From: Bacteroidetes bacterium GWE2_42_24
GTDB taxonomy: Bacteria > Bacteroidota > Bacteroidia > Bacteroidales > TTA-H9
DNA length: 64,000 nt
Reading direction: 5' to 3'
Assembly (NCBI GenBank): GCA_001768515.1
Contig: MEOA01000045.1
Span: 97,406 to 161,405 of the forward strand
Part shown: positions 1-64,000 of the stretch, in pieces
Layout: each line of letters opens with the position of its first letter
Numbering within the stretch: the stretch's first letter is position 1
The notes under the pieces: generated by a model
What the model was told of the DNA's origin: nothing
What the model saw: the letters and a program-made list of their open reading frames with translations, nothing else
Databases searched by the model: none
Made by a program: the position numbers and the translations under genes

Positions 1-709
1 CGGTATTCAGGAAGGCTGTGGAAGTGATGAAATCTACTGCCACTTCACTACCGGCGTTGAAGCCATACCATCCAAACCACAATAATCCGCTTCCAATGGC
101 AACCAATGGAATGCTATTGGGAACCGATGATTTTACTCTGCGATCACCAACATAGAAGACTGAGGCGAGCGCTGCAAAACCTGCCGTAGCATGAACAACG
201 ATACCACCTGCAAAGTCAAGAACACCCCACTGTGCCAGCAGACCACCACCCCAAATCATGTGTACGAAGGGATAGTAAACAAAGATCTGCCACACTGTTA
301 GGAAAATAACATATGATTTAAAAGTTACACGGTTCACGAAGGCACCGGTAATCAGGGCCGGGGTAATAATGGCAAACATCATCTGGTAGGCAATAAATAC
401 CACCTCGGGTATTTTTCCATTAGTATACATGGAATCAGGAGAAACACCATTGAGGAAAAACTTATCGAAATTGCCGATAATGCCACCTTCGCCGCCACTG
501 AAACAGAGTGAATAACCGAAAGCGATCCATAGAACAGTTGTCCAGCCCAGTGAAGCGAAGCTCTGGATCATAATCCCCAGAATATTGCGCTTGGTAGCCA
601 GCCCTCCATAGAAGAATGCCAGTCCGGGTGTCATAAGCATCACCAGACTACAGGCTAATAACATGAAACCGGTTGAGCCGGTATCAATTGTTGCGATTTG
701 TAATAACAT
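1..709 (-). CDS. amtB: Ammonium transporter (Amt family), 3' part runs off the window; absent from the ORF track
   Basis: Manual translation from ATG at 709 gives MLLQIATIDTGSTGFMLLACSLVMLMTPGLAFFYGGL...AYQMMFAIITPALITGAF...DFAGGIVVHATAG...WFGWYGFNAGS, all hallmark Amt motifs. Confidence 0.95.
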   Translation of the reverse strand, partial: MLLQIATIDTGSTGFMLLACSLVMLMTPGLAFFYGGLATKRNILGIMIQSFASLGWTTVLWIAFGYSLCFSGGEGGIIGNFDKFFLNGVSPDSMYTNGKIPEVVFIAYQMMFAIITPALITGAFVNRVTFKSYVIFLTVWQIFVYYPFVHMIWGGGLLAQWGVLDFAGGIVVHATAGFAALASVFYVGDRRVKSSVPNSIPLVAIGSGLLWFGWYGFNAGSEVAVDFITSTAFLNT

Positions 710-775
710 ATTGATCTTGATTTAAGTATAATGAATGTTAAACTAGTATGCTTGCGTTTGTATAACCATTAATGA

Positions 776-1501
776 CTAAAGGGTAATCCCAAGTACAAAG
801 TGGATGTTGGAGGTCTGTGGGTTCGCGATAACCGAAGCTTTCAGCGGAAGGGTAAAATCGTTGGTCAGTTTAATGCCCCGGTAGGCGGTAATACCAACGT
901 TCACGACACCTGCTGAAGAGCCGTAAAGGCCTTCTGAAGCCGTGCCTCCCACGAAGATGTCGAAATTGTTTTCGGCAAGTTTCCCCGAGTAGGTTAGTTC
1001 GAAATAGGAGGAATACTTTTGGTTGCCTTCTTCGTTAAGATCGCCTGCACCATAAACGAAGACGCCGGCTAATACTGAAAAGGGCATAACATCAGGATTT
1101 TTGTATTGAACAGCTCCTTCGATCAGATGCCCGGTAGTTTCTTTTTCCCAGTTGAAATATTTCTGGCTTTTGGCTTCAGGAATAGCATCCCCCGGAAAGA
1201 AATAATCGGTGGCTATGACCGATACACCACTAAAGGTGTACTTTGCATAGAGGTCAACCTCCGAATAAGTGCCCAGGGTAGAGATCGCACCCCAGTAACC
1301 CAGCTCAAATCCTGCACCACTCACCGAAAGAGTTGGCTGAATTGAGGGTGAAGAACCGTAATCGAGACCACGCCAGATATAGCGGCTCATAATATCGGCT
1401 CCGGCATTAAACTTAAAGGTATCTTGTTGCTGAGCTGAGAGTCGCGTGTTCAGCATGAAAATTGCCGAAAAAATGACGAGAAATTGAAAGGTGTGTTTCA
1501 T
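776..1501 (-). CDS. Outer-membrane beta-barrel protein, TorF/TIGR02001-like putative porin
   Basis: Signal peptide, SRYIWRG motif, alternating beta-strand pattern, C-terminal LGITL. Lies upstream of amt. Start placed at ATG 1501 (MKHTF). Confidence 0.75.
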   Translation of the reverse strand: MKHTFQFLVIFSAIFMLNTRLSAQQQDTFKFNAGADIMSRYIWRGLDYGSSPSIQPTLSVSGAGFELGYWGAISTLGTYSEVDLYAKYTFSGVSVIATDYFFPGDAIPEAKSQKYFNWEKETTGHLIEGAVQYKNPDVMPFSVLAGVFVYGAGDLNEEGNQKYSSYFELTYSGKLAENNFDIFVGGTASEGLYGSSAGVVNVGITAYRGIKLTNDFTLPLKASVIANPQTSNIHFVLGITL

Positions 1502-1547
1502 AAGAGTGTAATTCTTTATTATTGGTGTGTACGGCAAAAATACAGTA

Positions 1548-1626
1548 GCCCATCTACGTGTGAAATACGTGGATGGGCGTAATTTTTAATAGGTAATTGG
1601 TAAATACGGATAGGTAAATTACCTAT
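1548..1626. promoter_or_regulatory. Inverted-repeat cluster upstream of porin-amt; probable response-regulator sites
   Basis: GCCCATCTACGT..ACGTGGATGGGC (1548-1578) and ATAGGTA-AAT-TACCTAT (1610-1626). TAnnTTTG -7 box on the minus strand at 1535-1542. Confidence 0.5.
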
Positions 1627-1717
1627 TTTTTATATAGAAGACCGATATTTAATTTACACGATGCCAGCCTCTCAGTGCGATGATTATTTCTCGTTTGATG
1701 CCATGTTGCGTGCCGTG

Positions 1718-2371
1718 CTATAGTTTTACAAATCCGTTCCTGACGGCATACAGGATTAATTCTGCACTGCTCTTCAACGACAGCTTTTGCATGATGTGGT
1801 TCTTGTGGCAATCGACCGTGCGGGGGCTGATGAAAAGCTTTGTCGCCATTTCTTTGTTGGTCATTCCGGAAGCCGAGAGAATAAGTATCTCCTTTTCCCG
1901 TGATGTCAAAGAAGCGAGTTCGGCATCGTCTTTTCTCTGGCGCATAAGTCCCTGCATTACTGTTTCAGATACCGAACGACTAAAATAATCTCCGCCGCGG
2001 CTTAACGCGCGGATAGCTTCTGTCAGTTCGGTTTTGGATATGTCTTTGGGCAGATAACCCCTGGCGCCGGCTTGTATGGCATTTATGATGTATTCAGGGG
2101 CGGTATGCATGGAGAGAATCAGAACCGATGTACAGGGGAATGCACTCACGATATCGCGTGTGGCCTCAATACCCGACAGTCCCGGCATGGAGATGTCGAC
2201 AATCGTAACCACGGGAACCTGTACCGACAGAAGTTCCATTAACTGTTTCGCGTCAGCCGCCTCACCGGTTATTTCAATATCAGGTTCGGCCGATAAAAGC
2301 GACTTTAGCCCGTTACGAAAAATCAGATGATCGTCGGCAATTGCCACTGTTATTTTTTTATCGCTGCTCAT
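1718..2371 (-). CDS. NarL/FixJ (LuxR-HTH) family response regulator
   Basis: REC domain (IADDH, VDISMPG, GYLPK) plus LuxR HTH (LTSREKEIL..G.TNKEMA.KLFISPRTV..H). Confidence 0.95.
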   Translation of the reverse strand: MSSDKKITVAIADDHLIFRNGLKSLLSAEPDIEITGEAADAKQLMELLSVQVPVVTIVDISMPGLSGIEATRDIVSAFPCTSVLILSMHTAPEYIINAIQAGARGYLPKDISKTELTEAIRALSRGGDYFSRSVSETVMQGLMRQRKDDAELASLTSREKEILILSASGMTNKEMATKLFISPRTVDCHKNHIMQKLSLKSSAELILYAVRNGFVKL

Positions 2372-3977
2372 GATTTAGGGTTAAATGAATGGTTAGAGTG
2401 GTTCCTTTCAACAGTGCTGCGTTGAGTTCAAATTCACCTCCAAGGATTTGCATGCGCTCCCGTATATTGGAGAGACCGTTTGAACCGGATGATAGCTGCT
2501 TAGGGTCGAAACCCTGTCCATCATCCTGAACGACCATGGTGAGCAGGTTTCCCGCTGACTCAAGACTAAGGGATGCATGTCGGGCTTTCGAATGCTTGAG
2601 GATGTTTTGCAGGGCTTCCTGGGCAATCCGGTAGAGATAGGTGGCCACATGATCGGGCAGGGGGGGGGGAGAAAGCTGCGTGTCAATGATCATGTTTCCG
2701 GTAAGCGCAGCATCGCGGCACAGGTTTCTGAGGGCCTCGGTCAATCCAAGTTCTGTAAGTGCCGGTGGGCGGATGTTGTTAATGATTGCGCGTACTTCGC
2801 CGACGGCTTCTTTTACAATTCCTGATGCAGGTATAGTGAATTGCTGAACCTCATGTGGTTGGCATTCTTTAGTTCTGTCGAGCAGCATGTTCACTGCCAG
2901 CAGCGTCTGTCCCAGACTGTCGTGAATTTCCCGGGCGAGCCGCTGTCTTTCCATCTCCTGACCGTCTATCATGGCCTGCATCCTGTGGAGGCGCTCCTGA
3001 TGTAACTGGTGCGACTGAAGAAGTAGCTTTTGAGCCATCTGGTTAAAACTCTCGGTAAGAGCCCCGGTTTCATCGCCGGAATTGTTTTCAATCACCTGGG
3101 TGTAATCACCTTCAGCAATCTTTTCTGCGGCATTGCGTAGCCGGATAAGCGGTCGGGTGATCTTTCTGACAGCAATCCAAACTGCCATGAAGATGGCCAG
3201 CATAGCAAAAATGCCCAACAACAGGATGTTTCGGCCCAGTGCCTCAACAGGCATAAGCGCCTCATGGCTGTCAATCTCGGCAACTATGGCCCATCTGATA
3301 TGATTAAAAGTGAACGGGGCATAAGAGCCCAGAATTTGTATTCCACGGTAATCGGTGTACACCCCGGTGGATGTTATCCCCTGCATGGCATTGGATATGC
3401 CAGTGGTAACCACTTTAGTCTGAAGGATTGAGTGCCGCTGAAACCGTGAAGTTGAGCGCATCAGTGTATCAGAACCGGTGAGGTAGGCTTCGCCCGTCCT
3501 TCCGAGGCCACTGTATGGATTTTTATTAACCATCAGTTGATTAAGCCCGTTTTTGTTGACGGCAAGCTGCATTATTTCTCCGTCTGGTTTGATGAAAATT
3601 ATATATAAAGGCGCTTTTTCTTTAACGCGCAGCAATGGTTTTTCCCAAAGTATGATTGTGTCTTCCCCGTGAGGAAAAACAGGAAGTCTGCCACCAGGCC
3701 ATTCGCCGGCAAGGAGTTCGTTAAAACCTTCAGGAAGTGCCCCTTTGAAGTCGCCTTGTGAAAACCTTTCGGCTTCATTTAATAGATTATGAAGATAGTG
3801 CTCAAGGCTTTGCTGCTTTTCAACCCTGACTGCAATCAGTTGCTGAAAGGTGCGCTCCATGATCGCGTCACGGGCGCTGAACCAGACATAACTCCCAAAC
3901 CAGATCATGGCAGGCATAGCCAGAATCAGGGTGTAAACCACCAATTTTTCCGTAAGGTTGATTTTCCTTATCGTCAT
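2358..3977 (-). CDS. Membrane sensor histidine kinase (Cache-like periplasmic domain, HAMP, HisKA_3, HATPase)
   Basis: Two TM segments, HAMP, ERQRLAREIHDSLGQ H-box, QEALQNILKHS N-box, DDGQGF. Overlaps the regulator start. Confidence 0.93.
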   Translation of the reverse strand: MTIRKINLTEKLVVYTLILAMPAMIWFGSYVWFSARDAIMERTFQQLIAVRVEKQQSLEHYLHNLLNEAERFSQGDFKGALPEGFNELLAGEWPGGRLPVFPHGEDTIILWEKPLLRVKEKAPLYIIFIKPDGEIMQLAVNKNGLNQLMVNKNPYSGLGRTGEAYLTGSDTLMRSTSRFQRHSILQTKVVTTGISNAMQGITSTGVYTDYRGIQILGSYAPFTFNHIRWAIVAEIDSHEALMPVEALGRNILLLGIFAMLAIFMAVWIAVRKITRPLIRLRNAAEKIAEGDYTQVIENNSGDETGALTESFNQMAQKLLLQSHQLHQERLHRMQAMIDGQEMERQRLAREIHDSLGQTLLAVNMLLDRTKECQPHEVQQFTIPASGIVKEAVGEVRAIINNIRPPALTELGLTEALRNLCRDAALTGNMIIDTQLSPPPLPDHVATYLYRIAQEALQNILKHSKARHASLSLESAGNLLTMVVQDDGQGFDPKQLSSGSNGLSNIRERMQILGGEFELNAALLKGTTLTIHLTLNHEQR

Positions 3978-4112
3978 AATTCCTCCTTGGAACTGGCAAA
4001 TGTAGCAGTTATTCCATTTCCCGGTTACAAGTGATCAGATCGGACTAAAAATCTCAGTTATGAAAATTGAGGTTCTATCGTGAATTATGTGATACTTACA
4101 AAAGCCAGAATC

Positions 4113-4545
4113 TGAATGGCCATGTTTCTTTTAGGTTATCAAGAAGCCCGACATTTTTATTGAACTTACTTATTCATCCGACCTTTATCTAACACCTTTA
4201 ATAACTGCATCAGGAAACGATGCATGTCTTTTTTATTGTCTATCTCATGGATAAATTCCAAATTCCGGATACGTTTTTATATTAATTTAGCCCCTCCTGA
4301 ACAAAATATTTCAACTTTTTTTTAATTATTTTTGTAATATACGATTACAAAAATCCTTTTTTTAATTAATTGGTTATGGGTTATTTAAAGATAAAAAACA
4401 CACAAGAGAGGGGACAAAGATAGGCCAAAGTTAGGGCAAAGTTATGTTTTTCTTATGTATCGCCTATGGTTGTAGTAACGTTTGAGTATCTTATATATGA
4501 AAGGAATGTAACTATGTGTAATTTTTGGCACAATTTTAGTGGTCA
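4113..4545 (+). repeat. Dispersed non-coding module, copy 1
   Basis: 4446-4500 matches 29012-29066 at 54/55 nt. The whole segment aligns by eye to the reverse complement of 58466-58898. Confidence 0.92.
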
Positions 4546-5110
4546 TCATTAAACAACAATTTTAGTTATGGGAATAATCCGGGCAGAACCACTACCAGTC
4601 ACCTGATACTCCTCAAACGATTTAAAAGTGAACATAGAAATTCTAACCTCCACCATGTGGAAAGCCATACCATGCATTCTCTATGGTCTGTATCGGAGCA
4701 ACTTGAACAATTTATAGAATTCTTTGCTGTTCTGCCGGTGTTTGTGTGAATTGTGATCATCAATCCGATTAGCCGGGGCTTCTACTGCTTCCGATCCTGA
4801 ATACAATATAATGGAATGGCAAATGGATGTTCCTATATAAATGTATTTTTCGTATTAACGGCTAAGCAATATCCTTCGATACTCTGATGTAGTAAGTGTA
4901 ATAGCAAATGCAATATTGGTTGTTCAGGCAGAGATGAGAATATTTCATAGTATCCTGCTATATAATGAATCATACATAACCTGGCGGAATGCATTAAGAA
5001 AGGTGGATAAGTATTGAAGAATTGGAGATGCAGCGTATGAGAAGCTTCAAGAGTATACAAGTGGTGCGCTTGAGAAAACTGCCAGCAGATTATGCAGATC
5101 TTTAAAAAAA

Positions 5111-5150
5111 AATCAGCCCTTACAATTTGTTGTAACGGGCTGATTTTCTT
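5111..5150. terminator. Intrinsic terminator downstream of tRNA-Thr, possibly bidirectional
   Basis: AATCAGCCCTTACAA-tttg-TTGTAACGGGCTGATT flanked by an A9 tract and a T-rich tract. Confidence 0.8.
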
Positions 5151-5152
5151 TG

Positions 5153-5225
5153 AGCCGATGAAGGGACTTGAACCCCCGACCAGCTGATTACAAATCAGCT
5201 GCTCTACCAACTGAGCTACATCGGC
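5153..5225 (-). tRNA. tRNA-Thr (TGT)
   Basis: Reverse complement GCCGATGTAGCTCAGTTGGTAGAGCAGCTGATTTGTAATCAGCTGGTCGGGGGTTCAAGTCCCTTCATCGGCT folds as a cloverleaf with anticodon TGT; CCA not encoded. Confidence 0.97.
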
Positions 5226-5406
5226 AAGGTTTTGTCGAAACCGGTGGCAAAAGTAAGAAAAGCGTTTGATTCTGGCAAACAGTTTTAGTATATTTATTTA
5301 TATTCGATCTGTTGGAGGCTCCGGAACAGCGGGTGGGGGCAATGACCTTTTTTTATACCTTTGCGCCTTAAATACTGTACCTGAAAAGAACAAACTCATT
5401 AACTGT

Positions 5407-6279
5407 ATGCCTTTCAGAATAATAGTTCTTGCCAAACAAGTACCCGATACGCGCAATGTTGGCAAAGATGCCATGAAAGCCGACGGGACTGTCAACAGGG
5501 CCGCATTGCCTGCCATTTTCAATCCCGAAGATTTACATGCCCTCGAACTGGCCCTTAGAATTAAGGATCAGATAAACGATGCAGAAATTGTAGTCGTGAG
5601 TATGGGACCCGGCAGGGCTGCCGAGATCATTCGTGAAGCCATGTACCGTGGTGCCGATCGGGGTGTTTTGGTCACAGATCGTAAATTTGCCGGAAGCGAT
5701 ACCCTTGCTACCAGCTACGCCTTGTCACTGGCGGTAAAGAAGTTGGCTCCATTCAATGTGTTGATTGCAGGACGTCAGGCCATCGACGGGGATACCGCAC
5801 AGGTTGGACCGCAAACAGCCGAGAAGTTGCACATTCCACAGATTACCTATGCCGAAGAACTGGTTGACGTCAATTCAAAGCAGATTACCATCAAGCGCAG
5901 GCTTGAGCGTGGTATTGAAGTGGTGCGTTCACCGCTGCCGGTTGCCATTACCGTACATAGTTCGGCTCCTGTATGCCGCCCCCGTAATGCCATATTGGTG
6001 ATGAAATTCAAACACGCCCGTACTACTACGGAACTTCAGGAGGAGACCAAAGATTACACCGAATTGCGGTTGTATCGCCCTTACCTGAACATCGAAGAAT
6101 GGTCGGTTGAAGACATTCAGGCTGAGACCGAAAAGTTGGGTCTGTCGGGATCACCTACCAAGGTAAAAAAGATTGAAAATGTGGTGCTTCAGCGTAAAGA
6201 GTCAAAGGCCTTTACAGCCGATGATAAAGATATTGATCTTCTGATGCAGGAACTTATGGCATCACACGTGATTGGCTAA
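5407..6279 (+). CDS. etfB: Electron transfer flavoprotein beta subunit
   Basis: KQVPD, NPED, GSDTLATS and GRQAIDGDTAQVG motifs. Start moved to ATG 5407. Confidence 0.93.
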   Translation: MPFRIIVLAKQVPDTRNVGKDAMKADGTVNRAALPAIFNPEDLHALELALRIKDQINDAEIVVVSMGPGRAAEIIREAMYRGADRGVLVTDRKFAGSDTLATSYALSLAVKKLAPFNVLIAGRQAIDGDTAQVGPQTAEKLHIPQITYAEELVDVNSKQITIKRRLERGIEVVRSPLPVAITVHSSAPVCRPRNAILVMKFKHARTTTELQEETKDYTELRLYRPYLNIEEWSVEDIQAETEKLGLSGSPTKVKKIENVVLQRKESKAFTADDKDIDLLMQELMASHVIG

Positions 6280-6312
6280 TCTCCCTACAAATATTTAAAA
6301 ACCTGAAAGATT

Positions 6313-7335
6313 GTGAACAACGTCATAGTATATTGTGAGATCACCGAAGAAGGCCATGTTGCAGAGGTGAGTCAGGAACTCCTTTCCAAAGGAAGGAAAT
6401 TAGCCAGCGATCTGGGCATAAAGCTTGAAGCCATAGCTATTGGCAATAAACTCGATAACATCGAAAAAGATATTCTCCCTTATGGCGCAGATGTGATACA
6501 TATTGCCGATGATAAACGGCTGTTTCCCTATACCACACTTCCCCATGCAGCCATTTTGCTTAAACTATTTGAGGAGATAAAACCTGAAATCGCGCTATTT
6601 GGAGCTACTTCCATTGGCCGTGATCTGGCTCCACGGGTTGCTTCAGCCATGCGCTGCGGACTGACTGCTGATTGTACAAGTCTCGAAATTGGAGACCATA
6701 CTGAAGCCAAGACAAATACGACTTATAAGAACCTGCTATATCAGATTCGCCCTGCATTTGGGGGTAATATCATTGCCACCATCATCAATCCCGACACCCG
6801 GCCTCAGATGGCTACAGTTCGTGAAGGCGTGATGAAGAAAGAATTCTGGCCGGCAGTTGCCAAGCCAGAAGTAAACAAACTTGATGTTGCAAAATATGTG
6901 AATGATGAGCAGTTTGTGGTCAGGATCATTGAGCGGCATATTGAGTCGCAAAAGATCAACATCAAAAATGCCCAGGTGATCGTGGCAGGTGGCTACGGTG
7001 TAGGTTCAAAAGAAAACTTCGATCTACTGTTTGATCTGGCTGACGTATTGGGGGCACAGGTTGGTGCTTCACGCGCAGCCGTTGATGCCGGCTATGTTGA
7101 ACATGAGCGGCAGATCGGGCAGACAGGGGTTACCGTACGTCCAAAACTTTACATCGCCTGCGGTATCAGTGGTGCCGTACAGCACCGCGCCGGCATGGAT
7201 CAGGCTTCGATGATTATCTCCGTCAATACCGATCCCAATGCCCCTATTAATCAGATTGCCGATTATACAATACTCGGGCAGGTACATGAAGTGGTACCAC
7301 GTATGATTAAATATTACAGGCAAAACAGTAAATAA
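6313..7335 (+). CDS. etfA: Electron transfer flavoprotein alpha subunit
   Basis: GLTADCT, RPAFGGN, GASRAAVD, QIGQTG, GISGAVQH motifs. Confidence 0.95.
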   Translation: MNNVIVYCEITEEGHVAEVSQELLSKGRKLASDLGIKLEAIAIGNKLDNIEKDILPYGADVIHIADDKRLFPYTTLPHAAILLKLFEEIKPEIALFGATSIGRDLAPRVASAMRCGLTADCTSLEIGDHTEAKTNTTYKNLLYQIRPAFGGNIIATIINPDTRPQMATVREGVMKKEFWPAVAKPEVNKLDVAKYVNDEQFVVRIIERHIESQKINIKNAQVIVAGGYGVGSKENFDLLFDLADVLGAQVGASRAAVDAGYVEHERQIGQTGVTVRPKLYIACGISGAVQHRAGMDQASMIISVNTDPNAPINQIADYTILGQVHEVVPRMIKYYRQNSK

Positions 7336-7373
7336 CAGGCGGACTGAAGTTATTACCAAAAAATTGAAGAAAA

Positions 7374-9089
7374 ATGGCTAATTATTATACCGATAATAAG
7401 AATCTACGCTTCCATCTCGAACATCCATTGATGGAGAAAATTGTTCGCCTGAAAGAGCAGAATTATATCGACAAAGAGAAGTATGATTATGCTCCGCTTG
7501 ATTACGAAGACACTATCGATAGTTACGATAAGGTGTTAGAAATCGTCGGTGAAATCTCTGGCGATATCATAGGGCCCAATGCTGAATCTGTTGATCACGA
7601 TGGCCCGAAGATCGTCAACAACGAGGTGGTTTATGCACCCGGTACTCAGAAGAATCTTGAGGCTATTGTGAATGCGGGTCTTTTCGGCATGTCGCTTCCT
7701 CGGGAATTTGGCGGGCTTAATTTCGCCATGGTGCCCTATGTGATGGCTGCTGAGATTGTGTCGCGTTCCGATGCCGGATTTGCTAACATCTGGGGTTTGC
7801 AGGATTGTGCCGAGACCATTCATGAGTTTGCATCTGAAGAAATCAAACGTGAATTTTTACCACGCTTTGCGAAAGGAGCCACAGCAGCAATGGATCTTAC
7901 TGAGCCAGATGCAGGCAGCGATTTACAGGCAGTTCAATTAAAGGCCACCTGGGATGAGGCAGCAAAGGTATGGCGTCTGAATGGGGTGAAGCGTTTTATC
8001 ACCAATGGCGATGCTCATGTATCGCTTGTGCTGGCCCGCTCAGAAGAAGGAACTTCCGATGCACGTGGTTTGTCGTTATTTGTATACGACCGTGCAAGTC
8101 AGGCTATGACAGTAAGACGTATCGAGAATAAACTTGGTATTAAGGGTTCGCCGACGTGTGAACTGGTGTTTAACAATGCACCGGCTCATCTGATTGGCGA
8201 CCGCAAGATGGGCCTCATCAAATATGTTATGTCGTTGATGAACTCTGCCCGCCTGGGGGTTGGTGCGCAGTCGGTCGGTATTGCCGAGGCTGCTTATCGT
8301 GAAGCTGTTAAATATGCCCACGAGCGCGAGCAGTTTGGTAAGGCCATCGTCAATTACCCAGCGGTATACGAGATGCTCACCCTTATGAAGGTGCGTACCG
8401 ATGCCATCCGTAGTTTGCTCTATGAAACCGCTCGTTTTGTAGATGTGTACAAGGCTTACAACATCATTGCCGAAACCCGTAAGCTGGATGCCGACGAGCG
8501 GAATGAGGCCAAGAGCTACCAGAAGTTGGCTGATGTGTTCACTCCTTTGCTGAAACTGTTTTCATCGGAGTATTGTAACCAGATTGCCTATGATTCTCTG
8601 CAGATTCATGGCGGGACAGGTTTCATGAAGGATTTTCCCATCGAAAGGATTTACCGGGATGCCCGCATCACAACAATCTACGAAGGTACGAGTCAGTTGC
8701 AGGTGGTAGCTGCCATCCGTGGTGTTACCAGTGGTTTGTTGTTAAAGGTACTCCGAGATTATGCGGGTCGTAATGTTCATCCCGAGCAGGAGCCATTGCG
8801 CAGGGTGCTTATCAGCATGACAGACAGATACGAACAGGCCGTGAGTTTCATCGAGGAATTCAAAGATGGCGAATATACTGATTTCCATGCACGTCGTCTT
8901 GTTGAATTGGCCGGTAACATCGTGATGGGTTATCTGCTGCTTGATGACTGCCAGCGTGATGATTCCTTTGAGCGGACAGCCAACATCTTCATTACGAAGG
9001 TAAATGCAGAAAACCTTCAGCATGAAAACTATATCAAAACCTTCAATCCCAAAGAACTCGGTGAGTTCAAGGCGGTTTTTGAAGCATAA
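7374..9089 (+). CDS. Acyl-CoA dehydrogenase (long form with C-terminal extension)
   Basis: LTEPDAGSD, NGVKRFITNG, REQFGK, QIHGG.G, IYEGTSQLQ motifs; in an operon with etfBA. Confidence 0.93.
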   Translation: MANYYTDNKNLRFHLEHPLMEKIVRLKEQNYIDKEKYDYAPLDYEDTIDSYDKVLEIVGEISGDIIGPNAESVDHDGPKIVNNEVVYAPGTQKNLEAIVNAGLFGMSLPREFGGLNFAMVPYVMAAEIVSRSDAGFANIWGLQDCAETIHEFASEEIKREFLPRFAKGATAAMDLTEPDAGSDLQAVQLKATWDEAAKVWRLNGVKRFITNGDAHVSLVLARSEEGTSDARGLSLFVYDRASQAMTVRRIENKLGIKGSPTCELVFNNAPAHLIGDRKMGLIKYVMSLMNSARLGVGAQSVGIAEAAYREAVKYAHEREQFGKAIVNYPAVYEMLTLMKVRTDAIRSLLYETARFVDVYKAYNIIAETRKLDADERNEAKSYQKLADVFTPLLKLFSSEYCNQIAYDSLQIHGGTGFMKDFPIERIYRDARITTIYEGTSQLQVVAAIRGVTSGLLLKVLRDYAGRNVHPEQEPLRRVLISMTDRYEQAVSFIEEFKDGEYTDFHARRLVELAGNIVMGYLLLDDCQRDDSFERTANIFITKVNAENLQHENYIKTFNPKELGEFKAVFEA

Positions 9090-9176
9090 TTTTTTAATGT
9101 GAAAAATTCTGTATGAGACGTTTGTTAAGTGTTTGTACAGAATTTTTTTCTATGTTTGGTTATTAATTCACCTTTT

Positions 9177-9797
9177 ATGCGTTTGCCTGACAAAATCAAA
9201 TCGACGCTCATAGGCTGGATGTACGGGAAGTATAGTTATCGTTATTTAAGCTATTTCAAATCCCGGAAAATCTGGACGCCTAAATCACCTTGTGTGAAGA
9301 GTGAGATTCAGGCGCTACTGCTCCCATTTTTCCAGAAGCCGAGAAATTCGGCTTTCTTTCAGACCGAAAAGAATATCCATTTTGGTGATATTCCTTTCCA
9401 GACTTCTCTTTCAACATTTTTAAAACGCAGGCTTGAGCCTGTATGTTTCAGTGCTTTCATGCTTGATCAACACGAAATGCGTGTTTTTGGCTATCCGGCA
9501 GATTTTAATGGTTTTCCTGTAAAATCTGCATGGTTTTTCCTTAATAACTCATTGGTGATGGGAGAGTACCAGTTTAACCTGCGTGACGACGACCATTCCC
9601 GTATTGTCGCGATGCTTACCAGGGTTTATGCGCTGGCTGACATGAATGCGAAAGAGAATTTTTACATTGAGGATGAGACCGGAAGTATCATCTACGCCGA
9701 ACGTAAGGGCGGTAAGTTTTTCCTGCGATTCTTCACACAAGACAATTCTGAGAGGTATAATCTGATCGAAAAATGGATTAAGAAGCTACAGAAGTAG
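9177..9797 (+). CDS. Hypothetical protein
   Basis: ORF of about 206 aa from ATG 9177 that fills the gap before a shared terminator; no recognisable motif. Confidence 0.65.
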   Translation: MRLPDKIKSTLIGWMYGKYSYRYLSYFKSRKIWTPKSPCVKSEIQALLLPFFQKPRNSAFFQTEKNIHFGDIPFQTSLSTFLKRRLEPVCFSAFMLDQHEMRVFGYPADFNGFPVKSAWFFLNNSLVMGEYQFNLRDDDHSRIVAMLTRVYALADMNAKENFYIEDETGSIIYAERKGGKFFLRFFTQDNSERYNLIEKWIKKLQK

Positions 9798-9811
9798 TGC
9801 TTATGAAGAGT

Positions 9812-9846
9812 AAAATGGCCGGATGAGAAATCATCCGGCCATTTTT
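9812..9846. terminator. Bidirectional terminator
   Basis: AAAATGGCCGGATGA-gaaa-TCATCCGGCCATTTT between convergent genes. Confidence 0.85.
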
Positions 9847-9865
9847 ATTATCAGGTATAGAATTT

Positions 9866-12430
9866 TTACTGAGTAGATGTCTCGAGCAGTTTCTCACCAG
9901 AAGCAGGAATAATCCTGATTGCAACATCATCCTTCTCTTTATCAAAATCAACCACAATCTGATCCCCTTCATGGATGTGCGATTTAATGATCTCTTCTGC
10001 CAGAGCATCTTCGACGTATTTCTGGATTGCGCGTTTGAGTGGACGAGCACCAAATTGGGGATCCCATCCTTTATCGGCAATAAAGTCTTTGGCTTCGGGC
10101 GATACCTCAATCCGGTAACGGAGTTTGCATACCCTTTCGATGACAGATTTGAGTTCGATGTCAATGATTTTATGTATGTCATCACGCTCGAGGCTCTCGA
10201 AAATTATGATGTCGTCGATTCTGTTCAAAAACTCGGGTGCAAAAGATTTTTTAAGTGCATTTTCAATCACCCCTCTGGCATATTCACTTTGGGCAGACTG
10301 ACGGGCTGAAGTGCTGAAGCCTACCCCTTGTCCGAAGTCCTTCAACTGACGCGAGCCAATGTTCGAGGTCATGATAACAATAGTGTTTTTAAAATCTACC
10401 CTGCGGCCCAGGCTATCAGTTAATTGTCCATCGTCGAGAACTTGTAACAGCAGATGGAACACATCAGGGTGGGCCTTCTCGATTTCATCAAGCAAAACAA
10501 TTGAATAGGGCTTACGCCGGACTTTTTCGGTTAGCTGGCCACCTTCTTCATAGCCCACATAACCCGGAGGTGCTCCCACAAGCCTTGATACAGCAAACTT
10601 CTCCATGTATTCACTCATATCGACGCGGATGAGGGTATCTTCGGAGTCGAAGAGATAGCGGGCAAGTACTTTTGCCAGATGGGTTTTCCCAACACCGGTT
10701 GGTCCGAGGAAGACGAAGGTGCCAATGGGTTTATTTGGGTCTTTCAGCCCTGCTCTGTTGCGACGTATTGCCTTGACCACTTTACGTATCGCCTGATCCT
10801 GACCGATGATACTCATCTGAAGTTCTTCCTCCATGTGCACCAGTCGATCGCTCTCATTCTGGGCGATACGTTGCACAGGCACACCAGTCATCATGGCCAC
10901 AACCTCAGCGACATTTTCGTCGGATACAATTTCACGGTTGAGGCGTGAATCTTCTTCCCATTTTTTGCGGGCCTGTTCAAGTTCAGCCTGCAATTTACGT
11001 TCCTGATCACGATAAGTGGCAGCTTCTTCAAACTTCTGACTGCTGATGGCAAGGCCCTTTTTTACCTTTACATCTTCGATACGGGTTTCCACACTCAGGA
11101 TATCCTGAGGTACGTGTATGTTTTTGATATGAACCCGGGCACCTGCTTCATCAAGTGCATCGATGGCCTTGTCGGGCAAATAACGGTCAGAAATATAGCG
11201 ATTGGTAAGAGAGACGCAGGCCTGAATGGCATCGTCGGTATATCGCACCAGGTGATGATCCTCATATTTTTCCTTGATGCGATTCAGTATCTCCAGTGTT
11301 TCATCAGAAGTAGTGGGGTCGACCAATACTTTCTGGAAACGACGCTCTAAAGCGCCATCTTTTTCGATGTATTGGCGGTATTCGTCGAGGGTAGTAGCCC
11401 CGATGCACTGTATTTCGCCTCGCGCCAATGCAGGTTTGAACATGTTCGAGGCGTCGAGCGATCCACTGGCATTTCCGGCTCCCACAAGAGTATGAATTTC
11501 GTCGATGAAGAGGATGATGTCGGGATTTTTTTCCAATTCGTTGAGAACGGCTTTCATCCGTTCTTCAAATTGGCCACGATATTTTGTGCCGGCAACCAAA
11601 GAACCCAGATCAAGCGTGACAATCCTTTTGCTGAAGAGTGACCGCGGAACCTGACGATTTGTTATACGCAGAGCAAGCCCTTCGGCGATGGCCGATTTAC
11701 CTACACCTGGTTCTCCAATTAGAATTGGGTTGTTCTTCTTGCGGCGGCTGAGAATTTGGGCAATACGTTCCATCTCCTTGTCACGTCCCACGATAGGATC
11801 TAACCTCCCTTCTTCGGCAGCACGGGTAATGTCACGACCAAAATTGTCGAGGACAGGTGTTTTTGATTTGGGATCTGTTGCTTTTTTGAAGCTTGAATCC
11901 TTATCGTCGTCGGAATCATCATCAGAGCCTCCGCGAGGAGAGATGTCTGCTCTGGGTCCATCATCGGCTTTCAAAGGAATGTCGCGGGTAGGTTCAGACG
12001 ACATGGTCCGTACTTCATTGAGCAATGATTCGTAAGAGATGTTGAATCGTTCGAGGGTACGGGTTACCATATTGTCAGTGTCTTTAAGAATTGCGAGGAT
12101 TAGGTGTTCTGTACCGATCAGTTCGCTTTTGAATTGTTTTGCTTCGAGGTATGTTAATTTCAGGGCACGTTCGGCCTGTTTGACGAGTGGGATATTTTCT
12201 GAGCTGATAACCCGTGGATTTGGATTGGTAATGGCTTTTTCGATTACCTGACGTGCCTGCCCAAGATCAGCACCCAAATAGGCCATGATCTGAACAGCCA
12301 TCCCTTCGCCTTCCCTGAGAATGCCGAGGAACAGGTGCTCTACACCGATGTAATCGTTGCCCAGCCTGACAGCTTCTTCACGGCTATAGGTCAGCACATC
12401 TTTGACTCTTTGCGAGAATTTTGCTTCCAT
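9866..12430 (-). CDS. clpC: ATP-dependent Clp protease ATP-binding subunit ClpC
   Basis: Clp N-domain, two AAA modules (GEPGVGKS; GPTGVGKT), UVR domain, VGF ClpP-binding loop. Confidence 0.95.
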
Positions 12431-12528
12431 TTATATTAGATTCTTTTGCATTAATCTTAACAAGTCACCAGTAAAAACGTTTACCGGTATTTAAAATTGC
12501 TTCTTTAGTAACAGATTACCCCGTACAG

Positions 12529-12543
12529 TCAAAAACTGCGCCA
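12529..12543 (-). promoter_or_regulatory. Sigma54-like -24/-12 box upstream of clpC
   Basis: TGGCGCAGTTTTTGA (GG-N10-GA) about 100 bp upstream of the clpC start. Confidence 0.5.
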
Positions 12544-12615
12544 TTTTCTCTAAAGAGAAATAATGTCATTCAAAAGTAATGCACATTCAGACACAAAGCA
12601 GGCCTGCTTTCAAAT

Positions 12616-12643
12616 ATTTATCAACAATCGTTTGTTGATAAAT
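12616..12643. promoter_or_regulatory. Perfect 12-bp inverted repeat containing two DnaA-box-like 9-mers, upstream of gyrA
   Basis: ATTTATCAACAA-tcgt-TTGTTGATAAAT; TTATCAACA is one mismatch from TTATCCACA. Confidence 0.5.
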
Positions 12644-12750
12644 CGGTTAATATTCAACTGGCTTTGTAACTAAAAAAAACGTACCTTCGTACCTTAAAAG
12701 TTAGATATATAAACTATTGTTTATCAGTTAGTTTTTGTTAAAATAATCTC

Positions 12751-15279
12751 ATGGAATTACCTGAAGAAAAAATTGTTCCGGTAAATATTGAAACCCAGAT
12801 GAAAACAGCCTACATCGATTATTCGATGTCGGTCATTGTTTCCAGGGCATTACCTGATGTCCGTGACGGACTAAAGCCTGTCCACCGCCGGATTTTATTC
12901 GGTATGTATGATCTGGGGATTTTGTCGAACCGGGGTTACAAGAAATCGGCACGTATTGTTGGTGAAGTGCTTGGTAAGTATCATCCGCATGGTGACTCAT
13001 CGGTGTATGATGCAATGGTACGGATGGCACAGGACTGGTCGTTGAGGTACCCATTAGTTGACGGGCAGGGAAACTTTGGCTCTATTGACCAGGATCCTCC
13101 TGCTGCAATGCGATACACTGAAGCCAGGCTCCGAAAACTTGCCGAGGAGATGTTGGATGATCTCGACAAGGAGACAGTCGACTTCCAGCTTAACTTCGAT
13201 GACTCATTGGAAGAACCTACTGTTTTGCCTGCCAAAGTGCCTAATCTTTTGATCAATGGCACAAGTGGTATCGCCGTCGGCATGGCCACCAACATGGCTC
13301 CTCACAACCTTAAAGAGGTGATTGATGGAACAATTGCATACATTGACAACGGTGAGATTACCATTCCCGAGTTGATGAAGTTTATTAAGGGACCCGACTT
13401 CCCGACCGGAGGAATCATTTATGGCTATGAAGGTGTCAGGGAAGCTTATGAGACCGGTCGAGGCAGAATCATTATCAGAGGAGAAACCAAAATTGAACCC
13501 GAAGATAATGGTCGCGAACGGATCATTGTGACCTCTATCCCATATCAGGTGAATAAGGCCGAGATGATTAAAAAGACCGCCGACCTCGTCAATGAGAAGA
13601 AAATAGAAGGTATTAGCGATATCAGGGATGAATCAGACCGTGATGGTCTGAGAATCGTGTACGAGCTTAAGCGTGACGCCAATACGAACGTTGTGCTTAA
13701 TAAGTTGTACCAGATGACACCCTTGCAGACCAGTTTCAGTGTGAATAGTATCGCTCTGGTTCATGGTCGCCCGGTGACCCTTAATCTGAAGGATATCATC
13801 AAATATTTTGTTGAGCACAGGCATGAAGTAGTGGTACGTCGTACTCAGTATGAGTTGCGGCAAGCCGAAAAGCGTGCCCATATCCTTGAAGGCTTGCTGA
13901 AAGCACTTGATCATATCGAAGAGGTAATAGCCCTGATCCGTGCAAGCCGTTCTCCTGAAGCCGCCCGTGAAGGCCTGATGACAACTTTCGATTTGAGTGA
14001 GGAACAGGCAAAGGCCATTCTGGCTATGAGACTTCAAGCCCTTACTGGGTTGGAGCGTGAAAAACTTGAAGAAGAATATAAAGAGCTTAAGCGTCTCATC
14101 GACTATTACAATTCATTGCTGGCCGATAAAGAACTTCGCATGGAAGTTATTAAGACAGAGTTGCGTGAATTAAGAGAGAAGTATGGTGACGAGCCTAAGA
14201 CCGATATTGAATATTTGGCTCAGGATTTCAAAATTGAAGACACTATTTCGGATGACAGCGTAGTGATTACTATCTCTCACTTTGGATACGTTAAACGTAC
14301 ACTACTCACGGAATACCGTGTACAAGCACGCGGTGGACGCGGATCAAAAGGAAGTGAAACTCGTGACGATGATTTCGTGGAACATCTTTTTGTAGCGACC
14401 AACCATAACTACATACTTTTCTTTACGGAAAAAGGAAAAGTTTATTGGCTCAGGGCATTTGAAATTCCTGAAGGTGCCAAAACATCCAAAGGGAGGGCTA
14501 TTCAGAACCTGATCAATATTGATCCCGATGATAAAGTCCGTGCGTATATTAACGTGACGAGTCTTTCGGATTCAGATTATATTCAGAGTAATTTCATCAT
14601 CCTATGCACCAGACATGGTACTATTAAGAAGACTTCTCTTGAAGCCTATTCAAGACCACGTCAGAATGGTATTATTGCGGTAAATATAAAGGATGACGAT
14701 ATGCTGCTGGAAGCCCGAATGACCAATGGTAACAGTGTTGTGCTCATGGGGCTGCGCTCAGGACGGGCTATCAGATTCAATGAACAACGTGTACGCCCGA
14801 TGGGGAGAACGGCTACAGGTGTTAGAGGCGTTACCCTGGCTGGTTCCGACGATGAGGTCATCGGAATGATATGTGTAGATGGCAACGAATCGAACATTTT
14901 AGTCGTCTCAGAGAATGGATACGGGAAACGTTCTTTGCTCGAAAGCTACCGTGAAACCAATCGAGGTGGTAAGGGTGTTAAAACAATGAATGTTACGGAT
15001 AAAACCGGTGCACTCATTGCCATTTGCGACGTGACGGATCAGGAAGATCTGATGATCATCAACCGCAGCGGGATTATCATTAGGACACCAGTCTCAGATT
15101 TACGCGTCATGGGTCGTGCCACGCAGGGTGTCAGACTAATCAATATCCGCGAAGGCGACTCTATTGCTGCCATTACGAAAGTTGATGGGTATGAACCTGA
15201 AGACGAAATTACTGACGATCAGGATGTGAGCCCTGTACAGGATGATCAACTGGTAGATGGCACTGTTATTGATAGTTAA
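12751..15279 (+). CDS. gyrA: DNA gyrase subunit A
   Basis: [17 protein letters not shown] active-site Tyr, GyrA-box QARGGRG, C-terminal pinwheel repeats. Confidence 0.97.
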
Positions 15280-15295
15280 TTAGTATAGGGAGAAG

Positions 15296-15322
15296 GGCGG
15301 GTAAAACCTTACCCGCCTTTTT
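15296..15322 (+). terminator. Intrinsic terminator after gyrA
   Basis: GGCGGGTAA-aacc-TTACCCGCC followed by T5. Confidence 0.7.
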
Positions 15323-15398
15323 AGACACATTTTTATTCGATCAATTTATATCTATTATCTTTGTACCTCAATTTTCAGAAAACCAAAAGTTAAATTCT

Positions 15399-16535
15399 AT
15401 GAAACGCATTTCAATTATGCTGGCTTTGGCCCTGTTGGTAACGATAGGCTTTGCTCAGAAGAAAGACAGAACTTCGGCCTACAATTACTATCGTAATGGA
15501 AAATATGATAAGGCTCAGGAGTACATCGAAAAGACAATTACACATGAATCTACCATGAACGAGGCCAAGACATGGGCTTTCCGTGGCGATATATACCTGC
15601 AGATTGCATTAACTGATAAACCCGAGTATAAAAGTCTTTCGGATAATCCATTGCAGATTGCTTTTGATTCATATAAGAAAGCACTTTCTTTGCCGGATGC
15701 GAAGGATTTAATGCCCAACATTATGACCAACATGAATGTTATTGCCGAAAACTATTACAATAAAGGTGTTGTTAGTTATGAGAGTGGTGACTATAATGCC
15801 TCTATGACTTCATTTCTGAAGGTAGCCGATGTGAAAAGTGAAATTGGTGTGGTTGATACTGTTGCACTTAAGAATGCTGTTGCTGCTGCTGATCTGGCCA
15901 AGCAGCCGGCTGAGGCCCTGAAGATTAACCAGCGTTTGCTTGATTTAAAATATTCCAGTGCAAGCGTTTATTCTTCAATGGCAAATGCTTATATGGCAAC
16001 TGGTGACACAAGCAGCGCTATTGCTATTACAGCTAAAGGACGTGAGATTTATCCAATGGATCTGGGTCTTCTTCTCTCGGAAACAAATATTTTTCTTTTT
16101 ACAGGTAAAGCCAAGGAAGCGCTCAATAATCTGAATGTGGCTCTGGAAAAAGATCCAACAAACACTTCTATTTTGTATGCACTTGGGACTCAATACAACG
16201 AGTTAAACAATGATGCGGAAGCTGAAAAAGCCTATAAAAAAGCATTAGAAATTAAACCTGACTACTTTGATGCCATCTACAATCTGGGAGCTCTGTATGT
16301 TAATCAGGCTGCGGGACTCATGGCCCAAGCCAACTCTATTCCTCCGGATAAAGTAAAAGAATACGAAGCAAAGAAAGCTGAAGCTTTTGTTTCACTTGAT
16401 AAAGCTTTGCCTTATCTCGAACGGGCTCACCAGATGGATCCTGGCGACAGAAATACAATGGTTACCCTGAAAGAAATCTATGCCCGTAAGAGCATGCTTG
16501 ATAAAGTAAAAGAGATTGATGCCAAACTTCGTTAA
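15399..16535 (+). CDS. Secreted tetratricopeptide-repeat protein
   Basis: Signal peptide (..GFA-Q) and multiple TPR motifs (AYKKALEIKPDYFDAIYNLG). Confidence 0.88.
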   Translation: MKRISIMLALALLVTIGFAQKKDRTSAYNYYRNGKYDKAQEYIEKTITHESTMNEAKTWAFRGDIYLQIALTDKPEYKSLSDNPLQIAFDSYKKALSLPDAKDLMPNIMTNMNVIAENYYNKGVVSYESGDYNASMTSFLKVADVKSEIGVVDTVALKNAVAAADLAKQPAEALKINQRLLDLKYSSASVYSSMANAYMATGDTSSAIAITAKGREIYPMDLGLLLSETNIFLFTGKAKEALNNLNVALEKDPTNTSILYALGTQYNELNNDAEAEKAYKKALEIKPDYFDAIYNLGALYVNQAAGLMAQANSIPPDKVKEYEAKKAEAFVSLDKALPYLERAHQMDPGDRNTMVTLKEIYARKSMLDKVKEIDAKLR

Positions 16536-16561
16536 TCCCGGTTGCTGTTACTAAGCCGAAA

Positions 16562-16595
16562 AGGGCGATCAGAAAAGGTCGCCCTCTTTTTTTTT
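16562..16595. terminator. Terminator between convergent genes
   Basis: AGGGCGATC-agaaaa-GGTCGCCCT plus T9. Confidence 0.75.
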
Positions 16596-17775
16596 AAGCC
16601 GGGAACAAAACGATAAACCTGCTACCTTCGCCAACCTTGCTTTCGCAAAAGACTTCACCATTGAGCGTGGTAATGAGTTTCTTGACAATTGACAATCCGA
16701 GACCAATGGATGATTCTCCTCCGGTAGGATTAATATGACCTCTCTGGTAGCGGTTGAATAGTCTAGGTAGTTCATCAGGTTCTATTCCTTGTCCCTGATC
16801 CTGAACTTCAAACCGTATAAAACCCGGATTTTGGCTTAGACTAATTACAATAGCAGAACCGACAGGACTGTATTTAATAGCATTACTGATCAGGTTGTCG
16901 AATATCTGGGTTAGAAAATTACGATCTGTCAATGCAAGGGTGGTTTCTGCCAAGCTGATGATGGCAATATTCTTTTGCTGGGCAAAAGGCAGAAAACCGT
17001 CGGTTACTTCTTTAAGTACTGTTGCGAAATCAACTTGTTCAGGTGTTAACCTTAACCTACTGGATTCGATCACTTCTGTGTCTAATATCTGATTGACGAT
17101 ACTCTTCATTCGGTTCAGTGCGTTGTCGATCAGTTTGATGTAGTCGAGTTGATCGGATGTAAAATCTTCCTTTTCCTGACGAAGCATTTCAATTGCACAA
17201 CGGCTGCTGGTGAGTGGGTTTCGTAAGTCATGTGCTACCAGATCGATCAGCATGTTTTTTTCGTTGTTGAGTTGAACCAGTTCGCCGTTTTGTTTCTGGA
17301 TTTTATGGAAACTCGATGCCAAACGCTCCTCAAGCTCGTTCATTCTTCGTCCGCGCCGGATCATCATTTTCATCACAGCAAAACACGATCTGGTGTCATT
17401 TTGAAGAATTTCGAGGAAGTCTTTTTTTGGGAGTTCAACCAGGGTAACTGCTGTGTTGGCTTTAACTGATGCAGATCTTGGAAGATCGTCTACAAGGGCG
17501 TATTCGCCGAAGATGTCCCCTTCAATGAGTTCCGATAACTCATAACCGTCTATGTGGACACTGAGATTGCCCCTTGCAACGATATACATAGCAGAGGCAT
17601 CGTCACCTTTATTGAAGAGCGTTTGTCCCACTGGTAAATCAACTACCCTTGATTTTTCCGCAACCTGCTGAAGCATTTCTTCACCTGCATCAAGAAAGAC
17701 TTCTGCCTTGGTCAGCCAGTTTATGATCTGTCCGATCTTTATTTCATTGTTGCCGGAGATAGGAGGAGTTGTCAT
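16594..17775 (-). CDS. Cytoplasmic histidine kinase with N-terminal cyclic-nucleotide-binding domain
   Basis: cNMP motif FGEYAL..PRSASV, H-box AHDLRNPL, NLISNAIKYS, DQGQGI, GLGLSI. ATG at 17775 overlaps the upstream stop (TGATG). Confidence 0.88.
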   Translation of the reverse strand: MTTPPISGNNEIKIGQIINWLTKAEVFLDAGEEMLQQVAEKSRVVDLPVGQTLFNKGDDASAMYIVARGNLSVHIDGYELSELIEGDIFGEYALVDDLPRSASVKANTAVTLVELPKKDFLEILQNDTRSCFAVMKMMIRRGRRMNELEERLASSFHKIQKQNGELVQLNNEKNMLIDLVAHDLRNPLTSSRCAIEMLRQEKEDFTSDQLDYIKLIDNALNRMKSIVNQILDTEVIESSRLRLTPEQVDFATVLKEVTDGFLPFAQQKNIAIISLAETTLALTDRNFLTQIFDNLISNAIKYSPVGSAIVISLSQNPGFIRFEVQDQGQGIEPDELPRLFNRYQRGHINPTGGESSIGLGLSIVKKLITTLNGEVFCESKVGEGSRFIVLFPA

Positions 17776-18695
17776 CAGGAGCCGGATGAGTTGTTTGAAA
17801 TGGTGAGTTTGATAATTGCCCCTACCATCACGACGGCACTTATCCATTGCATAGTTGTCAGTATTGCTCCATTAATCAGGTAATCAAATATCACGGCTGA
17901 AATTGGAAAGAAGAGCTCACACATGGTTGCTACCATGGCTCTTACCCTGATAAGCCCCATATAATAAAGAAAAATGGCTCCCGAACCTGTTGTGAAAGCG
18001 ATAATCAGAAAGATGCCCCATTGAAAAGGAGTTACAAGCGATATATTTGTAAATGTGTTGTTTATGGCGACATACGTCAACATGATTACCGAAGTAAGTC
18101 CATATCTGAAAAAAGTCGCTGTGCGGAAACTCATCGACCCGACAGCTTTTTTGCTAAATACCGTAGAACTTCCAAAGGCAGCTGCTGCCAGGATTGCATA
18201 CCCGGAGGCTTTCAGCGTATTTCCGTTTGTTTGAAAATCTGGTAATTCTAATCCGAAGGTAAGTGTATAACCAGCAGCCAATGCAAGTGAACCCCATGCA
18301 ATAAATCGTCTATTAATTTTCTCTTTTAGTAATATGGCAGCCAGCGTAATGGCGAATATCGGTTGTAGTTTTTGTAAAAGGACGATTACTGTCAGGGGTT
18401 TAAATTCAAGTAAGAAAAGCGCCTTCACTATAAACAGGGTTCCGGCTGCACCGCCAAACAATGCAACTAAAAAAAGATTGATCCATTGGTTAGCTGTAAA
18501 CGTTCTGGCAACTTTGTATTCCCTGTAAAGGAATAGGTTCATAAGCGCGAAGGGTATGAGATGCAATGTCATAACCACAAAACCGGTATCGAGTGGACGG
18601 AGTCCTGGTGTGAGTACTACACCATCAAGACCCCAGAGGATGGCTGCGAAACTGATGGCCAGACCACCTATCCAGGATGCAGGGCTTTTTTGCAT
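17775..18695 (-). CDS. DMT/EamA family transporter
   Basis: About 10 TM helices in two EamA repeats (AILWG, LLQKLQPIFAI..A..LLKEK). Confidence 0.9.
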   Translation of the reverse strand: MQKSPASWIGGLAISFAAILWGLDGVVLTPGLRPLDTGFVVMTLHLIPFALMNLFLYREYKVARTFTANQWINLFLVALFGGAAGTLFIVKALFLLEFKPLTVIVLLQKLQPIFAITLAAILLKEKINRRFIAWGSLALAAGYTLTFGLELPDFQTNGNTLKASGYAILAAAAFGSSTVFSKKAVGSMSFRTATFFRYGLTSVIMLTYVAINNTFTNISLVTPFQWGIFLIIAFTTGSGAIFLYYMGLIRVRAMVATMCELFFPISAVIFDYLINGAILTTMQWISAVVMVGAIIKLTISNNSSGS

Positions 18696-18763
18696 TGAAT
18701 TGATTCGGAATTTTAGGCAAAGGTAACTAAATTTGTGCTTTTATCCTTTCTGGTCTGTTAACA

Positions 18764-19810
18764 TTGACAGGATACAGGGATGTCAAAAAGGAGGTTGATT
18801 TGAAACCTGAAAGCAAAGAATGGTCACGACCTATTTCCGGCGGGCGCGTGCAGTGTCTTATTTGTCCACATGGATGCATCCTTATACCTGGAGCGGTTGG
18901 TAGATGCGGCGTACGAGTTGCCGGCGTTAATCGAATTTCAAATCCATATACCTTCCAATTAAGCGTCATTAGGTTTGATCCTGTGGAAAAGAAACCTCTG
19001 TTTCATTTTTATCCCGGCCGCCTTGTTTTAAGCCTTGGCGGGGTCGGTTGTAATCTTCAATGTCAGTGGTGCCAGAATTATTCGATTTCGCAGTGTATCC
19101 CTTCCGATCTCCATGGTTTAAAATCTTTTTCTATTCCGGAAATTTTGTCAGTCGCCCGATCAGAACCCCGTAGCATTGGCGTTGCATTTACTTATAATGA
19201 GCCCACCGTTTCGCTTGAATTTTTACTTGAAGTGTCCAGGGCTTTCCAACAATCAGGTTTAATCTGCTCAATGATTACCAATGGCTTCATAAATCAGACT
19301 CCGCTGGGAGCGTTATGTGAAGTAATAGATGCATTTAATGTTGATTTAAAGGGATTTAATGAAAATTTTTATCGGGATTGTACCACAGGCCATCTGAGCA
19401 CGATACTCCAGTCTCTGAGGATGATCAGGACGGCAGGGAAGCATCTTGAAGTGACCTTTCTGGCCATTCCAGAACTGAATACCTCTTTTTCTGATTTTGA
19501 AGCGATGTGCCGATGGATCGCCGATAACCTTGGTGCTGATACCCCGTTACACATCAGTCGCTACCACCCCGCCTGGCAATGCGGCATACAGGCTACGCCA
19601 TCCGATCTGTTGGTCGCGCTTTATGAAAAGGCCAAAATAAACCTGAATTATGTATATCTGGGAAATCTCAGCAGCAATGATTACGAATCAACGAATTGCC
19701 CTGATTGTGGCATGCTGTTGGTTGAAAGAGCCGGCTATCAGGTCATCATCAGGGGAATGGAGCAGAACAGGTGTTCAAGTTGCAGACGGATCATTCCTGG
19801 TGTTTTCTGA
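18764..19810 (+). CDS. amrS: AmmeMemoRadiSam-type radical SAM enzyme (PFL-activase-like)
   Basis: N-terminal CLICPHGC..G.CGVR, DPVEKKPLFHFYPG, CNLQCQWCQN SAM cluster, TYNEP, C-terminal CPDC/CSSC. Start uncertain. Confidence 0.85.
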   Translation: MTGYRDVKKEVDLKPESKEWSRPISGGRVQCLICPHGCILIPGAVGRCGVRVAGVNRISNPYTFQLSVIRFDPVEKKPLFHFYPGRLVLSLGGVGCNLQCQWCQNYSISQCIPSDLHGLKSFSIPEILSVARSEPRSIGVAFTYNEPTVSLEFLLEVSRAFQQSGLICSMITNGFINQTPLGALCEVIDAFNVDLKGFNENFYRDCTTGHLSTILQSLRMIRTAGKHLEVTFLAIPELNTSFSDFEAMCRWIADNLGADTPLHISRYHPAWQCGIQATPSDLLVALYEKAKINLNYVYLGNLSSNDYESTNCPDCGMLLVERAGYQVIIRGMEQNRCSSCRRIIPGVF

Positions 19811-19915
19811 GGTGGTGTAGTAGCTACTATCATTGCCTGCAATATCCAGCAGGATGAACCGTTAAGACGGCATATCAAAAAAACAGTTAATTTGCACCCT
19901 GATAAATTAAACAGA

Positions 19916-21421
19916 ATGAACCTATACGCCAGAAAGGAGCGATGGAAATGGTTGCTGTTGCTGGCATCCGTTGTAATACTAGCAGGCACACTCTGGTTTA
20001 CCAATTCAATGGTGCAGAAGGTTGCAGCCGAGGAGCGTAAAAATGTGAAACTCTGGGCCGATGCTGTTCATCGGAAGGCAAGCCTTGTACAATATACTGA
20101 GGCATTTTTTAAGCAACTTCAGAATGAAGAGAGAAAACGGGTTGAATTGCTTGCTCACGCTTATAATGCTTTAATTAATTCCTCTCTTGATGAAGAGCTC
20201 ACTTTTTATCTGGAGATCATTAATAAAAATACAAACATTCCGGTTGTGCTGACTGATCCTGAACGACGAATTATTAATTCTAAAAACGTCACCTTTGATA
20301 CAATAACCACCCGGTTCCTTAGCGATTCTCTTTTGGCGGAGTTTTCTGTTTATCAACCCATCAGAGTTAATTTGGATCGAAATGTCTATAGATTGTTGTA
20401 TTATAAAGAGTCCAGGTTGTTTACTGAACTTCGTGAAGTGCTTAACGATCTTAACCGTTCCTTTCTCGATGAGGTGGTTACCAATTCAGCTTCAGTGCCG
20501 GTAATCATTACGGATAGTCTGCAAAATCTTATAGCTTCTGGTAACATCGATTCACTTAGGCCTCAGGATACCGCTAGAATAGTCTCTTTGATTGCTCACA
20601 TGAAGGATGAAAATGATCCGATAGTGATTCAGTTGGGTGGTCAGGGGGCTACCTACATCTATTACCTTAGTTCTGGATTACTTACCCAGTTGCGTTATTA
20701 CCCGGCAGTGCAATTTGGCATTATCGGACTGTTTTTGCTTGTCGCCTATGTTTTGTTCAGTTCAGCCCGAAAGTCAGAACAAGACCAGGTGTGGGTGGGC
20801 ATGTCAAAAGAAACAGCTCACCAGCTTGGGACACCGCTTTCATCAATGATCGCCTGGCTTGAACTGATGAAAATTGATGGTATTGAACATGCCGCTATAG
20901 AGGAACTTGGTAAGGATGTCAAGCGGCTTGAAACAATTTCGCAGCGATTCTCCAAGATTGGTTCGATACCAAAGCTGGAACCTGTGAATGTAGTAGCACT
21001 TATTTATCAGGCTATCGATTACCTGCGTAAAAGAACCTCTCGGAAGGTCACCTACCAGATCAATTTCCCTGAAGACAAGGAGATGATTATTCCACTTAAC
21101 CCTGAATTATTTGAATGGGTGGTAGAGAATCTTGTGCGTAATGCTGTTGATGCAATGGGCGGGGCAGGGCGTTTCACCATCGACCTCACGGAAACCAATC
21201 ATCACATCGCGATCGACTTTACCGATACTGGTAAGGGGATTCCCCGCCGCAAATTTAAAACCATATTCCAGCCTGGTTATACTAGTAAAAAACGTGGATG
21301 GGGGCTTGGATTAACCCTCGTGCGACGCATTGTGAGAAGCTACCACAATGGAAAAATATTTGTCAAAGCCTCTACTCCTGACAAGGGGACAACCTTCCGT
21401 ATAACCCTGCGTAAACCATGA
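19916..21421 (+). CDS. Membrane sensor histidine kinase (PorY-like) with duplicated periplasmic module
   Basis: WVGMSKETAHQLGTPLSS H-box, ENLVRNAVDAM, GWGLGL; two TM segments. Confidence 0.88.
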   Translation: MNLYARKERWKWLLLLASVVILAGTLWFTNSMVQKVAAEERKNVKLWADAVHRKASLVQYTEAFFKQLQNEERKRVELLAHAYNALINSSLDEELTFYLEIINKNTNIPVVLTDPERRIINSKNVTFDTITTRFLSDSLLAEFSVYQPIRVNLDRNVYRLLYYKESRLFTELREVLNDLNRSFLDEVVTNSASVPVIITDSLQNLIASGNIDSLRPQDTARIVSLIAHMKDENDPIVIQLGGQGATYIYYLSSGLLTQLRYYPAVQFGIIGLFLLVAYVLFSSARKSEQDQVWVGMSKETAHQLGTPLSSMIAWLELMKIDGIEHAAIEELGKDVKRLETISQRFSKIGSIPKLEPVNVVALIYQAIDYLRKRTSRKVTYQINFPEDKEMIIPLNPELFEWVVENLVRNAVDAMGGAGRFTIDLTETNHHIAIDFTDTGKGIPRRKFKTIFQPGYTSKKRGWGLGLTLVRRIVRSYHNGKIFVKASTPDKGTTFRITLRKP

Positions 21422-22560
21422 GTGGTATTTATATCCATATCCCTTTCTGCACAACAAAGTGCAATTATTGTAATTTTTTCTCGGTGACCTCCTTGAGCCG
21501 TAAAGCCTCTTTTATAGAAGCCTTAGAGGCTGAGATCAGCTTGCAGAGTGATTTTTTTAAGCAGTTACCAGGACATACCACGGTTGATACTATTTACTTG
21601 GGTGGCGGGACCCCTTCGTTGCTTACGCCTGAAGATCTTCGCAGAATTTTTGTATCCCTCTCTGCAAATTTTTCATGGAGCCCTGATGTGGAGATTACCA
21701 TCGAGGCCAATCCTGATGATGTTACAACTGCGCTGCTTCGCGAGTGGCTTTTACTGGGGATAAATCGATTAAGTATTGGTATCCAGTCATTCAGAGCCGA
21801 TGTTCTCAGGTATTTAAGCCGAAGACATTCAGCCGAGAAGTCATTAACTGTGGTGGAGATGGCTCTCAATTCCGGATTTAAGAACCTGAGCGGGGATCTT
21901 ATCTATGGCGTTCCCGGGTTGCGAGATGATGAGTGGCTGGTCGATGTCGAAAGGCTTTCAACCAGCGGGGTTACCCATATCAGTGCCTATGCACTGACTG
22001 TTGAACCAAAGACGTCTCTCGATTTCCAGATACGGAAGGGGAGGGTTGGTGCTCCCGATGAGGACGCGGCCTTCAGACAATATTACCTGCTTAGAGAGAG
22101 ACTGCGCAATCGGGGTTTTGATCAGTACGAGATCAGTAACTTTTCTTTCAAAGGTTACCAATCGCGCCATAACAGTGGCTATTGGAGTGGTGAGCCATAC
22201 CTTGGGCTTGGTCCTTCGGCTCACTCTTACAATGGTAATATGAGACGTTGGAATCCATCGTTACTTCAGGCATGGATTGATTCCTCTCTTTCAGGAATTC
22301 CAGCCCACGAAGAAGAATTTATTTCAATGGAAAAGAGATACAATGAGATGGTAATGACCAAATTGCGTACTTCGGTAGGGCTAAATATGCTGGAAGTCGA
22401 AAAATCGCTCGGGCTGTCATGGCGGAATTATCTCGAAAAAGTATGTCAAATACCTGTTAAACTGGGTGATGTGGTCATATTGGGTGAAACATTGTTTATT
22501 CCTTCTGAGAAATTGTTTTTATCAGACGCCATCATTTCCGATTTGATGTATGTTGACTAG
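21418..22560 (+). CDS. hemW: Radical SAM heme chaperone HemW (HemN-like)
   Basis: GIYIHIPFCTTKCNYCNF, GGGTPS, YEISNF, HNSGYW, YLGLGPSAHS; ATGA overlap with the kinase. Confidence 0.92.
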   Translation: MSGIYIHIPFCTTKCNYCNFFSVTSLSRKASFIEALEAEISLQSDFFKQLPGHTTVDTIYLGGGTPSLLTPEDLRRIFVSLSANFSWSPDVEITIEANPDDVTTALLREWLLLGINRLSIGIQSFRADVLRYLSRRHSAEKSLTVVEMALNSGFKNLSGDLIYGVPGLRDDEWLVDVERLSTSGVTHISAYALTVEPKTSLDFQIRKGRVGAPDEDAAFRQYYLLRERLRNRGFDQYEISNFSFKGYQSRHNSGYWSGEPYLGLGPSAHSYNGNMRRWNPSLLQAWIDSSLSGIPAHEEEFISMEKRYNEMVMTKLRTSVGLNMLEVEKSLGLSWRNYLEKVCQIPVKLGDVVILGETLFIPSEKLFLSDAIISDLMYVD

Positions 22561-22691
22561 CAATTGATTGAACGAAGTAGATGTTTTTCCACTTTTTAAT
22601 CTCTTTTTTTTGTTTTTTTGCATTGAATAATATGACCTTTAAACGGTCAGTATTTTTTTGTATTTTTATATCTGAATCAAATTAAAATTGG

Positions 22692-23597
22692 ATGCACGTT
22701 TACAGATTTAGACTCTTATGCGATGGGGTTGATGACTTCGTTAGGGAAATTGAGGTAGGAAGTCAGCAGACCTTTCTGAACTTTCTGTATGCCCTTTATG
22801 ACTGCACCACTTTGGAACGCTCTGGTGAGGTTTCATTCTATATCTCGAATATCCGCTGGCTCAAACTGAAAGAGATTGGCTTAAATGAAAGACCAGCACA
22901 AAAACGATACTTCGAGGACGATGAAGAATTGCGCGCTGATGAACGTCGTCGAAAACTTCCCTTTATCCTGATGACCGATGCTTTCTTGAGTGACTATATT
23001 GAAGATCCGCACCAACGGCTTATTCTTGAACATCCGGGGGGTGAAGTGCGTTTGTTTTATATTGAGTTGCTTAAGATCAGCAAATCGGCCGATGGAGTAA
23101 TCTATCCGCGTTGCGTTGTAAGAAAGGGTGAACTGCCTGTTAAAGTTCAATATATCGCGCCGGTGATGCCCATGAAGCCGATTGAAAAGAAAGTGACCAA
23201 TTTGCTCGAAGAGCTGGCCCGGGTTCAGGTTCCTCTGATTTCAGACGATGAAGAGGAACCGGTGGAGGAAGATCTCGATGATGAGGACGATGCCTCAGGT
23301 CTTGCTGATGAGGCTGACGAAGATATTGATGAAGAGATCATTGGAAAGGATATAGAGGACATGCTTGAAGATGATACTTTCAGTAAAATACTCGCCGGGG
23401 AAACACCTGAGCCAAAAGTCAGGAAGAGTGGAGGTGGCCGTAAACCACGCACACATCGGGATGATGATGATGATATGCTGGGTAATATTGATGATGAAGA
23501 AGAAAGTTATGGCAAAGAAACCTACGGCAATGATGATGAAGATTTTGGAAATGGATTCGAAATATCAGGCGGTAATAACGACGATGATTATTATTAA
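22692..23597 (+). CDS. pRiA4b ORF3/TnpR-like domain protein with long acidic tail
   Basis: N-terminal YRFRLL..DDFVREIEV..TFL.F...L and ELLKI..YPRCV..KGELP; C-terminal third is extremely D/E-rich. Confidence 0.7.
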   Translation: MHVYRFRLLCDGVDDFVREIEVGSQQTFLNFLYALYDCTTLERSGEVSFYISNIRWLKLKEIGLNERPAQKRYFEDDEELRADERRRKLPFILMTDAFLSDYIEDPHQRLILEHPGGEVRLFYIELLKISKSADGVIYPRCVVRKGELPVKVQYIAPVMPMKPIEKKVTNLLEELARVQVPLISDDEEEPVEEDLDDEDDASGLADEADEDIDEEIIGKDIEDMLEDDTFSKILAGETPEPKVRKSGGGRKPRTHRDDDDDMLGNIDDEEESYGKETYGNDDEDFGNGFEISGGNNDDDYY

Positions 23598-23618
23598 GAT
23601 GTGTGCTTATAAACATAT

Positions 23619-23648
23619 AACCCGGAAGGTTTCTTCCGGGTTTTTTTC
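23619..23648 (+). terminator. Intrinsic terminator
   Basis: AACCCGGAAG-gttt-CTTCCGGGTT plus a T run. Confidence 0.75.
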
Positions 23649-23659
23649 TGACTGAAGGG

Positions 23660-24589
23660 ATGAGCGAAGCCAAAACTAAACCACTGTTATTGGTCATCTG
23701 TGGCCCGACGGCCAGCGGCAAGACTGCTCTTGCTGTGAGGCTGGCCAAGCATTTTAAAACTATTGTTATTTCAGCCGATTCACGTCAGTTTTATCAGGAA
23801 ATGAATATTGGGACGGCAGTACCCTCCATAGCTGAACAAGAAGGTGTACCACATTATTTTCTGAAACAGATATCAGTTAACCAGCCATACAATGCTTCAA
23901 CATATGCAGCCGATGTTCTGGCCTTTACTAACTCTTTTTTCAAGGAGCATCCGCTGGCGGTTATGGTTGGAGGTTCGGGATTATACATCTCTGCTGTTTG
24001 TGAGGGAATGGATGAACTACCTGATCCTGATCCGGAAATCAGGCTTTCCATTCTTAAACGCTTTGAAGCCGGAGGAATCACAGTGCTCCGGAAATGGCTT
24101 GAAGAACTTGATCCTGAATTCTGTAAAGTGGTTGATATGGCCAATCCAAAACGGTTGCAGAGAGCTCTGGAAGTTTGCCTGATTACCGGGCACCCGTATT
24201 CTTCCTTAAGAACGGCCAAAGCAAATCCTCGTGAGTTTAATGTGCTGAAAATTGGTATCGAATTGCCTCGGACGGAACTTTTTTCCAGAATTGAACAGCG
24301 CACCGATGCTATGCTGGCTAACGGACTTATAGATGAAGTCCGTTCTTTGATCCCCTTCCGCCACCTGAATGCCCTTCAGACTGTAGGTTACCGTGAGTTG
24401 TTTCGCTATTTTGATGGTGATATCTCCCTTGAACAAGCCATCACCGACATCAAAACCAATACGCGACGTTATGCCAAACGGCAGATTACATGGTTCCAAC
24501 GCGACACCTCAATACGGTGGCTTAAACCTGAGCAGTTTGGCGTCATTGGTCAAATGGTTTCTGATGCTATGGCAGCTATTAACTTTTAG
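23660..24589 (+). CDS. miaA: tRNA dimethylallyltransferase
   Basis: GPTASGKT, SADSRQ, VGGSGLY, TRRYAKRQITWF. Confidence 0.96.
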   Translation: MSEAKTKPLLLVICGPTASGKTALAVRLAKHFKTIVISADSRQFYQEMNIGTAVPSIAEQEGVPHYFLKQISVNQPYNASTYAADVLAFTNSFFKEHPLAVMVGGSGLYISAVCEGMDELPDPDPEIRLSILKRFEAGGITVLRKWLEELDPEFCKVVDMANPKRLQRALEVCLITGHPYSSLRTAKANPREFNVLKIGIELPRTELFSRIEQRTDAMLANGLIDEVRSLIPFRHLNALQTVGYRELFRYFDGDISLEQAITDIKTNTRRYAKRQITWFQRDTSIRWLKPEQFGVIGQMVSDAMAAINF

Positions 24590-24646
24590 CTTATTTCTGT
24601 CTTGTAACCGAACTCTCCGTATTTTTGCAACCCAATTCTTTGGTTA

Positions 24647-26521
24647 ATGAAAACTTCTCTGGCGAAAGCTTTTACAATACTGATAAGGCATTTTCTTTGG
24701 TTTATGTTGCTATTTGCATTGGCTCGTCTGGTCTTCATGGTTGTTTATTCCGGCATGATCATCAATTCGGGTGCAAGCCTTACAGAGGTTCTGGCGGCCT
24801 TCATCTATGCCCTGCACCTTGATGCGGCTACTGCATGTTACCTGATTACTATTCCCTTTCTGTCCCTGATGGTTTGGATGCTGACAAGAGGAAATTGGAT
24901 TCGACATTTCTTACTCTGGTATTCCTGTCTCACCACTATGCTTATCTCCCTGATGCTGGGCGGCGAATTGGGTCTGTACAGTGAGTGGAAAACGAAACTC
25001 AACTACAAGGCTCTTATGTATCTTCGTCATCCATCTGAGGTCTTTAATTCGATCAGCACCTGGCAGTTGATTCTCTGGTTCATGGTCGTTGGACTTTTTA
25101 TATTTCTGATGGTACTGGTTTACCGAAAGTGGTTTGCCGTTCGCACTTCTGGAGCTGTAGGTCGTTGGTGGCATTTGCCGGTTTTCATTATTTTGGTAGT
25201 TCCTTGTGTCGGGCTTGGAATACGTGGTGGAATCCAGGAAATTCCTATTAACCAGAGCGCATCTTTTTATTCCACTCATGGCGTGCTGAATGCAGCTTCT
25301 GTGAATACTACATTTAACCTCTATATCAGCATTTTTGAAAACAGGGCTTTTCTTGACAAGAATCCTTACGAGATCATGCCACGCGAAACCGCAGAGGCAA
25401 CAGTTAAGAAAATTCTTACGCCAGTATGCGATTCCACTCAGTCAATTCTTACCACCAGGCGCCCCAATGTCGTTATCATCATTCTTGAAAGCTGGTCAGC
25501 TGATCTGATTCAGTCTTTGGGCGGCGAGCCGGGCATTACTCCTGAATTTGCAAAGCTTGAAAAGAAGGGTGTTCTGTTTGGTCAGACTTATGCCGGTGGC
25601 TCACGTTCTGAGCAGGGAATGGCTGCTCTGTTCAGTGGTTTTCCTCCGCATCCTTTTACCTCAATTACTGTTCAACCCGACAAGTATTCACGATTGGCCT
25701 CCCTGCCGGCTTTGATGAATAAAGCCAACTATGCAACTTCTTACTACTTTGGCGGTCAATTGATCTATGGTAATATCAAGAGCTACATTATGTTTACGGG
25801 ATTTCACAGGATTGTGGAAATGGATGGTTTCGATGCATCCATCCCGCGTGGTAAACTGGGTGTCCATGACCAATATACCCTAGATCGATTGCTCACCGAT
25901 CTCGACAAAGAAAAGCAACCTTTCTTCAGTTCTCTGTTTACTTTGAGTACCCATTCGCCTTACGATCAGCCAATGGAAGAGAAACTGACCTGGGGAGATA
26001 ACGAACGGCATTATATCAATTCGGCATACTATACCGACTGGTGTCTTGGTCGCTTCTTTGCTGAAGCCTCAACGAAGTCCTGGTACCCGAACACGCTTTT
26101 CATCCTGGTAGCCGACCATAGTCACAACTCATACCGTAACTGGGATCCCAAGACATTTGAATACCATCATATTCCAATGCTCTGGCTTGGCGATGTCATT
26201 AAACCTGAATGGCGCGGCCAGCGGTACGATAAACTCGTAAGCCAGACAGACATAGCAACCACTCTTGTTAATCAACTACAGTTGCCCGATACAGCCTTTT
26301 TCTGGAGCCGTAACGTGTTAAATAAATGCTATGATGATTTCACCTACCATGTGATGGACGATGGTGTATTGGGCTGGAAACGCCCTGATGGCTATTTTAT
26401 CGAAGAGATGTCCTTTCGGAAAACCTTTGCCCAAAACCTGCCACCCCAACGCGCTGATAGCATCCGTAAAGAAGGTTATGCCTTCCTTCAGGTACTGTTT
26501 CAGCAGTACCTCGATTTCTAG
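24647..26521 (+). CDS. LTA synthase family / sulfatase-fold membrane phosphotransferase
   Basis: Five N-terminal TM segments; PNVVIIILES, STHSPY, ADH metal ligands. Confidence 0.88.
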   Translation: MKTSLAKAFTILIRHFLWFMLLFALARLVFMVVYSGMIINSGASLTEVLAAFIYALHLDAATACYLITIPFLSLMVWMLTRGNWIRHFLLWYSCLTTMLISLMLGGELGLYSEWKTKLNYKALMYLRHPSEVFNSISTWQLILWFMVVGLFIFLMVLVYRKWFAVRTSGAVGRWWHLPVFIILVVPCVGLGIRGGIQEIPINQSASFYSTHGVLNAASVNTTFNLYISIFENRAFLDKNPYEIMPRETAEATVKKILTPVCDSTQSILTTRRPNVVIIILESWSADLIQSLGGEPGITPEFAKLEKKGVLFGQTYAGGSRSEQGMAALFSGFPPHPFTSITVQPDKYSRLASLPALMNKANYATSYYFGGQLIYGNIKSYIMFTGFHRIVEMDGFDASIPRGKLGVHDQYTLDRLLTDLDKEKQPFFSSLFTLSTHSPYDQPMEEKLTWGDNERHYINSAYYTDWCLGRFFAEASTKSWYPNTLFILVADHSHNSYRNWDPKTFEYHHIPMLWLGDVIKPEWRGQRYDKLVSQTDIATTLVNQLQLPDTAFFWSRNVLNKCYDDFTYHVMDDGVLGWKRPDGYFIEEMSFRKTFAQNLPPQRADSIRKEGYAFLQVLFQQYLDF

Positions 26522-26881
26522 TATATCTGGCTTCCTGTTTCTGCCTTCATAAATTGCGTCGTGTGAAATAGTAATGTTGGCTTACTAAATTGGACGCCGG
26601 AACATTTTCTCTATTGAAAATCAAACCAGAGAGGAGCTATATCCTGCGTTGCTACTTTATAATTCGAAGAAGGTCCGAAGCATATATAAAAAATGGCAGC
26701 AAAAGAAAAGGGTTGGATTTTGTTAATTTATAAGCCATCCAGCAATTGTTGCGAGCGGGAGTTTTCTTGCCCAACCGATGATCCATGGGGTTGGGTTCCA
26801 ATAAAAGTCGTTGTAATGCTAAAATAAAAGCCTTGTTGATTATCAGTGATTTTAATCGTTTTGGGTGTCGGGAACTATTAG

Positions 26882-28015
26882 TTAGATAGTCTTGACTTTG
26901 AAACCGAGCTTTTTTAAAATTGCACGTTGGGTTGAATTGGAGTCGCGTAAGCGCAGGAGATAGGCAGGCCATTCGCGTCGTACCGGGTAATTGCTTCGGA
27001 AGGTCTCAAATTCGGAAGGGTCATGCCGAAGCAGAAAGTCATCGCGGCTGATGTCGTAGCTCTGAAGGAAGGCATTAAAATAGACTTCATTATCGCTTAG
27101 TTCATCGCAGTCGATATAACGTAGAGGTACTTCCGGTTCGGGAAGGTGTTTGGGATACCATTTTGAGGTCTTTTGCTGATTGAGATGATCGCGCAGGGCA
27201 TTAACCACGAACGCGGTACCATTGGCTTTACCATCGGTTGAATAACCGGCGATATGAGGAGTGGCAATAGTGGCCAGTTGCATCAACTGCAGGTCGGGTT
27301 CAGGCTCATCTTCCCACACATCTATTACGCTCAGGATATTTGGATGATGTGTCAGCCAGTTTTTCAGGGCTGCTGAGTCGGCTATTTCACCACGCGAAGT
27401 ATTGATAATTAATTGAACATTCTGAAAAGAATCCAGTAACTTCTGGTCTATCATGTGAAATGTCGAATGTTCGCCCTCATGTGTAAGGGGGGTGTGAAAG
27501 GTTACAATGTCAGCGCTGGCAGTGATCTCTTCGAGGCTGACAAACTTCTCATCGTCACCGGCAGCCTCACGAGGAGGATCGCAAAGCAGAACTTCCATCC
27601 CAAGTTTCCGTCCGAGGGCGGCGACTCTGCTTCCAACATTTCCAACGCCAACCACTCCCAGTGTGAGTCCATCAGGGTCGAAGCCAGTATGCTGATGAAG
27701 CCATGCAAGGGCTGAGGCAACGTATTGGAGCACCGAGTTGGCATTGCAACCTGGGGCGTTGGTCCATTTTATTCCGTGCTCCTCACACCAATGGGTATCG
27801 ATGTGGTCGAAACCAATGGTAGCAGATCCAATAAATTTTACGGGGCTATTCTTTAGTAGATTTTCGTCGCAACGGGTACGGGTTCTTACCAGGAGCGCAT
27901 CAGCTCCTGCGACCGCCGGAGGTTCTATGTCTTTCGCATCCATAAAAGTGATTTCGCCGAACGATTCGGCTTCACCGCTTAAAAATGGAATTTTACTATC
28001 AGCAACTATTTTCAT
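26882..28015 (-). CDS. pdxB: 4-phosphoerythronate dehydrogenase
   Basis: MKIVAD..IPF, ATIGFDHID, NAPGCNA, GVGNVG, TPHIAGYS.DGK, YPVRRE. Confidence 0.93.
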   Translation of the reverse strand: MKIVADSKIPFLSGEAESFGEITFMDAKDIEPPAVAGADALLVRTRTRCDENLLKNSPVKFIGSATIGFDHIDTHWCEEHGIKWTNAPGCNANSVLQYVASALAWLHQHTGFDPDGLTLGVVGVGNVGSRVAALGRKLGMEVLLCDPPREAAGDDEKFVSLEEITASADIVTFHTPLTHEGEHSTFHMIDQKLLDSFQNVQLIINTSRGEIADSAALKNWLTHHPNILSVIDVWEDEPEPDLQLMQLATIATPHIAGYSTDGKANGTAFVVNALRDHLNQQKTSKWYPKHLPEPEVPLRYIDCDELSDNEVYFNAFLQSYDISRDDFLLRHDPSEFETFRSNYPVRREWPAYLLRLRDSNSTQRAILKKLGFKVKTI

Positions 28016-28146
28016 GGTGATGATTTGAACGGCAAATTTCATCATTTTTTTATCAGTAACCCATATTTTGGCGAAAAAAATGGACTACCTTTGCCCGATT
28101 TTTGGAAAGTAGGTTTCCGGAAAAAAAGCAAACTAGATATAAATAG

Positions 28147-28335
28147 TTGAAATACAATCACAAAGAGTTGGTTCCGCGGGATAAATCTTTTAGCCGATCA
28201 GAGTTGGAAATGAAGGGATTTTTTTTTGCAGGCGAAGATATTCCCGGGTTATTTGTTTTTGAAATAGAGGGGGTACAACTGTATTTCCGTAAAACTGGTA
28301 CTGATCTTTATCAAATATTTTCACTTTCCTCATAG
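28147..28335 (+). CDS. Small hypothetical protein (62 aa)
   Basis: TTG start after an A-rich leader; TACCTTTG -7 box at about 28086; protein-like composition. Confidence 0.45.
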   Translation: MKYNHKELVPRDKSFSRSELEMKGFFFAGEDIPGLFVFEIEGVQLYFRKTGTDLYQIFSLSS

Positions 28336-28822
28336 ACTTAAAGCCGTTGACCTATCTGGTCTGCCCGACCGGGCAGGTATAATAAAACATCTTCTGTTGT
28401 TCTGTACCTGTTGTTATTTTGGAAGGTTTGCTGCAATGAGCAGGTGTTTGAACTAAACTGTTACCATTTTATTTTAATTGGTTGGTTTTTATGAGAGTAG
28501 TGTAGCATTCAAAAGACCATGAATTATTTATCTTGATTCTTTTATCATTATCTGTGGCCCGAAGATTGCAATTAAACTCTCTGTTAAGATAATTTACTAT
28601 TTGATAGACAGATTTCTGCTCCTGTGTTTAAACAGTTTCCGGCAGAATGGGAATAATGAAGTCAGTCGCCCTGTCAGTCAATGCTATAGGCAAAATGTTG
28701 ACTGGTGATGAAACTTTTTCTTTAGTTCTTATTTGGACAGCCAATCGGCATCATAGCTTACTTCACCATCGGATTTCTGAAACAGGTACACGCTATCCTT
28801 GTTTTCCAAATACTAAACAGTT

Positions 28823-29110
28823 TTCTAAATTTCAGACATGCTTTTGCGTGTTATTTCTCCCCTCTCAAAAAATAAATCAACTTTTTTTCAACTTTTTTTG
28901 TAACTCGCTGTCACAGAACTAATTTTTTTAATATATTGATTATGTGTTATTTAGGGGTCAAAAATACACCCGAGAGGGGTCAGAGATAGACCAAAGTCGG
29001 GTCAAAGATAGGTTTTTCTTATGTATCGCCTATGGTTGTAGTAACGTTCGAGTATCTTATATATGATATAAATCTAACTATGTGTAATTTTTGGCACAGT
29101 TTTAGTGGCA
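28823..29110 (+). repeat. Dispersed non-coding module, copy 2 (5' part more diverged)
   Basis: Same palindrome, 11-mer triplet, core and TGGCAC box as copy 1, at a constant offset of 24566. Confidence 0.92.
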
Positions 29111-29601
29111 ACAATTTTTCTGCAGGGTTTGGGTATAGAATATTCAAGCGAAAACCCCTGCAAATTATCCAGAGCCCCATCAGTTTTTTTTAAACCGGGC
29201 ATGGTATGCTCTCTATTTACACAACCCCCGAAGTGACTCCATGTGATCTCCATAATGACCGCAAGGGAAGAATGTAAACATCCATTCTTAAGACATACAC
29301 TAACCCTGGCATAAGCAAGACCAAATGAGGTTGTTATGATATAGTTACAGACTTGTGAAGAGAAACATCCTGAAGAACTTCAAAGAATCATGCTCAAATT
29401 TTCATTATGAGAAAATTCCATAGCTACATCCTTCTCCCAGATTTCGGCAAAATCGTATAATTGTGAGCAATTATGTGGTTTATTAGATATTATATTGTTG
29501 ATATACACAATATTGAAAATGTGATCCGTATATATTTTGGAGTTTGATCGGAAGTCGAATTGTGAAATTCGCAGAGGGTTTTTTTGATAAAAAGCAAATA
29601 A

Positions 29602-29627
29602 AAACACCGGCAAATTTGACCGGTGTT
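29602..29627 (-). terminator. Terminator downstream of tRNA-Gly
   Basis: AACACCGG-caaatttga-CCGGTGTT with an A-run on the left. Confidence 0.65.
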
Positions 29628-29638
29628 AATTGGAATTG

Positions 29639-29711
29639 AGCGGGAAACGGGATTCGAACCCGCGACCTAAAGCTTGGGAAGCTTTCGCTCTGCCAACTGA
29701 GCTATTCCCGC
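29639..29711 (-). tRNA. tRNA-Gly (CCC)
   Basis: Reverse complement GCGGGAATAGCTCAGTTGGCAGAGCGAAAGCTTCCCAAGCTTTAGGTCGCGGGTTCGAATCCCGTTTCCCGCT; anticodon CCC. Confidence 0.97.
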
Positions 29712-29820
29712 GAGATTGCTGAGATGCAAAGATACTTTTTTTTCTTTTTCCATACCAAAAAATGGTGGGCTTGCTTTTTCTTCCTACTTTTACCCTGAAT
29801 TACCCAAATCACTTTGATAG

Positions 29821-30405
29821 ATGGATTTTGAACGCGCAAGCGCCTATATACTCGACAAGCTGAGACATGGTCTTCCGACCAATTTGTTCTATCACAACCT
29901 GGAGCATGTGATGGATGTCTATAAAGCAGTAATCAGGATTGGTGCTGCTGAAAAGCTTGACCACTCAACACTTATTGCTTTGAAAACGGCAGCACTCATG
30001 CACGATTCAGGTATGCTTAAGACATACCGGGGACATGAAGAGGCTGCCTGTTCACTGGTTCATTTATGGCTTCCGCAGTTTGAATACAGTGAGGAGGAAA
30101 TGAAATATATCTGCCGGATGATTCTGACGACACAGTTGCCTCAAACCGCCAATGAAATCGGAGAGCGTATTTTGTGTGATGCTGATCTCGACTATCTGGG
30201 TCGCGATGATTTTTTTATGATTGCCCACAGGCTTCGTTTTGAATGGAATAATATGGGATTGAATGTGACTTCGTTGAAGGACTGGTACCTGCTTCAGATC
30301 AAATTTCTTGAAGACCATCGTTATTACACTTCCTCAAATCAACAATTGCGTGAACCGGGTAAGCAAAAAAATCTGGAGCTCGTTAAAGAATTGTTCCAGA
30401 ATTAA
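29821..30405 (+). CDS. HD-domain metal-dependent phosphohydrolase
   Basis: YHN..H, AALMHDSG, GHEE, CDADLDYLG. Confidence 0.88.
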   Translation: MDFERASAYILDKLRHGLPTNLFYHNLEHVMDVYKAVIRIGAAEKLDHSTLIALKTAALMHDSGMLKTYRGHEEAACSLVHLWLPQFEYSEEEMKYICRMILTTQLPQTANEIGERILCDADLDYLGRDDFFMIAHRLRFEWNNMGLNVTSLKDWYLLQIKFLEDHRYYTSSNQQLREPGKQKNLELVKELFQN

Positions 30406-30467
30406 TTGAAAACCATAAGTTTTAAGTTTACGATATCTTTACACGAAAAATATTTTAATAATCTACT

Positions 30468-31331
30468 ATGGAAACTAATGCAGTATCAGCTTACAAGAAC
30501 TTAATTGTTGTACCGACCGATTTTTCAGAAGTATGCGCCAATGCAGCTGCTCATGCTGCAGGCATCGCCCGGAAACTTAATTTTTCGATTTGTTTGGTGC
30601 ACATTACTGATAAAGATACCCGTAGTTGGTTAAAGAGTAACGGTTTGGAAGAGAGCGTACTGGAGCATAAACTATCGTCACTTGCTGATCAACTGGTTAA
30701 GGATTATCAGATTACAGTAACAACTCATGTCAGGGAGGGTGATATCTTTACATCGCTAAGTCAGGTATTATCAGAAATGGGCGCCAACATGATGGTGATG
30801 GCCACTCATGGTAAAAACGGTTTTCAACGTCTTATGGGCAGCAATGCTTTACGGGTGGTTACCGATTCGCCTGTTCCTGTTTTAGTCGTCCAAAAGCGTC
30901 GTTTCAATGAGGGTTACCAGCGTATTGTATTCCCGATTTCCAACGATATGGAGGTACGGCAGATGGTACGTCTCGCCATTAGCCTGCAAAAACGTTTTGG
31001 TGCTACATTGCTTTTAATTCAGGATTATGAGGATGAGCCACGTTTTAAAGCCCAGCTTGAAATCAAGACTCAACAGATACTCGAAGAACTGCGTCGGTAT
31101 GATGTTCAATATAGATTGTCGCGCTCGGAGGAAGGTGATTTTGCAGCCAATGTTATCAGTTTTGCAGCAGTCGAAAATGCCGACCTGATTTTAGTAATGA
31201 GCCTTGCAGATGGCGAGACACCCGGATTCTTCTTCAATACATGGTCAGAGAAAATTATGTTTAATACGGCACAGGTCCCGGTGCTCTGCCTTAATCCGGT
31301 CGATTACGGAACAATTTATTACGAATTGTAA
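30468..31331 (+). CDS. Universal stress protein (tandem USP)
   Basis: IVVPTDFS, VMATHG...MGSNALRVV.DSPVPVLVV, then a second USP domain. Confidence 0.9.
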   Translation: METNAVSAYKNLIVVPTDFSEVCANAAAHAAGIARKLNFSICLVHITDKDTRSWLKSNGLEESVLEHKLSSLADQLVKDYQITVTTHVREGDIFTSLSQVLSEMGANMMVMATHGKNGFQRLMGSNALRVVTDSPVPVLVVQKRRFNEGYQRIVFPISNDMEVRQMVRLAISLQKRFGATLLLIQDYEDEPRFKAQLEIKTQQILEELRRYDVQYRLSRSEEGDFAANVISFAAVENADLILVMSLADGETPGFFFNTWSEKIMFNTAQVPVLCLNPVDYGTIYYEL

Positions 31332-31354
31332 TCATCAATCCTATCTTGGTGCTG

Positions 31355-34932
<3,578 letters not shown>

Positions 34933-34963
34933 AGGTTTTCAGTGGGAAAAGGTTACGCTTTGG

Positions 34964-35443
34964 TTAGGCTTCCGGCGGATCAACTGAAGCAAGCTTGACC
35001 TGTTTCTGAACTTTAATAGCATTGAGCCCCTTAAAACCTCTTTCAATTTCAAAGGTTACCTTGTCGCCTTCACTGACATCCTCAAGCAAGCCATTGACAT
35101 GGAAGAAAAAACGCTCCTGAGTGTCTTGTTCCCTGATAAAGCCGAATCCTTTTGATGTATTGAAAAAGTCGATTTTCCCTTTTCTGACTGTTTCAACTAC
35201 CTCATCTTCACGACGTGGTACACTGATTTCGATGTTTTCGACGTTTATCTTTTCTTTTTTAGAGGGATCGGGTGGTGTGTCGGTGATATTCCCAAATTCA
35301 TCAACCCAGGCAATCATGCTGTCAAAATCTCCGCCGGGAGCATTCTGTCGCCGTTCTTCTTTCTTTTGCTCTTTTTCAAGGCGTTTTTTGACTCTGTTTT
35401 TTTCTTTTTCCCGTTTGTTAAAAGACTCCTGCGATCGTGCCAT
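34964..35443 (-). CDS. Cold-shock domain protein with basic N-terminal extension
   Basis: FFNTSKGFGFI and FFHVN RNP motifs; K/E/R-rich N-terminus. Confidence 0.9.
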   Translation of the reverse strand: MARSQESFNKREKEKNRVKKRLEKEQKKEERRQNAPGGDFDSMIAWVDEFGNITDTPPDPSKKEKINVENIEISVPRREDEVVETVRKGKIDFFNTSKGFGFIREQDTQERFFFHVNGLLEDVSEGDKVTFEIERGFKGLNAIKVQKQVKLASVDPPEA

Positions 35444-35726
35444 TCGGTTTTTATTTAAGGGTGAAACATCTAAAGTTGTCCGACCTGAACAACCGCGGGT
35501 ACATCAACACACCAAAGGCGAAAACTAGTGATTATCAGTCGGGGCAGGACTTAAGATCGTGTGTATAGCCGGGAGCATTGTACGATTACCGTCGGCAAAG
35601 ATACGAAAATTTTCTCATTCCGGGCTGAATTGTAGCAACATGGGCTTCCTGCTGTATCTTCCGGTGAAAGATGTATTGGTGTATGTACATTGATATATAG
35701 TGCTTTACCGGCATTGTTAAAAAAAC

Positions 35727-35753
35727 AGAGGCAGAGCAATGAGCTCTGCCTCT
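35727..35753 (-). terminator. Terminator after pntB
   Basis: AGAGGCAGAGC-aatga-GCTCTGCCTCT with an A-run on the left. Confidence 0.75.
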
Positions 35754-35774
35754 TGAAGATTGTATTGAGGAAAA

Positions 35775-37223
35775 TTATAGACTTTTAATCTCAGCCAATA
35801 ATTTCTGAAGGGTTTCCTTCGCATCACCGAACAGCATCCGAGTGCGATCGGCAAAGAACAAGTTGTTTTCTATTGCTGCGTATCCCTTACCCATGCCACG
35901 TTTCATCACGATTACGTTTTTAGCATCGCGTGCCTTGATAATCGGCATGCCGTAGATCGGACTCGAAGGATCATCCTCGGCGGCAGGATTAACCACATCG
36001 TTTGCTCCGATTACGATTAGCACATCGGTGTTGGGCAGATCGGGATTGATGTCGTCCATCTCAATCAGCCGATCGTAAGGTACATCAGCTTCGGCAAGCA
36101 AAACATTCATGTGACCAGGCATTCTTCCCGCCACAGGATGGATGGCATAACGAACCTCAACGCCTTTTTCTTCAAGCAACTTGTCGAGATCATGACAAAG
36201 ATGTTGTGCCTGGGCTACTGCAAGGCCGTAACCGGGTACAATTACCACCTTCTGGGAGTAGCTGAGCAATACAGCTGAATCGCTAAGGCTGATCTCTTTG
36301 ATGGCTCCGCCAACGTCGGCTATGCCGGCAGCTTTGCCGCCAAAGGCACCAACGATGACGTTTACCAGCGACCTGTTCATGGCTTTGCACATCAGGATGG
36401 TCAGGATGGTACCGGCCGATCCTACCAGGATACCGCCTGTGAGCATCGCCTGGTTGTTGTAAAGAAATCCACCCATGGCTGCTGCCACCCCGGTAAATGA
36501 ATTAAGCAGCGAGATTACAACCGGCATATCGGCACCTCCAATTGGCATGACAAACAAGACTCCATAGACCAGGGCAATGACAAACATCAGGTAAAGGTAT
36601 GTCTGAGAGGCTTCTGGTGTTTTTCCAAAGATCATGATTCCAGAGAGGAAACCGATCAGGACGATTAACAATACAATATTTACGTATCTGATCCAGGGTG
36701 CCTTTATATCGCCCAACCTGCTGTCAAGTTTCAGGAATGCAATCATAGACCCTGCAAATGATACACTGCCAATCAATAACCCCAGCAGAATCGCGAGAAC
36801 ATGACCATTGGCCAATCCTGAATCAGCTATCAGCGAGGGTTCAATGTGAGGGAATTCCATGAGAGAAATAAGGGCTGCAGCGGCACCCCCCATTCCGTTG
36901 AAGAGGGATACAAGCTGTGGCATAGCAGTCATCTTTACCTTGACGGCAATCAGCCAGCCAATTATAGTTCCAATGACAATGGCTGCGAGGATGAATGCAT
37001 GATTCCCGATTGGCTCTCCATCTTTGGTGTGAAAGAGCAAAGTAGCTACGATGGCCAGGCCCATACCAAAAGCTGCCAGCAGATTTCCTTTCCGGGCTGA
37101 GTCAGGATGGCTGAGCATTTTCAGTCCGATAATAAATAACACGGAAGCGATGATGTAGCTGATCTCAAGTATTGATCCGCCTATAGTGAACTGGTGCATA
37201 ATATTGTTCGTCAGATTTTCCAT
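35775..37223 (-). CDS. pntB: NAD(P) transhydrogenase beta subunit
   Basis: IGGADMPVVISLLNS, PGYGLAVAQAQ, HPVAGRMPGHMNVLLAEA, GANDVVNP. Confidence 0.96.
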   Translation of the reverse strand: MENLTNNIMHQFTIGGSILEISYIIASVLFIIGLKMLSHPDSARKGNLLAAFGMGLAIVATLLFHTKDGEPIGNHAFILAAIVIGTIIGWLIAVKVKMTAMPQLVSLFNGMGGAAAALISLMEFPHIEPSLIADSGLANGHVLAILLGLLIGSVSFAGSMIAFLKLDSRLGDIKAPWIRYVNIVLLIVLIGFLSGIMIFGKTPEASQTYLYLMFVIALVYGVLFVMPIGGADMPVVISLLNSFTGVAAAMGGFLYNNQAMLTGGILVGSAGTILTILMCKAMNRSLVNVIVGAFGGKAAGIADVGGAIKEISLSDSAVLLSYSQKVVIVPGYGLAVAQAQHLCHDLDKLLEEKGVEVRYAIHPVAGRMPGHMNVLLAEADVPYDRLIEMDDINPDLPNTDVLIVIGANDVVNPAAEDDPSSPIYGMPIIKARDAKNVIVMKRGMGKGYAAIENNLFFADRTRMLFGDAKETLQKLLAEIKSL

Positions 37224-37228
37224 GCTGT

Positions 37229-37537
37229 TTATTTTTTAGCTTTTTTCTTAAACATGTGCAGCATTCTGTCAGTCACTACAAAACCTCCGACTACGTTAAG
37301 CGTGCCAAGTATTACCGCGATGAATCCCAGCAGCAATGATCCCGTCGTGTGTGCATGTCCCATGACAATGATGGCTCCGATGATCACAACGCCGTGGATG
37401 GCATTGGCCCCGGACATCAGGGGGGTGTGAAGTACCGCCGGTACATGTGAGATGACTTCAATGCCCAGAAAGACCGATAGTATGACGATGAAGATCGCCT
37501 CCCTGTAATCGAAAATGAATGATAAGATGTTTTCCAT
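37229..37537 (-). CDS. pntAB: NAD(P) transhydrogenase alpha subunit, membrane part
   Basis: VPAVLHTPLMSGANAIHG, NVVGGFVVTDRML.MF. Confidence 0.93.
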   Translation of the reverse strand: MENILSFIFDYREAIFIVILSVFLGIEVISHVPAVLHTPLMSGANAIHGVVIIGAIIVMGHAHTTGSLLLGFIAVILGTLNVVGGFVVTDRMLHMFKKKAKK

Positions 37538-37643
37538 AATTTTTATTTTTCGCTTTTTGCGTTTGATTCGCGTGAGGATACAGGCCTGTTACTCTTTTCT
37601 GTTTTCTGTTGCCAGAACTCAGAAATAAGAAACCTGTTTCTTC

Positions 37644-38765
37644 CTACACCATGAATTGTTTTACCCGTTCGCTTACAACTTCACCGTTATGAGTCACGCA
37701 GGTTCCTTTAATCAGGTCGTCGTTGAAATCAAGTTTCAGTGTGCCGTCTTTTTGAAGCATCAGCTTAAGAAAATTGAGCATATTGCGGCCATACATTCTG
37801 CTGGCATCAGTAGGCATCTCGGAAGGAAAGTCAGATTTGCCCAGAATGGTAACCCCATTGCTGACGTAGGACTCGCCGTTGCGGGTTAATTCACAGTTTC
37901 CTCCAGAGGATGCAGCGAGATCGATGATGAGTGACCCGGGACGCATGGCAGCGACGGTTTCCCGGGTAATCAGTACCGGAGCCTTTCTCCCCGGAATCTG
38001 AGCTGTTCCGATGATGATGTCGGCTGCTGAAGCTCTTTCATGTATCAATAGTCGTTGCTTCTCTTTGAAATCATCAGTCTGTTCAACGGCATATCCTCCG
38101 GCAGCAGCATCTTCACGTGCCCCTTCTACCTCGATGAATTTTCCTCCCAGACTTTTTACCTCTTCTTTTACGGCCGAACGGACATCGAATACTTCAACAA
38201 CTGCGCCCAGCTTACGGGCCGTTGCGATGGCCTGCAAGCCTGCAACGCCGGCTCCGAGGATTAACATTTTGGCCGGTTTGATTGTTCCGGCAGCGCTCAT
38301 AAACATAGGGAAAAAGCGAGGCAGCAACGTGGCCGCGCTGAGTACGGCTTTGTATCCCGATACTGTAGCCATACTTGATAGCACATCCATGGCCTGAGCC
38401 CTTGTTGTCCGGGGAATGATGTCGAGACTGAATACAGATAGCTTTGCATCACCGGCAGCCTTGATCAGAGCATGCTCACCCAATGGGTTTATTGCTCCTG
38501 CAAAAATCTGACCTTCTTTCAGCTTGCTCATTTCATCATTTTCCGGGGCGTTGATGCCTATCAGTAAAGGGGCCTCCAGCGTTTGGGAACGTGGTGTCGA
38601 TTTTGCTCCCACTTTCTGGTAGTCAGCGTCAAATGCCCAGGCCGCATCACCAGCACCTGTTTCCACAAGCACTTCATGACCTCCTTTAATTAGCTCTGCT
38701 ACTACTTCAGGCAGCAATGCCACCCTTTTTTCGGTTTTCTTTTCTTTCAGAATGCCTATCGTCAT
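37644..38765 (-). CDS. pntAA: NAD(P) transhydrogenase alpha subunit, soluble NAD(H)-binding part
   Basis: EKRVAL.P, RAQAMDVLSS, GAGVAGLQA, GGYA, DLAA..GGNC. Confidence 0.93.
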   Translation of the reverse strand: MTIGILKEKKTEKRVALLPEVVAELIKGGHEVLVETGAGDAAWAFDADYQKVGAKSTPRSQTLEAPLLIGINAPENDEMSKLKEGQIFAGAINPLGEHALIKAAGDAKLSVFSLDIIPRTTRAQAMDVLSSMATVSGYKAVLSAATLLPRFFPMFMSAAGTIKPAKMLILGAGVAGLQAIATARKLGAVVEVFDVRSAVKEEVKSLGGKFIEVEGAREDAAAGGYAVEQTDDFKEKQRLLIHERASAADIIIGTAQIPGRKAPVLITRETVAAMRPGSLIIDLAASSGGNCELTRNGESYVSNGVTILGKSDFPSEMPTDASRMYGRNMLNFLKLMLQKDGTLKLDFNDDLIKGTCVTHNGEVVSERVKQFMV

Positions 38766-39064
38766 GTTTTCTGATTTAGGAATTTGTGTCACTCAAACAT
38801 CAGAAAACGGGCTTTTGTTCATGAATTTGTGATCAATATAACGTCTGTCTGTTGCCTGACCCAATCGGGAAAGCCATTGCCAGGCTGGTTCTTTACGGTT
38901 AGATTTTGGAGATTACTTCAGAAATATCTTTCAATAAAGCAGCATAGAAGATATTTCAAACTTAAAACAGGTCATTCCTGAAGATATGATGTTTAGCCCG
39001 GGATGAATGATACAGGTAAACCGCGGTTATAAGAATTTGTGAAAACATTGCGTTAATATAGTGC

Positions 39065-40108
39065 CTATGAGGTGATGCTCTTTCCCAGTTTTATGAATCG
39101 CAGCTCGATGGTTCTGTATATAATTATCGATAAAGCAACTGTCGTGATTGAAACCATAACGATAAGCATGTAAGGGTTATAGACATCCGGATAATTTGGA
39201 AGATATTGTTTAAAGTAAACGTAGATTACCGGATGAATCAGGTAAACACCATACGTTGCCATCCCGATGTTTTCCAGACTTATGGCAATGAACTTCGGTA
39301 GTTTTGGTTGCATTTTGTAAAAACAGATGACAATGATCGTCGAAAGTATCACGAAAATAACCCTTCCTGTTCCAGATACAATGACGATGTGATTGCCTTC
39401 AGATGGCATCACACAAAAAAGCAATACAGCCAGAATCAGCATCATATTTATGATGGTTGGTTTTATCCGGATGTCAAGCAGGTTGTAAAAGATTGCAATT
39501 CCTGCTACATACAGAAACAGGTTGTTGAACGGGTTCACATAGATATTCCATTGCCTCGCAATTGAAAGGTCGGCGTCGAGCAGGGAAAAAGCGAAATACA
39601 AACCAATGATCAGCGTGATGACAAAAATGGTATTTCCTGCCCATTTCCGATGATTGTATGCGGCAATGATTAATGGTGTTAAGGCATAATATACCATCTC
39701 GTTTCCTATAGACCACGCACCAACGGGTATGTAATTGGTTGGGCTTATAAACCCGAAAAGTGTAGTCAGATTCAGCACTAACGAGAAAGGATCGAAAGAG
39801 TGAGCCAGGTTGCGCTGATGAAAGACGACAAGAAGGCATACGATCCAAAATAATGGCCAGATTCTGAATATTCTCCTGATAAAGAACCTGCCGGCTGACT
39901 GAATCGTTGTAAGATACCTGTTGTAAACGATGGCCATACTTAAACCCGAAAGGATGAAGAAGATTGAAACACCATATACCCCAAGCCGGCCAAGAGGACC
40001 TGATGAGTCCAGTGGATGAATAATCCAGTTGGATAGATGGTAAAACATGATCGAGAGGGCCATGAGACCCCTCAGCCAATCCAGCGTTTCGATGCGTGCT
40101 TTGCTCAA
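39065..40108 (-). CDS. Acyltransferase_3 (OafA-like) O-acyltransferase
   Basis: LDWLRG.MAL.IMFYH, GVSIFFILSG, FFIRRIFRIWP, WSIGNEMVYY, YGVYLIH. Confidence 0.9.
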   Translation of the reverse strand: MSKARIETLDWLRGLMALSIMFYHLSNWIIHPLDSSGPLGRLGVYGVSIFFILSGLSMAIVYNRYLTTIQSAGRFFIRRIFRIWPLFWIVCLLVVFHQRNLAHSFDPFSLVLNLTTLFGFISPTNYIPVGAWSIGNEMVYYALTPLIIAAYNHRKWAGNTIFVITLIIGLYFAFSLLDADLSIARQWNIYVNPFNNLFLYVAGIAIFYNLLDIRIKPTIINMMLILAVLLFCVMPSEGNHIVIVSGTGRVIFVILSTIIVICFYKMQPKLPKFIAISLENIGMATYGVYLIHPVIYVYFKQYLPNYPDVYNPYMLIVMVSITTVALSIIIYRTIELRFIKLGKSITS

Positions 40109-40439
40109 ATGGGCTTGCTATTCGGAGTTTGTATCTGGCAGACTATTATTAAGGAGTGGGTAGTCTGGTTCTGGTATTCGGTGTCGGAAAAGATGATGAA
40201 GGATTCTGTAAACAGAATTGAAGGTCTTCTGCATGACAGTTACCATATCGGCCCCAAAAGTAGTGTTTTTCCCGGAAAAGATCTCGCATGCCTTGTTTTG
40301 TAGGATTCTTTAAATCGCTTCATCTGTTGATGAATAAATAATAGAGCCCGATAAACACGTCAGCAAATGGACAAGTGAAAATTTAAGCAACTTTTTTTGC
40401 ACCTTTGGCGCTCCGATTTGTATTTATTATTCACAAGCT

Positions 40440-41558
40440 ATGCTTTCTGTTTTTAATTCCCAAAAGATAAAGTTCTGGTCGTTTATCTCGATGGTGCTGC
40501 TGGTGTTTGTTCACGGCTATAATCTTAATATTGGTTTTCTTCAGCCATGGACTCTTCCCGGAGAGCCGCTTACCCTCACTGCCTTTACCGAGTACTGGCT
40601 TGCCAACGGTGTCTTCAGGTTTCGCATCCCCATGCTCTTTATCATTTCGGGTTACCTGTATGCCATCCATGACAGTCGCCCCTATGGACAGCGCACCCGC
40701 AAGAGGGTCAGGACCCTTTTGGTGCCTTATTTTATCTGGAGTGCAGTAGGGTTGCTGCTTACTTTAAGCCTTGAATTTAACCATTATACAAGTGATCTGG
40801 TTGAGTCAACCGGCATGATGAGGATCGATGAGTCGCGTCACTTCTTCTCCCAGTTTCACTGGTATGAAATGCTGGTATCATGGATTATTTCTCCTGCTTC
40901 GTATCAACTGTGGTTTCTCAGGGTCTTGTTTTTTTATAACCTGATGTACCCCTGGCTCAGGTGGTGTGTTACGCATCCTGTTGCCAGATGGTTTTTCTTC
41001 TCTTTTGCATTTCTTGCCTGGTTAACAACAAGTGGTTGGTTTATCATAGAGGGCGAGGGATTGTTGTTCTTTTCGTTGGGTGTTTGGATGCAGAAAACCA
41101 ATTTCAATATAGATTCACCGTCAAAATGGCTGCGCCCTCAATACTGGGTGCTTATCTTTACCGCATTCTCAATTATTAAAACTATTCTCGCTTTTAGCCA
41201 GCCTTTCGATGGTATTGAACCTGTGCTGGCGGTGATGCACAAGGTCGTGGTGTTAAGCGGATTGATTACCGCCTGGTATGGTTGTAACCGATTGGTCGCT
41301 TTTTTGATGGGGAGATCATGGTTTACATGGCTGAGTGCCTTTTCCTTCATGATATATGTGATGCATGCTCCGGCTGTTGTATATGCATCAAAGGCTATTT
41401 TTATCTATATCCCGCATTATCCGGGCTACCGGATGGTATCCTACATCATTTTGCCTGTTATTCTGATCTCTCTTGCAATTATAACCTCCCTGTTGATTAG
41501 ACGAAGCCTCCCGGGTTTGTATAGCATTCTGACAGGAGGTCGTGGGTTAAAAGCATGA
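40440..41558 (+). CDS. Acyltransferase_3 family protein
   Basis: LLVFVH, IPMLFIISGYL, KRVRTLLVPYFIWS, QLWFLRVL, SFMIYVMH. Confidence 0.88.
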   Translation: MLSVFNSQKIKFWSFISMVLLVFVHGYNLNIGFLQPWTLPGEPLTLTAFTEYWLANGVFRFRIPMLFIISGYLYAIHDSRPYGQRTRKRVRTLLVPYFIWSAVGLLLTLSLEFNHYTSDLVESTGMMRIDESRHFFSQFHWYEMLVSWIISPASYQLWFLRVLFFYNLMYPWLRWCVTHPVARWFFFSFAFLAWLTTSGWFIIEGEGLLFFSLGVWMQKTNFNIDSPSKWLRPQYWVLIFTAFSIIKTILAFSQPFDGIEPVLAVMHKVVVLSGLITAWYGCNRLVAFLMGRSWFTWLSAFSFMIYVMHAPAVVYASKAIFIYIPHYPGYRMVSYIILPVILISLAIITSLLIRRSLPGLYSILTGGRGLKA

Positions 41559-41766
41559 TAATCTGTTTTGTGGAAAGTACTTACATTGATTTCAACATTT
41601 ACTGATATTTGTAAAACATAACAGGCACTTTAATCAAATTCTGATTTTAACTACATAACGGATTCCTGATTGGTGATTATTTAACCGGTTCATCGAAGCG
41701 GTAAAGAGAATCATGTGCTTTCCTCGTGGTGAAATTGTAAGCTGTACCAACTTCACCAGTTGGTTA

Positions 41767-42201
41767 TTAATATTTCTTGTTGCTGAAATGCAGATTTTGT
41801 GTAGGTGCTGATAATGACATCTGGCTGGTTGTATCGATATATATCTGCGTTAATAATTGACTGATCAGATTCTTAATTAATATCATTATATTGCTGATTT
41901 CTGATGAAATCTTTGCAAATTTCAGTGAATATGGGTGTTTCTGAGGAAAGTTTTGTGCTTCATCGGTAAGCTTTTCAAGAGAAATCCTTAACCGGTTGAA
42001 GTGTCTCATCCTCTCTGATGGCAATTCAAGCGATAGGGATAATGACAAATCGCAAATCAATTCATTTAAAGGAGTCGTAAGGCGGGAACTCCACTCTGAC
42101 GAAAGTTCATTTACATATTGAACGGAAACAGATATTCCAGTTAAATAATTATAAAGTTGTACGATGTCAGAATCAATTGTTTGTAAATATATTGGAACCA
42201 T
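41767..42201 (-). CDS. Hypothetical helical protein (weak resemblance to four-helix-bundle proteins)
   Basis: 144-aa ORF in AT-rich DNA with an amphipathic helical pattern; no firm motif. Confidence 0.45.
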   Translation of the reverse strand: MVPIYLQTIDSDIVQLYNYLTGISVSVQYVNELSSEWSSRLTTPLNELICDLSLSLSLELPSERMRHFNRLRISLEKLTDEAQNFPQKHPYSLKFAKISSEISNIMILIKNLISQLLTQIYIDTTSQMSLSAPTQNLHFSNKKY

Positions 42202-42564
42202 TTGTTTAAGGCTTTCTTATTTTGAACTGATGGTAAAATGGTTGGATGGGTGTTTTTCCGGATAATATATATATTTATTTTTCTATCCTTTTGTATAGAA
42301 TTTCTGGAATTATATGGGTATTCCCTTCTTCTGATTTTATTATTATTGCCTGAAGGATATAGTCAATCTTTGTTGACCGATTTTAAGGATGATGAAGCTG
42401 GGATGCAATGATGTCGTATTTTTAAAATTTATTGACTGCAACATAGATTTAGATTATTGTCAAACTCTGTAATCTGATTTTAAAAGAGGTGTGGTACCAT
42501 ATCACAGAGAGATTCAATAATATCAACACTTCTTTCGTGTACCGGAATATTTTGGAATGGCTGA

Positions 42565-45500
42565 TTATATTTCAGTTTTGTCTGTTGTTAGCTTTTTTGT
42601 TTTAAACTTATCCGGCTGAAGTATATTAATTATTCTTTCTTTTCCCCGTTCAGCAATATAATAGATTACCGGAACCAGAGCGAGTGAAAGGAAAAGTGAA
42701 CTGGATAAACCGCCAATAAGTACCCATGCAAGTCCGTTTTTCCATTCGGAGCCTGGCCCATTAGACAAAGCTATAGGAAGCATAGCAATGATCATTGAAA
42801 AAGTTGTCATCAGGATAGGACGTAATCTTACACTTGTAGCCTGTAATAGGGCATCCTTTGTTGAAAGTCCTTCCTTTTTGCTGTGATTGGTAAAATCGAC
42901 AACCAGTATTGCATTCTTAGCTACCAGTCCCATAAGCATTATTAGTCCCATGAGCGTAAAAATACTTAAGGTATTTCCTGTCAAAGCCAATGCCAGTAAT
43001 GCTCCGATCATAGCAAGCGGTATAGTACACAAAACAACAAGCGGTTGCAGATAGGATTCATATAATACAACCATCAGTAAATAAATAAAAACAATGGATG
43101 CCAGGAGTGCGAAACCCAGACTCCCGAAAGAATCGGATTGCGCTTTCAGATCACCTTCGTATGCTATTGATATTTCCCGTGGAAATGTAATTGTTTGGAG
43201 TTTTTGTTTAATATCGTTTCCTACATCACCAAGAGCGCGTCCAAAGACCTGCGATTGAATTGTAATGCTTGGTATCCGGTCGTCCCGCTCAATCTTTGAT
43301 GCGCCGGTGCCATTCTGAATACTGGCAAACTGATCTAACCGGACAGGCTTTCCATATTTATTTATAAATGAAAGTGATGCAACATCTGAAGCATTTTGAC
43401 AGTTGAACTGATCATATTTTATATTAATATCATATTCATACTCTCCATCCCTGAATTTTGCATCTCTGTTACCGCTGTACGCGATTTGCATTGTAGGGCC
43501 AACCACTGCCAGGCTAAGCCCTGCATCAGCCATTTTTTGCTGATTAATTGAAACAAGAAGCTCAGGACCAGGCTCACCTGTCGAAAGCTTGACATCTGAT
43601 GTCCCGGAAATCTTTTTTACCTCATTTAAAAAGATCTGGGCATACTTTGACAAAGTATCCGGATTTGCACACCTCACAGCAATCTGGATAGGTACCTGGT
43701 CTGATCCTCCTATAGGGCTTACTACACTGGTGACAAATTTTACCCCCGGAACCCTTGATGCCAGTTCATTTCTCAGTAGTTGAGCATACAACGATGCCGA
43801 ATGTTCCCTCTTCTGTTTGGAAACTAACTTAATGGTTATTTCTGCTTTATTTGCTCCAGAAGATATATCAGTGAAATCTGATGTTCCTCCTACTTGTACC
43901 AGTATCTCAGATACTTCGGGCTTTTTCGATAAAATATTTTCTACCTCGCGAACAGAAGCATTCGTTTGCTCAATTGTGACAAATTTTGGCAGTTCCATTT
44001 GAATGATTATTTCTCCTCTGTCCCCCATGTCTACAAATTCGCTGCCAATAAACCCGAATGGAATTAATGATATAGAGGAAAATAACAACATAAGGGCAGA
44101 TGTTACGACAATAATTTTATGGTTAAACGACCACTTTAAAAACGATTCGAGCCATAATGAGAAACGATTGATAAGAGATTCAAATCCTGTAATGAGTTTT
44201 TTTAGTAACGTATTGCTGCGAATGTGTTCTAATTTTGATATTCTTGACGCCAATAAAGGGGTAAGGGTGAATGAAACAAACAGACTGATCAGTGTTGCAA
44301 CCACTATGACTAATGAGAATTGTCGAATAACATCAGAGACGATGCTATGGGCCAGTGACATGGGTAAAAAAACGGATATATCAACCAGAGTTATTGAAAG
44401 GGCTGTAAAGCCTATTTCATTACGCCCGATGATTGCGGCAGTTGCCTTTTCCTGTCCTTTTTCAATATGCCTGTATATATTTTCAATAACAACTATTGAA
44501 TCGTCCACCAGTATCCCTACTGATAGCGATAATGCAAGTAATGACATCATGTTCAGTGAGAAATTGAGCAAATACATTGCAATGAATGTAGATATAATGG
44601 AAGCAGGTATTGCAACTATTACAATAAATGAATTCCTCAGACTGTGAAGGAATACCAGCATGACTAAGGCCACTAGAAAAACAGCCAGTAACAGATCAGT
44701 TAAAACAGCATCAGCAGATTCCAACGTAAATATGGACTGATCACTTACGATTTTGAGTTTGAGCCCGTACCTGGCGTATATATCTTCCAGTTGTTCCAGT
44801 TTCTTTTTTACCAGACCGCTAACTTCAACAGTGTTGGCATCACCTTGTTTTTTTAATTTCAGACCTATAATATTGGTTTGATTATACCGGTTTATGTTAG
44901 AAACCTCTTTTCTGGTATCAGAAACAGTTGCCACATCTTTGATCCGGATGGGAGAGTTGTCCGGGCTGTTGGTGATTATCAGGTTCTCGATATCTGATTT
45001 CTTTTTGTACTTTCCTGATAATCGGACAGGAATCTGCTGTTCCGGATTTTTAATCTTCCCTGTTGGATAATCTACATTAGCTGAGAGAATCGCATTGCTT
45101 ATCTGAAGCAGCGACAATTTGTACTTTTCCAATGAGGCTGCATTAACATTTACCTGGATTTCACGTTCCTCTCCTCCAGCGATAATAACTTCGCCAACCC
45201 CTTTGACACCACTTAATTCAGGACTTATCCGATGCTTCACCAGATCAAATAACTCTGTTGGGTTAGTTTTTGCTGATACCGCAATCTGAATAATGGGAAA
45301 GTCATTCATTCCGAAAGTTGAAAGGGTGGGCGTTGATGCTTCTTCAGGCAGTTGTGCCTGAATAGTATTGATTTTCCTTTGAACAACCTGTGTGATCTTG
45401 TCAATATCAGATGATGCTTTAAACTGCATCACGATAAATGAGATGTTTTCCTGCGAATAGGATTTGATATTGTCAATGTTCTCAGTTGTTGAAACCGCAT

Positions 45501-45705
45501 CTTCAATTTTCTTTGTAATGGAATTTTCTACTTCTGAAGAAGAGGCCCCGGGATAAGTCGTTACGATGGTAAGTGCAGGCATTGCAAAATTGGGCAGCAA
45601 TTCATAGTTTAGTTTCTGGTAGCTATAAATTCCAAGGAACGATAACGCGATAAATACAACAACAATCAGCGTTGGTCTTTTTATTGATAACTCTGTTACA
45701 TTCAT
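42565..45705 (-). CDS. RND efflux permease (AcrB/SwrC-like)
   Basis: SIKRP, YPGAS..EVE, GILVDDSIVVIENI, GLVAKNAIL, RLRPILMT. Confidence 0.95.
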   Translation of the reverse strand: MNVTELSIKRPTLIVVVFIALSFLGIYSYQKLNYELLPNFAMPALTIVTTYPGASSSEVENSITKKIEDAVSTTENIDNIKSYSQENISFIVMQFKASSDIDKITQVVQRKINTIQAQLPEEASTPTLSTFGMNDFPIIQIAVSAKTNPTELFDLVKHRISPELSGVKGVGEVIIAGGEEREIQVNVNAASLEKYKLSLLQISNAILSANVDYPTGKIKNPEQQIPVRLSGKYKKKSDIENLIITNSPDNSPIRIKDVATVSDTRKEVSNINRYNQTNIIGLKLKKQGDANTVEVSGLVKKKLEQLEDIYARYGLKLKIVSDQSIFTLESADAVLTDLLLAVFLVALVMLVFLHSLRNSFIVIVAIPASIISTFIAMYLLNFSLNMMSLLALSLSVGILVDDSIVVIENIYRHIEKGQEKATAAIIGRNEIGFTALSITLVDISVFLPMSLAHSIVSDVIRQFSLVIVVATLISLFVSFTLTPLLASRISKLEHIRSNTLLKKLITGFESLINRFSLWLESFLKWSFNHKIIVVTSALMLLFSSISLIPFGFIGSEFVDMGDRGEIIIQMELPKFVTIEQTNASVREVENILSKKPEVSEILVQVGGTSDFTDISSGANKAEITIKLVSKQKREHSASLYAQLLRNELASRVPGVKFVTSVVSPIGGSDQVPIQIAVRCANPDTLSKYAQIFLNEVKKISGTSDVKLSTGEPGPELLVSINQQKMADAGLSLAVVGPTMQIAYSGNRDAKFRDGEYEYDINIKYDQFNCQNASDVASLSFINKYGKPVRLDQFASIQNGTGASKIERDDRIPSITIQSQVFGRALGDVGNDIKQKLQTITFPREISIAYEGDLKAQSDSFGSLGFALLASIVFIYLLMVVLYESYLQPLVVLCTIPLAMIGALLALALTGNTLSIFTLMGLIMLMGLVAKNAILVVDFTNHSKKEGLSTKDALLQATSVRLRPILMTTFSMIIAMLPIALSNGPGSEWKNGLAWVLIGGLSSSLFLSLALVPVIYYIAERGKERIINILQPDKFKTKKLTTDKTEI

Positions 45706-45709
45706 GGTT

Positions 45710-46786
45710 TTATTGTTTGTCGTTATTTACAATCCTGACTTTTGTGTTTTCATCGATATTTATTTGTCCGTTGAGAACTATTTGTTCACCTTCTTTGAGC
45801 CCATGCAGAACAATAGTTTGTTCGTTAACAAGATCCGATGTCAACACCTGTCTCAACTTTGCGGTATCATTTTCAACCACATATACTGATGGTTTAACGG
45901 CCCCTCCAATCAGGCAACTATTAGGAATGATAATCTTTTGTTCATTCTGTGAAATACTTAGTGTTAAGGTCCCATCGATTCCTGATATCAATAGTTGTTC
46001 AGAATTATTGACTATTTCTGCCTGAACGCGATAACGTTTTGATTCGTCAGGTTTAATACCTATTACCTTAATTACCCCATCGAATTGCTTATCAGGGAAA
46101 AGATCAGAAACCACCTTTACCTTTTGACCAGCATGAATTTTAACAAGGTCATTGGCAGTGAACCAGGCAGTAAATTTCATTTTATGAGTATCTATGATAT
46201 CGGCAACCGGAGCACCTGATGTTAAGAATGTTCCCGGTTCAATGTATTTCTTACTTACAGTACCTGATACAGGTGATTTAATAAATGTATTCCCGTGCTG
46301 CTTTTTCAAAGTCTGATAAGCACTTTTAGCATTAATCAATGAGAGTTTCACCTCTTCTAATTGTTGGACAGAGACAGCCTCGCCAGGTGAGAGGTTCTGA
46401 TAGCGATTCAATTCCTGCCTGGCTTTTTGGTAAGTTGCATCAGCCAATTCCAACTGGTAAGATAGAATATCATTCTCGAGCCGGGCAATAATCTTACCCT
46501 GAGGCACAAATTCTCCTTCTTCAATAAACAATTCTTCAACTTTACCCTGTGCTTCTGCAATGATGCTGATTTCATAGTTTGGTTCAAATGTACCGTGGTA
46601 TCTGATTTCATATGGTATTCTGCTATAATGGGCTTGGATTACAGTTACAGGGACGTCTGGTTTTGATCCGTTTACAAGATTTATACTTTCACTTTTTTCT
46701 TGCTTCACGTCTGTCAATTTATAGATAATACCAGTAGCAACCACCACAACGATGATAGCCAGACTCACTTTCCGTATTGTTTTCAT
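45710..46786 (-). CDS. RND periplasmic adaptor (membrane fusion protein)
   Basis: N-terminal anchor, lipoyl halves (GKV....EEG..V..G; IKSPVSGTV), GLKEGEQIV. Confidence 0.92.
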   Translation of the reverse strand: MKTIRKVSLAIIVVVVATGIIYKLTDVKQEKSESINLVNGSKPDVPVTVIQAHYSRIPYEIRYHGTFEPNYEISIIAEAQGKVEELFIEEGEFVPQGKIIARLENDILSYQLELADATYQKARQELNRYQNLSPGEAVSVQQLEEVKLSLINAKSAYQTLKKQHGNTFIKSPVSGTVSKKYIEPGTFLTSGAPVADIIDTHKMKFTAWFTANDLVKIHAGQKVKVVSDLFPDKQFDGVIKVIGIKPDESKRYRVQAEIVNNSEQLLISGIDGTLTLSISQNEQKIIIPNSCLIGGAVKPSVYVVENDTAKLRQVLTSDLVNEQTIVLHGLKEGEQIVLNGQINIDENTKVRIVNNDKQ

Positions 46787-46801
46787 TTTAATAATTTTAT
46801 G

Positions 46802-48145
46802 TTAAAGAAGAAGTGAATTGATGGTTCCGTTTAGCTTTATGATTTCGAGTTGAGATAAGTCGATCTGAAGTTTTGAATTCAGCCAGGATAAGTACGATGT
46901 ATTGTATTCTGATCTGGCATTAAGTACATCTGTAAATGTTTTTATTCCCTGGTGATATTGATCTTCTGTAACGCTTACAACATTACCTGCCAGTTCAAGA
47001 TTGGTTTTTAATCTGAATTCGGTTAACTGGTTATTTAAAAGCGTTTCCATTGCATTTTCAAACTGTATAACCAAACTACCTTGTAAATCCCGCTGAGCTA
47101 ATCTGGATTGTTCCAGAGCCACCCTGCTTTGATTAATTTTGCCTTTTATTCTGTTTCCTTCAAAAACGGGCACTGAGAGTCTTATCCCAATATAGGATGT
47201 AGTATACCAGTTGCTGCCTTTGTTTATTTCATCCATTTGTTCAACCTGTGCCTGGAAACTATATTCGGCAAACCCCGAAAGCGATGGTGAAGATCCGGCT
47301 TTCATATACCTGAGGTTGATTTCTGCAAATTTTTCTTTCTGCTTCATAATCTTCATTTCTGTCAGGTTCTCAAAGGTGGTATCAATTTGAATTCGTGAAA
47401 ATCCAACGTCAACCATGTCGTCTGATAGTTTAATTTTTCGGGTTTGTCCGATACCTGCCAGATATTTCAGCATGTTCAACTGCTGATTTCTTTTTAACAC
47501 CAGACCGTCCCTTTCTGCTTCAGTGTTGTTAATAACAACGGTTATCCTGTCTGATTCAGCCTTACAAATCAATCCGTTTCTCAGATGTTGTTGTGAATAG
47601 GCATACAACTTTCGAAATGAGGATAAATTTGTGTCAAGTAGAATTATCTGCCTGTTCATTGTTTGAACAAGAATATAGAGCTGTGCTATTCTAAAAACCA
47701 TTTCTTCCTTTTGTTGCTCCAGGCTGAGATCGCTGATTTCGCAGCCTTTCCTGAATAAGTTTACGGATGCAAAATAGGAAGCATTATAGATCATCTGCCC
47801 TGCCTGGATTCCTGCAATTACATTATACTTTGTACCAAGCCTGATGGGAACCATTGTTCCCGGTTGCCCGACGATATCGCCCGAAACCATATTCACCGGA
47901 ATATCAAAGTAGTCGCTGAAGGAGGCTAAACCGCTTATTTGTGGTAGCCCTTCACTTTTTGCTTCCTGAATCTGATGCCTGCTTTTAATTGTTTCCAGAT
48001 ATGCCTGTTTTAGACTCAAATTATTGGTCATACACATCTGTATGCACTTCCTCAATGAAAGAACAGAATCGCCGGCTTGCTGCCCGCTTGTAATTACTGG
48101 AATTAAAAGCACCAGAAGGGATGTTCTGATTTTATTTGTTTTCAT
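46802..48145 (-). CDS. TolC family outer-membrane efflux protein
   Basis: Signal peptide, LSLRKCI..NN.SL, LPQIS, LSVPVFEG; operon context. Confidence 0.9.
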   Translation of the reverse strand: MKTNKIRTSLLVLLIPVITSGQQAGDSVLSLRKCIQMCMTNNLSLKQAYLETIKSRHQIQEAKSEGLPQISGLASFSDYFDIPVNMVSGDIVGQPGTMVPIRLGTKYNVIAGIQAGQMIYNASYFASVNLFRKGCEISDLSLEQQKEEMVFRIAQLYILVQTMNRQIILLDTNLSSFRKLYAYSQQHLRNGLICKAESDRITVVINNTEAERDGLVLKRNQQLNMLKYLAGIGQTRKIKLSDDMVDVGFSRIQIDTTFENLTEMKIMKQKEKFAEINLRYMKAGSSPSLSGFAEYSFQAQVEQMDEINKGSNWYTTSYIGIRLSVPVFEGNRIKGKINQSRVALEQSRLAQRDLQGSLVIQFENAMETLLNNQLTEFRLKTNLELAGNVVSVTEDQYHQGIKTFTDVLNARSEYNTSYLSWLNSKLQIDLSQLEIIKLNGTINSLLL

Positions 48146-48170
48146 TTTTCGAATGTCTGATTATATATAG

Positions 48171-48188
48171 AGACCGACATCCCGGTCT
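48171..48188. promoter_or_regulatory. Probable TetR operator upstream of tolC
   Basis: Perfect AGACCG-N6-CGGTCT; near-copy at 48843-48860. Confidence 0.7.
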
Positions 48189-48206
48189 GTATTAGGAGAA
48201 AAAAAA

Positions 48207-48830
48207 TTATGCTTTAATTAATTGATATAAATTATCAAAGTGAGCTTTTACCTTTTTGTCAGTGTTTTCCATCTTCTCGTCAAAAATGGATAAAACACTG
48301 ATACCATGCATTAAAGTATGCACATGACTTGCCAGAGAATGACTGTCTAATTCTTTTTTCAATTCACCGGTCTCTTTTGCCTTATTAATTACAGTTTCAA
48401 ACATAACTATTTCGTTATCGTGCAGTTTTTCCAGGATAATATTAAATCCTTTGTAGTGCTTCATCATATCAAACAATACCATGTACAGATTGACTTCATC
48501 AAGCTGTAATCTGAATTCCTTCAGCGTAGAGTCTGCCAATTCGATCAGATGCTCTAACGTCGATTTGATATAATACGGAATGAAATCTCTGAACGACAAA
48601 TCGTACGGGTTGCTTGAGAAATGACCGAATTCTGTCAGAAATGAACCCAGAACAAAATGGTCTATCACCTCATGGTAAAGGGCTTCTTTGCTTTCGAAAT
48701 GATGATAAAACCCGCCTTTCGATAAACCTGATGCCTTGAGTATCTCATTCATGGTTACCTCTGTATATGGTTTCTTAAGGAAAAAGTACAGCGCGATATT
48801 AAGGATTCGTTCTTTAGATTCAATCATCAT
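48207..48830 (-). CDS. TetR/AcrR family regulator
   Basis: KERIL..AL.FF.KK.Y..VTM.EI...SGLSKGGFYHHFESKEAL HTH. Start at ATG 48830. Confidence 0.93.
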   Translation of the reverse strand: MMIESKERILNIALYFFLKKPYTEVTMNEILKASGLSKGGFYHHFESKEALYHEVIDHFVLGSFLTEFGHFSSNPYDLSFRDFIPYYIKSTLEHLIELADSTLKEFRLQLDEVNLYMVLFDMMKHYKGFNIILEKLHDNEIVMFETVINKAKETGELKKELDSHSLASHVHTLMHGISVLSIFDEKMENTDKKVKAHFDNLYQLIKA

Positions 48831-48842
48831 GGTATAATTTAC

Positions 48843-48860
48843 AAACCGACTTCCCGGTCT
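48843..48860. promoter_or_regulatory. Probable autoregulatory TetR operator
   Basis: AAACCG-acttcc-CGGTCT directly downstream of the TATCTTTG -7 box (48862-48869, minus strand). Confidence 0.7.
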
Positions 48861-48937
48861 GCAAAGATAAATACTTTTTTTAAACAAAAACTATCTGATG
48901 TGTTTTTTATCTAAAAAATTTCCACCCAAAAGAACAC

Positions 48938-48979
48938 TGCCTGTTCAGGGACACCGCATACAATGTTCCTGAACAGGCA
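48938..48979 (-). terminator. Hairpin after the S9 peptidase gene
   Basis: TGCCTGTTCAGG...CCTGAACAGGCA. Confidence 0.6.
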
Positions 48980-48986
48980 CTGAAAA

Positions 48987-51566
48987 TTACATCTTCCGCT
49001 CCGGGTACAATTCATCCCACCATGCCGGATCATCCTGCAACCACTTGGCGAACCAGGCAAAGATAGTGTTCTGCCACTTGATTCTTGGTTTGTAGCTTAA
49101 TATCTGATGATTTTGTTCATCGAATTCAATCAGTTCTACTTTTTTGCCAAGAAGGGTCAACGCGGTAAATAGCTGATGGCTTTCAGCCGTCGGTACATTG
49201 GTGTCTTTGTTGCCATGAAGCAACAGAATGGAATTTTGTACTTTATCGGCATTAAAGAGCGGACTTTGATTGGCATAAAACACGGGATCATTCCATGGGA
49301 ATTTATCTGCTGTGGCAGCGCTGCTATAGAGATAACCCCAATAGCCTTCGCCCCAGTAGCTGCTTAGATTGCTGATACCGGCATGGGCAATGGCTGTCCT
49401 GAAAATATCGGTACGGGTCTGAAGCAACATCGTCATGAAGCCACCATAACTGGCCCCAATACAACCAACGCGGGTGCTGTCGGCAGCCGGGTGAGTGCGC
49501 AGGAACTTTTTTGTTCCTTCAATAATTTGATCTGCGGTAGTTGTACCCCAGTTGTTTACATGACGAGCCGCGAATTCTGCTCCATAACCCGTGCATCCAT
49601 CCGGGTTGAGGGTATATACTATGTAGCCCATGGCGGCAAACAGATTTTTGGGATACCTCCCTTCGAATGAACGATTGATAGGGCTTGTGCCTGCATAGTA
49701 ATAAACGATGACAGGGTATTTTTGAGCAGGATTAAAATCAGGGGGATAAAAGACCATTCCATCAATTGAATCGCCATTTTCTGTGGTGAAGACATAATCC
49801 TCGACATTCCCGAAGGCAATGTCCCTGAAGAAGCTTTTGGATGGGTTGGCTGCCGGTGAGGGCAAATTTTCTGATACTGTTGTAGTCCATGCCACCGAAG
49901 GAGCACTTACTGAAGTTCCAAAAGCTGCAATTCTGCCGGTGAGTGGCGAAACAGCCATTCCTGAGGTCACCTCTGCCATTCCGGTAATCTTTCTGAATGA
50001 AGTCCCTTTAAGATCGGTGACAAAGATGTCGGCTCTTGTACGGTTTTCCGTCAGCAACACGATCTGTTGCCCGTTGGCAGCCCATGCGGCTTCGTTTACT
50101 TTCGGGTTGAAGTTACGCGTTAGCGGTGTTATCTCACCTGAGGCCAAATCATACAGGAAAGCCTGCGTGTCGTACTCATTTGGGATGGTGCCTTCTGGCA
50201 ATACATTGCCGATGTTATTGAACAGGGTAGGGGCGCCTGTAACAAGCAGGGTTTTGTCGTCAGGCGAAAGCGTTACAGCGGCTCCGCCGGCGAAGTCCCA
50301 TATTCTGGTCACCACACCCGACAGGAGATCGAGACGATACAATTGTTGACGTGAATAGGGGCGGGTTGTGAAATCAACGTCTGAAGTAGAAAACAAGATG
50401 AAACTGCCGTCATGAGCTATCGACTGTAAATCTGTACTACGATAGCCCCAGGTGAGCCGGTCGTGTATTCTGGTCTCAAAACAATAGCGGCCCAGCAGTG
50501 ACCGGTTACGGTACCATGGCCAGCGATCGTTCGGGTTTTCAATATGGCGGGCAATATCTTTTTCCTTAGGCCCGTCTTCACTGATACTATATATAAGGAA
50601 TTTCCCGTCAGGTGACCAGCCATAGTTGTCAACTTTGTCAAAACCTCCGGTGATGCTCTTCTTGCCGGTGGCGAGGTTTTCGATCACAAATTGTTTCCCT
50701 TCACCATTGCTTTGAAGGTAGCTAATGGCTCTGCCGTCGGGAGTAAAGTTGATGCTGCTTATTTTATCATCCGTGTTGCTCCATACCAGATGGTGATCGC
50801 TGAAGGCATAGATGCCGGTTTCGCTTTCCGACTTTCCCTCGCCTTTAAATACTGTGTTAAAATTAAGACGGTAGAATTCACCTGAATTGCTGATGTCACA
50901 GCCGGTAACAGAAGTTCCTTCGAGTACATGAGCCAGATCGATTGATTGCCCGGGGTTGGTTGTAAAGGTGATGTCTTTGTTGGATGTTTCAAACGAAAAG
51001 CCCTCCTGTTTGCCGCCATCAACTGATTGGTCTGCCAGTAGTTTTACCAGTAGCAGGTGTTTTCCCCGGGTGAGTTTGGCTGAAGGTTTCCCCGTGGCGG
51101 GTTTGCCATCTGAGGGGCTCCCTGACGCAAGTTTCTCGCCGTTGAGCCATAATTCGTATGTGAAGCTGCTGCTGATGTCAAATTCTACAGAGGCGTAGCG
51201 TGGTAAGGTGACATAAACTGCACCAAGCCAAAGTGTTTTTGATTTATCGTTCCCGGTGACCGGTGTGAACCTCCCTTTTGTGAACGGTTGTATTTGCCAT
51301 TTCTGTCCGCCGAAAGGTGACAAACGACTGCTTTCAGGCAATGCAGTATCTGATGGGAGTTGAATAGCATTTAATAGTAACGCACTGTTGAATTTCTTGC
51401 CGTTGATGTCGGGCAATGTATCGAATAATGGGGCAGAAGTGACAACTGGACCTGCTACCAGCCATTCGGCTGGTTTGTTGCGGGCTGTCGAATTCTGGCT
51501 ACTGACTGATATTGAAAATATGAGTATCAGAACAGAAACCAGGACTAATGCAATTGGTTTTCTCAT
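48987..51566 (-). CDS. Secreted S9 family (prolyl oligopeptidase/acylaminoacyl) peptidase
   Basis: Signal peptide, beta-propeller repeats (WSPDGK), GASYGG nucleophile, HG.KD.NV, NH catalytic His. Confidence 0.92.
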   Translation of the reverse strand: MRKPIALVLVSVLILIFSISVSSQNSTARNKPAEWLVAGPVVTSAPLFDTLPDINGKKFNSALLLNAIQLPSDTALPESSRLSPFGGQKWQIQPFTKGRFTPVTGNDKSKTLWLGAVYVTLPRYASVEFDISSSFTYELWLNGEKLASGSPSDGKPATGKPSAKLTRGKHLLLVKLLADQSVDGGKQEGFSFETSNKDITFTTNPGQSIDLAHVLEGTSVTGCDISNSGEFYRLNFNTVFKGEGKSESETGIYAFSDHHLVWSNTDDKISSINFTPDGRAISYLQSNGEGKQFVIENLATGKKSITGGFDKVDNYGWSPDGKFLIYSISEDGPKEKDIARHIENPNDRWPWYRNRSLLGRYCFETRIHDRLTWGYRSTDLQSIAHDGSFILFSTSDVDFTTRPYSRQQLYRLDLLSGVVTRIWDFAGGAAVTLSPDDKTLLVTGAPTLFNNIGNVLPEGTIPNEYDTQAFLYDLASGEITPLTRNFNPKVNEAAWAANGQQIVLLTENRTRADIFVTDLKGTSFRKITGMAEVTSGMAVSPLTGRIAAFGTSVSAPSVAWTTTVSENLPSPAANPSKSFFRDIAFGNVEDYVFTTENGDSIDGMVFYPPDFNPAQKYPVIVYYYAGTSPINRSFEGRYPKNLFAAMGYIVYTLNPDGCTGYGAEFAARHVNNWGTTTADQIIEGTKKFLRTHPAADSTRVGCIGASYGGFMTMLLQTRTDIFRTAIAHAGISNLSSYWGEGYWGYLYSSAATADKFPWNDPVFYANQSPLFNADKVQNSILLLHGNKDTNVPTAESHQLFTALTLLGKKVELIEFDEQNHQILSYKPRIKWQNTIFAWFAKWLQDDPAWWDELYPERKM

Positions 51567-51631
51567 GCAAATCTGGAGTTTAATTTGGTGACGAAATTTA
51601 ATGAATAAGAAATCTGAATTTCTTAAAGAGG

Positions 51632-54600
51632 TTAACTATTTACCTGTGTTGTGGGAAGAATAAACATAAACTGGCTCCCTTCTCCCTGCCGGCTTGTGGC
51701 CCAGATACGTCCATTGTTTCTGGTAATGAACTCATGGCAGAGAATGAGCCCCAGGCCCGTTCCTGCTTCATTGGCCGTTCCTTCGGTTTTTACTTTTTCG
51801 CCGGTTTTAAACAGTTTGGCAAGGTCAGAGGTAATAATTCCTGTCCCATGATCTTCGACGGTTACCTTTAGGTAGTTTGTAGTTGCATTGTCGGCAAGAT
51901 CGGGATGGCCAGGCTCAAGAATCTCTGTTGTCAATGCGACAATCGAGCCCGGGTAGGAGAATTTGATGGCATTGGTGAGCAGGTTTCTGATAACAGTTCT
52001 TACCATGTTAAGGTCAGCAAAGACCCAACTGTTTCCCTGCTGACTGGTTTCGAATTTTATCCCTTTTGCCTGCGCCTGGGGAGCAATCACCTGAAGGCTG
52101 TTGGTGATGGGTATGTTGATGTCGATGGGCTGAGGGTCGAATTGAAGGCTTCCTGTTTGCGACCTTGCCCATTCCAGTAAGTTATTCAGCAACCGGAAGG
52201 CACTCTGAGCGCCTATTTCTATCTGCCCGATGTATTCTTTTTTTATAGTATCCGACAACTCATCATAATCATGCGATAGGATGTCGGCATAGCCGAGGAT
52301 AATGTTGAACGGGTTCTTGAGGTCGTGGGCCAGAATGCTGAAGAACTTATCCTTGGTTGCATTAAGATCTCTGAGTTGGGATTCACTGTCGATCAGCATT
52401 CTTTGCGATTCGCGTTCTTCGCTTATGTCGCGGATAACAAGCATCCCGAGCGTAATTTCCTGATTGGGTTCTATCACCGGGACTGCCTGTATCTGACATA
52501 GCCTGTTGGCGAAAGTGATTTCTGCCATCGGGTGATGACCTTCAAACGACTTGTTCATCATGTCGGTGATGGTTCTGTTATCCTCCTCCGAATGAATAGG
52601 AAACCCGGAGAATTTCCCTTCAAGCGACATCGTCTGGAATCCCATTTCTGAAAGCAGGGGTCCCTCGGTAAGAATATACTTTTTACTGCGGTCGTAAAGT
52701 AATACAGCGGTTTGAGGTAGTTGCCTGACCAGTTCACGATACATGTTTTTTCGGCGTTGCAGCTCGGTCTCTGTCTGCTTCTGGAGGGTGATGTCTTCTT
52801 TTATAGCGATGTATTGAGTGATTTGGTTGTCGCTGTTCTTTACCGGGGTAATCAGCGCGTTCTCCCAATACAGTTCCCCGTTCTTGCGGCGGTTCAGGAA
52901 CTCTCCTTTCCATGGTTCGCCACCGGAGATGGTTCGCCACAGGTTTTTGTAAAAGGTTTCATTATGCCGGCCCGATTTCAGGATGGCCGGTTTCTGCCCA
53001 ATAGCTTCATCGCTTGTATACCCGCTAATTTGTGTGAATTTCTGATTTACATACGTGATGACTCCGGCCACATCGGTCATTACAACCACAACCGCGTTTT
53101 GTTCTACTGCCGTTCTAAGCAGGATGTTTTCCTGTACTACCTTTTTAAGTCGCGTGATGTCACGGATGGCCGTAATATTTACTGTCCTCCCTTTAAACTG
53201 CATCGGTCTGTTCAAAATCTCAACCTGAACCGGATCCCCCGTGCATAATAAAGAGGTTTGAAATTCACCTTCAGTTTTCTCATTAAAAACAAGCGAGAGC
53301 CTGGTGAGGTCATCTTCAGGGAAACAATCACTGATCCGTTTGGTGTTGAGCTCCGCCTCCGTTATCCCCAGAAGATTCCGAAAAGACTGATTTGCCATGA
53401 GAATTCGCCCATTGAGGTGGATGATGATGCCCTCGAAAGTGGAATTTGATAATTCACGGAAATGACGTTCGCTTCTCTTTTCATACCGGTAAAGCAGGTA
53501 GATTAATATGAGCGCAACGAACGCTGAAATCGAAATGATGATTAATATCCGGAGACGGTTGCTTGCCTTCTCTATAGTTTTATTGGTCTGGTATTCGATT
53601 TGTAATGCATCGAGTGCCGATCTGACCTCTTCAGTACGGTTTGATTTGAATGAGTTAATCAGCGTGTCTGTGGCAGAACGCAATTCTTCATTGTAATAGG
53701 CGAGGCTGTCGTTGTGGGAAGCATTGATAAGCCACTGGCACTTTAACTGAACCGATTCATAATACTCTTCAATTAGATTTATCTTCTTGCCCAGTTTTAG
53801 GGAAATGTTCATGTACTTCTCTGCTTTCTCGTACGCGCCCGCATTGTGAAGAAATTTTGCCAGACGCATGCTGGCAAGCAACATTCCCCGCTTGCTCCTG
53901 CACTTTTCATATTGAGCATAAGATGCTTCATACGAGCGTGTTGCCACTTCAATCTTGCCTGAACTCTCTGCCGCGACGCCCAGGTTAAATAAAGCAGCAC
54001 ATACGAGGGTTGAATCGTAACGGTCATGCTTCTTTTTGTTGTTCATCACGAAAAGGGCTTCCCGTGTTACCTCTTCTGCCCGGGCATAATCTTTCAGACT
54101 GATGTAAGCCTGACCTATGTATATCTTGGAATGGGCAATCAGATAAGGGTCGCTCATTGTCTTCCTGACCTTCAATGCACGATTGAACCATACAAGGGCT
54201 GAATCAGGTTGTTCCCTGGCCTGAAATGTCAGGCCAATGTTGTTCATTGCCAATGCTGTGCCATGGGTGTCTTTGGCTGATATGAACATTTTCAGTTGCT
54301 TCTGGTAATCATGCGATGCCATCTCGTAGAATCCCTGCGCGAAGAACGTGTTGGCGATGTCGCTGAGCGAATAAGCCTGTCCTTTAATACTCCCGGCTTC
54401 CTGAAAAAAACGGTACCCCTCCATCAGGTATTTCAAGGCGAGGCTATACTGCTCTTTTGATTGATAGTACACGCCAAGATCGTTATTGATATGCCCAAGT
54501 CCTTCGAGGCTTCCATGCTTTTTTTCCCATTCAAGAATTTGAAAAAGGATGGCTGTCGGATCATCCGGATAGGCTCTCTTCTTAAATTGGTCCCGTAGCA

Positions 54601-54757
54601 TCTTTAGCTTTGCGGAATCCGGATCGTGGGTGCTCCTGCTAAGTACTCCCAGCCAGGAAGAAGCCATGCACTCTGCCGGCAGGGTTATGCTCAGCAACAG
54701 GCTGATGAGCATAAGCAGGAGTGGCGTTTTGTATGATATATACCGGTTTAAATTCAT
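51632..54757 (-). CDS. TPR-TM-PAS histidine kinase (orphan)
   Basis: Periplasmic TPRs, TM helix, about 3 PAS domains (W.GEF.NRRKNGELYWE), AHDLKNPF H-box, GTGLGL. Confidence 0.9.
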   Translation of the reverse strand: MNLNRYISYKTPLLLMLISLLLSITLPAECMASSWLGVLSRSTHDPDSAKLKMLRDQFKKRAYPDDPTAILFQILEWEKKHGSLEGLGHINNDLGVYYQSKEQYSLALKYLMEGYRFFQEAGSIKGQAYSLSDIANTFFAQGFYEMASHDYQKQLKMFISAKDTHGTALAMNNIGLTFQAREQPDSALVWFNRALKVRKTMSDPYLIAHSKIYIGQAYISLKDYARAEEVTREALFVMNNKKKHDRYDSTLVCAALFNLGVAAESSGKIEVATRSYEASYAQYEKCRSKRGMLLASMRLAKFLHNAGAYEKAEKYMNISLKLGKKINLIEEYYESVQLKCQWLINASHNDSLAYYNEELRSATDTLINSFKSNRTEEVRSALDALQIEYQTNKTIEKASNRLRILIIISISAFVALILIYLLYRYEKRSERHFRELSNSTFEGIIIHLNGRILMANQSFRNLLGITEAELNTKRISDCFPEDDLTRLSLVFNEKTEGEFQTSLLCTGDPVQVEILNRPMQFKGRTVNITAIRDITRLKKVVQENILLRTAVEQNAVVVVMTDVAGVITYVNQKFTQISGYTSDEAIGQKPAILKSGRHNETFYKNLWRTISGGEPWKGEFLNRRKNGELYWENALITPVKNSDNQITQYIAIKEDITLQKQTETELQRRKNMYRELVRQLPQTAVLLYDRSKKYILTEGPLLSEMGFQTMSLEGKFSGFPIHSEEDNRTITDMMNKSFEGHHPMAEITFANRLCQIQAVPVIEPNQEITLGMLVIRDISEERESQRMLIDSESQLRDLNATKDKFFSILAHDLKNPFNIILGYADILSHDYDELSDTIKKEYIGQIEIGAQSAFRLLNNLLEWARSQTGSLQFDPQPIDINIPITNSLQVIAPQAQAKGIKFETSQQGNSWVFADLNMVRTVIRNLLTNAIKFSYPGSIVALTTEILEPGHPDLADNATTNYLKVTVEDHGTGIITSDLAKLFKTGEKVKTEGTANEAGTGLGLILCHEFITRNNGRIWATSRQGEGSQFMFILPTTQVNS

Positions 54758-55173
54758 TACAGCTTGATTGACAGGAAATGTCGGTTAAAGATAATCCGAA
54801 ACCAGGGTTTTGTAATGCACATTTTTCAACATGCGAATTTTAAAACCTTCATGATACCGGTACGTGAAACAGATTAACGTTTTCAGTTTGTTGATGATTA
54901 TTTCGTTATACGCTGATTAACCGACCCGGGTTACTAGAAGAAAAGGTCATATAGTCTGCTAATATAAAACATAAGATTGCAATGATTGTTGATACCGGGA
55001 AAATAATTTGCATAAAGACCCGGTTGAGCCATTAGCATCTCCTTAATGCACATCATATAACGGGTGATTGGTTGAAACGATGCTGACTTTGTTATTGCCG
55101 GTACCTTGCCCAGCCGGGATTTCTGTTTGCCGCCGAAGGTCATTGATTAAACAATGCTTGTCGGAAGTATGTG

Positions 55174-55202
55174 AAAAAAAAGGCCGGACAAAATGTCCGG
55201 CC
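55174..55202 (-). terminator. Terminator after the oxidoreductase operon
   Basis: A8-GGCCGGACA-aaa-TGTCCGGCC. Confidence 0.8.
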
Positions 55203-55225
55203 CTGATTGAAATATAAGTATCGAA

Positions 55226-55768
55226 TTAAACTTTCTCCACAATTTCAAGCCCTTTGGCAATGGCCTTCATATTCATGGGGATAGATTTATGATGTCGTGC
55301 CGGAAGCGATTTGGCCAATCCTTTTTCAACATTCTCCATTTTAACAATGGGTTTCAGCTTCAGAAAAGCGCCGAGCACAATCATGTTGAAGGTCTTGGCC
55401 GATCCCATGGCTGTAGCTGCTTCAGTTGCCTGAATTCTGTAGATGTTGATGTCGGTACGTGAAGGATGTCTGGTGATCCCGTTGGGGTCGTATAACAAGA
55501 TACCACCCGGTTTCACGGTTTTCTCAAACTTATCCATCGACTGCTGGTTGAGGATGATGGCTGTGTCGAATTGATTCAGAATGGGCGAACTGATGCGTTC
55601 GTCGCTCAGAATCACGGTAACGTTGGCTGTGCCGCCACGCATTTCAGGGCCATAGCTGGGCATCCAGGCTACTTCCTGATCTTGCATGATGCCTGAGTAG
55701 GCCAGAATTTTCCCCATAGAGAGAACACCCTGTCCGCCGAATCCGGCTATAATAATTTCTTCAGTCAT
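55226..55768 (-). CDS. 2-oxoacid:ferredoxin oxidoreductase gamma subunit
   Basis: AGFGGQG, PSYGPEMRGG, NMIVLGA. Confidence 0.93.
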   Translation of the reverse strand: MTEEIIIAGFGGQGVLSMGKILAYSGIMQDQEVAWMPSYGPEMRGGTANVTVILSDERISSPILNQFDTAIILNQQSMDKFEKTVKPGGILLYDPNGITRHPSRTDINIYRIQATEAATAMGSAKTFNMIVLGAFLKLKPIVKMENVEKGLAKSLPARHHKSIPMNMKAIAKGLEIVEKV

Positions 55769-55793
55769 TGTATTACGTTTTTCTGATTTTCAA

Positions 55794-56582
55794 TTATTTT
55801 ACCAATTCACCGTTCATTTTAATGTCGCCCAACTCGTAGAACGGGAACATGTTGTTCACCATCCATTCATTGGCTTTTACAGGTGAAAGCTTCCAACCTG
55901 AATTACAGTTGCTCACTATTTCAACAAAGCTTACGCCTTTGTTGAGCTTCTGGTTTTCAAAAGCCATACGGATGGCCTTTTTAGCTTTGCGGACGGCGGC
56001 AGGCGTATGCACTGCCTGACGGGTAACCATGTAAGTGCCGGGAAGTGTGGCCACAATTTCGGTCATCTTCAGGGGGTTTCCCATGATCTGGGTATCACGT
56101 CCGTAAGGAGAGGTGCTGGTGGGCATGCCGGGCAGCGTGGTAGGAGCCATCTGTCCGCCTGTCATTCCATAAATCCCGTTGTTGATGAAGATGATAACAA
56201 TGTTCTCACCACGGTTGCAGGCATGAATCGTTTCAGCCGTTCCTATGGCAGCAAGGTCGCCATCACCCTGATAGGTGAATACGAACTTCCCGGGATAAAG
56301 ACGTTTGATGGCTGTTGCCAGCGCGGGTGCACGTCCGTGAGCTGCCTGCTGCATATCGATATCAAAGAAGTTGTAGGCAAGTACCGAACAACCAACCGGC
56401 GCAACGCCAATGGTGTTGTTCTGGATGCCCATCTCGTCAATCACTTCAGCAATAAGGCGGTGGGCTGTACCATGACCACAACCTGGGCAATACGACATGA
56501 CGTTGTCGGTAAGGACTTTCGTTTTCGAATAAACGAGGTTTTCGGGTGTCCTGATTTCGGGTTTATCAAATGTTTCTGTCAT
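55794..56582 (-). CDS. 2-oxoacid:ferredoxin oxidoreductase beta (TPP-binding) subunit
   Basis: YCPGCGH, HGRA, GDGDLAAIG...NNGIYGMTGGQ. Confidence 0.93.
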   Translation of the reverse strand: MTETFDKPEIRTPENLVYSKTKVLTDNVMSYCPGCGHGTAHRLIAEVIDEMGIQNNTIGVAPVGCSVLAYNFFDIDMQQAAHGRAPALATAIKRLYPGKFVFTYQGDGDLAAIGTAETIHACNRGENIVIIFINNGIYGMTGGQMAPTTLPGMPTSTSPYGRDTQIMGNPLKMTEIVATLPGTYMVTRQAVHTPAAVRKAKKAIRMAFENQKLNKGVSFVEIVSNCNSGWKLSPVKANEWMVNNMFPFYELGDIKMNGELVK

Positions 56583-56584
56583 GG

Positions 56585-57667
56585 TTATCCTCCAATAATT
56601 TTAGTTTCAAGTGCTTTTACCACTTCGTCGGGTGTGGGGACAATGCCGCCGTAACGACCGAAATGTTCAACTTTTACTTTGCCGTTAACAGCCAGTCTGA
56701 CGTCTTCTACCATCTGTCCGGCACTCATTTCAACCGACAGAATTCCTTTAACCTGTGAGGCCAGCTTGCTGATGGCTTCCGAAGGATAAGGGAAGAGGGT
56801 GATGGGGCGCAGCAATCCTACCTTGATCCCCTTTTTACGGGCAGTCTGGACGGCTTTCTGGCAAATGCGGGCGCTCGATCCATAAGCTACCAGCAGGTAG
56901 TCGGCATCCTCGGTATCGAAGGTTTCGAATCGTACTTCATTGTCCTGCATCTGTTTGTATTTAGCCTGCAGCTTAATGTTGTGAAGTTCCTGTTTTGCTG
57001 AATCAAGTTCGAGCGATGTGATGATGCGGCGGGGGCCATTCTTCGGACGGCCTGTTGTTGCCCATGGGCACTCTGTGGCCACTTCTTCATCGGTGCGCCG
57101 TGAAATCTGCGGGTTCAATTCTACCTTTTCCATCATCTGGCCTATGACGCCATCAGATAAGATCAATACCGGGTTGCGGTATTTGAAGGCAAGTTCAAAG
57201 CCAAGACCGGCAAAGTCTGCCATTTCCTGAACTGAAGCAGGGGCCAGTACAATGAGCTTGTAGTCGCCGTGTCCACCGCCTTTTGTTGATTGGAAATAGT
57301 CGCTCTGTGAAGGTTGAATAGTTCCTAACCCGGGGCCGCCACGAACAACATTAAGTATAAGGGCCGGAAGCTCGGCTCCGGCTATGTATGAAATGCCTTC
57401 CTGTTTAAGGCTTATCCCCGGGCTTGATGACGAGGTCACCACCTTTTTTCCGCAGGCGGCACCACCATATACCATGTTGATGGCAGCCACTTCGCTCTCG
57501 GCTTGTAGAACCACCATACCGGTGCGCTCGTAAGGTTTCTGAGCCATAAGATACTCCAGTACTTCGCTTTGCGGCGTGATGGGGTACCCAAAGTAGCCGT
57601 CAACGCCTGCCCTGATGACAGCTTCGGCAAATGCCTCGTTGCCCTTCATTAATTTGAGTTCTTTCAT
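56585..57667 (-). CDS. vorB: 2-oxoacid:ferredoxin oxidoreductase alpha subunit (VorB-like)
   Basis: GNEA.AEA, YFGYPITPQSE, QAESE, SSSPG.SLKQE, RGGPGLG. Confidence 0.9.
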   Translation of the reverse strand: MKELKLMKGNEAFAEAVIRAGVDGYFGYPITPQSEVLEYLMAQKPYERTGMVVLQAESEVAAINMVYGGAACGKKVVTSSSSPGISLKQEGISYIAGAELPALILNVVRGGPGLGTIQPSQSDYFQSTKGGGHGDYKLIVLAPASVQEMADFAGLGFELAFKYRNPVLILSDGVIGQMMEKVELNPQISRRTDEEVATECPWATTGRPKNGPRRIITSLELDSAKQELHNIKLQAKYKQMQDNEVRFETFDTEDADYLLVAYGSSARICQKAVQTARKKGIKVGLLRPITLFPYPSEAISKLASQVKGILSVEMSAGQMVEDVRLAVNGKVKVEHFGRYGGIVPTPDEVVKALETKIIGG

Positions 57668-57697
57668 CCCTGTAATGATTTTTTGGTTTGAATCTCG

Positions 57698-57919
57698 TTA
57701 AACTTTTGCACGGTAAACTGTGATGACCCCGTCGGGGCATACAACAGCACAGTTGGCGCAACCTACACAGTTGCCGTTTACCTTGATTGCATAATTATAG
57801 CCTTTGCTATTGACCTCTTTCGACATCCCGATTACTTCCTGCGGACACGCCGTGTTGCACACTTCGCATCCCTTGCATTTTTCGATGTCAATTACAATGT
57901 CTCCTGTGATTTTTGCCAT
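57698..57919 (-). CDS. 2x[4Fe-4S] ferredoxin (delta subunit)
   Basis: CKGCEVC...CP and CVGCANC...CP; start at ATG 57919. Confidence 0.93.
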   Translation of the reverse strand: MAKITGDIVIDIEKCKGCEVCNTACPQEVIGMSKEVNSKGYNYAIKVNGNCVGCANCAVVCPDGVITVYRAKV

Positions 57920-58465
57920 AATGGTGTGATTTGTAGGTGCTCTGTAATTATTATTTAGATGCACGAAAGTACTGATTTTACCCCAAAGCGCCTAATTTTC
58001 ACCCTTCAATTTGTATAACGCCTCTTAATTTATAACTGATATAAATAAATGATAAACGCCTATGCAATTGATACCTCGTCACTTTTAGTGTGAATTTGAG
58101 AACCGTCCTGAATCACGTGTTCGAATTTGCTCATTAGCTGTATTGGTTGCTGTCGGTACAAATCCAAAAAGTAACGATCAGTGTGGCTGTGATGGAACGG
58201 TGAAATGAAAAACTGGTTCCTGATCCTGATCAGGGCATGTACCAGCTGCCATCACTTTTTGTTCTAAGTAAAATGTTGTCAGGATATTACTTATAATTAA
58301 CTGAGCGCGTTGATTGTGCCAACCAATTGATATTTAATGTGCAGGCTATCGCCGGTGCGGCCGTCGCGTGTTCCGGGTTAGCAGGTGTATTGCCGAACTG
58401 TTTTCGCGACAATTCAGGGGTTATGCCTCCCCTTTTTTCGGGAAAAGTAATGATGAAAATTTGTC

Positions 58466-58898
58466 ACCACTAAAACTGTGCCAAAATTTTTACATAATTA
58501 ATCCTCCCACATATAAAAATTACTCCATAGTTACTACAGCCATAGGCGATACATAAGAAAAACCTATCTTTGACCTAACTTTGGCCTATCTTTGGGGTAG
58601 CTCAGCTATATTTTCGACTTCTAAATAACATATGATCAATTAGATAAAATATTGAGTTTTGTGACAGCGTGTTACGAAAAAATTTTGAAAAAAGTTGAAA
58701 TTTTTTCTCAGGAAGGGTGAAACAAGCGTAATAATGCGTCCAAAATTTGGAATTACATTCAAGAGACAGACAATAAAAAGTCGGGCATCGTTTCCTGATA
58801 CAATTATGAAAAATGGTTTAGATGAAGGTTAGATGAATAGGTAATTTCAAATGAAAATTGCGCGCCGCATGATAGCCTGAAAGAAGCATATCCATTCA
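58466..58898 (-). repeat. Dispersed non-coding module, copy 3 (inverted)
   Basis: Reverse complement of 58530-58563 matches the core at 33/34 nt; similarity to copy 1 extends about 430 bp. Confidence 0.92.
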
Positions 58899-59519
58899 AA
58901 TATAGGGGTTCATTCACAATAATGGTGCTAGTTGTTATTCATTGAATCCCGGTTAGGTTGGTTGACCGTGCAGCCCGATGAATGGTGGAACCAGGAAATC
59001 AGGAAATGCTGTACCTGCCGGTGACACACCCTGTCGGGAAGTTGGCCCGCAGGTAAAAAAAGTCATTGCTGCTCCATGATTCCGCAAGATTTTCTACTTT
59101 TGGCTTCAATTGAGTGCCGGTAGTTCACAATCCGTCTGCAAGGCTTATCAGGTGCCGAACCCCGGGAAAGGGGAGCGGCCATGATAGTGGTAAAAGGCCT
59201 TTTTTCTGCAAAAAGTCCTGCACGCGTTTTTGCTCATAACGACTTCACGACCAAAAAGTTAGTACAATTATGCTGTAACTGACGTGGCAGAGCTGTGGGG
59301 GGGGGATGCGCTATTGGAATGGATGGAGGTAAGTTGATATGAAAGAGATGCGAAAGCGCGAATGTCCCGTTAACCATTAAAGTCATACAACGAGCCGGTT
59401 AGTGAATTCTTTTAACTGAAGTGATTCTTTCTGTGTAATATGAATCGGTTGAATAAATTGAGTATTTTTGACAGCACCGTTTACCTTAAGGTGATTGAAT
59501 ATAAGTTATCAGATAAACG

Positions 59520-59742
59520 GCAGTAAAGTGGTGAATGAATTAGAGAAAATCATGTACTATTGGTTGAAAAGGAACCTTCTGATGTTTTTTTTTCGGCAAA
59601 TCGTTAACGATGCTGAGAGACTTCTGCCAATTATGGCTCATGGAGGATTGGTTGTCCGGGAGGTAGCGGTCAACTTTCAGAACGATGAAAAAAACCCGAC
59701 CAAAGCATTCAGATAATTATTAATCCCTATGACATGCTATAG
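59520..59742 (+). pseudogene. Possible decayed 3' end of a tyrosine integrase
   Basis: 59701-59742 reads QSIQIIINPYDML*, similar to the ..SIQKIKSPFDDL* tails I recall for Bacteroidota XerD-like/integron-type integrases. An upstream frame gives YYWLKRN where LHWLRHS would be expected. Confidence 0.3.
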
Positions 59743-59774
59743 TTATTTATTTACGGAAAACCGCCCTAAATGTG

Positions 59775-59960
59775 ATGATATAAGGCCAAATTGGGGGTAT
59801 ATCAGCAGGTTTGGGGGAATATATACGAGTTGTGTTTCATGCTAAGAAAGACCGCGCAACAAACGCCAACGCACATTTGGCACATTTGCAAGCCCTAACC
59901 CACAAGCTGATGCTTCAGCTTGCAAAAGAGCCGAATTTTTGCCAACGCACATTGATAGAC
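59775..59960 (+). other. attI/gene-cassette-like junction plus structured leader
   Basis: TTGGGGG(n)TAT direct repeats 20 bp apart, then GA-GTTGTGT (GTTRRRY-like), then nested hairpins and a 13-bp direct repeat before the ATG. Confidence 0.4.
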
Positions 59961-59967
59961 TAACAAT

Positions 59968-60624
59968 ATGGATGAAAACGAAAAAATAAGAAGTTATAAG
60001 GACAAATTAAGGATTTTCTTGATTCTATATGTGTTCAGTGAACCGCATACTGATAATGAATTACCTAATGTTAGAAAGATTTTTCAAAGTGAGCAAAGAA
60101 TACAAAAAATAGACTTTTTATTACGGAATCCAGATTACTTATGTCACGAATTACTTGAGAAAGCTAAATCCAATATAAGTTTACAACCAGAAATTAAGGC
60201 AATTGTAAAAGATATATTCGCTAGTAAAGAACCAATTTTCAAAAGATTGGAAATGGAAAGGTTTTTCTTTGGAGCCTATGAGGATATTGATGATGTAATT
60301 GCATTTTTAAAAGGTATTGGTTTTATTGATTTTTCAAGTAAAAGGAGGGCAGATTTAAAAACAACTATAGAAAAAAAATACTATATAACACAGTATGCAA
60401 TTGACAAATTTGAAAATGAAATTGAATCTTTATCCTCGATTCAATGGTACCTTAATAGATGTAATTTGATAAAAAAATATTTTGGAGATTTAAGTGGGAG
60501 CCAATTACGTATTTCTCAATATCAAATTGATGAGTATAAGAACACTTCATACAATGAATATATCGGAAGCATCAATGGAATTGTAAGTTCTGAGTTCTAC
60601 AACCTTTATTCAGAAACATTATGA
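59968..60624 (+). CDS. Hypothetical protein, wHTH-like 'middle component' of a putative ABC-three-component/Lamassu-like system
   Basis: RIQKIDFLLR..Y, RFFFGAY..IDD.IAFL..IGFI, KYYIT wing pattern; ATGA-coupled to the ATPase. Confidence 0.7.
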   Translation: MDENEKIRSYKDKLRIFLILYVFSEPHTDNELPNVRKIFQSEQRIQKIDFLLRNPDYLCHELLEKAKSNISLQPEIKAIVKDIFASKEPIFKRLEMERFFFGAYEDIDDVIAFLKGIGFIDFSSKRRADLKTTIEKKYYITQYAIDKFENEIESLSSIQWYLNRCNLIKKYFGDLSGSQLRISQYQIDEYKNTSYNEYIGSINGIVSSEFYNLYSETL

Positions 60625-62738
60625 GTTTTGATTTCAAAAAGTTCACGAACGATTTATACGAAGAGTATAAAGAATCATTAACTAAAGAAGCAGTTGATGA
60701 TTTACTCAACTTAAATGATGAGTATAGTAAAGATACACCTGTTTCAACAGGCAAAAGACTTGTAATTAATAATGTCAGAATTATTGGAGAAAAGGAAATT
60801 TCTCCTAATCAGGATTACTCAGGTGCAAAAATTGATTTTTCTTTACCGTTTACATCAGGCATTAATATGTTAATTGCGGATAACTTGAAAGGAAAATCTA
60901 GTATTTTCAAAGTAATAAAATATGCCTTAACAGGTTCAAATTCACTTAAAGCAAATATTAAAAAGTGGATTCATCTCGCTTTCGTTAACTTCAGTATTAG
61001 TGATAAAAAATACACGGCTTATTTAGATTTATCTAAACGAAGCTTAACTGCTTATTTGCTTAATGGTTTTATTAGTTCCGTTGAGGAATTGGAAACCTAC
61101 TCAGAGGAAATAATATTTGAAACAAATAGTGAAACCACATATCAGGATAGAATGAATGATTTTTTCTTTAATCAATTCACATATTATTCCTTAAAGTGGA
61201 CTCAAAAATCCTCGCAAAAGGATAAAGACGAATTACTTGAAGCAGGCGCAAGTTGGAAGACTTATTTTAAATCAATTCTTTTGGAGTCAAAAGATAGTAA
61301 TAGCTTGATGTATGGAGACCAAGGGAAAAAAGTATTTCAGATGCTTTTAGGTATTGAATTAACTTACCCAATAAATCGTTTAAGCATAAAGAAGGATATG
61401 CTAAATTTTGAAAAGGCTAAAGAACAATCTTATTCCGAGCGACAGAAAAAACAAGCTGAAAGTAATTTATTAAAACACCAAAGCCGACTGAAGGAAATAG
61501 AATCAGAAATTAAAGAAATTCAAACAAAAAATAATGAAAAAATTAATCTGGCTCCAATTTATAAAGAATATAATAGCACTTTAGAACTTATTAATTCTGA
61601 AAATAGAAAAGCTCAAAAAATTGTGACGGACAGACAAAATAAGAATAAAGAACTTAACTCATTTAAAAATAAACAGGAAACAAATCAAGGTGAAATAAAT
61701 AGGTTATCTAAGGAACTTGAAAAGTTAATTAAACAAAGAAATGATTTAAAGGAGTATGTTGAAATTGGTGTGTTGTTCTCAAATTTAGACATTAAACATT
61801 GCCCATCCTGTAATCATGATGTTACTGAATCGCAGAAAAAAAACAGACTCGAAGAACACAAATGTTCTTTATGTGGGGACAGTATCGAGGATGAAAACCA
61901 TGAAATTGACACAGATGTATATGATGAAAAAATAGCAAACCTAGAGCTTTCAATTCAAAGCTTTGAAAAGGAGATTGATAGTCTTAAAGTTCAAAATAAA
62001 GAGTTACAGGAATATTATAGTAACAGTTATAATGAGCTAATAGGTATTGATAAAGTAGCAGATACGATTAAAGATGTATCTTCTATTTCGTCTAGGTTGC
62101 AGGAATTAGAAGAGATTATCAATTCTTCAAAAACTGAAATAACTCCTGACGATGATAAAAAAGAAAAATTAATAGCAGAAAGAGCAGTAATTCAATTTCA
62201 AATAATTGATTTATTGAATCAAAAACCTAAAACAGTAACAGATTATGAAACTAAAATTCAATTGTTGAATTCTGCAATTGAAAAACTTTCAGAAGAGCGA
62301 CTCTCATTAGGTGCAAGAGTAATTAATCGATTATCAAAATTAATGACTGATGAGATTCAGGCTCTTGGTTTAAAATCTATAACAGAGGTTAAAATAGATG
62401 ATAATTTTGAAGTTCAATACAAGCAAGATAATGACTATATAACTTTTGAGAATATTGCTGAAGGAGAGCAACTAAGAGCAAAAATTGCCTTTTATTTAAG
62501 CCTTATACAATTAGATATTGAATTTAATTTTGGAAGGCACACACGTTTACTAATAATTGATAGTCCTGGTAAAGAGGAAGCTGATAAAAAATATCTTGAT
62601 GGGCTCTCTCAAGTATTAAATAGCATTGATAGCAGGTACAGTGATTATTTACAAATATTAATAGGTACAGCCGAAAGGCAATTGTCAGGCATTCTTAAAA
62701 ATCAAAAAGAATTTGCCATTGATGAATATGTATTTTAA
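60621..62738 (+). CDS. SMC/Rad50-like ABC ATPase with coiled coil and Zn-hook-like centre
   Basis: Walker A ADNLKGKSS, long coiled coil with CPSC..CSLC, signature-like IAEGEQ, Walker B LLIIDSP. Confidence 0.88.
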   Translation: MSFDFKKFTNDLYEEYKESLTKEAVDDLLNLNDEYSKDTPVSTGKRLVINNVRIIGEKEISPNQDYSGAKIDFSLPFTSGINMLIADNLKGKSSIFKVIKYALTGSNSLKANIKKWIHLAFVNFSISDKKYTAYLDLSKRSLTAYLLNGFISSVEELETYSEEIIFETNSETTYQDRMNDFFFNQFTYYSLKWTQKSSQKDKDELLEAGASWKTYFKSILLESKDSNSLMYGDQGKKVFQMLLGIELTYPINRLSIKKDMLNFEKAKEQSYSERQKKQAESNLLKHQSRLKEIESEIKEIQTKNNEKINLAPIYKEYNSTLELINSENRKAQKIVTDRQNKNKELNSFKNKQETNQGEINRLSKELEKLIKQRNDLKEYVEIGVLFSNLDIKHCPSCNHDVTESQKKNRLEEHKCSLCGDSIEDENHEIDTDVYDEKIANLELSIQSFEKEIDSLKVQNKELQEYYSNSYNELIGIDKVADTIKDVSSISSRLQELEEIINSSKTEITPDDDKKEKLIAERAVIQFQIIDLLNQKPKTVTDYETKIQLLNSAIEKLSEERLSLGARVINRLSKLMTDEIQALGLKSITEVKIDDNFEVQYKQDNDYITFENIAEGEQLRAKIAFYLSLIQLDIEFNFGRHTRLLIIDSPGKEEADKKYLDGLSQVLNSIDSRYSDYLQILIGTAERQLSGILKNQKEFAIDEYVF

Positions 62739-64000
62739 TGGATAAATTAGTTGACATATCAAATTTTAAAACATTAAGTACTCCTGAGAAACTTAATTTC
62801 TTAGATGATAGTTTTGTTGATTCAATTAAAGATTTAGATGAAAAAACTTTAAATGTCTCATTACGGACTATTATCCTAGATTCTGATGAAAATAGTTACG
62901 TAAGGAAAATTGTTTTAGCGTTATTTACTGAACTAGTGGTTCTAGGTAGATTAAAAACTCGTCACGCATTTAGTTTATTAATTGATGATTGGAAGCCTAG
63001 TACTGATATTTTTTTGGAACTTCAAAGGCTTAAGGATCTGCTCTTATATTATGAAGTATCTATTGAAGAGAGTGAAGAAATTGAATCTGTTTTTAAAATT
63101 GGTATAGAAAACTCAGAATCAGAAATAATAGGACAGAGTCTATTTAATCTTGGCATTATTTCATTAGTTAAAGCACTAAGGTCAACAATTGAAGAAGAAT
63201 ATAAATCAACCCTTGATAAAAGTGATTTTTATTTCCAAAAATCAATTGAGCAGATTGAAAACCGCGTTGACTCTTTTTTTTATCAAAAGGTCATTCTGAT
63301 ATTAAAGGAACTTTTATTAAGCAAATGGGGTTCTGCAGTTCAATACATAAAGGAACTTGGGAATTATCTTTTTATAAAAGAGGCATTCTCATTCAAATTT
63401 GATTTCGATAATTTACAGTATGGATTCTATAAAATATTAACCTCATTGCAACAAATTTGTATTCAACAACCAAAAAACTGGATTGATTACAGATTAGAAC
63501 TCGATAAAGTGTTTTTACACTTTTCCGAGATTACAAATTCTAAGGTTACAAATCGACTTAATGAGAAATCACTTTTGGATAAATTGGGAATACATCTTAA
63601 AGGCAGAATACTTGAACCTTATTTTGTAATTAATCTAAGTACTGAAATTACTAAAATAGATGTTTTGCTTAGGGATATTCGTGAAGGTTCTTCTGAATTC
63701 AATTTTCTTCAATATCTTAAAACCCTTATAGAAGGAACAAATAAAAAAAAAGTTGAGTTTGAAAGTCTTGAATCAGGATTTAAAAATCTTTTCCCAAATC
63801 AAAACCCTAAATTAATTGCCCAAGTAATTAATGAAATTAAAGTACCATCCGATTACATAAGAGCATTTGAATTACTTACCCAAAAGAATAACGACAACTT
63901 AATAGGTCATATAATGTTTGCTTGTTCTAAACTACAAGGAGATAAAAAATATTGGGGCAAGGATGTTTACGAAAATGACAGAAATAGATTTATTGCTACG
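62738..64000 (+). CDS. Large helical (HEAT/TPR-like) protein, truncated by the window end; candidate effector (absent from the ORF track)
   Basis: ATG overlaps the ATPase stop (TAATG); 421 open codons MDKLVDISNF...ACSKLQGDKKYWGKDVYENDRNRFIAT run to the edge. Confidence 0.85.
   Translation, partial: MDKLVDISNFKTLSTPEKLNFLDDSFVDSIKDLDEKTLNVSLRTIILDSDENSYVRKIVLALFTELVVLGRLKTRHAFSLLIDDWKPSTDIFLELQRLKDLLLYYEVSIEESEEIESVFKIGIENSESEIIGQSLFNLGIISLVKALRSTIEEEYKSTLDKSDFYFQKSIEQIENRVDSFFYQKVILILKELLLSKWGSAVQYIKELGNYLFIKEAFSFKFDFDNLQYGFYKILTSLQQICIQQPKNWIDYRLELDKVFLHFSEITNSKVTNRLNEKSLLDKLGIHLKGRILEPYFVINLSTEITKIDVLLRDIREGSSEFNFLQYLKTLIEGTNKKKVEFESLESGFKNLFPNQNPKLIAQVINEIKVPSDYIRAFELLTQKNNDNLIGHIMFACSKLQGDKKYWGKDVYENDRNRFIAT

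Follow-up and report, generated by a model that had tools for sequence, protein, structure and literature searches.

The question raised by this locus is why three non-coding stretches, each with the same four elements in the same order, should recur within a 64,000-nucleotide stretch of a groundwater Bacteroidota genome (that whole stretch, as analysed, is referred to below as the window). In all three the palindrome, the tandem 11-mers, the 34-nt core and the TGGCAC box are where the preliminary description had placed them (Table 1). The three copies are members of a lineage-specific interspersed repeat, with about 58 copies in the genome, that was probably left by a mobile element.

Table 1. 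Positions of the module copies, their parts and nearby tRNA genes in the window
Feature	Position	Strand	Remarks
Copy 1, long form	4113..4545	+	coordinates check, blastn
Terminator-like hairpin, then T run	4206..4224	+	within the extra upstream part of the 8 long copies, all of which keep it
Perfect 11+5+11 palindrome, TGT-N11-ACA, copy 1	4328..4354	+	
A/T-rich block, copy 1	4364..4376	+	
Three tandem 11-mers (CAAAG...), copy 1	4415..4447	+	
34-nt core, copy 1	4446..4479	+	best conserved block of the family
Sigma-54-like -24/-12 box, TGGCAC-N5-TAGT, copy 1	4526..4540	+	strong similarity stops here
Right arm of copy 1, 3' of box	4546..4725	+	non-coding, weakly conserved; nhmmer, E 1e-17
Copy 2	28823..29108	+	palindrome 28899-28915, 11-mers 28981-29013, box 29092-29106
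Right arm of copy 2	29112..29449	+	weak likeness to family downstream region, E 1.8e-15
Copy 3, long form	58466..58901	-	palindrome 58660-58676, 11-mers 58562-58594, box 58469-58483
tRNA-Thr	5152..5225	-	context; convergent, 612 nt downstream of copy 1
tRNA-Gly	29638..29711	-	context; convergent, 532 nt downstream of copy 2

Further copies elsewhere in the genome had been predicted, and a sequence search of genomes gave 58 strong ones, against 42 for the sister species, numbers that also support the earlier idea of a portable cassette; a third congener (96% complete), 10 further genomes belonging to the family and 150 belonging to the order had none. With window 4100-4560 as blastn query, 58 rows were obtained genome-wide, self included, nearly all terminating at query positions 431-444 and four continuing to 451-461. 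A sequence-only model of the 138-nt core has 63 matches in the genome, 58 of them with E <= 7e-9, and of the five weak ones four come from a second, box-less family of repeats, which carries the same 11-mers and has the same species range. Eight copies, the long subfamily, have in common an extra upstream part of about 200 nt. The place syntenic to copy 2 in the sister species also holds a copy, and at syntenic loci of the two species the module is conserved and no alignment can be made of the spacer around it. Mean core identity, a lower bound like the identity profile below because copies whose upstream flank meets a contig end (the recombinase-bearing copy among them) were out of register in the comparison, is 0.670 within the genome and 0.671 within the sister species (7 copies) versus 0.659 between them, and species-specific homogenisation was rejected on these figures. 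From one related metagenome run came two contigs, 3246-4467 and 4472-4782, both ending within the module at copy 1; reads compared with window 2000-8000 gave no contig spanning the element there, and short joints inside 4233-4509 (sides of fewer than 40 letters) probably have paralogous copies as their source.

The spacing of the elements is close to rigid. From the palindrome centre to the T of TGGCAC (4341/4526, 28907/29092 and 58668/58483) there are 185 nt in each window copy, and from the start of the first 11-mer (4415, 28981 and 58594) there are 111 nt, exactly as first described. The family at large was analysed in 53 copies, two rows cut by contig ends, two without a full window and one degenerate copy being left out. 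Between the first 11-mer and the T of TGGCAC there are 111 nt in 51 of them and 110 in the other two; the corresponding figures for the distance from the 34-nt core to the box are 80 nt (51 copies) and 79 nt (two), and an alignment of 30 cores is gap-free except for single bases. The right palindrome arm is 178 nt from the box in 37 copies, 179 in seven, 177 in two and 180 in one, and 167 or 166 nt from it in the remaining six of the 53. Indels of more than 3 nt number six in total, and every one of them is exactly 11 nt, that is, one 11-nt unit; free indels are absent, and the helical phasing proposed at the outset is borne out to that extent. The number of tandem 11-mers varies in other copies from two to four, and in most of these the palindrome has the form TGTGA-N6-TCACA (TGT-N10-ACA). 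In the family consensus the A/T-rich block is itself a palindrome, and its fit to the IHF consensus leads us to take it as a putative IHF site. Mean pairwise identity is at least 0.73-0.77 from -120 to 0 and at least 0.25-0.44 in the flanks. The limits of the conserved hub are about -240 and +10, and weaker similarity reaches -430 and +350: upstream the module reaches about -430 in most copies, which corrects its original extent, and the reported collapse of similarity after the TGGCAC box is incomplete, with weaker homology running on for about 350 nt in some 30 copies.

The box itself has the GG-N10-G spacing of the canonical sigma-54 -24/-12 promoter, invariant across the 53 copies, with GG at -24 kept in 52 and the G at -12 (third base of the tetramer) in all 53. 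The canonical sigma-54 -12 element is a GC dinucleotide (TTGC), and this is not a feature of the family: the base after the -12 G is C in five copies (TTGC in two, TAGC in three), T in 43, A in three and G in two, so that 48 of 53 are non-canonical, and TTG occupies the first three positions of the tetramer in 21. Strict box matches number 60 genome-wide, with 42 in the repeat versus about 27 expected by composition; among the 18 outside it several are in front of genes and one is just downstream of an activator gene. The genome encodes one rpoN (a single Sigma54_DBD match) and enhancer-binding proteins giving 15 strong Sigma54_activat matches, plus two weak AAA matches. Of the sigma-54-type promoter originally suggested, the spacing, the presence of rpoN and 15 activators, and the share of boxes in the repeat all speak in its favor, and the -12 dinucleotide does not.

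The reading that we prefer, tentatively and as one slightly more apt to be wrong than right, is that of a mobile-element-derived repeat whose core is, to judge from its sequence, a helically phased sigma-54-like promoter platform. The repeat would have been spread by a mobile element encoding a tyrosine recombinase, with most copies now being non-autonomous relics. Its hub would act as double-stranded DNA, a scaffold on which proteins are arranged in constant helical register; along it come, in this order, a TGT-N10/11-ACA palindrome at about -185, the A/T-rich IHF-like site, two to four tandem 11-bp iterons from -111, the 34-nt core and the -24/-12-type box. RpoN holoenzyme would bind the box, an enhancer-binding activator bound upstream would be looped onto it, and the transcript would cover a non-coding arm, some 350 nt long and lacking structure, before entering the neighboring sequence, the repeat thereby acting as a portable activator-dependent promoter cassette.

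That a recombinase is involved is suggested by the surroundings of a minority of copies. One copy has, 1,068 nt upstream, the start of a 628-aa open frame that encodes a divergent tyrosine recombinase (phage-integrase family) and is directed away from the module; relics of the recombinase 3' end are upstream of five further copies, and two more fragments occur without a module. The intact gene is the single one found, in this genome, and the sister-species assembly (76% complete) has C-terminal relics alone. The earlier statement that there is no transposase thus holds within the window; genome-wide, tyrosine recombinase or its relics accompany six of 56 copies, with 50 lacking any trace. A left end about 45 nt beyond the recombinase stop codon is common to six places, and at three the joints -2664/-1024 are identical, a shared internal deletion. 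In its many non-coding copies, its recombinase-bearing relative and its derivatives that have one internal deletion in common, the family is like a MITE or other non-autonomous transposon. Such elements are also recognised by terminal inverted repeats, not found in the three window copies, and by a target-site duplication, for which the end-to-end comparison described below gave no match above the shuffle null. The locus length is 1,349 nt in this genome versus 158 nt in the congener. No empty site that fixes the element ends was found, the sister species having an unrelated 750-nt spacer at copy 1, nor was an identical core at both junctions, as in an integrative element. An end-to-end direct repeat that is plausible by eye matches at 8-10 of 16 positions, inside the shuffle null. 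An invertible promoter was rejected, there being no consistent flanking pair of inverted repeats in the three window copies. Because relatives of the recombinase at 11 other MAG loci have neither module nor box within 4 kb, its link to the module may be local or secondary.

Since recombinase or relics are nevertheless present at six of 56 copies, a recombination site with arm-type repeats, already named as an alternative in the preliminary description, has to be kept in play. The module would then be the cis-acting end, or arm, of the recombinase element and no promoter: iterons, palindrome and IHF-like site would build a recombination complex, the sharp 3' boundary would mark where the element crosses over or ends, and any resemblance to a -24/-12 box would be fortuitous. 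We consider this unlikely, though deserving of weight. Tandem direct 11-mers at helical pitch beside an IHF-like site resemble integrase arm-type clusters, homology of the recombinase-linked subfamily does stop at the box, the -12 element is mostly non-canonical, and tRNA genes are within 2.5 kb of six of 56 copies versus about three expected, a count too low for a tRNA-targeted island, which was rejected. The iterons recur, too, in the box-less second family, and given this their role may be in propagation rather than activation. Against the arm are the GG and G kept almost without exception at exact sigma-54 spacing, the homology of about 30 copies for some 350 nt beyond the supposed terminus, a direct repeat joining the ends that is not above chance, the absence of inverted core sites, and the conservation of copies at syntenic loci despite a single intact recombinase gene. 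In lambda, P'1-P'3 is the arm-type site cluster of a tyrosine-recombinase attachment site, and the module is like it in its tandem direct repeats of about one helical turn, the adjoining IHF-like site, the sharp boundary close by and the phage-integrase-family gene near one copy; it is unlike it in lacking a core repeat at both ends or, in 50 of 56 copies, any recombinase trace, and in that many copies are homologous past the boundary.

The homology past the box raises a different alternative, a regulon of the host in which about 58 non-coding RNA genes, paralogous to one another, have their own activator-dependent promoters and the arm of about 350 nt is the functional product; this we rate as a good deal less probable still. 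Non-coding the arm is: 1,448 tblastx rows are spread evenly over six frames, which argues against small proteins, and it is A-rich (A 0.32, G 0.20) as well as homologous in about 30 copies. Orientation to the downstream genes, random as would befit independent genes (29 same strand, 24 opposite, p = 0.58), and the existence elsewhere of sigma-54-driven small-RNA paralogues also favor it. Qrr1-5 and GlmY/GlmZ are such paralogues, short structured RNAs whose promoters are less conserved than they are, and the module resembles them in being a set of paralogous non-coding loci behind putative activator-dependent promoters with conserved upstream sites; its arm, unlike theirs, is unstructured and far less conserved than the promoter (0.25-0.44 versus 0.73-0.77). 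RNAalifold gave no consensus fold for 10 downstream arms (-0.45 kcal/mol), and the mean folding z of 12 was +0.23 forward and -0.08 reverse. Recombinase-linked copies have little or no arm in common with the family, and a congener lacks the family altogether. To the notion that the module represents a structured RNA, as also raised at first, or belongs to an RNA family already described we give almost no credence: there is a palindrome and length is strictly conserved, but Rfam matched just two tRNAs in the window and, in a permissive scan of four other copies, nothing on the module, while the column pairs with highest mutual information are linked haplotypes with no Watson-Crick exchanges.

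A promoter platform, to return to the preferred reading, has its closest counterparts in enhancer-dependent sigma-54 promoters of the glnAp2, nifH and Pu type, where an upstream activator site is combined with an IHF bend. Shared with these are GG and G at -24/-12, a palindrome of TGT-N10-ACA type 100-200 nt upstream with an IHF-like site between, and rpoN with 15 activators in the genome; differences are GT rather than GC at -12 in 43 of 53 copies, the tandem 11-mers and the repetition of the entire region of about 240 nt some 58 times. Dispersed bacterial repeats that carry promoters are already known, and a literature search found no example in which the activator-dependent promoter region is complete and rigidly phased. 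Correia repeat enclosed elements of Neisseria are dispersed in intergenic regions, have an IHF site and promoter sequences, as the module putatively does, and can alter the expression of neighbors (PMC2649163). They are short and bounded by inverted repeats, with promoters not described there as sigma-54 (PMC2649163). In the module no terminal inverted repeats were found, and the two have no sequence relation.

What such a cassette would control is not apparent from its neighbors. The 30 downstream proteins (HSP90, an M48 peptidase, NlpE/META, two Na/H exchangers, regulators, kinases, ETF and others, five being without family) are functionally mixed, on which ground a regulon theme was rejected, and no neighboring gene recurs besides the recombinase relics. 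If the module is active, a single signal could drive about 58 unrelated loci, and growth of a sigma-54 regulon by transposition within a genus would be exemplified; for annotation, it accounts for otherwise unexplained intergenic stretches of 0.5-1.3 kb. A long shot, of very low probability, is that transcription from the box works to the benefit of the large tyrosine recombinase. Less far-fetched, though we think it improbable, is that in one small lineage the sigma-54 network was taken over by a mobile enhancer-plus-promoter cassette holding 42 of the 60 boxes, with one lineage-specific activator switching on the approximately 58 loci together; transposon-borne enhancers that rewire regulons would then have a parallel in bacteria. 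Candidates for that activator are two NtrC-type regulators with sister-species orthologues at 83% and 82% identity and none in the module-free congener, where the best matches are at 43-47%.

All three window copies of the dispersed non-coding module are real, the coordinates first assigned to them being exact, and they belong to a large family. A blastn search with window positions 4100-4560 as query gave 58 rows in the source genome (G000; 4.32 Mb in 67 contigs); nearly all end at query position 431-444, with four reaching 451-461, and their starts fall at four nested positions. A model of the 138-nt core that uses sequence alone, built on a 30-copy alignment with a mean column identity of 84% and gaps of single bases only, has 63 matches in this genome, 58 of them with E values of 7e-9 or better, and 42 in the 76%-complete assembly of the sister species (G002). 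Searches with the core model found nothing in the remaining congener (G001, an assembly 96% complete), nothing in 10 genomes from elsewhere in the same family and, under stricter filters, nothing in another 150 from the order.

The module opens about 430 nt upstream of its TGGCAC-N5 box with weakly conserved blocks, among them a 15-mer repeated twice; next come an A/T-rich run and a palindrome, which usually reads TGTGA-N6-TCACA but is TGTAAC-N5-GTCACA in the three window copies, and then a block whose consensus is itself palindromic and fits the IHF consensus. Beyond a variable spacer there are two to four tandem 11-mers, a 34-nt core, a second conserved block in two linked variants and finally the box. 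Among 53 copies (the family less rows cut by contig ends or lacking the full window, and one degenerate copy) the first 11-mer is 111 nt, and the core 80 nt, from the box in 51 copies in each case. From the palindrome to the module end the same copies show 41 indel events, of which 35 are of 1-2 nt, mostly N10/N11 variants of the palindrome, and every one of the six longer events is a deletion of exactly 11 nt. Free indels between the elements, which the preliminary description held would speak against phasing, are absent from these copies; the phased protein-DNA platform that it proposed is supported by the fixed spacings and by long indels of 11 nt only, and its reading of the module as a portable cassette is supported also. 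Roughly 300 nt before the box, on the same strand, window positions 4206-4224 contain a terminator-like hairpin and T run, as does the equivalent site in seven further long copies; its conservation is limited to the long subfamily, and a role in shielding the module from read-through is possible.

Locations of module elements and associated features (window positions unless a contig, C, or locus, L, is named)
Feature	Location	Strand	Remarks
Copy 1	4113-4545	+	Palindrome centre 4341 and first 11-mer 4415, respectively 185 and 111 nt from the T of TGGCAC at 4526
Copy 2	28823-29108	+	Palindrome centre 28907 and first 11-mer 28981, respectively 185 and 111 nt from the T of TGGCAC at 29092
Copy 3	58466-58901	-	Palindrome centre 58668 and first 11-mer 58594, respectively 185 and 111 nt from the T of TGGCAC at 58483
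tRNA-Thr	5152-5225		Convergent with copy 1, ~0.5-0.6 kb downstream
tRNA-Gly	29638-29711		Convergent with copy 2, ~0.5-0.6 kb downstream
Intact tyrosine recombinase	G000:C52:31232-33115 (L101:83-1966)		At contig end; only intact copy
Second repeat family	G000 C7:45599-45819, C15:72821-72956, C4:11964-12066		~16 more (loci L148-L156)

The box keeps its GG in 52 of the 53 copies and the G of its -12 element in all 53. For the -12 tetramer the counts are TAGT 25, TTGT 17, TAGC 3, TTGC 2, TTGA 2 and other forms 4, so the canonical GC is rare. A regular expression derived from the alignment columns has 60 matches in the genome where composition predicts about 27, and 42 of the 60 fall within modules; some of the 18 others look like ordinary sigma-54 promoters before genes. 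The proteins encoded in G000 include one RpoN and 15 enhancer-binding proteins. The sigma-54-type promoter of the preliminary description stands as regards the conserved GG and G, and fails as regards a canonical -12 element; the box is still best read in this way, as a predicted promoter, though the module is not filed as a proven member. In a flavobacterium, genes for envelope stress and for protein quality control are described as driven by typical -24/-12 promoters (PMC9723704). Two NtrC-type response regulators, each beside a kinase, have orthologues in G002 at 83% and 82% identity and best matches of only 43-47% in G001; being shared with the one and lacking in the other, they hint, weakly, at a matching activator for the module. 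These two regulators, at loci L045 (C4) and L053 (C43), are each followed by a PAS histidine kinase and adjoin MacB/FtsX-like permease genes.

With respect to host genes, the first downstream open frame of at least 100 aa shares the module's strand in 29 copies, runs opposite to it in 24 and is missing in 3 (p = 0.58), and the functions of 30 same-strand downstream products are mixed. Ten of the 29 same-strand frames begin 357-500 nt downstream, just beyond a conserved arm. Identity is highest on the module (0.73-0.77 versus 0.25-0.44 in the flanks, means that are lower bounds as some contig-end copies are out of register), and the downstream 350 nt are homologous in about 30 copies (17 strong ones, from which the profile was seeded, and partial matches besides). 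Fragments of this arm also occur apart from any module, nine in all. A protein-coding arm was rejected, tblastx matches being even over six frames. The first gene past tRNA-Thr, at 5266-6279, encodes an electron-transfer-flavoprotein domain protein on the strand of copy 1, but behind the convergent tRNA.

The alternative of a structured RNA was not borne out: the Rfam scan of the window matched two tRNA genes only, RNAalifold found nothing in the downstream arm, whose folding energies are those of shuffles, and covarying columns within the module are linked haplotypes with no base pairs. A serious rival to the promoter reading is that the module is a recombination arm.

The family is probably of mobile origin. 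A search for recurring neighbours of module copies found an open frame of 628 aa (database twin, 611 aa) with Phage_integrase and SAM-like domains, starting 1,068 nt upstream of one copy and directed away from it; for the N-terminal 340 residues of this frame, Pfam has no match above the cut-off. Relics of its last 28-94 codons are at the matching position upstream of five more copies, and in two fragments without a module. A left end about 45 nt past the recombinase stop codon is common to six places, and joints at -2664/-1024 are identical at three, as expected of a deletion derivative that multiplied. Of 466 relatives found, those listed have about 57-64% identity and 577-665 aa, many on contigs of 2-3 kb; they suggest that a multi-copy element is widespread in Prolixibacteraceae-like Bacteroidota. 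The named relatives indicate a group near Prolixibacteraceae, and T9SS sorting domains in proteins neighbouring the module indicate Bacteroidota. At 11 named MAG loci with such relatives, neither a module nor a box lies within 4 kb. The recombinase is present in G002 only as relics, one of them carried by the syntenic copy there, and G001 has only a homologue at 47% identity.

The locus of copy 2 is 158 nt long in G001 versus 1,349 nt in G000, and in G002 it has the module. A further G002 core match on the same contig, at about the G000 spacing, is likely the counterpart of copy 3; copy 1 has no counterpart in G002. Between G000 and G002 the core alone is alignable inside otherwise unalignable spacers, which suggests constraint. 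The G002 copy syntenic with copy 2 (L077) has a 138-nt core identity of 0.67 to it versus 0.80 to a non-syntenic G000 copy, and bears the other core variant, hinting at replacement or exchange among copies. Just left of the spacer of copy 2, window positions 28080-28330 align in each of the genus's three species, and an unannotated small gene may lie there.

Another interspersed repeat, about 136 nt long (some 19 copies in G000, 75-91% identical), opens with a twice-repeated 10-mer and has the module's tandem 11-mers with neighbouring blocks, ending sharply before any -24/-12 box, so that the iterons can occur independently of the box. Its species range matches the module's: G002 has it, and searches of G001, G003 and G010 found none. 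Its C4 copy is just past the kinase gene of L045. Downstream of the module copies on C3:287156, C9:76801 and C43:158766 come further short GC-rich hairpin repeats in tandem, and several kinds of small, unrelated repeat seem to abound in the genome.
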